DNA of 48,428 nt from a virus. Its lineage: Duplodnaviria; Caudoviricetes. The position numbers were made by a program, and so were the translations under genes. Location: positions 1 to 48,428 of IMG/VR virus record IMGVR_UViG_3300012665_000898. One strand, written 5' to 3'. The notes beneath the pieces were generated by a model. The model saw nothing but the letters and a program-made list of their open reading frames with translations, did not search any database and was not told the origin of the DNA. This document shows positions 1-48,428 of the stretch, piece after piece (position 1 is the first letter of the stretch; every line of letters starts with the position of its first letter).

Positions 1-147
1 GAACAAGCGTATCAAGTTATTGAGCAAGCGTTGAACGTTGCTACAACTAAAGGAGCTTTTAATCTTCAAGAAACTGCAAATATTTTAACAGCACTTACTG
101 TTGTTAAACCTTTATTAACAGAAAAAGATAAACAAGATGGAGTTTAA
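1..147 (+). CDS. 3' end of a small hypothetical protein (partial; probably tail-fibre-associated)
   Basis: Frame 1 is open from base 1 (EQAYQVIEQALNVATTKGAFNLQETANILTALTVVKPLLTEKDKQDGV) to TAA at 145-147, overlapping the next ATG at 137. Confidence 0.7.
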   Translation, partial: EQAYQVIEQALNVATTKGAFNLQETANILTALTVVKPLLTEKDKQDGV

Positions 148-463
148 TTGGATTATCTCCGCAATGGATTGTAAAATTCATGAAGGAGAAATGACAGATG
201 TAGTGCAGACTGTACATTGGAGATACAATGCAACAGATACTGTAAATGAAAAAAATTACTTTGCAGAAATGTATGGGGCAACAGGTGTTGGTGAACCAAC
301 TCCAGAGAACTTTACAGACTACAACAGTTTAACTAAAGAACAAGTAGTTGGATGGTTAGAAGCAACATTAGATGTAACATCTATGCAAGAAAATTTAACT
401 AAGCAGATTGAGTTGCAAATCAACCCAATAGATGTAACTTTACCTCCACCATTTGCTAATTAA
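137..463 (+). CDS. Small acidic phage protein, probable tail-fibre assembly/chaperone-type
   Basis: Pattern W.I...DVV..VHW.Y...F..Y..LT.EQV.GW...PP resembles small proteins commonly found next to tail-fibre genes in aquatic phages (recalled, not searched). Confidence 0.55.
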   Translation: MEFNWIISAMDCKIHEGEMTDVVQTVHWRYNATDTVNEKNYFAEMYGATGVGEPTPENFTDYNSLTKEQVVGWLEATLDVTSMQENLTKQIELQINPIDVTLPPPFAN

Positions 464-482
464 TTAAATTTGCATATCTTTA
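452..482 (+). promoter_or_regulatory. Candidate Bacteroidota housekeeping-sigma promoter
   Basis: TTTG (452-455), 19 nt spacer, TATCTTTA (475-482; 1 mismatch to TAnnTTTG). An exact TAAATTTG also lies at 465-472. Upstream of ATG 501. Confidence 0.45.
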
Positions 483-500
483 CCTCGTAAAGACAGCAAA

Positions 501-2060
501 ATGATTAATAATTTATCTAAGAAAGCCTTAGAACATGGGGGTTCTATAAACTTTTTAACAATTCCATCAGAAATAACAGAAGGATTAGGATTAACTAATC
601 CTTCTATTTTATTTAAAGACGGTAAGTACTTGTTAAATTTAAGACATGTTCAATACACACTTTACCATAGTGAAAACCAACAAAAGTTTCAAACTCCTTG
701 GGGACCGTTAGCATATCTTAATCCAGAAGATGATGTAACTTTACGCACTACTAATTACATAGGAGAATTAAATCCTGATACACTTTCTGTAGAGTCTTTT
801 AATAAAGTAGATACTTCTAAACTAGATAAAGAACCTGTTTGGGAATTTATAGGTTTAGAAGACGGCAGATTAGCATATTGGGATAATAAAGTTTTTCTTA
901 CGGGTGTACGTAGAGATACTAAGATTGATGGCGAGGGACGCATGGAGTTATCGCAAATAGTACCAAACGGAGAAGAAGTATCAAGAGATAGAATAGAACC
1001 TCCTAAACCTTCTTATTGCGAGAAAAATTGGATGCCTATTCTAGATATGCCTTTTCATTATGTAAAGTGGACGACTCCTACAGAAGTAGTAAAAGTTAAT
1101 CCAGAAAAAGGTACATCAGAAACAGTAGCCTTAGTAGAACAAACAGTTAAATTTCCAAGAGACATTCGTGGAGGTTCTCAAGTAATTACTGTTGGAGAAT
1201 ACAGAATAGCTCTTACACATGAAGTAGATTTGTGGAAAAATGAGCAAGGAAAAAAAGATGCTCATTATTATCATAGATTTATTGTTTGGGATAAAAATTG
1301 GAACATAGTTGCACACTCAGAAGAATTTAAGTTTATGACTGCAAATATTGAATTCTCTTGCGGTTTAGCTTTTGATGGCAGTGATTTTATTATTCCTTTT
1401 GGTTTCCAAGATTCTACAGCTTTTATTTTACGTCTTCCTGTACATGCATTTGAAGAATTAGTAGATGTGTACTTAGAAATAAATTATTTATCAAAGACAC
1501 ATAAAAGTCCTGAATTACTAACAGAATTTATTAATGACCCATTAGAGCCTACTAATAATTTTAATTTAGGAGAATTTTATTTTAAACAAGGGCATACAGC
1601 TTCTGCACTATCATTTTATTTAAGAGCCGCTGAATACGCCTTTCAAGAAGATTTAATTTATATGTCATTGTTGATGATAGCTAAATGTTTATCTGTACAA
1701 GGTAGAAGAGCTACCACAGAAAAAGGATTATGGTTTAATGCGTTAAGCTTTGCTCCAGAAAGACCCGAAGCTTATTTGTTTATTAGTCAATGGTTCGAGG
1801 CTAAGCAACAATACCATGAAGCATATTTTTATGCTATAGCAGGTATAAATTTAGCTAACAACGCTAGAACTATACCCGATACAGTAGATTATGAAGGAGT
1901 TTATCAATTACAATTTCAACAAGCTGTTACTGCATGGTGGATAGGAAGAGAGAGAGAATCTAAAAAAGTCTTTACAGAGCTTAACAACATTAGAGAGTCT
2001 TTACCTATTAAATACCAAGAACTAATAGATATTAATCTAACCAAATTAAAAAAAATTTAA
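501..2060 (+). CDS. Five-bladed beta-propeller glycosidase-like (GH130/GH43 clan-like) domain plus C-terminal TPR-like repeats
   Basis: Motifs NPSI, GLEDGRL, CEKNWMP, RGGSQ, IEFSCGL, FGFQD. The C-terminal third is helical and TPR-like (NFNLGEFY...ALSFYLRAAE, PERPEAY). Confidence 0.6.
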   Translation: MINNLSKKALEHGGSINFLTIPSEITEGLGLTNPSILFKDGKYLLNLRHVQYTLYHSENQQKFQTPWGPLAYLNPEDDVTLRTTNYIGELNPDTLSVESFNKVDTSKLDKEPVWEFIGLEDGRLAYWDNKVFLTGVRRDTKIDGEGRMELSQIVPNGEEVSRDRIEPPKPSYCEKNWMPILDMPFHYVKWTTPTEVVKVNPEKGTSETVALVEQTVKFPRDIRGGSQVITVGEYRIALTHEVDLWKNEQGKKDAHYYHRFIVWDKNWNIVAHSEEFKFMTANIEFSCGLAFDGSDFIIPFGFQDSTAFILRLPVHAFEELVDVYLEINYLSKTHKSPELLTEFINDPLEPTNNFNLGEFYFKQGHTASALSFYLRAAEYAFQEDLIYMSLLMIAKCLSVQGRRATTEKGLWFNALSFAPERPEAYLFISQWFEAKQQYHEAYFYAIAGINLANNARTIPDTVDYEGVYQLQFQQAVTAWWIGRERESKKVFTELNNIRESLPIKYQELIDINLTKLKKI

Positions 2061-2091
2061 GCTTGGTTCATATTATTTCATAAATAAATAG

Positions 2092-2099
2092 TAAATTTG
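2092..2099 (+). promoter_or_regulatory. Candidate Bacteroidota -7 element upstream of the lysis cassette
   Basis: Exact TAAATTTG (TAnnTTTG) in the intergenic gap, 31 nt before ATG 2131. No clear -33 element. Confidence 0.4.
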
Positions 2100-2130
2100 T
2101 TTTTGTCTAATAAACAGACGATTGTAAATT

Positions 2131-2562
2131 ATGAAATATTTAGTTATATTTTTTTTAATATTAGTTAGCTGTAGTCCCGTAAAAAGGTTTCACCGCCTTA
2201 TAGAACGGAATCCAGAGTTAATTACAACAGACTCTATCACGTTAGTTGATACTGTTCAGATTGTTATTCCTAAAGTTGAGGTAGATACAGTAGTCAAAGT
2301 AGAAAATCTTCTTGACACTATTACTATTCAGAAAGAGCAGTTGACAGTTAAAGTATGGATGAAGGGTGACGAAGTGTTTATTGAAGGAGAATGTGACACA
2401 GTTATCGTAGACAGAATTATTACACGTAGAATACCAGTACGTTATTACGAAAAGAAAAAGGGGTTTTTATTAGAATTTTTTACAAGAGGAGTTGGCCTAA
2501 CGGTCTTACTCCTTTTTTTAGTTTACTTATTTTATAAATACTTCCTAAACAAAAGAAAATGA
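2131..2562 (+). CDS. Putative unimolecular spanin (lipoprotein with C-terminal TM helix)
   Basis: N-terminal lipoprotein signal MKYLVIFFLILVS-C, beta-rich middle, C-terminal hydrophobic helix GVGLTVLLLFLVYLFY followed by a basic tail; first gene of the lysis cluster. Confidence 0.6.
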   Translation: MKYLVIFFLILVSCSPVKRFHRLIERNPELITTDSITLVDTVQIVIPKVEVDTVVKVENLLDTITIQKEQLTVKVWMKGDEVFIEGECDTVIVDRIITRRIPVRYYEKKKGFLLEFFTRGVGLTVLLLFLVYLFYKYFLNKRK

Positions 2563-2819
2563 ATGAGGTTTTTCAATATGGTTTATCCACAGCTGTAGTA
2601 ATTATTGGCTATTTTTTAAGAATAGTTCACAATGATGTTAGAAAAGCGGTAGAAGATACTGGCAAATTAAAAGGGAAAATAGAACTTGTTGAGCAAGAAA
2701 ATAGATTGAAGTACCAGCAAATACTTGAAACTACTCAATTAGAAATAAGAAACCTTACAAAAAATATAGGAGATTTAACAGAGGTTGTAAAAGAAATAAT
2801 GATTAAAATCAATAAGTAA
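2559..2819 (+). CDS. Small membrane protein (N-terminal TM plus coiled coil), lysis-cassette associated
   Basis: TM YGLSTAVVIIGYFL then a heptad-rich helix; overlapping start/stop with neighbours. Confidence 0.6.
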   Translation: MNEVFQYGLSTAVVIIGYFLRIVHNDVRKAVEDTGKLKGKIELVEQENRLKYQQILETTQLEIRNLTKNIGDLTEVVKEIMIKINK

Positions 2820-3187
2820 TGAAAAGAGGAATATCTAGATTTAGAGAAATATTTCTATACTCTGATTCAGAACCTAATGAAGTATTGATAGGTATGTTGC
2901 ACGCATTCATACTTCCATTTGCTATGCTAGAAATAGGTACACCTTTTTTATTATTACAGATAGGAGCCTCTTTAGTTGGTTTCTTTCAATTGTATGCTGT
3001 GTTATTTAACGGTAAATTAAAGATGCGTAAGTATGCAGTACAAGCAGCATGTTTAGTTGCTATCGCTACTGTTATCAACTACTGTATGGTAGATATGATG
3101 AAAGGTAGCCACTTTGGATGGGTACTTATTCTAGTATTTACTTTTTGGAATTTAATCCGAGTAACTAGAGAGGAGTTAGTTAAGTAA
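2819..3187 (+). CDS. Multi-pass membrane protein (3-4 TM), holin/antiholin candidate
   Basis: Several hydrophobic segments of ~20 aa, located in the lysis cluster. Confidence 0.55.
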   Translation: MKRGISRFREIFLYSDSEPNEVLIGMLHAFILPFAMLEIGTPFLLLQIGASLVGFFQLYAVLFNGKLKMRKYAVQAACLVAIATVINYCMVDMMKGSHFGWVLILVFTFWNLIRVTREELVK

Positions 3188-3492
3188 TGACTGACTACAC
3201 TACTATAGTAATAACTACCGTAACCGTTCTTGGTTCAGCGGGTGCTTGGAACTATTATCAAAATAGATTGAAGCTGAAGTACGAAACAAAGAAAGAAGAT
3301 AAAAGTGATCAAAATTTATATCGTGACGATTTGAGAGAAAGAGTTGCAATACTTGAAAACAAGTTAGACGAAGAAAGAAATGCTAAGTTAAAAACAACTG
3401 AAGAAGTAATAGAGCTAAGAACAAAATTAACAGAGTATAAAGTAAGACTTGAATTTTTAGAAAAGGAAAACGAACGATTAAAATTTAAGTGA
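3187..3492 (+). CDS. Small membrane protein (N-terminal TM plus coiled coil)
   Basis: TTIVITTVTVLGSAGAW then a charged coiled coil. Confidence 0.55.
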   Translation: MTDYTTIVITTVTVLGSAGAWNYYQNRLKLKYETKKEDKSDQNLYRDDLRERVAILENKLDEERNAKLKTTEEVIELRTKLTEYKVRLEFLEKENERLKFK

Positions 3493-3731
3493 TGAAAAGA
3501 TTTTTTAGAGAATTAATAAGTGACGATAATAATATAAACGAACAGTCATTTGTTGGTGTCGTATCATTCTTTGCTATGCTTGCAGTACTATTGGTAGACG
3601 TTGTCACAGGAGCATACGGAAAAGAATTAGTAATTAAGGAATTCATTTATGATGGATTTTTAATCCTTACTATCTCTACTTTCGGTATTAAAGTAGCAGG
3701 AAACATAATCAACAAAAAAGACAAAAAATGA
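3489..3731 (+). CDS. Putative holin (2 TM)
   Basis: Two TM segments and a highly basic C-terminus (NKKDKK), directly upstream of the endolysin. Start is GTG 3489 or ATG 3492. Confidence 0.55.
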   Translation: MMKRFFRELISDDNNINEQSFVGVVSFFAMLAVLLVDVVTGAYGKELVIKEFIYDGFLILTISTFGIKVAGNIINKKDKK

Positions 3732-4342
3732 GTTTAGTAGATTTACAAAAGAAAATCGGAACAACTGCTGACGGAGCATTTGGTCCAGGTACATTAAAGA
3801 AAGCAATGGAGTTTTTTAAAATGACTCCAGAACGTGCTGCACATTTCTTTGCTCAAGTAGGACATGAAACAGGAGAGTTTAAATTGTTTAAAGAAAACTT
3901 AAATTATTCTGCAGACGGTTTACGTAAAATTTTCCCTAAGTATTTCCCAACAACTATTTTAGCAAACTCTTACGCACGTAATCCAGAGAAGATTGCTAAT
4001 AGAGCTTACGCTAATAGAATGGGTAATGGTGATGAGTTATCAGGTGACGGATACAAGTTCCGTGGACGTGGTGCATTACAAACTACAGGTAAATCTAATT
4101 ACTTAGCATTTTCTACACATATTAAGAATCCTGCAGTAATGACTAATCCTGACATCGTAGCTACAGAATATGCATTCGAAGCTGCTATGTTTTTCTTTGA
4201 TAAAAATAAACTTTGGTCAATTTGTGATAGAGGTGTAACAGATGAGGCAATTCTTTCATTGACTAAACGTATTAATGGTGGAACTAACGGCTTAGCACAT
4301 CGTGTAGAGCTTACTAAAAAATATTACGGATGGCTAAAATAA
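3728..4342 (+). CDS. Endolysin, GH19 (chitinase/lysozyme-like) with short N-terminal peptidoglycan-binding segment
   Basis: AHFFAQVGHETG, ENLNYS, YANRMGNG, GDGYKFRGRGALQTTGKSNY, TKRINGGTNGL; N-terminal LQKKIG..ADGAFGPGT. Confidence 0.92.
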   Translation: MSLVDLQKKIGTTADGAFGPGTLKKAMEFFKMTPERAAHFFAQVGHETGEFKLFKENLNYSADGLRKIFPKYFPTTILANSYARNPEKIANRAYANRMGNGDELSGDGYKFRGRGALQTTGKSNYLAFSTHIKNPAVMTNPDIVATEYAFEAAMFFFDKNKLWSICDRGVTDEAILSLTKRINGGTNGLAHRVELTKKYYGWLK

Positions 4343-4467
4343 AAGAAAACAACGGAACAAAAGTTACCGTTAAAGTAAGTAGACCAGGTGTCCACAGTAA
4401 AACAAAAACCTCGAAAAGCAAAACCTCTAAGAATTACAAAAAGAGTTACGCTGGACAAGGTAGATAA
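4330..4467 (+). CDS. 45-aa highly basic protein ending YAGQGR (not in supplied ORF track)
   Basis: ATG 4330 to TAA 4467: MAKIKENNGTKVTVKVSRPGVHSKTKTSKSKTSKNYKKSYAGQGR. Overlaps the endolysin stop and fills the apparent gap. Confidence 0.8.
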   Translation: MAKIKENNGTKVTVKVSRPGVHSKTKTSKSKTSKNYKKSYAGQGR

Positions 4468-4483
4468 TATTAAAAATTAATTG

Positions 4484-4491
4484 TACATTTG
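4484..4491 (+). promoter_or_regulatory. Candidate Bacteroidota -7 element for the tail operon
   Basis: Exact TACATTTG 5 nt upstream of ATG 4497 (would give a near-leaderless mRNA). Confidence 0.45.
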
Positions 4492-4496
4492 CTATT

Positions 4497-5201
4497 ATGT
4501 TATCGTTACAAGACCTACATGCACAGATTGATGAATTACTAGCGATTAACTCGGTAGAATCATCTTTTTCTTATGAGCTCTATACAGACCTCATCAATGA
4601 ACAACGTGCTTTATTTATTAGAAACGAATATAATAAGAATCGTACAGTCGACCCTTATGTTATTCAGGACTTAAATTGTATAGAGTTAGAATTAGTTGAC
4701 CCTATCCAATGCTGTGTTTCTATTCCTACTGGTTGCAAACTATTAAGAACAAAGAAACAGATTCCAAATACTATTGAGTATTATTTTACAAAAGGAATTG
4801 TTTCTGTAGGATCTGCTGATATAACTAAGCCAAGATTTTTAATGATTGACTACTCAAGAGTACCTTACGTAGGACACGGTAGAACAACTCAAAAAACTAT
4901 TTATGCTTTCTTATACGATAAGTATTTATATGTTTTCAGTAAAGATTCTACACATTTACTAATGACTAACATTACTGTTAGAGGAGTATTTGAAAATCCT
5001 ACGGAATTAGGAAACTTTATTAATTGTCAAGGACAAAGTTGTTGGACACCTGCTTCTCCATATCCACTTAATCAATGGATGTGGGCATACATGAAGCAAA
5101 TGATATTACAACAACTAATGCAAAAAATGCAACAGTTTCCTTTGGATGATGCAAATAGTGCAGAGGATAATAAAACAGAAAACGTAAGTGGAGGAAAATA
5201 A
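4497..5201 (+). CDS. crAss-like tail ring/tubular protein
   Basis: Size, position before the IHF-like and muzzle genes, and motifs Q.L.C.ELELVD, LRTKKQIP, Y...YLY, VRGVFENP, YPL. Confidence 0.7.
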   Translation: MLSLQDLHAQIDELLAINSVESSFSYELYTDLINEQRALFIRNEYNKNRTVDPYVIQDLNCIELELVDPIQCCVSIPTGCKLLRTKKQIPNTIEYYFTKGIVSVGSADITKPRFLMIDYSRVPYVGHGRTTQKTIYAFLYDKYLYVFSKDSTHLLMTNITVRGVFENPTELGNFINCQGQSCWTPASPYPLNQWMWAYMKQMILQQLMQKMQQFPLDDANSAEDNKTENVSGGK

Positions 5202-5733
5202 GGATTACTTAAAAAGGGGTAAAGGTAAACTTACAGGAGAGGTAAAACGATACCACTTCTTTTTACATTACAAAAACAACTGCAAAGAAAAGCAAGTCTC
5301 TGAAAAAACTTACAGAGCTTTTTTAAAAGATTTGCTTTCTACATACAGTACAGAAATAGTTACTACAGGTTTAGAATTAAAACTAGTAGGATTAGGAAGG
5401 ATTAGAGTAAGAACTAATCCTTTACATTATTTTGACAAAGAAGGTAAACGGTCAAAAGGGTTAAGACCTAATTGGCAAGCTACTTGGGAATTTTGGGAAA
5501 AGAAATATCCAGGATTAACAAGACAGCAAATTACCGAGATTGATAATAAAACAGTAATCTTCCACGAGAACGAGCATTCTCAACAGGAATTTTACGAGCA
5601 CTTTTGGGATAAGATAACTAGTCAGATGAAATTTAAGACTTTTTACAAGTTTAAACCTGCTAGACAGTATTCCAGATTAATTGCTCAAGTAGTAAAGGAT
5701 AAAGACAGAAAAGTATTTTATTATGGACAATGA
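5188..5733 (+). CDS. crAss-like IHF/HU-like DNA-binding protein
   Basis: Basic protein with a helix (YRAFLKDLL..YSTEI) followed by ELKLVGLGRIRVR and FKPAR; conserved crAss position within the tail block. Confidence 0.6.
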   Translation: MEENKDYLKRGKGKLTGEVKRYHFFLHYKNNCKEKQVSEKTYRAFLKDLLSTYSTEIVTTGLELKLVGLGRIRVRTNPLHYFDKEGKRSKGLRPNWQATWEFWEKKYPGLTRQQITEIDNKTVIFHENEHSQQEFYEHFWDKITSQMKFKTFYKFKPARQYSRLIAQVVKDKDRKVFYYGQ

Positions 5734-5998
5734 ATTAAAAATGAACGAGGAGTCTTCAACAGGAGTAGAATCAACAGTTCGAATTACTCGTAAAGAGTTT
5801 GAGGACGGAGGCTACGAAGAAACTCGTGTAGAGCAAGTAGACGGAGGTTTTATTAAAACTTTCTGTACTCGTAAAAAAGTTAATGGGGAGTGGGTTTACA
5901 AAGATGAAAAATCTGTAAGCGTAGAAGACCCAATGAAAGACAATTCTACAGAAGGAATTGCAAATAGATTAGAATCAATTCTTAAAAACTTAGAATAA
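5723..5998 (+). CDS. Hypothetical protein
   Basis: 91-aa ORF coupled to both neighbours. Confidence 0.7.
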   Translation: MDNELKMNEESSTGVESTVRITRKEFEDGGYEETRVEQVDGGFIKTFCTRKKVNGEWVYKDEKSVSVEDPMKDNSTEGIANRLESILKNLE

Positions 5999-6831
5999 TG
6001 TATTCAGGAAAAACCGTTTCATATAAAACCATTATAGATAAAGCTATTAGAGATTTTGGCTTTAACTATGACATCAGCGAGGAAGAGGGTGTTGAATGGT
6101 TAGCAGAGTTTATGGCCCATACTAACGTAGGTGTTACTATGGAAAATAAAATTGCATATTTGCATGTATGTGACGGTAGATCCGATTTACCTTTTGACTT
6201 ACATAAAATTGTGCAAACAGTAGTAATCGAAGGTATTGAATCATTAGAAGAAGCAGAATGTGGCAGAGGAAGAATGGCACCAATGCGTTGGGCTACTGAC
6301 CACTTTCACGGAAGATACCATAAAGACGACAGAGACTACACTTCAGAATCTAGAGAGACTTATACAGTGGGGCAAGGATATATTTTTACCTCTTTTTCTG
6401 AAGGATTTTTAGCAATGGCTTACGAAGCTATTCCCACAGATGATTGTGGATACCCTACAATTCCTGCAGAACAACAATGGTTGGAAGCAGCAGCTCATTT
6501 TGTAGCTCACAGAATTGCACGTAGATTGTGGGTACGTAACGAAATTAGTTCTGACAAATATCAAATTATCGAAAGAGATAAAGAATGGTATTTTGCTCAA
6601 GCAGTTAACCACAGTAAACAATGGCATAATGTAGATGAAGCAGAAAGTGTTAAGAACTCAGTTTTAAGAACTATTCCTGACGTACAAGCACATGCATCAT
6701 TCTTTGCTAATATGCAACTTCCTGAGCAACGTAAGTTCCGTCCTAAAGCAGGTACAGGTTTAATCTCAACATTAAACACTACTGCTTCTATGACAGCTAA
6801 TCCAAATTCTAGTACATCAACAAATCCTTAA
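5998..6831 (+). CDS. crAss-like tail ring/tubular protein (P22 gp4-like class)
   Basis: Motifs LP.DL, Y......IFTSF.EG...Y.AIPTD..GYP.IP; immediately upstream of the muzzle gene. Confidence 0.7.
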   Translation: MYSGKTVSYKTIIDKAIRDFGFNYDISEEEGVEWLAEFMAHTNVGVTMENKIAYLHVCDGRSDLPFDLHKIVQTVVIEGIESLEEAECGRGRMAPMRWATDHFHGRYHKDDRDYTSESRETYTVGQGYIFTSFSEGFLAMAYEAIPTDDCGYPTIPAEQQWLEAAAHFVAHRIARRLWVRNEISSDKYQIIERDKEWYFAQAVNHSKQWHNVDEAESVKNSVLRTIPDVQAHASFFANMQLPEQRKFRPKAGTGLISTLNTTASMTANPNSSTSTNP

Positions 6832-6833
6832 TC

Positions 6834-9800
6834 ATGGAAGGACAAGTAAATGCATACCAAGGCTTAAATAAAGATATGGGATACGATGCTATCCCTAACA
6901 ATCTTTATATTGATGCTGTAGATATTCGTATTACTACGGATAAAGGAGAGTCTATGGGCTCTTTTACAAACTTAAAAGGTAATGAACAATCATTTACTAT
7001 TCCTCAAACAGGTGCACAAGGTGTTGCAGAGATTATAGGATTTGCTACTATTAGAAATAAAATAGTTGTTTTTGTAGCAGATGATTCAGGAAATAACGGT
7101 TGGATATATTTAGTAATGTACGACCCAGGAACAAGAATTATTCTTTCTGGTTATCCACAATTATTAAAGTTTGATGCTAACTTTAATTTTAAAAAGAGTT
7201 GGCCAATAAAAGGATTAGGTCGTTACGAAAATGATAGAGTTCAAAAAGTTTACTGGCTAGATTATAATAACTACTTTAGAAGTATTAACATTGTAGACCC
7301 TAACTTATCAACTACAAGTTTAGGATTAATTGATGTTTATCCTGACATTACTTACACGCAACCATTACTAAAAGCGGTAAACGGTGGAGGAGCAATGTTA
7401 GCAGGTAGTTACCAAGCAGCATTTAGATTAATTACATCGGATGGTAAACAAACTTTAGTTTCTCCTCCAAGTAATGTTTTCCATATTGTACAAGATTCTG
7501 AATCTTCTATTCAATCTGCAATGTATAATGGAGATATTCTTGATACTGTAAATACTGGCAAGTCTATTACTATTACTATTGACACATCTTTATATTCAGG
7601 TTACGAGAATATAGAACTTATTATTATTCGTCATACAACAGATGTAGGATTACCTATTATCACTAGTGCAGAAATTAAAGCTATTGGAGGAAATACTTCA
7701 ATCGACTTTACTTACACAGGTATAGAAATTACAGAATACATTCTAGAAAACTTAGATTACATTAGAAAAAACTTTGCATTTAAAACTGCTAAAACTTTAG
7801 CACAAAAAGACAGCTCAGTAGTTCTTTCTAATATAAAAGAATCTTCTTTAAGTATTCAGGATTTATTAGAACCTGGAGAAACTTTTGATGCTAAAACATA
7901 CCGTTACAGAAACTTTGACGGGCTTATTGAAGCAAATGCTACTCCATATAACTTGGAGTACAATAAAGATGCTCAATGGGACCCAAGTTGGCACGAATCT
8001 GACCAATGGAAATATAAAGCAGATGGTTTAACTTTAGGAGGGCAAGGTGTAAATATTTCTTACGGATTTCACCTAGAACCTTTTACATTAGATGGCTCAA
8101 CAGGTCCAGGAACAGCAAACGTAGCAAATATTCCAGATGCTACTCACAACCTTTCTGACGGTTACAGTTATCAATATAATAGCACTTTTCCTAATGCAGC
8201 TTCTCCGTTTATAACAGGATTACTTCGTGGATATAAACGTGGAGAGGTTTACCGTTTTGGTATTATATTTTATACTAAAAAAGGAGAAGCTACTTTTGTC
8301 GAATATATTGGTGATATTAAGTTTCCAGATATTTCTGAAAAAGATAAAAACGATAATTTATCAGGAAGTAAATATTTTCCAATAAGTAAACAAACAGGTT
8401 CTGTTACGACAGGATATGCTTTAGGAATTAGTTTTAGAATTAGTTTTGCTTCTTGTCCATCTATTGCTAATCAAATAGAAAGTTTTCAAATAGTAAGAGT
8501 TAAGCGAGAAGAAAAAGATAAGAAACGTCCTACACAAGGAACTGTAAAAGGTTTTTATATTGGATCAATTGGTGATAAAGAACATGACTTTGATTTACAA
8601 TACAACGGTAGTGAGGATGTTATGCACTTATTTCCTTATGCGGCTTCAGGAGTTCAGAATGGAGCAATGTCTACATTAGTAGAACAGTCTGTACAAGGAG
8701 GAGCTATCTTTGGAGACCACTTAGGATTTTACTCACCAGAAATATCTTTTGATAAAAATAACGTAAGAACTATTGCAGGAAACATTTCTAATTCTCCTTT
8801 CTTACTTATCACAGGAGCTTACAATACTTACGCTCCTACAGATTACGCAGGTCCTATTGATTTAACTAGTGAAAATTTACCTGTTAACTGTTATGATAAA
8901 AGAAGTACTTCTCGTACAGTTATTCCTGTATTAAGAGGTCACGAAAACTGTAAGAAAATGAAGCAAAATCAAATTATGGTTATGGGCCATGATTCTGATT
9001 ATACAACTAAAGTTACTCCTCAACTTTTTGCTGGAGTAAGCGGTAGTTATTATTTACGTAATTACTACGCAATAGCTTCTAATAATTCAGGAGCAAACTT
9101 AAACGATCCTAAAGGAGGAGAATTTTGGAGAGCAGGTACTAGTGCATTAACAGTTATTGATTATGCTACTAATGACCCTATAACAGGAACTGCTATAGAT
9201 TATTCTTTCACAGGAACTCCTTCACATAATTTTCCTACTACATCAGATGTTCGTCCAATAGACCCTGCAACAGGTTTACCAGATGACGCTAAAGTAAGTA
9301 CTAGTGCTGCCGTTGTAGATTTAATACTTCCTAAGAGTGAAATTTATGGAGGATACACCTCAGATGCTTTAGTTAATAATGTATTTATTCCTGCTTCACC
9401 TGTATTAGATATTACTACTACAAGTCCTACAGTTTATGGAGGAGATACTTTTATTAGCATGTATCTATTGCAAGCAGGTATGTTAGATTTTAATGGAGAC
9501 CTTTATGATTCAGGTTTTTCTCCTAATGGTTATACTGCAGCTATTTCTAAAACAGATGCTTATCCTGTAGAAACTTCTATTAATTTAGATTTAGCTTATG
9601 GCTCTACAACTAAAACAGGAGTTACTTATTTATTAGGAGGAGAAAATAGAGAAATACTAAGACAAGAAACTAATAACTATTCAACAGTTAATGGTAAGAC
9701 ATTAATAATGTATGACTACAACATGCGTTATTCCGTTGAAAATAAAGACCTTACATTCTTTGTTAAACCTGCAAATGTTTATTCAGGATTAACTAACGAT

Positions 9801-11054
9801 ATTCGAGGATACATTTCTAATGTAAAAATTAATGGAGAGTTAGTAGATTCTTGGACAAAGTTTGGTGCTAATAATTTCTACGATGTAGATGATTACGGAC
9901 CAATCAATGAAATATTAAACTTTAAAGATACTGTATTCTTTTTCCAAGATAGAGGAGTAGGAATGTATAACATTAATAAAGCCGCTATCTTATCTACTAC
10001 TGACGGATTGCCTACACAATTGGGAACAGGACAAGGATTCCAAAAACATTTATACGTTTCAAAAGAATCAGGTTCTATACACCAATGGGCAATTAAAGCT
10101 ACAGAAAATGCTATCTATTATTTTGATGCTATTCAACGTAAATTAAATATGTTAATGGTAGCACAATCAGGACAAAGTCAAAATGCTAAATTGTCGGAGT
10201 TAAAAGGAATTCACTCTTTCATTAATAGTCTACCTCCTAAAATATTCTTACGTAAAGAAAATGGCGGAGATAATCCTGTATTAGGTGCAGGAGTAGTAAT
10301 AGGGAAAGATAAAATTAATGACGAGGTATTATTTACTTATGTTTCTAGAATTAATTTTAGAGTATTAAATACGTTAAGTTTTTATGCTGTAGGTAATATA
10401 GTACTAAATCCTAACAATAACACATACTACACAGTAACTACAGAATTTACAACAGACAATAGTCCTAGCAATGCAAACATAGCTTTGATTCAAAACTCTG
10501 AAATATTTGAAGGAGATACTACAAACAAAAGCAAAACTTTAGTTTATGATGAATTAGCAGAAGCGTTTTCATCATTCTATTCAGCTACTCCTTCAATCTA
10601 TTTAGAAAACGGAGATATTCTTTTATCTGCTAACCCAAGTAATCCTACAGAAGTTTATACTCATAATATAGGTGATTGGGGAAGTTTCTACGGAAATGTA
10701 GAAGAGATGTCTATTTCTTTAGTTATTAATCCTAACGCAGATATTAATAAAGTTCTTCGTTTCTTAGAATACAATTCTATTGTACGTGATGATGCTAAAA
10801 TAATAGATAGAAATGCTACTATAACAGCAATTAAAATAGATACCCAGTATCAGACAACTGGTAAAGTACCTTACTCTACTTCTAGAATCAAAAGAAGATT
10901 TGATAAATGGAGAGTAAAAATCCCAAGAGATTTAACTACTCAAGGAAGATTAAGAAGTACATATTTTATTGTAACTTTATATTTTGATAACTCTAATAAC
11001 AAAGAGCTTATCATGAATCGTTTATTGTCTTATTACGATAGCCAAATGTTCTAA
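6834..11054 (+). CDS. Tail stabilisation/muzzle protein (crAss-like; P22 gp10-like class)
   Basis: 1406 aa, beta-rich. N-terminal GLNKDM...DIRI...NLKGNE, YW.D.NNYFRSIN, RGYKRGEVYRFGIIFY, GGDTFI, DSWTKF...YGPI, C-terminal KRRFDKWR...RLRS. Confidence 0.8.
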   Translation: MEGQVNAYQGLNKDMGYDAIPNNLYIDAVDIRITTDKGESMGSFTNLKGNEQSFTIPQTGAQGVAEIIGFATIRNKIVVFVADDSGNNGWIYLVMYDPGTRIILSGYPQLLKFDANFNFKKSWPIKGLGRYENDRVQKVYWLDYNNYFRSINIVDPNLSTTSLGLIDVYPDITYTQPLLKAVNGGGAMLAGSYQAAFRLITSDGKQTLVSPPSNVFHIVQDSESSIQSAMYNGDILDTVNTGKSITITIDTSLYSGYENIELIIIRHTTDVGLPIITSAEIKAIGGNTSIDFTYTGIEITEYILENLDYIRKNFAFKTAKTLAQKDSSVVLSNIKESSLSIQDLLEPGETFDAKTYRYRNFDGLIEANATPYNLEYNKDAQWDPSWHESDQWKYKADGLTLGGQGVNISYGFHLEPFTLDGSTGPGTANVANIPDATHNLSDGYSYQYNSTFPNAASPFITGLLRGYKRGEVYRFGIIFYTKKGEATFVEYIGDIKFPDISEKDKNDNLSGSKYFPISKQTGSVTTGYALGISFRISFASCPSIANQIESFQIVRVKREEKDKKRPTQGTVKGFYIGSIGDKEHDFDLQYNGSEDVMHLFPYAASGVQNGAMSTLVEQSVQGGAIFGDHLGFYSPEISFDKNNVRTIAGNISNSPFLLITGAYNTYAPTDYAGPIDLTSENLPVNCYDKRSTSRTVIPVLRGHENCKKMKQNQIMVMGHDSDYTTKVTPQLFAGVSGSYYLRNYYAIASNNSGANLNDPKGGEFWRAGTSALTVIDYATNDPITGTAIDYSFTGTPSHNFPTTSDVRPIDPATGLPDDAKVSTSAAVVDLILPKSEIYGGYTSDALVNNVFIPASPVLDITTTSPTVYGGDTFISMYLLQAGMLDFNGDLYDSGFSPNGYTAAISKTDAYPVETSINLDLAYGSTTKTGVTYLLGGENREILRQETNNYSTVNGKTLIMYDYNMRYSVENKDLTFFVKPANVYSGLTNDIRGYISNVKINGELVDSWTKFGANNFYDVDDYGPINEILNFKDTVFFFQDRGVGMYNINKAAILSTTDGLPTQLGTGQGFQKHLYVSKESGSIHQWAIKATENAIYYFDAIQRKLNMLMVAQSGQSQNAKLSELKGIHSFINSLPPKIFLRKENGGDNPVLGAGVVIGKDKINDEVLFTYVSRINFRVLNTLSFYAVGNIVLNPNNNTYYTVTTEFTTDNSPSNANIALIQNSEIFEGDTTNKSKTLVYDELAEAFSSFYSATPSIYLENGDILLSANPSNPTEVYTHNIGDWGSFYGNVEEMSISLVINPNADINKVLRFLEYNSIVRDDAKIIDRNATITAIKIDTQYQTTGKVPYSTSRIKRRFDKWRVKIPRDLTTQGRLRSTYFIVTLYFDNSNNKELIMNRLLSYYDSQMF

Positions 11055-14000
11055 TGAAAAAGCAAGGTAAAAAATTTACAGTTCCAAATACTTTTAAAAA
11101 AGATAAAAGTCATTTTTACGCAACTAATAGTTTGTTGCAATTTCCTGATGGAGGTAGATTATCCTTTTCTCCTTTTTCTAATAACATGCAGGTATTACAA
11201 TCTAATACTCAAGTAAATCCAAATAACCCACAAAGCAATCAAGGTTGGTCTCCTTCTGCAAGATTAGCTATTGAAAAATATGGAATTTTACCTAACTTAG
11301 GAAATACTGTAGGAAGTGATCTTTATGGTAAAGCAGAATTAGATGTGCCTTATAATAATCCTAGTAATGTAGGAGGCATTGGAACAATTGGAATAGCAGG
11401 AGATAGATTTAGACACGTTCAAGGAAATCCTTATTTTGAAGCACAGGCAGGTTACACAAATCCTTATGGTGCATTTGCAGGTATCAATGCTGGAGCAGAT
11501 TTCTATTTAGGCAGAAATAGTAATATGAATGCCAAAAGATACGCAGAAGATACTTTTAACAAGGGAACATTTATAGGAAAATTAGGACCTCAATATTCAG
11601 CAGGAATTGGTACTAAAAATCAACAAAGTCTACAAAATCCAGGAGTCAATATGTCTTATGGATTAACAGGAGAAGCTAAATATAAATTTAAAAAAATTCC
11701 TGGAGTAGCTTATGCAAAAGCAAGTTTAAAATTTGATCCTGTAAAAGGAAATGTAAATGCAGGAGATACAGAAGAACCTACTTATGGAGAAATATATAAT
11801 TCTTCAGAAAAATTAAATTTTGCTCCTATGGTTGGGGCAGAATTAGGATTTAGATTACCTATACAATCCAATAAAACTACTGCTCAACAAAAAGCCAAGG
11901 AAAAAATTAATTCGTTTGAAGAAGCAGAAAAAGCTAGAGTTAAAAGAGATTTAGAATTACAAAGATACCAACAAGAGTCTGAGCAATCAGGTGGAGCAGG
12001 AAGAGTAAGAACTGCTAAAGAAATAGCAGCAATGCGTACAAATCCTCAATTATGGTGGGAAAGTCCTACAGGACAAGCAGAAGGACCTGCACAAGAGCAA
12101 TTTCAAAATGTAAGAGGATTTACTCCAACAGCTGACTTTGCTAACGGTGGATACATGGCTCCTATATTGCCTAGTCCCATGCAGAATCCTGATACACCAA
12201 TATTTAGAGACACTACGGCTTTACCATTTGGTTATGGAGGCAACATGTATGCAAAAGGAGGTCCTATTAAACCTTTAGGTATATCTGATCCTAAAGAATA
12301 TGAACGTAGAAAAGCTGCTTATGATGATAGTTTAGCTTTATACAATTTAGGAGAAAAAAATTATAATCAAAGATTGAACTTTAATAAACAACACGGTATA
12401 CCTAAATCTTCTACTAGAAAATGGAATGACCCAGTAGAGTATAAAGGAGATAAATTAGCTAAAATTCAACCTATTGAAGGTCACGGATATGTTTATAATC
12501 ATAATCCTAATGTTGTTGCAAAAACTAACATAGCAGCATCTTTAACAAATAATAAAGGATTCAGATATAAAAAACCAGTGCAACCTGTTTACTTTGCAAA
12601 ACCTAAACCTAATAACTTTTCTCCTATCTATGTAACTAATCCGCTGGATCCTAGATTAACTGCTTATGATGATAGCTTAAGATTGTATAATAACTATGCA
12701 ACAGCAGATGCTAATTATAAAAAAAGAGGAGATAAAAAAAATGCTATAACAAAACCAGGTAGACCTGGTGAATATACTAATGACTTAAAAGAAATATCTC
12801 CTAATGTTCTTGTTAATCAGTCAGAAAAAAATCCTGACTTTCATCCTACAATCAAGCCTACTGGACGTGTTTCTTATGACCTTAAGAAACCACGTGTGTA
12901 TAAAAATGGTACAATAAATGGTGTACCCTTTGATGGTTATTCTCAAAGTAAAGATTTTATTAATGTATTTAAAAAACCTGTACAGCCTGTAATTTATAAA
13001 AAACCAGAAGAACAAGTATCAGCAGATGTACCTGAAAAGTTAAAACCTGTATCTATAAACTCTTTATCTCAAGAAAATAAGTTAGCACAAATTCCAGTTA
13101 AGTCTGTACCACAAAAAAGAAACTTTGTAGCTCCAGGTCCCCGTAAAACTTTTACTACTAATGAATGGGATCCTAATAAGCAAGAGTTTGTTGAAACTAA
13201 AAGACAAAACAAAGCAACAAATATTGGTGATGGTTCAGCTAGTACAGAATATCTTGTAGATGGTAAACCAATCAGTGCTGAAAAACTTGCTGAGTTAAAT
13301 GCAATTAGTGCTCAAGCTAAACAACGCCCTCAATTAACACCTGATGAGATAGAAGCTATGCAGTCAATGTCAACGCAATTTGCTTATGGTGGTAACATGT
13401 ACCCAGACGGAGGTCCTATGAAAAAAGGTCCAGTAGAAAATCAAGCAGCAGACTTTCTAACAAAAATGGCAAACAGTCCATTGTTTACTAGTAGATATAA
13501 TACAATGATGAAAAAAGAAGCTTCTCCTGAAGAAGTAGATGCTTTTCGTCAGCATATGGTAGATAATATAAATAGTGTTGATTATTGGCCTGTGGGTTAT
13601 GAATATACGGGAAAACCATGGACAGATGAATTCGGAGTAGCTTCTTACCAACCTGCTAGGGATTCTTTTAGAGGAAACTATAATATATTAAATATTTCCG
13701 ATGAAGTAAATAGTCCTTCAAGATATACCCAAGGTATATATCATCCACATACTATTTTTAGAAAAGATGCTTCTCCTACAAGTACAGTACATGAGTTATC
13801 TCATGCTTCCACAGTAAGTGATTATATGCCCGCAAAAGTACACGTACCTTATTCAAAAGATCCTGCAAAAGCAGAAAGTGTGGCTAAATATTCAAGTAGT
13901 AATTACAATAGAAGTACTGAGCATAAAGCATACTTAGACGAAGTAAGAAAATATCTTTATGACAATAAAATCTATGATGCCACAACAAAAGCATTTGATG

Positions 14001-17000
14001 AAACAGATTATAATAATTTATTAAAAACTTATGAAAATCTTAAATTAGAGTTAGAAAAAAATCCAGATAACTTAGAGTTAAAATATTTATTAGGGGCTTT
14101 TAATAAATCAATTTTGCCTTATGACAAAGAGCAAAATATTCAATTATTTAATTCTTATGTCGATAATAGTTCTGAAAAATCAGAATTAGGTAATGTAAAT
14201 ATTGCTGCTTATGGAGGAACTTTATATAGCAATGGAGGAATGTTAAAACGTGCAGACGGAAGTTATTCTAAAAGAGGTTTATGGGATAATATTAGAGCAA
14301 ATGCGGGTTCTGGTAAAGCTCCTACAAAAGAAATGTTAGCACAAGAAAGAAAAATTAATAGTAGACAATATCCAGGTGGAGGACAGTTAGGCTCAGGTAT
14401 GTTAGGGCAGAATATCAGACAATACCAAAATGCTCCAAAGAAACCACTAGTGATAGACAATCCAAGACTAGGTCCTACTAAACAAAGTAATCAAGGTAAC
14501 ACAGCAACAGTTATTCCTAATAGTAAATTACCAAAAACACTTAATACAGTTAGAAATCCTGAAGCAGAAAAGAAAGCTTTAGAAAAACAAACTAGAGAAT
14601 TAGTACAAAGTGGTGCGGCTAGTAGATCCTTAGGTACGTTGGGAAGTAGTGATAAAAGTCTTTATGAACAAACTCAGGCGGCTTTATTAACTGATCCAAA
14701 TTTCTTAAACAAGGTAGAGAAGAATGAATATAAGTATCAACAAGAATTAGAACAAAAAGCTTATGATGATGCATCTTATTTACAAAAAGGTGTAAACTTT
14801 GGTACAGCATTTTTGTCCAATCCTATTACTACTGGAGCAAATTTATTAGAAGGTTATAGACCATTAATGAATCAGGCAGAAGTACTAAGAGATGCTAACA
14901 ATCCTCAAAATGTTTTAATGAGAAATACGGGAGGATTAGATAATATATTTAATGCGTTTAATCCAGGAGCATACGTAGCTAATTATAATTCTAATATAAA
15001 GAAAGGTAATTATGTGGATGCTGCAGTAGATGCTGCTGATATATTATTAGCTCCTACAGCTTTAGGAGCAGCAGGAGATTTAAAAGATATAACAAAAGCA
15101 GGAGAAAAAGTAAGTCAATATTTTACTTCTAAAGTTCCTACAAAAATAGGTAATTTAACTAGAACACCTGAACCTTTTAAATCTGAACTTGTTCAAAGAA
15201 ATTTAAATGATTTAAAATTTGCCACAGAATGGGCAAAACAATACGGGTATAAATTACCAACAGAAAGTTTTGAAAAAATTGCGCAGTCAGATAAATTAAC
15301 TGATATGACAATCAGAGGTTTGGCAAATCGACATAATACTTTTGCGCGTGGTGTAAGTGTTGAAAATACTTTTCTACAAAATTTAGGTAAATTTACAAAT
15401 GACCCAAAAGCTGCTGCTGAATATATGGCAACGCATATACCACCAGACACTAGCGCAGGTAGAGCAGGTTTATCAAAGTCACATGGTTTGTATACATCAA
15501 ACAGTTTAGAAACAGCTGAAGGTTACACCAGAAATAATGGTTATATTGTAAGAGTTAAAAAACCAACATACTTTGTTGGTAACAATAGGCAAGAATGGTT
15601 AACAGATAATGATTTTAATGTAACATCTACGGATGAACCTTTAGGTATTCAGAAACAAAGCTATTATTCAACGCAACCAATTAGAGGTCTTGCTGAAAAA
15701 GACTATTATCCTCGGCGAGAAAACTTTATTGAACAAAGTTTAAAAGCTCTCCCAGAAAAATTATTGCAAAAGCTAGATCGTTCTTTCGTAAATGAATACG
15801 AGTTTAAAAGTAGAAATTTAGGTAATGCTCTTTTCAACAAAGAAATTTCAAGAGAATTATATGAACAAAAAGAAGCTGATCTATGGAAAGAATATGGGCC
15901 TCGTATTATTGAACTAAGACTAACGGAACAAAATATCTTTAAAACTGTACAAGAAAGAACAGACAAATTAAGAACCTTACATGGCGATGCTTTACAAAGA
16001 CGTATAGTAACTAATCCTTATGCACATTATGTATTTATGGATAGTGTTCCAGGTAGAAAAGTCTTAGATGTTGTTTCCACTAAAAGAATAACACCTGAAA
16101 CTATAAAACATACTAGTAGAGCACATGCAGGTAATTACAGCCATGGTTTAACAATGCGTTCTCCAGGTTTTGACACTACAGACTATGTTACACCTTTTTC
16201 TTTCAGAGAACGCTTTGGTCTTGGCCCTGTAGCACAACGTACTGCACAAGCTAAATATAATAATGCTGTAGCTAATGCGCAAAACTTTACTCTAAACTGG
16301 TACTATAACGGAGCAAATTTACGCCCAGAAGTAGCACAAAAAATTAAAGCTTTAGAGCAATCTCCGCAAGACGTGCCAAAGAATGATTTTTACCCATCAA
16401 ATGCAGATCTTATAAATCCTGACAACCCTATGTTGGCTGATACGCGTTTAGATGTAACTACTGGTACTAAAAAAGATATACAACGCTTAGTAAGAAATAA
16501 TGTTATAGAGCCAGACTATGCAAAAACTGTACGACAGAGTTTTATGGGTTCAGATGGTCTTTCTGTACCACATGAAAGTTTTATAGCTGCTCTTGTAAAA
16601 ACAAAAGGGCCGTTAGGTATTAAAAACGTACACCCTGACAAGGTAGAAGATATAATGGTACATGAATATAGCGGGCACTCTGGGCAATATTTAAATACAG
16701 GTTTTGGCCCTAACTGGAATAATGTTTTAAATCAAGAAGGTGCTAGTTATTATGAACCTAATTTAAGTACTGAAGCTGGGCGTTTTGCAGGTTCTGTAAT
16801 GCGTCACCCTAAAGATGGTACACGTGCTTGGTTTAAAGCCCCTGCAGAATTACATGCTGATTTAATGGTAGCTCGTAAACAAGTGTATAACGAAATGTTA
16901 AATCGTGGTATAAACCCAGAAATTAGTATGCACATGTTGCATAATACTAATAGTTACCCTGAAATTGCAGATGAACTCTTAGGAAAATTAGATAGACGTT

Positions 17001-17356
17001 TCTTTAAAAAGACCGCTACGGTAGCAGAGAGACGTAAATTAATTGGTATGTTACCTGCTTTAGTAGGAGCTACAGGAGCAGCTGCTTATGGATTAACAGA
17101 AGAACAGAAGAAAAATTTACAATCAGGTACTCAATTTGCTTATGGAGGTTCTTTAGAAGGAGGTAGAAAGACTAATCTACCAGAAGACAATTTTATGAAA
17201 GGAGGACGTAATATTTATGATAGTGTTTACGCTTCTAGTTTAGGAGATTATTACGAACAAGGAGGTTACCTTGACAATCAATCTCCTGTGCAAAATATAA
17301 ATTCTGGTGTCTTAACTGCTTCAGAATTAGCTTCTCGTTTAAATAGACTTGTATGA
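11054..17356 (+). CDS. Giant modular virion cargo protein (beta-barrel-like, repeat, zincin-like and ADP-ribosyltransferase-like modules)
   Basis: 2100 aa, no Cys seen, directly after the muzzle gene. About 11 [FY]xxGG-type motifs; HELSH at 13790, RG...GLYTS..A.GY at 15347-15526, HEYSGH at 16661. Confidence 0.65.
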   Translation: MKKQGKKFTVPNTFKKDKSHFYATNSLLQFPDGGRLSFSPFSNNMQVLQSNTQVNPNNPQSNQGWSPSARLAIEKYGILPNLGNTVGSDLYGKAELDVPYNNPSNVGGIGTIGIAGDRFRHVQGNPYFEAQAGYTNPYGAFAGINAGADFYLGRNSNMNAKRYAEDTFNKGTFIGKLGPQYSAGIGTKNQQSLQNPGVNMSYGLTGEAKYKFKKIPGVAYAKASLKFDPVKGNVNAGDTEEPTYGEIYNSSEKLNFAPMVGAELGFRLPIQSNKTTAQQKAKEKINSFEEAEKARVKRDLELQRYQQESEQSGGAGRVRTAKEIAAMRTNPQLWWESPTGQAEGPAQEQFQNVRGFTPTADFANGGYMAPILPSPMQNPDTPIFRDTTALPFGYGGNMYAKGGPIKPLGISDPKEYERRKAAYDDSLALYNLGEKNYNQRLNFNKQHGIPKSSTRKWNDPVEYKGDKLAKIQPIEGHGYVYNHNPNVVAKTNIAASLTNNKGFRYKKPVQPVYFAKPKPNNFSPIYVTNPLDPRLTAYDDSLRLYNNYATADANYKKRGDKKNAITKPGRPGEYTNDLKEISPNVLVNQSEKNPDFHPTIKPTGRVSYDLKKPRVYKNGTINGVPFDGYSQSKDFINVFKKPVQPVIYKKPEEQVSADVPEKLKPVSINSLSQENKLAQIPVKSVPQKRNFVAPGPRKTFTTNEWDPNKQEFVETKRQNKATNIGDGSASTEYLVDGKPISAEKLAELNAISAQAKQRPQLTPDEIEAMQSMSTQFAYGGNMYPDGGPMKKGPVENQAADFLTKMANSPLFTSRYNTMMKKEASPEEVDAFRQHMVDNINSVDYWPVGYEYTGKPWTDEFGVASYQPARDSFRGNYNILNISDEVNSPSRYTQGIYHPHTIFRKDASPTSTVHELSHASTVSDYMPAKVHVPYSKDPAKAESVAKYSSSNYNRSTEHKAYLDEVRKYLYDNKIYDATTKAFDETDYNNLLKTYENLKLELEKNPDNLELKYLLGAFNKSILPYDKEQNIQLFNSYVDNSSEKSELGNVNIAAYGGTLYSNGGMLKRADGSYSKRGLWDNIRANAGSGKAPTKEMLAQERKINSRQYPGGGQLGSGMLGQNIRQYQNAPKKPLVIDNPRLGPTKQSNQGNTATVIPNSKLPKTLNTVRNPEAEKKALEKQTRELVQSGAASRSLGTLGSSDKSLYEQTQAALLTDPNFLNKVEKNEYKYQQELEQKAYDDASYLQKGVNFGTAFLSNPITTGANLLEGYRPLMNQAEVLRDANNPQNVLMRNTGGLDNIFNAFNPGAYVANYNSNIKKGNYVDAAVDAADILLAPTALGAAGDLKDITKAGEKVSQYFTSKVPTKIGNLTRTPEPFKSELVQRNLNDLKFATEWAKQYGYKLPTESFEKIAQSDKLTDMTIRGLANRHNTFARGVSVENTFLQNLGKFTNDPKAAAEYMATHIPPDTSAGRAGLSKSHGLYTSNSLETAEGYTRNNGYIVRVKKPTYFVGNNRQEWLTDNDFNVTSTDEPLGIQKQSYYSTQPIRGLAEKDYYPRRENFIEQSLKALPEKLLQKLDRSFVNEYEFKSRNLGNALFNKEISRELYEQKEADLWKEYGPRIIELRLTEQNIFKTVQERTDKLRTLHGDALQRRIVTNPYAHYVFMDSVPGRKVLDVVSTKRITPETIKHTSRAHAGNYSHGLTMRSPGFDTTDYVTPFSFRERFGLGPVAQRTAQAKYNNAVANAQNFTLNWYYNGANLRPEVAQKIKALEQSPQDVPKNDFYPSNADLINPDNPMLADTRLDVTTGTKKDIQRLVRNNVIEPDYAKTVRQSFMGSDGLSVPHESFIAALVKTKGPLGIKNVHPDKVEDIMVHEYSGHSGQYLNTGFGPNWNNVLNQEGASYYEPNLSTEAGRFAGSVMRHPKDGTRAWFKAPAELHADLMVARKQVYNEMLNRGINPEISMHMLHNTNSYPEIADELLGKLDRRFFKKTATVAERRKLIGMLPALVGATGAAAYGLTEEQKKNLQSGTQFAYGGSLEGGRKTNLPEDNFMKGGRNIYDSVYASSLGDYYEQGGYLDNQSPVQNINSGVLTASELASRLNRLV

Positions 17357-17396
17357 CTCAATAATAAATAGTAATTTTATACAATAATTCACGGCC

Positions 17397-19817
17397 ATGA
17401 ATAAATTAAACACCAGTTACAACAGTTTAGGACTACCTCCCAAAGATAGTAAGCCTAATATTAATCAACGTACTGCTGAAATATATAACTACGTTACAAA
17501 GATAGTCCAAGAAGCAAAAGCTAATGGAGACTTAGCTCCTGGAGAAAACTTAAACATTGAAGGTATTGTTGGCCAAATACTTCAAGAAAGTGGTAACGGA
17601 ATGTCTGACTTAACTTTAAAAGGTAACAATTTTGGAGGAATTAAAGCAGACAATAACTGGGGAGGTGAAGTAATTAAAATGGGCGGTGCTACTTATAGAA
17701 AATTTGCTACACCAGAAGAAGGTTTAAAAAACCAAGTATATTTTTATATTGATAACCCTAGATACCGTAAGAACGGGGTTATGCAAGCTACTACTCCTGA
17801 AGAACATTTAAAAGCTGTACAAAAAGCTGGATATGCAGGAGACCCAAATTATGTAGCTAATACCATGAAAATGGTAAATTCTATTCAACCTAGGTTAAAA
17901 AAAGCAGGAGTTGCTCCTATGCCTACGACTACGACAGATGCACCAGTAGTTACTACAGAACAATTGCAACCTCAAGTAGAAGCAGACTTAACACCTACAA
18001 AATTAAAAACAATTCCTGTTACAGCTTTAACAGGAAATATGCAGATGCCTACAGGTCCTGTAGAAATGAATAGTCAATACGGTAGTCAAGCTTATGTACA
18101 AAAAGTACCTCAAGCACAAGAACAAGATATAGAAATTCCAACAGGTTGGTTTGGTTCAGGAAAAAGTTTATTTAATTACGGAGGTAATTTAAATTCAATG
18201 AATATGAGAAGTTATAACAGATATGCAGGAGGGGGTCCTATGGAGCAATTAACTCAGTTTAATGCTGGAGGATTACATGAAGAGAATCCTTTAGGAGGTA
18301 TTCCACAAGGCATGAGTCCTGATGGACAAATGAATTTAGTAGAGCAAGGTGAAACTAAATTAAATTCTGCCAACTATATATTCTCTGATAAACTAAAAGT
18401 AGACAAAGCAATAGCGGAAGAATTTAATCTCCCTAAGTCTACTATTGGCAAAACTTTCTCAGAAGCTTCTAAAAAAGCTGACCGTCCTCATTCTCGTAGA
18501 GAAGGAGACGATATTGAAACTAAAGCTAAACAAAGAGATTTAGATGCATTAATGCAAGCTCAAGAAGCTTATAAACAAAAAGATGCAGAACAAAAAATTG
18601 CAGAACTTCAAGCTTTACATCCTGAAGCATTTGCGTCATTAGTAGGTCAGCAAGGTGGTATGCCTCAAGACCCAATGGCTATGGGACAAGAACAAATGCC
18701 TATGGGTGCTGAAGGAGGAATGTCTCCAGAAGAACAAATGATGATGCAAGAACAAATGGCTATGCAAGGTATTCCTCAAAGTTATGGAGGACAGATGTAT
18801 GCATTTGGAGGTAACATGAAGAATCCAGAAGCTGCTCAAAAATGGGCAAAAGGATTAGGTATGGCTGCACCATTTTTAAATTTAATACCAGGTGTAGGAC
18901 AAGTAGCTTCTTTAGCTGCAGGAGCAGCATCAGCAGGTTTAGGAATGGCTGCTAACAATGCTATGACAGCTCAATCAGAAGAACAAGCAATGTTAGAAGC
19001 TAATCGTATGGGTAATGATTATGGTGGAGCAGTTCCTCCAATGAATCCTGCTTTAGGATATGCTTATGGAGGATACATGGGAAGACAATTTGCTCCAGGA
19101 GGACCATTAGGCCCAGGATTACAAGGATTTGATGCAGATTCTAACGGTGATGGTATTCCTGATTACTTAGGAGCATCTACAACTACTATGGGAGCTCCCG
19201 CAACAAATACTCCAAAAAGTAAATACGATGTAAGCTTAGACGATAGTAAACAAGATTTAACTGTTAATGAAACTGCTGGAGAGTTTATTGGAAAATATGC
19301 TCCAGCTGCGGTAAACTTAGCAAGAGGATTATTTGAAAAAGTAGAAACAGCTCGTCCTGAAGATTTTTATACAAAAATTAATCCTTACAGAATGGATTTT
19401 AATCCTGCTAGAAGAGATGCAGAACAAGGATTTGCTTCTTTACAAAATTCAATGGCAGGTGCAGGTCCTGGTGCAGGTTCTTACATGACTAATATGCAAA
19501 ATGCTATGATGATGCGTAATAAAGCTATGCAAGATATTAACGCTACTGAAGAAAATGCTTATCAACAAAGTAAATTCACAGCAGATGCTACAAATGCAGC
19601 AGCTCTTACACAAGCTAAAAAAGATGCTTACGGAATTAACTTAGCAAACAGAGCAGCTAAAAATGCTTTACTTAATCAAGGATTAACAGATGTATCAGAT
19701 ATAGCAAAAGCTAACCAACAAAATAAATTAGCTACTTCTTATTATTCTATGATGGCTCCAGATTTTGCTGGTAGAGTAGGATTTAATCCTTTATTTAATA
19801 AAAAAAGAGGGCAATAA
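17397..19817 (+). CDS. Cargo protein (crAss cargo-1-like) with N-terminal GH73 glucosaminidase domain
   Basis: QILQESGNG, NNFGGIKA, YRKFAT, AGYAGDPNY match FlgJ/GH73. GGLHEENPLGGIPQG..NLVEQGET..YIFSDKL matches a crAss cargo motif as I recall it. Gly/Ala hydrophobic stretch; no Cys seen. Confidence 0.75.
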   Translation: MNKLNTSYNSLGLPPKDSKPNINQRTAEIYNYVTKIVQEAKANGDLAPGENLNIEGIVGQILQESGNGMSDLTLKGNNFGGIKADNNWGGEVIKMGGATYRKFATPEEGLKNQVYFYIDNPRYRKNGVMQATTPEEHLKAVQKAGYAGDPNYVANTMKMVNSIQPRLKKAGVAPMPTTTTDAPVVTTEQLQPQVEADLTPTKLKTIPVTALTGNMQMPTGPVEMNSQYGSQAYVQKVPQAQEQDIEIPTGWFGSGKSLFNYGGNLNSMNMRSYNRYAGGGPMEQLTQFNAGGLHEENPLGGIPQGMSPDGQMNLVEQGETKLNSANYIFSDKLKVDKAIAEEFNLPKSTIGKTFSEASKKADRPHSRREGDDIETKAKQRDLDALMQAQEAYKQKDAEQKIAELQALHPEAFASLVGQQGGMPQDPMAMGQEQMPMGAEGGMSPEEQMMMQEQMAMQGIPQSYGGQMYAFGGNMKNPEAAQKWAKGLGMAAPFLNLIPGVGQVASLAAGAASAGLGMAANNAMTAQSEEQAMLEANRMGNDYGGAVPPMNPALGYAYGGYMGRQFAPGGPLGPGLQGFDADSNGDGIPDYLGASTTTMGAPATNTPKSKYDVSLDDSKQDLTVNETAGEFIGKYAPAAVNLARGLFEKVETARPEDFYTKINPYRMDFNPARRDAEQGFASLQNSMAGAGPGAGSYMTNMQNAMMMRNKAMQDINATEENAYQQSKFTADATNAAALTQAKKDAYGINLANRAAKNALLNQGLTDVSDIAKANQQNKLATSYYSMMAPDFAGRVGFNPLFNKKRGQ

Positions 19818-19834
19818 CATTAATATAATTAGCT

Positions 19835-22660
19835 ATGGCAATCAGTGCGGCAATACAACCAATAAAAACAGAGTATAAACCTTTAGGTTTAGAAGCTTTT
19901 GCAAAGCCTTTATCAGCTATGCAAGAAAAGTTTGATACAACAAAATCAGAGATAGAAGCTGCAGATTTTGGACTTTCTAGATTATCTAAAGATGACCCTA
20001 GAGCAAAAGCTTTATTGGAAGAAATAGAAAGTGCTAAAGAAGAATTAGCTCAAAATTTAATGACTACGACTAATTATCGTCAAGCTGCTCAAAAACTTTT
20101 GCGATTAAATAAACAATGGAATAAAGATCCTGAAACTTTAGCTATTAAAGGTAATTACGAAGCATACAATGCTGCTAAAGCAGATGTAGATAAAATGGTA
20201 GAAACAGGAAAATTAAATCCTGAAGATGCTAAATTATGGGACTTTAAAACTTTAGGAGAATTTTCAGGTACTAAATTTGCTAATGGTAAATATAGTTCTA
20301 TTAATGCAGAAAGACCCATGGAAAACATGGAGAAAGCTATTAGAGAGGAATCTTTAAAAGTAGCAGGAATGACTGCAGACCAAATTAAAGAATATGTTAC
20401 TGAGAAAAATGTAGACGCTTTCACAAAAGAAAGAATTCAGACGCTTATTAAAGAAAAGAAATTTGATCAAATTGCTCCAGAAATTTTAAACTTCTTAAAA
20501 ACTTCTGATACATATAAGCAATGGTTAACAGAAAAAGGTGATAGAGAGTTTTATTACAAAAATAAAACTGATGAAAACTTTAAATATACATTACCTGAAG
20601 AAACTGTTAATTTATTGGATTACAATATTAGCACTTTAAATAAAGCTTTAGGTAATCCTAACTTAGGAGAGGAAGGTAAAGCTAATATTAAAAGCCAATT
20701 ACAATCTTTAAATAATCAAAAAAATGAGATTGTAAACACTTATAATAGTTTAACTACTCCAGAAGAGTTTGAGCAATTTAGTAGAGATTTATATTTACAA
20801 CATACTCAAAATAAATTAAAAGATATTGCTGAGGGAGCTGCAGATATAGTAGATTACAAATCAACTACTTATACTATTACTGACCAAGTTGACCAAGAAG
20901 CTAAAGCTAAAGCTGCAGGTTCTTTAAAACTTTTAGATGAAATTGGAGATGTAACAGTTAACTCTGTGTCTACTAAAGGGGACAAAAATACTTTAATTAT
21001 GAGTGGAGAAGCTACAGGAAATGTAGATAATTTTAACTTAGCTACTTATGAGCAAATGAAATTTACAGAACCTTCACAAATTCCTCAACTAAAAGACATT
21101 AAAATTAATCCTGGTAATACTGACGCAGTAAATAGTTTAGAAGCTTCTAAAGATATGTTTGTAATATTAGGAAGAACTGATAAAAATAATAAAGAAATTC
21201 TAGATAAAGAAGCAAAAGTAGAGTTACTAAAAAAACAATTAGCAAAAGCTGCTGGAGCAGACAAAGAAAGAATAAAATCAGAGTTAGACACAGCAAGACA
21301 AGATGCACAGGAATTAAAAGTAGGCTTAACTAGTGAAAACCAAACTTTAACTAACATTATCGAGTCTACTACTAATGACCCAGAGATTAAAAAATTATGG
21401 GAAGAGTCTGGTAAATCTATAATTCCTTTTATGCAAAAAATAAATACTGCTACTGTAAATTATTTACAAGGAACTCCAACAGCAAGTGCTGAGGCAGCTA
21501 AAGCAGATTTTATTAAAAGAGAGACTTCAACAATGGAGTGGGATGCTGCAACAAACTCATCTAAGTTAGTCCCTAATCCTATGTTAACTCCTGAAGAAAT
21601 TAAAGCTATCGAAATTAAAGCAGAAAATTTATTTAATGCTAAAAATTATGTAGATGCTAGTAGTGCTGAGTCTAAAAAATTAGCAGAGTATAGTACTAGA
21701 ATAATGGGAGCTTACAGAAGTAATTTGGCAGTAAACCAATATGCTATTGGACAAGAAATTAGTTATACCGAAGGTACTGATAAATTTATGAATGGTAAAT
21801 TTTCAGAAGCTATAGAATATATTAAAGAAAATCAAAGAGGAGCTTCTACTGTAAGTAGAGCAGATTTTAATGTTAAAACAGGAGAAACTAAACTAGTAGA
21901 CAATAATAATTTTCATTTAGATGTTTATGAACCTACTCCTCATTATGTAGGATTAAATCAAAACGGTATCCCTATATTTAGATATGTTAGAAAAACTGTC
22001 TTTGCAGATGGAGCTAAAACTGCAAATAGCTTAATTGCTGATTCTATTAAAAAACAAAAAGGGGGTGTAGCGGAAAACACTAAATTAGTACCAAAACCTG
22101 AAGAAGTAAAAGCATGGAAAGCGGCAAATCCACAAGATTTATATTTATTGCTACCAGGTTGGGGAGGAAATCCTTCTAAAGCTGCTGAAGATAATTATGT
22201 AGAAATAGCAAATACAGCATTGCAGATTAATAATATGGATGCTATGCAGAAAAATGTTGCTAATTATGCTCCAGTACATTTAGTAAGTAATGCTAAACGT
22301 AGAGAAAGTTATTATAAAATGTCTGCTCGTTTAGAAGATGCTGTTAAAAATGGTCATAAATTTACAGAAATAGTGCAACCTCCTGCTGCATGGAAAGATA
22401 ATGGTAATGGTACTTTTACAGGATTTGCTATTACTTATAAAGTAATAGACGGTCAAGTATTAGCTTCTGTTAATCAAGGGATATTAGGTAAAAATAATGA
22501 AGTAACTTGGCAACCTGTTCAAACGTATGATATGCAATCTTTTAGTAATTTACCAGCAGGTTTAGTACAATTAGATTTAATGTACGGTACAGGAGATGAA
22601 GACGATTTAGTTCGTAAATCAGGATTATCTTCAGGACCTTTTGTTCCTGCTTTTAGATAA
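19835..22660 (+). CDS. Large helical virion cargo/ejection protein
   Basis: 941 aa, no Cys seen, N-terminal Y.PL motif then coiled coils; lies between cargo-1 and the RNAP-associated genes. Confidence 0.65.
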   Translation: MAISAAIQPIKTEYKPLGLEAFAKPLSAMQEKFDTTKSEIEAADFGLSRLSKDDPRAKALLEEIESAKEELAQNLMTTTNYRQAAQKLLRLNKQWNKDPETLAIKGNYEAYNAAKADVDKMVETGKLNPEDAKLWDFKTLGEFSGTKFANGKYSSINAERPMENMEKAIREESLKVAGMTADQIKEYVTEKNVDAFTKERIQTLIKEKKFDQIAPEILNFLKTSDTYKQWLTEKGDREFYYKNKTDENFKYTLPEETVNLLDYNISTLNKALGNPNLGEEGKANIKSQLQSLNNQKNEIVNTYNSLTTPEEFEQFSRDLYLQHTQNKLKDIAEGAADIVDYKSTTYTITDQVDQEAKAKAAGSLKLLDEIGDVTVNSVSTKGDKNTLIMSGEATGNVDNFNLATYEQMKFTEPSQIPQLKDIKINPGNTDAVNSLEASKDMFVILGRTDKNNKEILDKEAKVELLKKQLAKAAGADKERIKSELDTARQDAQELKVGLTSENQTLTNIIESTTNDPEIKKLWEESGKSIIPFMQKINTATVNYLQGTPTASAEAAKADFIKRETSTMEWDAATNSSKLVPNPMLTPEEIKAIEIKAENLFNAKNYVDASSAESKKLAEYSTRIMGAYRSNLAVNQYAIGQEISYTEGTDKFMNGKFSEAIEYIKENQRGASTVSRADFNVKTGETKLVDNNNFHLDVYEPTPHYVGLNQNGIPIFRYVRKTVFADGAKTANSLIADSIKKQKGGVAENTKLVPKPEEVKAWKAANPQDLYLLLPGWGGNPSKAAEDNYVEIANTALQINNMDAMQKNVANYAPVHLVSNAKRRESYYKMSARLEDAVKNGHKFTEIVQPPAAWKDNGNGTFTGFAITYKVIDGQVLASVNQGILGKNNEVTWQPVQTYDMQSFSNLPAGLVQLDLMYGTGDEDDLVRKSGLSSGPFVPAFR

Positions 22661-22683
22661 TACCTATTTTTTTAATATCTTTG
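22652..22683 (+). promoter_or_regulatory. Candidate Bacteroidota promoter
   Basis: TTTA (22652-22655), 20 nt spacer, exact TATCTTTG (22676-22683), 19 nt before ATG 22703. Confidence 0.5.
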
Positions 22684-22702
22684 AAGTAATTATCAGGCAG
22701 TT

Positions 22703-25700
22703 ATGGAACAAAACGAAAAACCAGTAAAAGTTAAAGGAGTTGCTACTGAAGGAGATACTACTCCTACTCCAGCAATAATGCCTAAAGTTACCAAGTCTAG
22801 TACGTTTGCAGATGTAACTCCTGGTAAAGAAAGATTAGCTAAATTAGGTACTGTTGCTACTGCCCCAACTGCCAATTACATTCCTGGATACGAAACAGGA
22901 ATTGATAAAAGAGCTGTTGATAGTTTATATGCTACTATAGATTTAGCTAAAGCTATTCCTGATCAATATGAAAGAGAAAAATACATAGAGTATAATAAAG
23001 ATAAACTTGTACAATTAATGACTCCTGATAAATATGGAGTTAGATTTACAAAAGATTTACAGGATTATGCTGTATTTAAAGAAAAAAAGTATGACCAACA
23101 AGTTAAAAAATTCTTAGATGACTTAGATGAAAATCAAGGATTTTTAGAAGCTTTAGGTTTAACAGCTGCAAAACTTGTAGGAAAAACTGCCGTAGCTGTG
23201 GGAGGGGTAATTCCTGTTGTTTACGGTATAGGAAGTGCTCTTTTTAATTGGGATGCTGATAAAATATTCAATAACACAGCATTCGATGCTTGGGAAGTAA
23301 TGGACCAAGGATTAGATAAACATCTAGCTGTTTATGGCGGATACGATTATACACAAGGAAATAAAGGATTTTTTGCTAGAATGGCAGATAATCCTATGAA
23401 ATCTATTAATGCTGATATTATTCCTGCAGCATCCTTTGTAGCAGGTGCTATTATTTCAGAATTAGCTGCAACTGCTTTAGCTCCTTTTACTGGAGGTACA
23501 ACTGTTGCCGCAAATACTGCTAGATTAGGAGCACAAGCTACTAATCTATTTTCTAAAGGAATGCGTACTATACGAGGTTTAGATACAGTAGGAGATTTTG
23601 CTAATATGCGTAATATAGCAGAGTTAACTAAAGTATATCGAGCAGGTATTGGTACAGCTACTTCTATGGTACGTTCTGCAGGTTACGAATCGGCATTAAT
23701 GGCTAGAAGTGCTTCTGATAAAACTTATAAGCAATTAGTAGCTAACCATAGAACTGTTAATGGTACAGAGCCTACAGAAAATCAAAAGGCTTTATATAGA
23801 GAAAGAGCTGATGATGCAGGAGAATATACTTGGGCTGCTAATATTCCTTTAGTAGGTTTTTCTAACATGATTCAATTTTCTAAAGTATTTGCTGGAGGAT
23901 TAAAAGTTAGTAAAGCATTATCTAGATTAAATCCATTAAAACTTACAGGAACAAGTGCTGTTGGAGGAAAAGTTATTGCTAACGCAGATAAATTTAAACC
24001 TTGGCAACGTACTGCTATCTTAGGAGGAACTGCTTTAAAATCAGGTATTACTGAAGGTTTTGAAGAATTTGCACAAGGAGCTATAGAAAATGGAACGGCT
24101 GATTACTTTACTTCTAAATATACTATTGGGGCAAAGAATACAGCAGCTAGTTACATTGATTCAATAGCAACTGCTGCTAGAAACTATGTAGGAACTACTG
24201 AAGGACAAGATTCCATTACTATTGGAGCACTAATGGGTATGTTAGGAATGCGTCTTCCCGTTAAAATGGACGAGCAAGGAAATGTTAAGTTCTCTTTAAG
24301 AGGACAGCATTTTGGAGGGGCTTACCAAGAAATTAAAGATGTAAAAGCTAAAATAAAAGAATCTAGAGAAACTGCTGAGTACATTAAAAATAATTCAATA
24401 GACCCTATTTTAAAGGCAAATTTTGATAACATGTTAAGCAACATTACTTCTCAAGCAGAGATGGATGATGCTATTTTACGTGGAGATAATTTTACTTTTA
24501 AGAATAAAGAATTTGAACAAACTTTTTCTCATGTTAGTACTAAAATTAAACAAGGTATTGGAGACACAGTAATTCAAGAAATTGAAGCACTAGAGCAATT
24601 ATCTTTAGAAGATTTTAATACACAGTTTGCACATCCTGGTGTAAAAGAATTTACAGAAGAAACTAAAAAAGAAGCTTTAAGTAAATTTAAAAACCAGACT
24701 AAAAATATTATTAAAGCTCATGAACAAGTTGAAACAGCTTTTAATGATACAAAACATTTAGTAGATTTTGCAAGAACAGATTTTAAAGCAATTGATAACC
24801 CAGAGTTTTTTACAGCTATAAAAGAACAAATGGCTTTCTTATTAGCTTCTAGTGATAATCTAGAAATGCGAGAGACAGAATTGCAAAATGAAGTACGTGA
24901 AAAAACTAATGGTAAAATTTCTCCAGATATTGTAAATAAATTAGTTGCTCAAGTTGCTAAGTTAACTCCAGAAGGTAAAGCAGAGTTTATTAATTCAGGA
25001 AATGAATTATACAAAGCTGCTTTAGAAAATTGGAAAGAAGAAGACATTAATAGCTACAATACATATGTAGACCAAGTAAAACCTTTATTAAAAGATTTGC
25101 TTCGAATTAAAGCTAAACGTGCAGAGTCTACATCTTTGTATAGAGCTTTATTTACAAAAAAAGGTGCTAACAATTTTGCTACATTCCATGACGAATTACA
25201 AGCTAAGTTTAATGAAGACGTACTAGCAAAATTACAAGAAGCTATAGCAGAAAAACTTAAAGGAGCTAAATCTTCAGAAAGAGTTGTAAAAACTGCTTCT
25301 GACGAAGCTTCTATTTCTGGAAGTACTCCTGCTGTAGATGCTAAACTTGCTGAAGAAAGTGATGCAGTAGATGCAGCATTACGTGCAGAATTAAATAGTA
25401 CTGACCCTGAAGCAGTAAAGGATGTAGCGGACGAATCAGAATTATTTGATAAAGTAGATTCTGCAGCTATGGTAGCAATGCTTCAAAAAAATCCTACATT
25501 GTTTGCAGAGATTTTAAATCGTCTAGCTAATGAAGGCAATGAGATATATGGATTAAGCAATATTGACCAATTAGATGAAATACTTGCTACTAATCCTGAT
25601 GCAGAAGCATTAATTGCAGGAACACTTGCAACTATTCTAAAAGAAAATGCCGCAGCTAAGGCTCTAAAACCTGTAGTGCAAACCTTTGCTAATCCTTTAG

Positions 25701-27265
25701 ACAAAGACCAACCTGCTCCAAAAAATTCAGATGCTGACAATTTTGAAGATATATTTGGGGCTAAATTAGATGAAGTAGTATCAATATTTACTAAAGGCAC
25801 TAATGTATCAGAAGTTAGTATTGTTCCTATTACTCATGACAAAAATATTGTCAATGGTAAAGTACAAAGAGATCCTGCTACAGGAAGATTTGTTAAAAAA
25901 GCTACCGACCAAAAAGTAGATACAGCGACTATTAACTCACCAGAGTTTTTAAGTAATGAAGAACTAGCTAATAATATCAAAGAGGCTACTCTTAAAATTG
26001 CTGACAACGACTACAATAAAACTAATCCTTCTGTAGAAGATATTGCTATTGACCTTTATCATGGTGATGTGTTCATTGGTAGACTACCTGCTTTTAAACC
26101 AGGCATGGATGCTAACTTATTAGAATTAAGAAAAGCAGTAGTTGCTCAAGAAACAAGCCGCACTGCAACTACAAATATAGAAGCTAAAAAAGCTGATATA
26201 GAAAAAAGAAGACAAGAAGAACTAAGACAAAATTTGTCTAAAACAGACTTTGCCATTTCTTTATTTCCTGCTTTTGCTCAAAGTAATATGAGCCAAGGGG
26301 GTGGTGCATATATGGAAGTTAATTTTGGTAAAAACAATATTTTCAGATTAGACACTTATCTAACCCCTTCTGCTATTAATGGACAATATCCTTCAATTAC
26401 AGATGGTAAAGCACAGTTATACGGAGAAATGTCTGATGGCACTAAAATCTCTTTACCTTGGAATCAGTTAAAAGATTTATTAAACAGTATTAAAGCAGTA
26501 GATACAAAAGGAGAGGTTGTTTATGAATTTGATATAAATAAAATCAATGCTAAATATGATTCAGAATTAGCTGCTTTAGAAACTACTAAACCTAAAACTA
26601 GTAATAAGCAAATAGAATCTTTAAAAGCAGAAATACAAGATTTAAAAGATTCTATAAAAGCAATTTTAGATAAAAATACTACAGAAGTAGTTCCTGCTGA
26701 ACCTGATACTAATTTTACAGGAGAAGTTAGTTACATAAAATCTCCTATTTCTGACGGTAGTTTTCTTGTAGATCATGAAAGCAAGACTGCTAAATTTGCG
26801 GAGTCTATGTTTAAACTAACATTAAACCCAAATAATCCAAATGAGGCTACTATTGAATTTATAGGAGACGAAAAAGTGACAATTCATGCTTTTAATTTTC
26901 CTGAAGAAAATATAGAGAAAGTTTCTGATTATTTAAACAGTATGATAAAAGGTAATCCTAATAAAATAATTACTGTTAGAAAAGGTATAGTAGAAAAAAA
27001 GGGAGATAAATGGGTGCTTAAACAAAAAGCTAAATTAGCTTTCGGAGATTCTAGTAAAACTGCTAAAGATTATGAAAATCTATTAACTACTACAAAACCT
27101 ACTAGTGAAATAAATGATAATCTAAGTAGACAACTTGTTAAAGGATTAGAAGAAAACATTAAAAGTAAAGAAACAGAGTTAACTGCTTTAGAAAATACCT
27201 CTATAGTAGAAAATAATTTTGACGCTATTATACAGCAATTAAATATTAAAACCGATTGTAAATAA
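22703..27265 (+). CDS. Large virion cargo/ejection protein with membrane-inserting Gly/Ala-rich segments
   Basis: 1520 aa. Hydrophobic G/A stretches, ES..MAR, EGFEE..QG, EG..S..IGALMG motifs; single Cys at the penultimate residue. Confidence 0.7.
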   Translation: MEQNEKPVKVKGVATEGDTTPTPAIMPKVTKSSTFADVTPGKERLAKLGTVATAPTANYIPGYETGIDKRAVDSLYATIDLAKAIPDQYEREKYIEYNKDKLVQLMTPDKYGVRFTKDLQDYAVFKEKKYDQQVKKFLDDLDENQGFLEALGLTAAKLVGKTAVAVGGVIPVVYGIGSALFNWDADKIFNNTAFDAWEVMDQGLDKHLAVYGGYDYTQGNKGFFARMADNPMKSINADIIPAASFVAGAIISELAATALAPFTGGTTVAANTARLGAQATNLFSKGMRTIRGLDTVGDFANMRNIAELTKVYRAGIGTATSMVRSAGYESALMARSASDKTYKQLVANHRTVNGTEPTENQKALYRERADDAGEYTWAANIPLVGFSNMIQFSKVFAGGLKVSKALSRLNPLKLTGTSAVGGKVIANADKFKPWQRTAILGGTALKSGITEGFEEFAQGAIENGTADYFTSKYTIGAKNTAASYIDSIATAARNYVGTTEGQDSITIGALMGMLGMRLPVKMDEQGNVKFSLRGQHFGGAYQEIKDVKAKIKESRETAEYIKNNSIDPILKANFDNMLSNITSQAEMDDAILRGDNFTFKNKEFEQTFSHVSTKIKQGIGDTVIQEIEALEQLSLEDFNTQFAHPGVKEFTEETKKEALSKFKNQTKNIIKAHEQVETAFNDTKHLVDFARTDFKAIDNPEFFTAIKEQMAFLLASSDNLEMRETELQNEVREKTNGKISPDIVNKLVAQVAKLTPEGKAEFINSGNELYKAALENWKEEDINSYNTYVDQVKPLLKDLLRIKAKRAESTSLYRALFTKKGANNFATFHDELQAKFNEDVLAKLQEAIAEKLKGAKSSERVVKTASDEASISGSTPAVDAKLAEESDAVDAALRAELNSTDPEAVKDVADESELFDKVDSAAMVAMLQKNPTLFAEILNRLANEGNEIYGLSNIDQLDEILATNPDAEALIAGTLATILKENAAAKALKPVVQTFANPLDKDQPAPKNSDADNFEDIFGAKLDEVVSIFTKGTNVSEVSIVPITHDKNIVNGKVQRDPATGRFVKKATDQKVDTATINSPEFLSNEELANNIKEATLKIADNDYNKTNPSVEDIAIDLYHGDVFIGRLPAFKPGMDANLLELRKAVVAQETSRTATTNIEAKKADIEKRRQEELRQNLSKTDFAISLFPAFAQSNMSQGGGAYMEVNFGKNNIFRLDTYLTPSAINGQYPSITDGKAQLYGEMSDGTKISLPWNQLKDLLNSIKAVDTKGEVVYEFDINKINAKYDSELAALETTKPKTSNKQIESLKAEIQDLKDSIKAILDKNTTEVVPAEPDTNFTGEVSYIKSPISDGSFLVDHESKTAKFAESMFKLTLNPNNPNEATIEFIGDEKVTIHAFNFPEENIEKVSDYLNSMIKGNPNKIITVRKGIVEKKGDKWVLKQKAKLAFGDSSKTAKDYENLLTTTKPTSEINDNLSRQLVKGLEENIKSKETELTALENTSIVENNFDAIIQQLNIKTDCK

Positions 27266-27273
27266 TAAATATA

Positions 27274-27747
27274 ATGGAAAGTTTATTAACACCCGCAGAA
27301 CAAACTGAATTAAACAAGTTCGGTTTACTGGAGCTTACAGCTTCACATACTTATTTGCACCTTGCAAATAGAATGAAAACTTTAGGATATTTTGGAGCAG
27401 AAAAACTTTTTACTGAAGAATCAGAAGGAGAAAGAGAGCACTACAATAAGATTGAGGCTTTTTGCAACAATTTAAATAGTGAGCTATCAGTAGAAGCATT
27501 GGACAAAGTGACTTCTACAGTTTCCAATATCAAAGAAGCCTTGGAAATGGCTGCAGAAATGGAAAAAGACTTACTACTTGAGTATGAAACTTCTGCAAAA
27601 AAAGCAGATTTATCATTAAAAGTTGTACTTTTGTTACAAGAGTTTACAACTCACCAAGTAGGGGCAGTAGGTGAATACTTTGATTTACTAGCTCGTTTAG
27701 CTCTTACTAATGACATGTTGTTATTCGACAAAGAATTAGGCAATTAA
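27274..27747 (+). CDS. Ferritin-like protein
   Basis: ELTASHTY, GYFGAEKLF, EESEGEREH, EME and HQ positions match the ferritin four-helix bundle and most ferroxidase ligands. Confidence 0.85.
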   Translation: MESLLTPAEQTELNKFGLLELTASHTYLHLANRMKTLGYFGAEKLFTEESEGEREHYNKIEAFCNNLNSELSVEALDKVTSTVSNIKEALEMAAEMEKDLLLEYETSAKKADLSLKVVLLLQEFTTHQVGAVGEYFDLLARLALTNDMLLFDKELGN

Positions 27748-27757
27748 ATAGTTTATT

Positions 27758-30700
27758 ATGGCTTGTAAGTATTGGTACGAAGGTAAATGGCACACAGAAG
27801 CTAAGTTTAAAGAAATTTTAGCAAATGGCCTTTTAGATAAATTAATAGCTGAGAACAAAGTAAGTTTATCAGCATTAGAATCTACAAGCGGAAAAACACA
27901 AGATTTTAACGCAGAAGAAGGTAAAAAGACTTCAATTGTCTTACGTATCCTGCATAAAATACAATCCAAGCTTAATAACGAAGTTGCTCCTGGAACAGGA
28001 GAATTTGTTAATAATAATCCTATTGATGTATTAGCTAAAGCAAACGAAGAGCGTAAAGCATTAAATCCTAAAGCAAAAGATATTCCACTACGTTTAGCAA
28101 TTAAAGTAAACGGTACTTTGCGTGTAGGAGAAGGAAAAGCTAATGCTGCATTAAAAGCAGAATTAGAAAAATCTGCTGTATTTAATACTATGGTAGACAA
28201 CATGAAAGAAGGTATTCCTTACATGTTAATTCCTTCTGCTTATGGGTTATATCCTGTTCAAGTTCGTTCAAGTAAAATTAAAGAAAGTAAAAAAGCACCT
28301 GTTGTTGCAAGTGAATTATTAAAACTTTCTAAAGCTTCAGGACCTGTTGCTATTAATGCAATTAGAAAAAATATTGAAAAACTGTTATACAGAACTACCG
28401 TAGAGTTTATTAACGGAAAATTTGTAGTTAATCAATATAATGCAGATACAGCTAAAATAGTAAAACATGAGTTTGCTAATGTAGAGGAAACGTCAAATTT
28501 TTTAGGAGAACTTCTTTACCGTGTAGATTACAATTCTATCAATAAAGGAAACTACAATACAGCAATGGCTCAAGACGGAGCTTTTACTACAGATTTATTT
28601 TCAGAAAATGGAAACTTTTTTAATTCTAGCTCTTTTGTAGTAGAAGCTTATTCTACTTCTAATGAAGCAAAAGCTACATTTGATTCCATATTTACATCTA
28701 CTTTACCTGCATCTAGTACAGAATCTGCAGAAGCGTCAATGGCTGCCAATGCAAGTCCTGTTAGTAATAATTCTACATCTAAAGCAGACGAGAATCCAAT
28801 GTTCTCAGAACCTGTTGATACTTTAACAGCTGCTTTAAAAGAAGATTTTTATGTAGACATTCCTGTTACAGGAAGTAACTACGGATATGTTAGGGTTTCT
28901 GCTGCAGTTGTTGATAATAAAATATCAGTAATAAAAGCACAAAGAATTAATAGAATAACTCAAAAAAATAAATCTGATGTAATTAAGGAGGGTCCTATTT
29001 TAGGTACAGGAGTAGAGTTAAATAATATTACTAAAGAATTTTTTGCTCATCCAGTAGTAGGTAAAAAGCAACTAGAAATTTTAAATAATCTTAATAAAAA
29101 TATTTCATTAGAAGGTATTGAGGCTCCTGAAATGTTAGGTGCAGATAACGCAACTCCTATAAAGAAAGCTTCTAGAAGAGCTGCTATGTTAGATGCTAAT
29201 GCAGAAACTCCTACTATAGAGTCTGCTAATGAATGGCTACAACAAGCTGCGTCTACAGAAACAGTTCCTGAAGATGTTACACCAGAGAATTTAACATCTG
29301 ACGATTTAGATTTCTTTTCAGATTTTGACAACGGTATTGAAGGAGAAACTCCTACAACTAAATTACGGGCTACTGAAAAAGAAGATGCTACAACTTGGGA
29401 CAAAGAGCAAGAGTTAACTTGGTTAATGGATAAAGTTACGGGTACTAGCAATTGGTTTAAAACAGGTACTTTTGACAGCTTAGAAGAGTTAGAGGCATAT
29501 TTGCCTAAAGAGACTTACGAAATGCTTTTAGAAGCAAGAAAAAGTGGTAAAACTGTACACGGTTTATTTACAAAAGCAGCAATGTATCTTTGGAATAATG
29601 CTGCAGCAGGTACTACTTACCACGAAGCTTTCCATATTGTATTTAACTTAGCACTTCCATTAAGTGCAAGATTAGAAATTTTGACAAATGCTGTTGAAGT
29701 ATATAGTGAAGATTTATCTTTAAATTCTACTTTCTTAGAAATAGAGGAGTACCTTGCAGATAAATTTATGGAGTACACTCAAGCTGAAGAAGCTGGAGAA
29801 AAAACTACGTCTAAAAAAATCAATAACTTTTTCAAAGGTTTATACAGAATGCTTAAAACATTCTTTAATTCTAAAAGAAAAGTTGATGTAGAAAAATTAT
29901 TTGAAGATATTAATTTAGGAGTTTACAAGCACTCAATTAAATTTAAGAACACAAATATACCTGGACAAGCAAAACTACGTGCAGAAGACAGAAGATTCGA
30001 TAATCCAATGGAGGAAAGAGCTTCTTTTCAGTATTTAAGCAACAGGTTAACTAATATTATTGAGGAGTATAAAACTAAGAATTCTGATTTTTTAGATAAA
30101 AACGATCAAGAAGTCTTGAATGCTATTGGTATTCAAAAAATGTACTCTGCATTAATTACTCAATTAGCAGGAGATATTAATGCTAATAGTAATCAAGAAA
30201 TAAAAGCTAAGTTGTTGAATCTTTTCAATGTAGCTACAAACAATAAAACAGCTATTCAAAAAGTTATCATTGATGAAAAGCCTGTTATTGTATTTAAAGA
30301 AATTCCTGATTTTATTCAAAGATTTAATAACAGCTTAAAAAATAGAGGTCTGCACATTGGACTAAAAACTGTAAAAGCTATTACTAATAACATTGAAGAA
30401 GAAAATCCATTTGACACTAAAGAGGAAAATACTCAAGAAGAAGCATGGATGATTGGTAATATTGAGATTAATCCTAAAGAAAGTATTAGTGTTAAATTAC
30501 GTTCTTTCTTTGCTACTATTCCTAAGTATCTTTCTAACCAAGTAAATGCTAGAAAAGCAGTTAATGAGTTTGGTGTACAAGGAACAGAAGATTCTAATAA
30601 AGTATTTGCTTACTTAATTTCTAAAATATCTAACAGCTATTCTGTTGAAGATATGATGGCTAAATTACGTAAGATTAAAACACAACGTCCTTACATCAAT

Positions 30701-33700
30701 CATATTATTGAAAAGGTAGAATTAGATAAAGGTTTACGTACAGATTTGTTTACAGCTATTGCAAGCAAAAACTTTGCAACATTTACAGCTGTTTATGAAA
30801 AAAATGGTGAGTATAGAATTATCAATTCTAATAGAAAAACATTAGAAAATATTATTCAAGAAGAAATTATTTCTAAATTCTTAACTCAAGGTAATCCTCT
30901 TTTTAATAAAGATAAAAACGGTCAAACCGATTTTACTAATATTAAACAAGAAGCTGTTACTTTATACTTAAAAGGTATAGAAGATTCTATTGGAGTTGCT
31001 AATAAAATTTCTAACAAACAAGATATTGATAACTTTCTTGATAATCTTAGTAAAAAACTAAAAGCAATTAAACTAAGTATCACTACTGAAGATTTAAATA
31101 CTATTTGGAATCCTGAATCAGGCAAAGCTTCTTGGGGTAATATTCAAGCACTATTAACGCAATTGCAAAAATTAGGTTTAGAGTTACAAAAAGGAAACAA
31201 TCCTTTCTTGTTTCTACAACCTGATGATGTTATTGCTAGCAGTAAAATAGGAGACAGAAACGTAGTAGAAGCTATTGCAAAAATAGTTCAACCTGCTTTA
31301 GAAAAAGAAACTGTATCTTCTTTTAGAAATATTGAAGGAAAAACTGTTTACAATTTAATTTTATCAGGCTTTTTAAATAAGCAAATTGCTAAATTTAAAG
31401 ACGATGCCGAGTTACAAAAATACTTAGAAGAAATTTCTGGAGATCCGTTGTTGAGAAATCTTCCGTTTATTCAAGATTTAAAAAATCCAGAAGGAACTCT
31501 ACAAGATAAATTAAGTGTCGTTATCTTAGACGGCCTTAGTCGTAGTGGTAAAAATCAAGCACAGGGATATTCTGACATGTCTCCTATTGAGTTAACTACT
31601 ACAGAATTAGCTATGTTCTACAACAACGGTAGTAGCAAAACAGCTAGATTTAAAATGCCTATTCCTTCTAACTCTCCTACATTACCTTTCTTAACAGCAG
31701 AAAGTTTTACTAATGATGAGGTAGTAGATAGATTAGTACAAACTGCTAAAGCAGAATATAGTAGAATTTTAAATTTAAAAAATTCACCAAAAGATTCATT
31801 ATTAAGATTAATTCCTAACTACAATAAATTAGGATTAAAGTTTCAGCATTTACCATTTTTAAATAAATTAGATTTAGAAAAAGGTTTTGATGAAGCACTT
31901 GTTAAATCTACTATTGAGGACTATTTAAAAAATACTTTCTTAGCAAAAGAATTAGCATATTACAAAAAAGAAGGTATTATTAAATCATATACTAATGACA
32001 AAATAGTATTTGCTGATAAAGTCATAGATGGTAGAATCAAAAACAAAGAAGAGTTTTTTGCTAATTATTTGTACAATAGTTTTTACATGAACATGCAAAT
32101 GACTTCTCTTTTTGGAGGAGACCCTGCATTCTATAAAAACACAACAGATTATCAAAAACGATACAAACAAATTTTAAGTCCTGGTACTTACCCAAACACA
32201 GAAGGTCTATCAGCTACTTATAATATGGTAGTTTTAGAAGATGAAGTTGCTCCTACAGATGAAAAGACTGTAGACAGCATCAAAAAAATCATCGAACAGT
32301 CTAACTTAACTGCAGAAGAAAAACTTACTTTATCTACTTTATGGGGTACAGTATTTTCTAATCCAGCATCTAAAGATTTTGAAGGACATAATTTAACAGA
32401 TGGTGCTACATTTATTAGTGTACACAGAAAGAAACAACAATTAGAAGGATTAAACAAATGGACTCCTGCTCATGAAGAAGCTTACCAACGTGAGCTTCGT
32501 GGTGAAAAACCTACAGAAAAGGATTTAGATATGTTTAAACCAGAAAAGCCTTTCTATTTTGGATTTAGAACTGTAGAAGGAGTTTCTGTACCAACACAAG
32601 TAAAAAACTCTGAGGTAACATTAACTCATACATTAGCTTTACAAAAAAATGCTGACGGTACTTTTATGTATCCAAAATTAGCAGCAATGTATCAAGATTT
32701 AATGAACCCTGAAAAAGGTATTGATGCTTTTGCTTTTGCTTCTGCTATTAAAGACGGAGCTGTGGGAGCTAATGTAAATGCTAAAGGAAATGTTGAGTTT
32801 GCTGACTATGTTCAACAATCAGACGGCTCCTATACGCTTACTAATGGCCAAAATATTATGGCAATGCAAGCTGCTGATTGGAGATTGCAACAAGAAACAC
32901 CTGCTCACTATATTGATGACCGATCAAACTTCTCTTCACAGTTGAGAAATTTGATTATTGGGGACATGGATATGCAAGGTGACTATAATATCAATGGTAC
33001 TAAATTAAAAGGTTCTGAAGTAGTTTCTTTGTATCAAGATTTAATTATCGAAGATTTACGTAGCTCTTTTGAAGATGTACGTGAAATGTTTGAGACTCCT
33101 ACAGGAGAAATTGATTTCATTAAATTAGCTACAGAATTAAGAGCAGAGGCTATTAAAAAAGACATGAATCAAGACTTTTTAGATGCTTTATCAATCTATA
33201 CAGATAATGTTACTGGAAAAAGTTCTACAGTATTGCCTTTGTATCACCCAATGATTTCTTATAAAATAGAATCATTAATGAACTCTTTCTTCACAAATAG
33301 AGTTACTAAGCAAAAAATTACTGGAGGTTCATTAGTCAATGCAAGTTCTTACGGTACTTCGAACAATTTGTCACTAGTAGTGAATGAAGAAACTGGGGCT
33401 ATTACAATGCAAGCTATGTTACCAGCTTGGTCTAAAAAATTATTCCCTAAAGATAGTAACGGAGAGGTTAATATTGAATTTATCAAAAAACATGCTCCTG
33501 AATTATTAAATATTATTGGATACCGTATTCCTAATGAGGATAAATACTCGATGTTTAATATTGAGGTAGTAGGATTTACTCCTAGTTCTATGGGACCTAT
33601 TGTTATTCTTCCTATTGAGATTACAACTATTGCAGGGCTTGACTTCGATATTGATAAAACTTATTTTATGTCTAGAGCATTTACTGTAGACAAAAAAGGA

Positions 33701-36634
33701 GTTCCTTCTTATACTAAGTATATTGAAGAATTAGATACAGAGGAAAAAGTTAAACAAGCAGCATTACAGATTTACTCAAATTTTGCAGATTTCAAACGAT
33801 TTGTAAAAAACAATGTACAGCCTAGTAATGTAGACAAGATGCTTGAGGGCTACCGTAATTTGATGGATAGACTAATTGAGAATCCTGAGAATATGGCTAT
33901 GGCAGATGCTACAGCTAAAGAAGTAATAACAAGTATTAAAGAGTTAAAATCTAACATAGGCTTTGCTATTAAAACTTATGGTAAAGATAGTTCAGTAGTC
34001 AGAGGAATGTATGAGACTATTGATGAATTATACAAAAGTTTAAATGAGGACTTTATCCGTTTCAACAATACTTTAGTAGAAACTACTGAGGCAGATTTAA
34101 AAGTTTTAGAATTTATTGAGAATAAATTAAAAACTAACTTTGACCCATTAAAGTTTAACTCTAGACTAGCACGAGATAATAAAAAAATAGAGCTTATTCA
34201 AGGAATCCTTGAAAATAAAAATACTGCAGCATCTATTTTAAATCCTGGTAGCTTCGATAACTTAAAAATGCAAGCAGCTAGAATCCGTCTATTACAAGCA
34301 GGAAAAATTGCAGAAAGTAAATTACCTAAAAACGAACTATTGGCCGCAGCAGATGCACTAGATAACGAAGATTTTGGTATTAATTTACCTTCTACTCAAT
34401 TAGAGTTGTTTAAGAGAAACATGATGGGGTCAAAATTGATTGGTATTTTTGCTAATCACAACGTACACCATGCAAAATCTCAATATACAAATTTACGATT
34501 AAAAGAATCTATTCAATTTAATGGTAAATTCTACGATAAATTAAATCAAGTTTACAATGAGTTAGGACAACGTATTTCAAAATTACTTGCATCCAACTTA
34601 GCAGGAGTTGTGGATAATGCTAAATATCCATTATCTTCTTTCCTAAACAGTAATACTTACACAGTAAACACAATTGCTTTATTAGAGCGTTTAGGTTTAG
34701 ATGAGGATACTGTTTATGCATTTGTAAACCAACCTGTTATTCTAGAGTTAACTCAGTTATATTTTAATGAAAAAGGATCGTTGTCAGAAGACAAACAATT
34801 CGATGCTATTAGAAATTCTTGGAGACAAAAATTAACTGCAAAATTAGAAGAAGCGGGTGTATCAGAAGATACTATTTTAGATGACAACTTAACTTTAGAG
34901 GAACTACAAAAAGCTCTTCCAGGAGCACCAAAAGGTTCTGGGGCAGAAGTAGATTACTATAAATTACAGTATAAAGTACTAAACTTGTTCCAAAAATACT
35001 ATGAAATAGGTCAAGAATTAAGTGAAGGTACTATAGCAGCTAAAACAGACACAGTAGGTGTAGGACCAACTAGTTCCGCTAACTACGTATTCTTAAACAA
35101 ACAAGAAAGAGTTTTAGAGAGAATTGCTAAAAACAACAATAAAATTATAGGACTTGATGAAGTATTTAAAGGAGGTACGAACCAAAAAATGATTCCTGCC
35201 TTTACTAAATATGCATTATACGGTCCAATAGCAGTACTAAATAAAATATTCCCATCAATTGGAAATATTACACCAAGTGGTACTATTACATATTCTAGTT
35301 TAGGAAACTTGAAAAACTGGTTCTCTTCACAAAAAGGAGAAAATAGTTTAACGGAAAAAGAAGCTAACTTAATTAACATCCAATACATGGATTTCTTAAT
35401 TAGTGCTTTCCCGTTATTTAGTAGAAAAAATAGTGAGAAAATTTTAAATACTGTACCTGATAAATTGACAGAATTTAAAAATAATATGTCTCCAGAAGCT
35501 CCTTATAAAATGTTTATTGACAGTTTATTTGTAGTTAAACCAGATAACAATTCTCCAATAACAAGAATTCAGTATTACAATACAGGTAAAACTAATGATG
35601 ATGTAGCAGGTATTAAAGCTTCTTGGCAACGTATGTTAGAAGATACTAATCTTGATGTGAGAGAATTTGCATTGCAATTAGTTCAATATACTTACTTCTC
35701 TTCAGGATACGGTTTTGGACCATTTACTTTCTCTAATTTAATCCCTGTAAAATTCTGGAGTAATGAATATCAAATTGAGAATAATATTGTAGACAATAAA
35801 AATCGTCCTTTCAATATGTTCCTAGAAGATGCATTAAAAGCAGATTTCTCAGAAGGAAGTGTTTACAGAAATAGATTTATCAAACAGTTTGTACAAAACA
35901 ATGCTGAAAAAGAGAGTCTAGTTAAATCTGTAAAAATAGGTAAGAGTCTTAAAAAAGCTGACGAAGGTACTACAGGTGCAGAACAGAATAATGTCACTAC
36001 TATTTTAGCACAGAAAAACGGTATTATCCAGACTTCTGCAGGAAATTTAGTAATTAATGTTTCTAAAAATAGAAACTTGTTTCCTTTTGGTGAAAAATTA
36101 TCACCAATTAAATACATCAAAGTATATCAAAAATCTGGAAAAGTTCAGTTATATGAGCACCGTCCTACAAAATATGATTACAAAAATCCTGATGAATTTG
36201 ACGGTCAGAAATTTATAGATACTGTTACTTATTTCCCTATTGATACTTTAGGTAGCTCTAATGTTGCATTGGAATATGACTTTACTAATGACATTACAAA
36301 GTCGTCTATTAGCAAAACAAAAGCTCCTGTTAAGCAAACTACCGCTGCTAAAATTGTAGCTACGGATGCACAATCATCAGTAGAAGATGCTGCAATTAGA
36401 ATGGAGCAAGAAAATGCTGCTAACTTCTTGGCTGCTTCTGCTACTGCCGAACCTGTTATAGAAGGAGCAACTCCAAAAAGACGTAGAGCAGGTACGATTG
36501 ATACTACAGCAGAAGATGTTCCAGTAACTTACAAAGCGTATCAAGAAGCTAAGGGTACATTATCTGAAGAAGATTTCTTATCTTTAAGCCCTCGTGAGCA
36601 AGAACGTAGAATAAAAGAACTATTAGGTTGTTAA
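27758..36634 (+). CDS. Virion-packaged two-barrel RNA polymerase (crAss-like, phi14:2 gp66 type) with zincin-like domain
   Basis: Catalytic GLDFDIDK (DFDID at 33641-33655) preceded by GYRIPNEDKYS. Also FGGDPAFYK...KR, TDGATFI, LQQE, KITGGSLVN, IGIFAN, VDNAK; HEAFH at 29621-29635 with EEYLADKF. Confidence 0.93.
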   Translation: MACKYWYEGKWHTEAKFKEILANGLLDKLIAENKVSLSALESTSGKTQDFNAEEGKKTSIVLRILHKIQSKLNNEVAPGTGEFVNNNPIDVLAKANEERKALNPKAKDIPLRLAIKVNGTLRVGEGKANAALKAELEKSAVFNTMVDNMKEGIPYMLIPSAYGLYPVQVRSSKIKESKKAPVVASELLKLSKASGPVAINAIRKNIEKLLYRTTVEFINGKFVVNQYNADTAKIVKHEFANVEETSNFLGELLYRVDYNSINKGNYNTAMAQDGAFTTDLFSENGNFFNSSSFVVEAYSTSNEAKATFDSIFTSTLPASSTESAEASMAANASPVSNNSTSKADENPMFSEPVDTLTAALKEDFYVDIPVTGSNYGYVRVSAAVVDNKISVIKAQRINRITQKNKSDVIKEGPILGTGVELNNITKEFFAHPVVGKKQLEILNNLNKNISLEGIEAPEMLGADNATPIKKASRRAAMLDANAETPTIESANEWLQQAASTETVPEDVTPENLTSDDLDFFSDFDNGIEGETPTTKLRATEKEDATTWDKEQELTWLMDKVTGTSNWFKTGTFDSLEELEAYLPKETYEMLLEARKSGKTVHGLFTKAAMYLWNNAAAGTTYHEAFHIVFNLALPLSARLEILTNAVEVYSEDLSLNSTFLEIEEYLADKFMEYTQAEEAGEKTTSKKINNFFKGLYRMLKTFFNSKRKVDVEKLFEDINLGVYKHSIKFKNTNIPGQAKLRAEDRRFDNPMEERASFQYLSNRLTNIIEEYKTKNSDFLDKNDQEVLNAIGIQKMYSALITQLAGDINANSNQEIKAKLLNLFNVATNNKTAIQKVIIDEKPVIVFKEIPDFIQRFNNSLKNRGLHIGLKTVKAITNNIEEENPFDTKEENTQEEAWMIGNIEINPKESISVKLRSFFATIPKYLSNQVNARKAVNEFGVQGTEDSNKVFAYLISKISNSYSVEDMMAKLRKIKTQRPYINHIIEKVELDKGLRTDLFTAIASKNFATFTAVYEKNGEYRIINSNRKTLENIIQEEIISKFLTQGNPLFNKDKNGQTDFTNIKQEAVTLYLKGIEDSIGVANKISNKQDIDNFLDNLSKKLKAIKLSITTEDLNTIWNPESGKASWGNIQALLTQLQKLGLELQKGNNPFLFLQPDDVIASSKIGDRNVVEAIAKIVQPALEKETVSSFRNIEGKTVYNLILSGFLNKQIAKFKDDAELQKYLEEISGDPLLRNLPFIQDLKNPEGTLQDKLSVVILDGLSRSGKNQAQGYSDMSPIELTTTELAMFYNNGSSKTARFKMPIPSNSPTLPFLTAESFTNDEVVDRLVQTAKAEYSRILNLKNSPKDSLLRLIPNYNKLGLKFQHLPFLNKLDLEKGFDEALVKSTIEDYLKNTFLAKELAYYKKEGIIKSYTNDKIVFADKVIDGRIKNKEEFFANYLYNSFYMNMQMTSLFGGDPAFYKNTTDYQKRYKQILSPGTYPNTEGLSATYNMVVLEDEVAPTDEKTVDSIKKIIEQSNLTAEEKLTLSTLWGTVFSNPASKDFEGHNLTDGATFISVHRKKQQLEGLNKWTPAHEEAYQRELRGEKPTEKDLDMFKPEKPFYFGFRTVEGVSVPTQVKNSEVTLTHTLALQKNADGTFMYPKLAAMYQDLMNPEKGIDAFAFASAIKDGAVGANVNAKGNVEFADYVQQSDGSYTLTNGQNIMAMQAADWRLQQETPAHYIDDRSNFSSQLRNLIIGDMDMQGDYNINGTKLKGSEVVSLYQDLIIEDLRSSFEDVREMFETPTGEIDFIKLATELRAEAIKKDMNQDFLDALSIYTDNVTGKSSTVLPLYHPMISYKIESLMNSFFTNRVTKQKITGGSLVNASSYGTSNNLSLVVNEETGAITMQAMLPAWSKKLFPKDSNGEVNIEFIKKHAPELLNIIGYRIPNEDKYSMFNIEVVGFTPSSMGPIVILPIEITTIAGLDFDIDKTYFMSRAFTVDKKGVPSYTKYIEELDTEEKVKQAALQIYSNFADFKRFVKNNVQPSNVDKMLEGYRNLMDRLIENPENMAMADATAKEVITSIKELKSNIGFAIKTYGKDSSVVRGMYETIDELYKSLNEDFIRFNNTLVETTEADLKVLEFIENKLKTNFDPLKFNSRLARDNKKIELIQGILENKNTAASILNPGSFDNLKMQAARIRLLQAGKIAESKLPKNELLAAADALDNEDFGINLPSTQLELFKRNMMGSKLIGIFANHNVHHAKSQYTNLRLKESIQFNGKFYDKLNQVYNELGQRISKLLASNLAGVVDNAKYPLSSFLNSNTYTVNTIALLERLGLDEDTVYAFVNQPVILELTQLYFNEKGSLSEDKQFDAIRNSWRQKLTAKLEEAGVSEDTILDDNLTLEELQKALPGAPKGSGAEVDYYKLQYKVLNLFQKYYEIGQELSEGTIAAKTDTVGVGPTSSANYVFLNKQERVLERIAKNNNKIIGLDEVFKGGTNQKMIPAFTKYALYGPIAVLNKIFPSIGNITPSGTITYSSLGNLKNWFSSQKGENSLTEKEANLINIQYMDFLISAFPLFSRKNSEKILNTVPDKLTEFKNNMSPEAPYKMFIDSLFVVKPDNNSPITRIQYYNTGKTNDDVAGIKASWQRMLEDTNLDVREFALQLVQYTYFSSGYGFGPFTFSNLIPVKFWSNEYQIENNIVDNKNRPFNMFLEDALKADFSEGSVYRNRFIKQFVQNNAEKESLVKSVKIGKSLKKADEGTTGAEQNNVTTILAQKNGIIQTSAGNLVINVSKNRNLFPFGEKLSPIKYIKVYQKSGKVQLYEHRPTKYDYKNPDEFDGQKFIDTVTYFPIDTLGSSNVALEYDFTNDITKSSISKTKAPVKQTTAAKIVATDAQSSVEDAAIRMEQENAANFLAASATAEPVIEGATPKRRRAGTIDTTAEDVPVTYKAYQEAKGTLSEEDFLSLSPREQERRIKELLGC

Positions 36635-36646
36635 AATAATCAAACT

Positions 36647-39600
36647 ATGAAATGTATTAATATATCCCATCCTGAGTTTAAAGAACTTTTAAAGGAATCA
36701 GGAATACACCCTGAAATACTCCAAACTAAGGTTAGTTTATGGATGGACGATAATAGTACTACCAAATTTCCTAGTTTAGAAGATTTAAACTTAGCCCCTA
36801 AACAAAATGTTTTATATTCTATAGAAGACCCTATTAAAGCTAAAAAAAGAATTTTAAGAGCAGCTAGAGCAGTAAATGAATTAGTTGACCCACAAGCTTA
36901 CATGACTTTATATAAAGAAGTAGCCGCTTACAACGGTAAAGCGGGCCAAGTAGTTTTTTCTATACATAAAGCTGTATCAGGTAATTATTATATTGTACAA
37001 AAAGATTACAAATATCAATTAGCTAAAAAAGGAAATCAAGAGCCTATTGAAGCATTGGACAATATATTAAAAGATTGGGCAAAAGCTCATGGCATTTCTG
37101 TAGAGACTATTGAAAATTTACGAGAGCGTTTCAAAGATCGTTACGAAGACGGGATTTTAGGAGTTGCAGATTTAGCTCAAGCATTAATAGGCTTAGCAGA
37201 AGATAGAAACGCTGATACTTTAGCAGAAGAAGTAGGGCACTTTGCTGTGGAGATTTTATTAAACACCCCTGCAATGCAAAGAGCTTTGGACCTTGTTGTT
37301 AATACAGACGAATATGCTCAGGTAAAAGAGGACTATAAAAATATTTACACTACCGAAGACCAATTCAAAAAAGAGGCTCTAGGTAAAATATTAGCCCAAC
37401 ACATCGTCTCCAATTATACTGCTGGACAAAATCAATCAGCATTTAAAACATACTTAAATAGTATTAAGTCTGCATTTAAGCGATTTGTAGAAGCTATTTT
37501 TGGAAAGAATACCAATAGTCGAGAAGAGCTAGATAACATCATTTTACCACTTGCTAGAGACATTCTAGCAAATAAATTTATTGGAGAAGTTCCAAGTGTA
37601 GAAGAAGTATTATATTCTATAGCTCCTGAAGAGGAGGAAGAAGCTGCTCCTTCAGTAGATATTGTAGTGCAAAAGAAAAAAGAATTCCTAGAAAACGCTA
37701 TTAATATACTAGTAGAAAGAACTAAAATATTAAAACAAAATGCTAAAAATCAAGGAGTTATCAATGTTTTAGATTCTCAAATATCAGCTTTGAAAAAAGA
37801 AGTTGCTAAAGGAGAATTAGATTTAGCTCTCCATAGTCTAGTAAAATTAGCACAGTCAGAGTTAAATGTTATTGAAAACGCTTTGAATAAAGCAATTGCC
37901 AAAGGTTCTAGCAGCACAAACATGCTGGTAAACTCTAGTGACTTTGTTGATATGTATGACAACATCTTTAAATCCTTTATAAAAACTATGTATTCTTTAG
38001 GTATTCCTATTGATACTGTAGACAATATTCAGGAAATTATGGACGACATGCACTTAGTAATGCAACGAGTTCGAGGTAAGTTAGGAGCACTACAAGAAGT
38101 AGAGAGTATCAAAATTCTTGAAGCAGGTAACTTAGATGCTTACGGAGAAAAAATTGACCCAGAATTTGATGCTACAGAAGTGGCTAAAAAAACTGCTAAA
38201 GATACAACTGCTTGGAGACTTCAAGTAGGTAATTACAAATTTGCAGATTCTGCAATTATTCGTGTAGCACATAAAATTATTTTTGATTCTATCAATAGAG
38301 TAAAAAGATTTGCTATTAGAAAATCCAATGAGCTTTTATCTGCTCAAGATAAAATGCTAGCTTCTGGAGTAACTCAAGAAGATTTAGTAGAAAAAGATGC
38401 TAATGGTAAAAATACTCAATACTTAATCAGAGAGTATTCATGGGGCAAATATTTTGCAGCTATGGATGCCCACAAACAAGCCCTTGCTGAGCGGTTAGGT
38501 TTTAAAGATTACAATGAAATTCATGTAGAATATTTAAGCAAAGAAGAGCTTGCTACATATAATGCAGGATGGAAAGATTTCTTTGCAGCTAACACTAAAA
38601 AAGTTAGTAGAGTAGTTGAAATTCGTCCAGGTGAATACCAAAAAGCTACAAGTAGTGTACCAAATGATTCTTATATCAATCCTGACTATGATAGAATCAT
38701 GGCTAACCCTGCAGCAAAAGCTTATTATGATTTACTAATTGAAACTAAAAGAGAAGCATTAACAAAACTTCCTGTAAAATATCGTACAGAAAGATTGCTT
38801 TACAGCATGCCCGCTATTTTAAAAAGTCATTTAGATGAATTAACTAATAAAGAAAAGTCAGTTTTAAATAGAGTAGGAAGTATTGCAGAAAGAGCATTAC
38901 TTGTTGATGAAGACGATACACAATTTGGACAAGTAAATGTGCTAAACAATAAAATGGTTCCTATTTACTTTACAGGAATTCTTAAAAATCCTAAAGATTT
39001 ATCGACAGATTTAGCAAGAACTTTTACAGTTTTTGCAGAGATGGCAGAGAATTTTCAAGAGATGAATAAGATAGCAGGAGATTTAGGAGTGGTTCAAAAA
39101 ACTCTTGCTGAAAGAAGTTACTTAAAAGGTAAAGTAGAGAAAAAAGGTATTGAGTCTAATGAGTACAAAGTTCTTGAGACTTTATTAGATACTTCAGTTT
39201 TTGGTATAGAAAAAACGCAATTAGCTTCTACTATACCTGATAATGCATTTACAGAAAAATTAGGTATTGCAGGGAAAAAATTCTCTTGGACAAAAGCTTC
39301 TCAAACTTTTGCAACTTTTATACGTGATAACAACTTAGCTTTGAATATTACTACTGCATTGTCAGGTTGGTTAAAAGGTTCAGGAGATTCTATCATTGAG
39401 GACCAAGTAGGCTTATACACTACTAATGAAAGTAAAAATTGGTCAAGAGCAGAATTTATGAGAAATATTTCTGAAGTAGCTTCTCAAATAGGAAAAGCTA
39501 AACAGACTAATAAAATGCATCTTATTTTACAAGAAGCAGGTATTGTTGATTTAGAAAAGATTCTTAAAAATTCTGGTAAAGGAAGAATTGCTCGTACAAT

Positions 39601-40762
39601 GTTGACTAAAGATTCCTTGTATATTCCATTTGCAACAGGGGATTACGGATTAAAAGGACGTGCAACATTAGCCATTTACGATAACATGCGTTTGTACAAT
39701 GGAAAATTCCTTACTAAAGCTAAGTTTTTAGAAGTAACTGCTAAAGAAAAAGGAGTTCCTAATGACAATGCTCATAAAAAAGCTATGCAAGATAGTTGGA
39801 AAGACTTACGTGATAGTAGTTTATACAATGCTTACGAGGTAGTAGACGGAAATCTGCAGATTAAAAAAGAGTTTGAGGCCTATGTAACAGATGGAGTATT
39901 GAATACTGCTAGAGGTAAAGTAGACCACTTGACTCACTATATTGACGGTACAATGTCTCAAACAGATAAAGGAGCACTTGCAAGAAAAATTGCAGGAGAC
40001 TATTTATTGATGCACAGAGGCTGGTTTATTGGATTAATAGATACAAGATTTAAAAAAGAAAACAAAAACTTTATTACAGAAGAAGAGGAGATCGGAACCT
40101 ACCGTGCAACTGCAGACTTCTTATTTAATAGTTTTGGAAAAACTTTGCTTAAAGAAAAAGGTAATATACTTGCAGCCTTTGCAACTTGGGACGATTTATC
40201 TCCTGCAAAAAAACGAGGTGTATTAAAAACAGCTTTAGACGGGCTATTCTTAACAATAGTATCATTCTTAGCAGCTCTTGCTAATGTAGCAGCAGATGAC
40301 GATGATGAAGAAGATTGGACAACCCAATACTTGGCGTATCAGATGAATCGACTACTATTGGAACAGGGTGCAGCATGGTCTCCTGCAGAGGTTGCCCAAA
40401 TGATTGACGAGCCTGTAGTAGGAGCAAGAATGATTAAAGATATACTTGATATAACAGAAGCGTTTAATACGTCAGAAGTATATGAAAAAGGTATGTACGC
40501 TGGAGATTCTCATGCAGAAAAATGGTGGTTTAGAAAATTACCTATAAAAAATATTTACGAAGCTCAGTATCCTGAATTAAAAAATAACTTCATAAAACAA
40601 TTAGTAGATTCTAAAATGTACGAATTAATGTCTGAAGAGCAAATTCAAGGTATAGGATTAGTAGGGAAATTAAGAAATCTTGCTTCAGACGAAGCTAGCG
40701 ACCCAGTGCCAGAAATTATAGAGTACATTCAGGAAGACGACTCTGTAGATTATGATTTATAA
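36647..40762 (+). CDS. Large virion cargo protein (RNAP-associated), degenerate zincin-like motif and C-terminal hydrophobic helix
   Basis: 1371 aa. N-terminal MKCINISHPEFKEL, TLAEEVGHFAV...KEALGK, HRGW...RF...EEEIGTYR, TM-like GLFLTIVSFLAALANVA. Confidence 0.7.
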   Translation: MKCINISHPEFKELLKESGIHPEILQTKVSLWMDDNSTTKFPSLEDLNLAPKQNVLYSIEDPIKAKKRILRAARAVNELVDPQAYMTLYKEVAAYNGKAGQVVFSIHKAVSGNYYIVQKDYKYQLAKKGNQEPIEALDNILKDWAKAHGISVETIENLRERFKDRYEDGILGVADLAQALIGLAEDRNADTLAEEVGHFAVEILLNTPAMQRALDLVVNTDEYAQVKEDYKNIYTTEDQFKKEALGKILAQHIVSNYTAGQNQSAFKTYLNSIKSAFKRFVEAIFGKNTNSREELDNIILPLARDILANKFIGEVPSVEEVLYSIAPEEEEEAAPSVDIVVQKKKEFLENAINILVERTKILKQNAKNQGVINVLDSQISALKKEVAKGELDLALHSLVKLAQSELNVIENALNKAIAKGSSSTNMLVNSSDFVDMYDNIFKSFIKTMYSLGIPIDTVDNIQEIMDDMHLVMQRVRGKLGALQEVESIKILEAGNLDAYGEKIDPEFDATEVAKKTAKDTTAWRLQVGNYKFADSAIIRVAHKIIFDSINRVKRFAIRKSNELLSAQDKMLASGVTQEDLVEKDANGKNTQYLIREYSWGKYFAAMDAHKQALAERLGFKDYNEIHVEYLSKEELATYNAGWKDFFAANTKKVSRVVEIRPGEYQKATSSVPNDSYINPDYDRIMANPAAKAYYDLLIETKREALTKLPVKYRTERLLYSMPAILKSHLDELTNKEKSVLNRVGSIAERALLVDEDDTQFGQVNVLNNKMVPIYFTGILKNPKDLSTDLARTFTVFAEMAENFQEMNKIAGDLGVVQKTLAERSYLKGKVEKKGIESNEYKVLETLLDTSVFGIEKTQLASTIPDNAFTEKLGIAGKKFSWTKASQTFATFIRDNNLALNITTALSGWLKGSGDSIIEDQVGLYTTNESKNWSRAEFMRNISEVASQIGKAKQTNKMHLILQEAGIVDLEKILKNSGKGRIARTMLTKDSLYIPFATGDYGLKGRATLAIYDNMRLYNGKFLTKAKFLEVTAKEKGVPNDNAHKKAMQDSWKDLRDSSLYNAYEVVDGNLQIKKEFEAYVTDGVLNTARGKVDHLTHYIDGTMSQTDKGALARKIAGDYLLMHRGWFIGLIDTRFKKENKNFITEEEEIGTYRATADFLFNSFGKTLLKEKGNILAAFATWDDLSPAKKRGVLKTALDGLFLTIVSFLAALANVAADDDDEEDWTTQYLAYQMNRLLLEQGAAWSPAEVAQMIDEPVVGARMIKDILDITEAFNTSEVYEKGMYAGDSHAEKWWFRKLPIKNIYEAQYPELKNNFIKQLVDSKMYELMSEEQIQGIGLVGKLRNLASDEASDPVPEIIEYIQEDDSVDYDL

Positions 40763-40779
40763 AAACGGCAAATTTTTTT

Positions 40780-40812
40780 AATAGAGTAGGCATTAACCTA
40801 CTCTATTTTTTT
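40780..40812 (+). terminator. Intrinsic terminator closing the + strand operon
   Basis: 11-bp stem AATAGAGTAGG / CCTACTCTATT, loop CATTAA, followed by a T run; sits in the convergent gap. Confidence 0.85.
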
Positions 40813-40823
40813 GTTAAGCAACA

Positions 40824-41456
40824 TTACAATAAATTGTAATACATTAATACTTTTTGTGCTGCAAGCCTTAAATCTTCTACAGTTCCATCATTTACAATAA
40901 TAGCGTCCCATGCTTTAAAATGCTTTAAGGCAGTTTCACTAGGGTGTTTAGGAACATTATTTTCAAAGTCAGGACGGTCTATTTTAATGACTATAGAACG
41001 TCTACTTTTTACAGCCATTAACTCGTTTTCAAAACGTAAATCTGTAATAATCCAATTTGGATATACTGTGCTAGTAGTATTGCCATCCGTATCCCAAGTA
41101 GCAGTCAATCTAGTGTAATCACTCATTAATGCATTTACCCAAACATTTTTATGAAGTTTATTGCGTAAAGCATCAGTGCCCAATCTTTGTAAAAATTCTC
41201 TTACAGTCATTGTTTTGTCCGTGAAATGTAGCAGATTAAATTTACTCCACTCATCTCCTAATTCAGATTTCTTAAAATCTTGGTCTTCAAATCTTTCTAC
41301 AGGAATGTTAGTCAGTAATGATGCTACCTGTTTTACTTTAGCAGCAAACTTTTTAATTTGCCAAGACTCTCCTTTTTGTTCTAATAATAACTCTTGTATT
41401 ATGGATCCTAATAAATCTTTTCCGTGGCCAGATTGGCCATGTATTGCTATAATCAT
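40824..41456 (-). CDS. Deoxynucleoside monophosphate kinase (T4 gp1-like)
   Basis: P-loop IIAIHGQSGHGKD, FAAKVK, REFLQRLGTDALR, WV, IITDLRFENE, HPSE, NDGT. Confidence 0.9.
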   Translation of the reverse strand: MIIAIHGQSGHGKDLLGSIIQELLLEQKGESWQIKKFAAKVKQVASLLTNIPVERFEDQDFKKSELGDEWSKFNLLHFTDKTMTVREFLQRLGTDALRNKLHKNVWVNALMSDYTRLTATWDTDGNTTSTVYPNWIITDLRFENELMAVKSRRSIVIKIDRPDFENNVPKHPSETALKHFKAWDAIIVNDGTVEDLRLAAQKVLMYYNLL

Positions 41457-41460
41457 AATT

Positions 41461-41685
41461 TTAAGTTTGTGGTAAATAAATTTTAATTTTTGCCATTAGC
41501 TCGTCATATTCTTCTTGTGAACATCCTTGTGGTTTAGTAAAAATGACTACAGGATAACTCATGCCTCCTTTACGACACCACAAACTTTTGTTTTTGTAGT
41601 GTTGTGAAGAAACATAGTATTCTACACTTTCTTCAGACTGCCTTACCCTTTTTACTATTTTAGAATTATTCTCTTTCGTAGCCAT
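41461..41685 (-). CDS. Hypothetical protein
   Basis: 74-aa ORF in a tightly packed - strand operon. Confidence 0.6.
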   Translation of the reverse strand: MATKENNSKIVKRVRQSEESVEYYVSSQHYKNKSLWCRKGGMSYPVVIFTKPQGCSQEEYDELMAKIKIYLPQT

Positions 41686-42079
41686 CTTCCTTCAATTTTA
41701 ATAATTCTTCATCAGTCAATTCTTTTATGACGCATCTGCTAAAATCAAATCCTTGTCGAGTTAGATTAGTTATAAATGATAATGCCATACCGTCACCTTT
41801 AGCTATTTGCTCCGCTATTAAATGAATAGCCCACATCATTTTGCTTACCTGCTCTTCATCAGCATTCCACAAAGATTCTTGATTAGTGCTATTATATTTA
41901 TTAAGTGTTTTAATTGCATTGTTAACTGTACTCTGAACTTTAGCTTTAAAAAACTTAGTACCTTCTAATGCATAAGAAGCATTTAACATTACTTCCATTC
42001 CTAATAATAAAGTAACATAGTTTATGGTATCTTCACTAACTAAATCAGAATTCTCTTTTGTTTGTTTTTCCTGCATCAT
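41666..42079 (-). CDS. Hypothetical protein
   Basis: 137-aa ORF overlapping both neighbours. Confidence 0.65.
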   Translation of the reverse strand: MMQEKQTKENSDLVSEDTINYVTLLLGMEVMLNASYALEGTKFFKAKVQSTVNNAIKTLNKYNSTNQESLWNADEEQVSKMMWAIHLIAEQIAKGDGMALSFITNLTRQGFDFSRCVIKELTDEELLKLKEDGYERE

Positions 42080-42296
42080 ACATTTTTTTATAATTTTCAG
42101 CTAATTCTTTTATAGAAAATTGAATATCTTCTACAGATAATTCTCTAAAAGGTTCCATAATATTAATTCCATAATCACCAGGAATATCACCATTACTTAG
42201 ATTATCTAATTCTTCTAAAGAATCTTCTACTGAATACTTATCTTCAATAATAAAGAATTCTGCGGCTAACTTTCTACAGTAATCTTCTAGATGCAT
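42045..42296 (-). CDS. Hypothetical acidic protein
   Basis: 83-aa ORF in the operon. Confidence 0.6.
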   Translation of the reverse strand: MHLEDYCRKLAAEFFIIEDKYSVEDSLEELDNLSNGDIPGDYGINIMEPFRELSVEDIQFSIKELAENYKKMYDAGKTNKREF

Positions 42297-42300
42297 ACTA

Positions 42301-42753
42301 TTAAAAGTTTGGAGCTTTAAAGTTATGGGACTTTAATACTTTATTAGTATCTGCATTATAAGTTATTATTGCTCCGTTAGACATTACTCTAGCGTAAGTA
42401 AGAATACCTTTTGCATTATAAGCTTTTTTTGTTTTTAAAGCATCTTCGTCTGTGTAATCTGCTTTAGACATATTAGAGTCATATATACTAGATATTGTCT
42501 CTAAAGGATTTATTCCGTTTACCATCATAGCTCTAACAACTACCCATAATAAATCTCCTAAACCATCTTTGAATTCTTTGAAATCTCTGAGATCTAAAGC
42601 ATCTAATGTTTCATGAAGTTCTTCTTTAATCAAACTCATAGCCAAAACATTTTCTTTTGCATCTGCAAATTTCCCTTCAGTTCTTATTGGTAGTCCAAAA
42701 GTAGAACTCCAATGAGCTATTAGCTCAACAATGTGGTCATTTTTTTCTGCCAT
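42301..42753 (-). CDS. MazG-like / all-alpha NTP pyrophosphohydrolase
   Basis: LIKEELHET...EFKDGLGDLLWV, SNMSK, KVLKS.NF..P. Confidence 0.88.
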   Translation of the reverse strand: MAEKNDHIVELIAHWSSTFGLPIRTEGKFADAKENVLAMSLIKEELHETLDALDLRDFKEFKDGLGDLLWVVVRAMMVNGINPLETISSIYDSNMSKADYTDEDALKTKKAYNAKGILTYARVMSNGAIITYNADTNKVLKSHNFKAPNF

Positions 42754-43078
42754 CTTCTATTAATTTATTTGTGTAACTATTATAAAAATTTCTTTCTGTG
42801 TGTGTGAGCGTTTCCCAAGAATATCTAGGAGGATTTAATAATTCTTCTTCAGTGTAGTAAGGAATGTTTTTATGTCCCAATGTAATTGTATCTTTCTTGT
42901 AATTAATCATATACTTAGAAAGAATACTATTTACTCGGTTATAAGTAACTCCTAGTACTTTAGCAATCTTTTTTATCGGTACTTGCTGATGAAATTTTTG
43001 TATTATAAATTCCTCAAATTCTATTAGGTTTACTTCGTCACCACGTAATTTGCGAACCTTTGCCATTAATATGTTCAA
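42737..43078 (-). CDS. Helix-turn-helix DNA-binding protein (start probably ATG 43066)
   Basis: QQVPIKKIAKVLGVTYNRVNSIL fits an HTH. Confidence 0.6.
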   Translation of the reverse strand: MNILMAKVRKLRGDEVNLIEFEEFIIQKFHQQVPIKKIAKVLGVTYNRVNSILSKYMINYKKDTITLGHKNIPYYTEEELLNPPRYSWETLTHTERNFYNSYTNKLIEDGRKK

Positions 43079-43724
43079 TTAATTTATTTGCTTGAGTAAA
43101 ATTAGGACATTTCCAACTCGTTGTTCTGTGTGCATACTTATGGGGATGCTCCCAATTAAATACATGCTGTCTATCTAACTCTGGCATTAGCCACATTGAT
43201 TCTTCTCCCCACAAAAATACAATAGTTCCTGGTTTATATTCATTTATTGCTGTTATTACAGCCTTAAAAAATCTTCTCCATTGTACTCTATGAGCAAAAT
43301 CTTGTCTAGTAGCTGTCAGTGCTTGATTCAACATAAGTACTCCTTGCTTTGCCCAACTCTTTAAAGTGTAGTCAAAATTAATATTATACCCATTATAATA
43401 TTCATCCATTATGCTAGTAGTAATAGCATAGAGAGTGGAATTCTTGTGAGAATGCTCAATCTCGTCACTATAGGCTAGTGGCCCTGTTCCATAAATAGGA
43501 TTAGGCTCGTATCCTATTATTACTACTTGCACGGTGTCCCAAGGACAAGCTTTAAATGCATCAAAAATAATTTTAGAATTATTAGGAAAAATTTCATCAG
43601 CCATTGCATATTGACAGTCGACAAAATTCATCAACTTCTCCATGTACGGGCTTTTCAATGTATCCTTTAGAGCATTTGTCCAACCTTCTCCTAAACGGTC
43701 TACCCAGTATTGTTTACTCTTCAT
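43038..43724 (-). CDS. ung: Uracil-DNA glycosylase family-1 homologue with non-canonical active-site motifs
   Basis: W...L, IF.AF..CP...V.VVIIG, L.SWAKQGVLMLN..LT, H...W..F, VFLWG, HP. Catalytic GQDPY is replaced by GYEPN. Confidence 0.8.
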   Translation of the reverse strand: MKSKQYWVDRLGEGWTNALKDTLKSPYMEKLMNFVDCQYAMADEIFPNNSKIIFDAFKACPWDTVQVVIIGYEPNPIYGTGPLAYSDEIEHSHKNSTLYAITTSIMDEYYNGYNINFDYTLKSWAKQGVLMLNQALTATRQDFAHRVQWRRFFKAVITAINEYKPGTIVFLWGEESMWLMPELDRQHVFNWEHPHKYAHRTTSWKCPNFTQANKLIEHINGKGSQITW

Positions 43725-43737
43725 AATTTTAAATAAT

Positions 43738-43763
43738 TAGGGGACTACCTAAATAGCCCCCTA
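43738..43763 (-). terminator. Stem-loop (terminator/attenuator or processing site) just upstream of ung
   Basis: On the - strand: TAGGGGGCTA-TTTAGG-TAGTCCCCTA (one G-U pair) followed by ATTATTT. Confidence 0.55.
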
Positions 43764-43791
43764 TAAAACAATTATTGTTTAGTATTGTGAA

Positions 43792-43814
43792 AGAGGGGCT
43801 AAAATTGCCCCTCT
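43792..43814 (-). terminator. Stem-loop overlapping the stop codon of the upstream gene
   Basis: Perfect 8-bp stem AGAGGGGC / GCCCCTCT with a 7-nt loop and only a short T run. Confidence 0.5.
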
Positions 43815-44395
43815 AATGGTGAAAGTGTACTCCTTGTACTAGACAAAGATTTCAATTCATATTTACACAATACTTCATTCTCCAAATTTATTATTGGCCA
43901 GACTTCCTGGTCTCCTAAACTACAGCCAAGCTTTTCTTCCCAGCTGATTCTTAAAGATTCCGCTTTGTGTAGTATCAATGGTAATGTCATTGGCTTACCA
44001 CTATAAAAGTTGTTTGCCAAGATTAATCGTTTACCTTCTACACTTACTTTAGAATATTGACCGTCAATAATACATTGATAATCAGCTACAAATTCTTCAG
44101 GCACTTTGTAAACAAGCACTAAACAATTTGCAACTTCATAATCATCAATGTAATTTGGATAACTAATCATCGTATTATAAAATGCATCAAAATCAACGTC
44201 TCTGTAATTTTTCACAACAATAGACACATAGTCTTTATTGTTATAATTTGGGACATCAGGATTACTTAAATATGCATTGATAAATCTCAATGTATGCTTT
44301 GTGTAACCGCCTAATGTTTTAATATTACAGTAGAATAAATTCTTCTGTATTCCCAACAATGGAAAAATAAAAGTTGCTGTTTTTGTGAATTTCAT
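43799..44395 (-). CDS. Conserved crAss-like hypothetical protein
   Basis: Start moved to ATG 44395 (MKFTKTATFIFPLL), 2 nt after the nuclease stop. Motifs FINAY, Y...Y, G.YSKVS. Confidence 0.65.
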   Translation of the reverse strand: MKFTKTATFIFPLLGIQKNLFYCNIKTLGGYTKHTLRFINAYLSNPDVPNYNNKDYVSIVVKNYRDVDFDAFYNTMISYPNYIDDYEVANCLVLVYKVPEEFVADYQCIIDGQYSKVSVEGKRLILANNFYSGKPMTLPLILHKAESLRISWEEKLGCSLGDQEVWPIINLENEVLCKYELKSLSSTRSTLSPLEGQF

Positions 44396-44397
44396 AT

Positions 44398-45420
44398 TTA
44401 CGGTGTTATTAATAAATAGCCTTCGTTTAAATAATATTCTGCAGGATAATCCCAAAGATTATTTTCTTCATGATACTTATAACGCTGCATAGCTTGAGTA
44501 AATCCTTCCAATTCCTTACCTTCTGAAGTAACTCCTCCTACCAAGCCAATAGACTCAACTTCTGGAGATACTACAAATACCATAGGATTATTTTTAAGGT
44601 CTTTCTCTACTACTACAAATACAAAAGGAGTAATTGTATAGCCTTCTTCTAACAAAGTTTTTATTCGTTCATCATTAAATAATCCTTGACGATACACAGC
44701 TGCTTGGAAATCGTAGCGATACTTAAAGAAATCATATTTAAAAGTGTAAACTGATTTACCAGTAGATTTAAAATCTAAAGGAGTAACAGTTTTTTGCTTA
44801 TGATTAATGATTACTCTATCTAACTCACCTTTAATATTTACTCCTTCATACTCAAACTGAATAACAAATCTATTTAAAAATTCAATTTCTTTTCCAGCTT
44901 TTACATAAGGATTAGTAAATTTATCAGCAATTAAAGCCATTTTACAACTAACAGCTTTTGCGTAATCTGTTTCTGTAACAGGAGTTTTACCTGCAATCTT
45001 ACTCAACAACTTGAAATAATCTTCACCTTGTTTAATAACAGTAGCAATTAATGTGTCATCTTTATACTTATCTTGATAACCTTGTTCTCTGGCAACAGAT
45101 AAAATAGTATCAGAATAATTAGAAAGAGGTAACTTTTCTTCAACTGTCACGGAATTGTAGACAGTTGAAATAATAGATTTTATAGTATCAGAGCATTTTG
45201 TATCGTCAGGAATTTTAACATACTGTCTATCAAATTCTTCTTTGTTTCCCACTAACATTACATCTAGTACTCCACCAAAAACAAAATGATCTTCCTTATC
45301 GTCATCAGGCTCTGCTTGGCTTTTTACTGCTTGCAAATAGCTTTGAGGACTTACCAATATTTTCTTTAATGAGCTTTGGTTTACTCCAGGTAGTTGTCTA
45401 TACTCGACTTCTTCTGCCAT
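44398..45420 (-). CDS. PD-(D/E)xK exonuclease (RecE/ExoVIII/DUF3799-like)
   Basis: NQSSLK, FG...D, KGELDRV...DFKST, Y.YDFQAAVY, F.FVVVEK. Confidence 0.85.
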   Translation of the reverse strand: MAEEVEYRQLPGVNQSSLKKILVSPQSYLQAVKSQAEPDDDKEDHFVFGGVLDVMLVGNKEEFDRQYVKIPDDTKCSDTIKSIISTVYNSVTVEEKLPLSNYSDTILSVAREQGYQDKYKDDTLIATVIKQGEDYFKLLSKIAGKTPVTETDYAKAVSCKMALIADKFTNPYVKAGKEIEFLNRFVIQFEYEGVNIKGELDRVIINHKQKTVTPLDFKSTGKSVYTFKYDFFKYRYDFQAAVYRQGLFNDERIKTLLEEGYTITPFVFVVVEKDLKNNPMVFVVSPEVESIGLVGGVTSEGKELEGFTQAMQRYKYHEENNLWDYPAEYYLNEGYLLITP

Positions 45421-45910
45421 TTTTTATTGTTTTAATATGATACACTAATTTTCTATCAGCAAATTGTGTAACAGGAACAAATTCATAAGTAGTTCTTTGT
45501 AAATGATCAATAGTATCATCAGGAAGTATTCCTTTCTTAATTAATACATCGTCCAAACACTTCAACCAAATTAATGATAAATTTCCAATGTCCCAATTTG
45601 CTTTATAATCTTTAATAGCAGGTTTCCAGCTAACTTTACGTTTACCAGTTTCCTTGTCTACTATCATTTTCATTGTTCCAAAGTTCACAGGAGCAAATAC
45701 CGTTAATCTTGTTTCCACAGGTCCTTGAATAGTCAAGTTTGGCGGAATATGTTTCTCAATATATCCGTGCATAGCTGCCACGAGGGCAGCTCTTGTTGTA
45801 TAATGCACAGATGCATGGATTTTATTGTAACCAATTTTAACCCATGTTTTTTTGTTAACAGGTATATGCGTAATGAATTCTGGAAATTCTAATTTAAGTT
45901 CACTCACCAT
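45398..45910 (-). CDS. RusA-like Holliday junction resolvase (probable)
   Basis: WDIGNL....K..DD.L...G..PDD matches the RusA D.DN..K...D.L..G...DD pattern. Start probably ATG 45910. Confidence 0.65.
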   Translation of the reverse strand: MVSELKLEFPEFITHIPVNKKTWVKIGYNKIHASVHYTTRAALVAAMHGYIEKHIPPNLTIQGPVETRLTVFAPVNFGTMKMIVDKETGKRKVSWKPAIKDYKANWDIGNLSLIWLKCLDDVLIKKGILPDDTIDHLQRTTYEFVPVTQFADRKLVYHIKTIKNGRRSRV

Positions 45911-47222
45911 AATTTTTAACTCTCGATTGAATGACACTATTCATTTTAGAGAGTTTTTCTTCAGTACTAATTGCAATTTCTCTTAACGCACTGAAAGAGA
46001 GCTCTTTAGGAATAATGTCGTGGGATTTTAATTCTTCAAATTCTGCTGTCTTTAATAAGTTCTCCAACTCTTGTTGAGTAAAAGTACTATATTCATATTC
46101 AAATGTAGCAGAATCTATCGGAATAATGTTATCATTGTCATCATATTCTATGACACCGATAGGTAAATACTCACAACAACGAAGTTTTCCTCCATCTGTG
46201 TAAGGAACAGCAATAACATTTCTAGGGTCGATTAATACAGCCAATCCTACAGTACCAAAGTACCCTTTTTGAAGCCAACTACTATTTGCAGCATGTAAAC
46301 CTTTAGAACAAGTTCTATCAGGATTTGCATCACAATCTCTTCTTTCTACTCTTACGGACTCTCCTACAATAATAGTAGTAGTTCTAGAATAAGAATCTGT
46401 GTAAATAGTTTTTTCCTCAGAAGATGCATTTACATAGCTCAAATACAAATCTTGTAGATTTCCTACAAAATTATCATATAAATCAGCATCGTACTCTTCT
46501 TCGTCATCATCATAAGCTACGTATGTATTATCACAAACGTCCTCATAACGAGCTTGTGTCATAACCTCGTACTCATCTAGCTCATTATTAAAAACTACTA
46601 AGTAATTTTTAGGACCTTTTTTCATAGACTTAATTTTAAGCCAAGCCTCAGAAACAAACTCATTCAACTCTTGGTTTACAGCATTTTTAATTTCTGCATT
46701 ACGATAAGCTACAAAATAACCAGAAGGAGTTACAGACAACTTATTGTTGATTAAAAATTTGTACAAGTCCTCACGACAACGAGGGTCAGGATTCAATGCT
46801 AATAGTCTCCAGAAATTAATTAAAGATTCCAAATCTTCTCCGCTTCTTTGAGCAAATTCTGCTGCTAAAAATTCAGGAATAGTAATGTTAATTCCTTTTA
46901 AGTAAAGTTTAAAGCCATCTAACTCAAAGTGTTCGTGACCATTCTGACGAATATCGTCCAACCAATTTATTAATGCTTTTTGAGCATCAATTTCTTGTTG
47001 CATTTTAATTGCTGCGTCTTTGTCTTCTTGCTCTTTTGCAAGTACTCCAGCATCCAACATTACTGTTTTTAAAGCAGTAACTTCTGCTTCATTTGTTTCG
47101 TCAGTATTTAACGCTAATTCAAAAACATTTAAAATGTCCTCATCAGAAGTAAATACTTTTTGATACATTTTTCCTTGGATAAAACACACTACTGTGTTCT
47201 CCACTCTCATTGCTTTAATCAT
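45900..47222 (-). CDS. rIIB-like protein
   Basis: NFW..L..NP....REDLY.FL, TPSG.FVAYR, CD.NP..TCSKGLH, V..VP....KLRCCEY. Confidence 0.85.
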   Translation of the reverse strand: MIKAMRVENTVVCFIQGKMYQKVFTSDEDILNVFELALNTDETNEAEVTALKTVMLDAGVLAKEQEDKDAAIKMQQEIDAQKALINWLDDIRQNGHEHFELDGFKLYLKGINITIPEFLAAEFAQRSGEDLESLINFWRLLALNPDPRCREDLYKFLINNKLSVTPSGYFVAYRNAEIKNAVNQELNEFVSEAWLKIKSMKKGPKNYLVVFNNELDEYEVMTQARYEDVCDNTYVAYDDDEEEYDADLYDNFVGNLQDLYLSYVNASSEEKTIYTDSYSRTTTIIVGESVRVERRDCDANPDRTCSKGLHAANSSWLQKGYFGTVGLAVLIDPRNVIAVPYTDGGKLRCCEYLPIGVIEYDDNDNIIPIDSATFEYEYSTFTQQELENLLKTAEFEELKSHDIIPKELSFSALREIAISTEEKLSKMNSVIQSRVKNYGE

Positions 47223-47460
47223 TTTTCTGCATGTTTGTTATGTTAATAAAATTTACCCAATTTTTCAAGTATCTTACTACTGGAATTTGTTCTGTTTGCC
47301 ATTTACCATCTATAAACGTCCACTTAATCTTATAAGCAGCTACCGCTATAGAATTAGGAGTAATTTTTAGTACTTTATATTCTTTTAAATCAGAATGCAC
47401 AGGTACTAATATTGTATTTCCAGGTTCAATAGGAGTATTAAAATAATCTAGTTTACTCAT
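47215..47460 (-). CDS. Hypothetical protein
   Basis: 81-aa ORF between the rIIA-like and rIIB-like genes. Confidence 0.6.
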   Translation of the reverse strand: MSKLDYFNTPIEPGNTILVPVHSDLKEYKVLKITPNSIAVAAYKIKWTFIDGKWQTEQIPVVRYLKNWVNFINITNMQKND

Positions 47461-48428
47461 TATTTTAAATTAATTAAAAGGTTAATATTAAGATGGCGTA
47501 CTTCTTTGTACTGTTTCTTGCTAATTGCTATAGTATTTAGACCATAGATAATTTTAGCAATACTTTGTAGATTTTTCTCGATAGCGTCTCCTGTTAAATA
47601 ATGAAGAACTCCTAAATCTTTAAAATAATTTACGATTCTAAAGAAAGCGTCTATCAAATCAGTGTCTAATAAATTATTACTTTTTACGTAATCAATACAA
47701 ACTTTAGTAAATTTTCTAAACGGTTCATTATGTTGAGGCAGTTTAGTAGAAGTTTCGTCTATTACGTCTAAAATTCTTAAATCTTTTTCTAGTTGAACAC
47801 TTAATTGAGATAAAGCTCCTTTTGTGTAACCTCTAAATAATCTAGAAATTTCGTCAAAATCTTTGTGCTTTTTAATATACAAAGCTGTTGCCATAGTCTT
47901 AAACATACGTTCATTCTCTTTCATAAAATCTTTAATTATTTTGACATTATTAAGTCCTTCAAAATGTTTTAAGTTAGTTGGAGCTACAGTAATAAATCTT
48001 AACGTGTGAAAAAATCTTTCTTTCTTGATGTTGCATAAATGAAAATAATACAAATACATAGTATTCTGTAATTCTGTCTTAAAATCATTTGTTGTAACAA
48101 TATACTGATGCTTTTGGTCCTTTAAAACTTGATGCTTAGTTAGTTTCACAATTTTGTGAGAAAAACCTACATCGTAACCACGGTAAAGTTGATATTCATG
48201 GCCATTAAGTAATGTTCTATCAACCTGCTTTTTAGCAACTTTTTGACTATCCAACCAATCTTTGTCGATTACTGTATTGTCATAAGACTTAGTATGCTTT
48301 AATAAAGACTTTTGTACTGTTTTTTGGTACGTAGAAATAATAGTTCTCCACTCTTGTTTAGGGTAACTATCTAGACCTAAAAAAGCAACATATTGTTTCA
48401 ATGTAACTTTAGCTTTTTTACGAAGAAG
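47460..48428 (-). CDS. C-terminal part of a large protein, probably rIIA-like (5' end outside the window)
   Basis: Frame stays open to the window edge (LLRKKAKVTLKQY...). The rIIA call rests on position upstream of rIIB only. Confidence 0.5.
   Translation of the reverse strand, partial: LLRKKAKVTLKQYVAFLGLDSYPKQEWRTIISTYQKTVQKSLLKHTKSYDNTVIDKDWLDSQKVAKKQVDRTLLNGHEYQLYRGYDVGFSHKIVKLTKHQVLKDQKHQYIVTTNDFKTELQNTMYLYYFHLCNIKKERFFHTLRFITVAPTNLKHFEGLNNVKIIKDFMKENERMFKTMATALYIKKHKDFDEISRLFRGYTKGALSQLSVQLEKDLRILDVIDETSTKLPQHNEPFRKFTKVCIDYVKSNNLLDTDLIDAFFRIVNYFKDLGVLHYLTGDAIEKNLQSIAKIIYGLNTIAISKKQYKEVRHLNINLLINLK

Follow-up and report, generated by a model that had tools for sequence, protein, structure and literature searches.

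The window analysed here is the whole 48,428-nucleotide stretch of a caudoviricete genome (IMG/VR record IMGVR_UViG_3300012665_000898), in which the genes for ring, muzzle and C1 cargo proteins (PF25702, PF24228, PF25731, PF25725) lie upstream of three giant genes, termed A, B and D. The latter share the synteny of gp47-gp50-gp49 of crAss001 and gp67-gp66-gp65 of phi14:2, with A and B homologous to the first two of each set and D the probable counterpart of the third, and are laid out with their associated features as follows:

6834..11054, + strand: crassvirus muzzle gene with ordinary internal Cys (PF25731, E 8e-135).
11054..22660, + strand: three Cys-free proteins of 2100, 806 and 941 aa (11054-17356, 17397-19817, 19835-22660), C1-like and C2-position cargo outside the Cys chain.
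22703..27265, + strand: A, a gp47/gp67-like cargo protein of 1520 aa, the putative chain head (Cys1519 codon 27257-27259).
26165..26698, + strand: mobile accessory domain in A (residues 1155-1332), recognized by identity to other cargo proteins.
27185..27262 (approximate bounds), + strand: C-terminal plug of A, tipped by Cys, delimited by conservation among homologues.
27274..27747, + strand: ferritin-like gene in the A/B junction (PF00210, E 4e-11).
27758..36634, + strand: B, the virion RNA polymerase (RNAP) of 2958 aa, a gp50/gp66 homologue by tblastn and phmmer (Cys3 codon 27764-27766; Cys2958 codon 36629-36631).
27758..27847 (approximate bounds), + strand: N-terminal socket of B, class II, with Cys3 invariant in 40 aligned RNAPs of the clade.
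36560..36631 (approximate bounds), + strand: C-terminal plug of B, class I, with its Cys invariant in the alignment.
36647..40762, + strand: D, a cargo protein of 1371 aa in the gp49/gp65 position, the putative chain tail (Cys3 codon 36653-36655).
36647..36772, + strand: N-terminal socket of D, class I, from alignment and an AF2 model.

B is a two-barrel virion RNAP with the DFDxD motif (DFDID at 1962; HEAFH at 622), homologous to crAss001 gp50 (tblastn E 8e-49) and to PDB 6VR4 (phmmer E 4e-24), its only relative in the PDB. A single profile, built from the heads of RNAPs to which A is fused, matches the window's A (196 bits), crAss001 gp47 (98 bits) and phi14:2 gp67 (86 bits). The accessory domain of A recurs at 60-87% identity in other cargo proteins, among them the RNAP P0030 (residues 430-596), and a Pfam search with it returned no match. 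D matches the virion structural protein family phrog_37651 (E 3e-22) and is, by gene position, the probable counterpart of gp49. Among the upstream proteins, that of 806 aa contains CARG1 (PF25725) and glucosaminidase domains, and its 2100- and 941-aa neighbors are likewise probably cargo, judging from their position. The ferritin-like protein has one internal Cys and is not a chain link. D continues the reading frame of B beyond a single TAA, yet crAss001 and phi14:2 do not preserve this frame; we therefore rejected a B-D read-through.

Our attention is centered on the distribution of Cys. The 9,696 residues of A, B, D and the three upstream proteins contain just four, namely C1519 of A, C3 and C2958 of B and C3 of D, each at facing ends, with none in the upstream three. 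A scripted count thus reproduced exactly the positions reported in a sequence-only reading of this DNA, with no internal Cys in A, B or D. That the neighboring genes use Cys normally, as the same reading held, is borne out by 42 Cys in the 5,325 residues of 19 other genes (0.79%), a rate at which about 76 would be expected in the giant proteins against the four seen. By a post-hoc estimate, all four would fall within three residues of a protein end with a probability of about 2e-10, and the pattern is the same under translation table 15. The upstream proteins, which the reading had counted with the rest, are indeed Cys-free in the window, but this does not belong to the rule since the C1 cargo gp45 of crAss001 (C390/C398) and the same-position gp69 of phi14:2 (C369/C378) carry internal Cys.

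The count across Crassvirales that had been suggested as a check, in which related genomes are not independent of each other, confirmed that the terminal Cys are conserved. All 68 of 68 homologues of A have a C-terminal Cys at most 10 residues from the end and no internal Cys in a total of 103,693 aa, while those of D have the N-terminal Cys in 82/94 cases and a C-terminal one in 0/94. The 125 distinct complete RNAP ORFs comprise 82 with Cys at both ends, 38 with only the C-terminal, three with only the N-terminal and two with neither; the next big ORF after the RNAP has an N-terminal Cys in 103/105. The N-side Cys is found at position 3-7, and between the C-side Cys and the end of the protein lie 0-15 residues. 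The cultured phages crAss001 (facing residues gp47 C2339 and gp50 C5, gp50 C2404 and gp49 C5) and phi14:2 (gp67 C1797 and gp66 C3, gp66 C2179 and gp65 C3) both conform, and on these counts of predicted proteins the terminal-Cys pattern is an order-wide rule. Gene adjacency is not its cause, because gp47 proteins encoded on the opposite strand keep their C-terminal Cys in 35/36 instances, as against a terminal Cys in 1/56 of the genes just before the chain head, used as a control. There are departures from the rule: at locus L064, D has its socket and the RNAP is without a C-terminal Cys, and RNAPs of the Steigviridae type have 1.5 internal Cys per 1000 aa, so that Cys avoidance is leaky there. 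The raw counts also retain the terminal Cys of P0072 and P0317, which resemble what we take to be sequencing-adapter tails.

The Cys-bearing ends are short modules; a socket comprises some 40 residues, among which hydrophobic positions are conserved. The class I plug is predicted to be a helix from its periodic sequence pattern, and its Cys is the sole invariant residue in the alignment. The D socket is predicted to form a helical hairpin (H9-18 and H22-36; mean AF2 pLDDT 79); its class I profile matches 754 clusters at E<=1e-3. No Pfam family was found for the docking modules and a PDB fold search with the class I socket model yielded no match. Internal copies of the sockets were sought in the cargo database and amounted to 0/224 and 0/93 domain hits for the two socket profiles. 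A single-sequence search for loci gave nothing, and the D-socket alignment (A3) was too variable for a pattern search. Plug-socket pairing received no support from a first test, all-pairs similarity of 24-residue ends (rho -0.06). In a second attempt made after that result, profile-based class scores on longer ends correlated between plug and socket outside the training clade for class I (rho 0.59, n=60), and showed no correlation outside the clade for class II (rho -0.08), with the score of the L033 A end ignored, since that end had been used to train class II. When loci were retrieved with the socket alone, a class I plug was present upstream in 16/16. By these scores, one plug/socket class moves between junctions as a pair.

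Natural gene fusions identify which ends belong together: A+B, B+D and A+B+D fusions each lack exactly the Cys pair of the fused junction. The A+B fusions retain the last Cys of B and the first of D, the B+D fusions retain the last of A and the first of B, and full A+B+D fusions have no terminal Cys left. Where genes are fused both modules are missing, as are the A plug and B socket from P0049 (A+B) and the B plug from P0046 (B+D); P0081 and L085 are further examples, and fusions also occur in Suoliviridae, Fpv and Intestiviridae. A profile of the heads of RNAPs lacking the N-terminal Cys matched 26/28 free A proteins and 0/67 heads of RNAPs with that Cys. The reverse approach, with profiles of free A and free D, was too insensitive for most fusions; it found A in eight RNAPs, all without an N-terminal Cys, and D in four, all without a C-terminal one. 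On a 114-tip tree, three tips of which are broken ORFs, the terminal-Cys state underwent nine (N) and eight (C) parsimony changes. Conversely, extra links inserted into the series, at L033, L052, L151, L166 (two) and L253 (two), have exactly two Cys, one at each end, down to two-ended adaptors of 92 aa. Searching for loci with the link P0305 brought up nothing but relatives of its inner domain. Additional splits seen in cr116_1 and cr108_1 are located at the catalytic motif and were read as introns, and that in IAS falls within an N-rich stretch; these were set aside. One stand-alone link combines GNAT-like and ADP-ribosyltransferase domains.

A solved precedent comes from the cyanopodophage A4 (Anabaena phage A-4L, Saffermanviridae), in whose gp27-gp26 pre-ejectosome the C-terminal helix of gp27 docks on gp26 with a Cys1715-Cys5 disulfide seen by cryo-EM (PMC12002296, available text). 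These are the only Cys of the two proteins, and both are kept in 4/4 further Saffermanviridae. The likeness lies in consecutive giant ejection proteins whose facing ends, C-terminal in one and N-terminal in the next, carry the only Cys; unlike the window, A4 has one junction only and no RNA polymerase. No homology of A, B or D to gp26 or gp27 was detected (best phmmer E 0.07 with 282 crassvirus proteins; module profiles negative). The available text of the A4 study does not note a purge of Cys, interchange with fusion, multiple classes or crassviruses (PMC12002296).

Hence, we consider it probable, from the distribution of these sequence features, that A, B and D are tipped with short, Cys-bearing docking modules and that these, likely held together by disulfides between the chains, turn the three into a post-translational polyprotein. 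The head-to-tail pairing through terminal peptides advanced by the sequence-only reading is strongly supported, because of the conservation, the loss at fused junctions, the gain in inserted links and the A4 precedent. The end of A would dock on the start of B and the end of B on the start of D, such that disulfides would join the products of three genes in a 5,849-residue chain. While virions are assembled in the reducing cytoplasm, the modules would bind non-covalently, so that the pieces would be packaged together, in equal numbers and in a set order, with the disulfide forming after lysis. At infection, the unfolded chain would then pass the tail and periplasm as a single thread, in which the absence of internal Cys would avoid wrong bonds. 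The bond may be reduced in the cytoplasm; the earlier proposal of release there as a required step does not hold, because natural A+B, B+D and full fusions exist. The clasp thus appears exchangeable with a peptide bond, and the chain would be the crassvirus counterpart of N4's single 3,500-residue polypeptide.

One alternative keeps the same head-to-tail docking and has the two Cys bridge a metal (Zn or Fe), alone or with the two thiols of a second chain. The fusion and insertion pattern fits it equally well, such a clasp would function in the reducing cytoplasm during packaging, junctions often contain ferritin-like genes, and many class I sockets have a His after the Cys (a His lies within 12 residues in 38/91 junctions). 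However, this His is not invariant, at least two extra His/Cys occur within 12 residues in only 8/91 junctions, the CxxC or further conserved ligands of zinc hooks were not found beside each Cys, although a site shared by four chains is still conceivable, and the sole solved analogue, A4, is a disulfide. We accordingly regard the shared metal, which the earlier reading had also entertained, as unlikely. We give a similarly low probability to non-covalent docking as the working link, with the Cys mostly reduced in the virion or in a separate redox or modification role. Phage assembly takes place in the reducing cytoplasm, many of the hosts are gut anaerobes, and sockets of this size and hydrophobicity suffice for binding. 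Against this, no residue of the class I plug other than Cys is invariant, both partners retain a Cys even in module classes that are unrelated to each other, within proteins otherwise purged of it, and disulfides are present elsewhere in crAss001 virions.

The presence of disulfides in tail and vertex proteins might instead point to a tie of the terminal Cys to a third partner (portal, capsid or tail), or B might close on itself with A pairing with D. The window alone fits this too, but the Cys retained in fusions are those expected of A-B and B-D pairs, rather than of B-B, A-D or external anchors, and we hold it to be very improbable. An irreversible ligation by trans-splicing or a thioester into a true polyprotein seems to us more improbable still: interchangeability with gene fusion speaks for it, as may, in the available text, the excision of a band of more than 300 kDa from crAss001 virions run on a reducing gel, whereas A, B and D have no Pfam family, so no intein, the Cys stand 3-7 residues into the N-side and 0-15 residues before the C-side end rather than as a free N-terminal Cys or a fixed C-terminal residue, and bands near 150 and 270 kDa on reducing gels fit the listed monomer masses, a match by mass alone. 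An origin by chance, or through the constraint that neighboring start, stop and ribosome-binding signals place on terminal codons, is refuted by the conservation (68/68, 35/36 and 149/150 against 1/56 in the neighboring control gene) and by the persistence of the pattern across strands and intervening genes.

The crassvirus RNAP-locus proteins are known to be virion-packaged and ejected in crAss001 and phi14:2, and the available text of the respective papers makes no mention of their Cys or disulfides (PMC10172136; bioRxiv 2020.03.07.982082). As far as that text goes, the crAss001 cryo-EM study names disulfides in no proteins but those of the tail and vertex, does not resolve gp47, gp50 and gp49 and attributes the ejection order to "interactions with one another" (PMC10172136), while the phi14:2 study reports RNAP-locus genes fused in some phages, and gp66 purified and crystallised with reductant, with a few terminal residues untraced (bioRxiv 2020.03.07.982082; PDB 6VR4). 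Our literature search found no description of the terminal-Cys clasp for crassviruses; the earlier impression of novelty thus stands for these viruses, but not for the C-to-N-terminal disulfide as such, which is known once, from A4 gp27-gp26. In Schitoviridae (N4, DEV), the giant, ejected virion RNAP is purged of Cys, which is attributed to passage through the periplasm, and has its N-domain, polymerase and C-domain in one thread; how it relates to the three crassvirus proteins is described as an open matter (PMC11445570, PMC13434306). That protein is a single polypeptide with a T7-like enzyme and no terminal Cys, whereas the window has a two-barrel RNAP and three putatively clasped pieces from three genes with four Cys.

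A more general plug-and-socket code is conceivable, and we see the case for it as evenly poised. It would consist of several mutually exclusive Cys-tipped classes that assemble any number of pieces into an ordered, disulfide-locked thread interchangeable with fusion. Stand-alone links would carry accessory enzymes, adaptors of 92-99 aa would switch one class to another, and endonuclease genes, flanked by a plug on their upstream and a socket on their downstream side, could split an essential cargo gene without an intron or intein. Short terminal modules also order separate polypeptides in the docking domains of PKS/NRPS assembly lines, and NrdA of Aeh1, whose gene is interrupted by that of the endonuclease mobE, reportedly still yields a working complex; the links in both are non-covalent, with no Cys clasp.

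The structural papers leave open how the most abundant order of gut phages packages 0.7 MDa of unresolved RNAP-locus protein and ejects it in the right sequence. For the cultured phages crAss001 and phi14:2, the Cys rule points to four residues whose pairing is testable; it also accounts for the split, fused or inverted RNAP-locus genes across families, and offers a sequence criterion for cargo annotation and start-call correction. Taken with A4, it suggests that unrelated short-tailed phages arrived at one and the same clasp. Should the modular code be borne out, it would provide a natural repertoire of protein connectors that are short, specific and redox-lockable.

A scripted count of the window's translations reproduced exactly the number and positions of cysteines that the sequence-only reading had reported for the giant cargo proteins: the 2100, 806 and 941 aa proteins have none, and those of the remaining three, which we order as the chain A-B-D, are terminal:

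22703-27265: A, cargo protein, 1520 aa, single cysteine C1519
27274-27747: ferritin gene between A and B
27758-36634: B, virion RNA polymerase (RNAP), 2958 aa, cysteines C3 and C2958
36647-40762: D, cargo protein, 1371 aa, single cysteine C3

At the rate of the 19 other window genes (0.79%), about 76 cysteines would be expected in these 9,696 residues. The window is assigned to Crassvirales based on Pfam matches to the ring, muzzle and CARG1 domains, tblastn matches to crAss001 gp50 and phi14:2 gp66, and a phmmer match to PDB 6VR4 (E 4e-24). B is the virion RNAP, with HEAFH at 622 and DFDID at 1962; A is gp47/gp67-like, and D occupies the gp49/gp65 position and matches phrog_37651. A has two weakly hydrophobic stretches, and our guess is that it might be a counterpart of the membrane-anchored N4 N-domain. 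It also bears a mobile domain (26165-26698), flanked by short recurring motifs and 60-87% identical to parts of other cargo proteins, including one RNAP; cassettes seem to be swapped among cargo genes at such motifs. The 2100-aa protein (11054-17356), which has no Pfam or PHROG match, and the 806-aa protein (17397-19817) display six and four copies, respectively, of an aromatic-x-x-GG motif (a pattern of our own definition) that is absent from A, B and D; these are possibly processing sites, in which case the upstream cargo may be cut up and the RNAP cargo joined. The C1-position cargo of crAss001, phi14:2 and cr111_1 (loci L001 37308-39836, L002 9184-10446 and L004 3441-5669) has an internal cysteine pair 8-9 residues apart that the C1 of the window lacks.

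The terminal-cysteine rule is real and order-wide. It is seen in crAss001 (gp47 C2339 of 2341; gp50 C5 and C2404 of 2412, with one further internal cysteine; gp49 C5) and phi14:2 (gp67 C1797 of 1797; gp66 C3 and C2179 of 2180; gp65 C3). All 68 database homologues of A, seven of which match weakly or via the mobile domain, carry a cysteine among their final 10 residues and lack one both in the first 10 and in the 103,693 internal residues. D homologues have an N-terminal cysteine in 82/94 cases and a C-terminal one in 0/94, with 21 internal cysteines in 144,559 residues; those looked at among the 12 misses are late start calls or fragments. For B, 91 of 120 homologues have the N-terminal cysteine, 114 the C-terminal one and 88 both. 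Among 125 distinct complete RNAP ORFs from the loci read, a count from which a motif filter left out Intestiviridae records, 82 have both, 38 the C-terminal one only, three the N-terminal one only and two neither. The co-occurrence across junctions anticipated from the single sequence was borne out: the next large ORF after an RNAP with a C-terminal cysteine has an N-terminal one in 103/105 cases; of the other two, one is frameshifted and one has its cysteine at position 10. Steigviridae-type RNAPs have 1.5 internal cysteines per 1000 aa, yet keep the N-terminal one in 42/43 and the C-terminal one in 43/43. All five Intestiviridae read show A with a C-terminal cysteine and a B+D fusion with an N-terminal one only. 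At the relative locus L062, the cargo genes are open only with TGA read through; there A ends in a cysteine and a B+D fusion begins with one.

Fusion loses exactly the cysteine pair of the fused junction. Within the window's own clade, an A+B fusion (P0049) keeps the last cysteine alone and a B+D fusion (P0046) C3 alone, their alignments jumping over both terminal modules of the fused junction; A+B fusions of Suoliviridae and Flavobacterium Fpv phages retain one pair, and two apparent full fusions (P0081 and L085) have no cysteine. Independently of cysteines, a profile built on residues 1-1000 of 45 non-redundant RNAPs without the N-terminal cysteine matches 26/28 free A proteins (28-640 bits) and 0/67 heads of RNAPs with it (best 0.8 bits). 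On a midpoint-rooted FastTree of 114 RNAP cores, parsimony gives nine changes for the N state and eight for the C state, three tips being broken ORFs; hence, we state only that both changed several times. We found one real exception, L064 (4433-20310), where D keeps its socket cysteine and the RNAP, lacking the C-terminal one, is followed by a Cys-free 333-aa ORF.

Conversely, new breaks gain a cysteine pair. Additional chain proteins, or links, with exactly one cysteine per end lie within junctions at five loci:

L033: link of 288 aa
L052: link of 456 aa
L151: link of 314 aa, adjoining the contig end
L166: links of 92 aa and 345 aa
L253: links of 1325 aa and 318 aa within 5001-9938, the chain continuing beyond the D-position gene

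When 5,430 ORFs were scanned blindly for this pattern, 16 matched: five of these links and 11 short ORFs elsewhere that have no module score. Many relatives have one unbroken D collinear with the L052 link plus the next gene, the break in L052 containing a GIY-YIG gene. The 92-aa ORF of L166 consists almost entirely of a class I socket (the N-terminal Cys-bearing module) and another plug (the C-terminal Cys-tipped module), and has two relatives with 50-61% identity; the link after it bears GNAT-like and ART-PolyVal domains, and GIY-YIG genes follow both. At L166 (7356-9949) and L052 (18028-25063), the GIY-YIG genes are preceded by a plug and followed by a socket, and lie at conserved break motifs of D.

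Gene adjacency is ruled out as the cause of the terminal cysteines: gp47 encoded on the opposite strand keeps its cysteine in 35/36 distinct ends, versus a C-terminal cysteine in 1/56 of the genes that immediately precede the head of the chain. Gaps >200 nt, mostly holding ferritin-like or GIY-YIG genes, occur in 20 of 148 distinct same-strand junctions. Ferritin or DUF5856 genes fill 14 of these 20, at A-B in some phages and B-D in others (the window, 27274-27747; L033, L050, L059, L063, L171 and L065); they may use a safe harbour or have a virion redox role. Between 0 and 15 residues come after the C-side cysteine, and the N-side one lies at position 3-7; this placement favours pairing through side chains over ligation or lipidation. 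A simple metal site, which would likewise engage both cysteines, is disfavoured since at least two further His/Cys occur nearby in only 8/91 junctions.

A precedent for disulfide pairing comes from the cyanopodophage A4 (Saffermanviridae), where, according to excerpts of PMC12002296, the C-terminal helix of gp27 inserts into gp26 with a Cys1715-Cys5 disulfide. We observed that these proteins (1717 and 1114 aa) have no other cysteine and that both cysteines are kept in Pf-WMP3, Pf-WMP4, TR020 and CHP58. The terminal-only rule is seen in 5/5 Saffermanviridae genomes read (L241-L245), TR020 having two extra internal cysteines. No homology of A4 gp26 or gp27 to crassvirus proteins was found; the crassvirus chain works alike without belonging to that family, and broadens the A4-type link into a chain of several links that is interchangeable with gene fusion. 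The available excerpts of the crAss001 structure paper (PMC10172136) give disulfides for tail and vertex proteins only, and those of bioRxiv 2020.03.07.982082 yielded no mention of cysteines or disulfides; a survey mostly of titles and abstract beginnings, with subscription journals poorly covered, returned no description of terminal cysteines in crassvirus cargo.

Regarding pairing specificity, a first test found no correlation between plug and socket similarity in a 32 x 59 set of cross-position junction pairs (rho -0.06). When profiles trained on the window's clade were scored on 60 outside junctions, plug and socket scores correlated for class I (rho 0.59) and not for class II (rho -0.08). 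The class I pair lies at B-D in the window and at A-B in Steigviridae. In 11 of the 14 genomes with two junctions, the higher-scoring class I plug and the higher-scoring class I socket face each other. The class I socket profile matched 754 clusters; of the best 150, 149 carry a cysteine within residues 1-8, and 35 have another close to the far end, in some cases as a truncation artefact. A class I plug lies upstream in all 16 loci that were retrieved solely through this socket (12-49 bits; 14 distinct ends), some being clade members or loci seen before. As kin are not independent, these data support one class and not a full code. The socket is predicted to be a helical hairpin (AF2, pLDDT 79), and the model had no PDB match.

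Beyond what is directly observed, namely the cysteine positions, their conservation, loss on fusion and gain on splitting, and the co-travel of class I modules, A, B and D are almost certainly joined by head-to-tail pairing, and a disulfide probably locks the paired ends. Non-covalent docking during assembly would set order and equal copy number, with oxidation after lysis locking the pair. Release in the cytoplasm, the last step of the sequence-only reading, becomes optional, since fused forms are common. The unfolded chain would constitute one thread through the tail and periplasm, from which internal cysteines may have been purged as in Schitoviridae, for whose gp71 homologues a cysteine content of 0.00075% is given in excerpts of PMC11445570.
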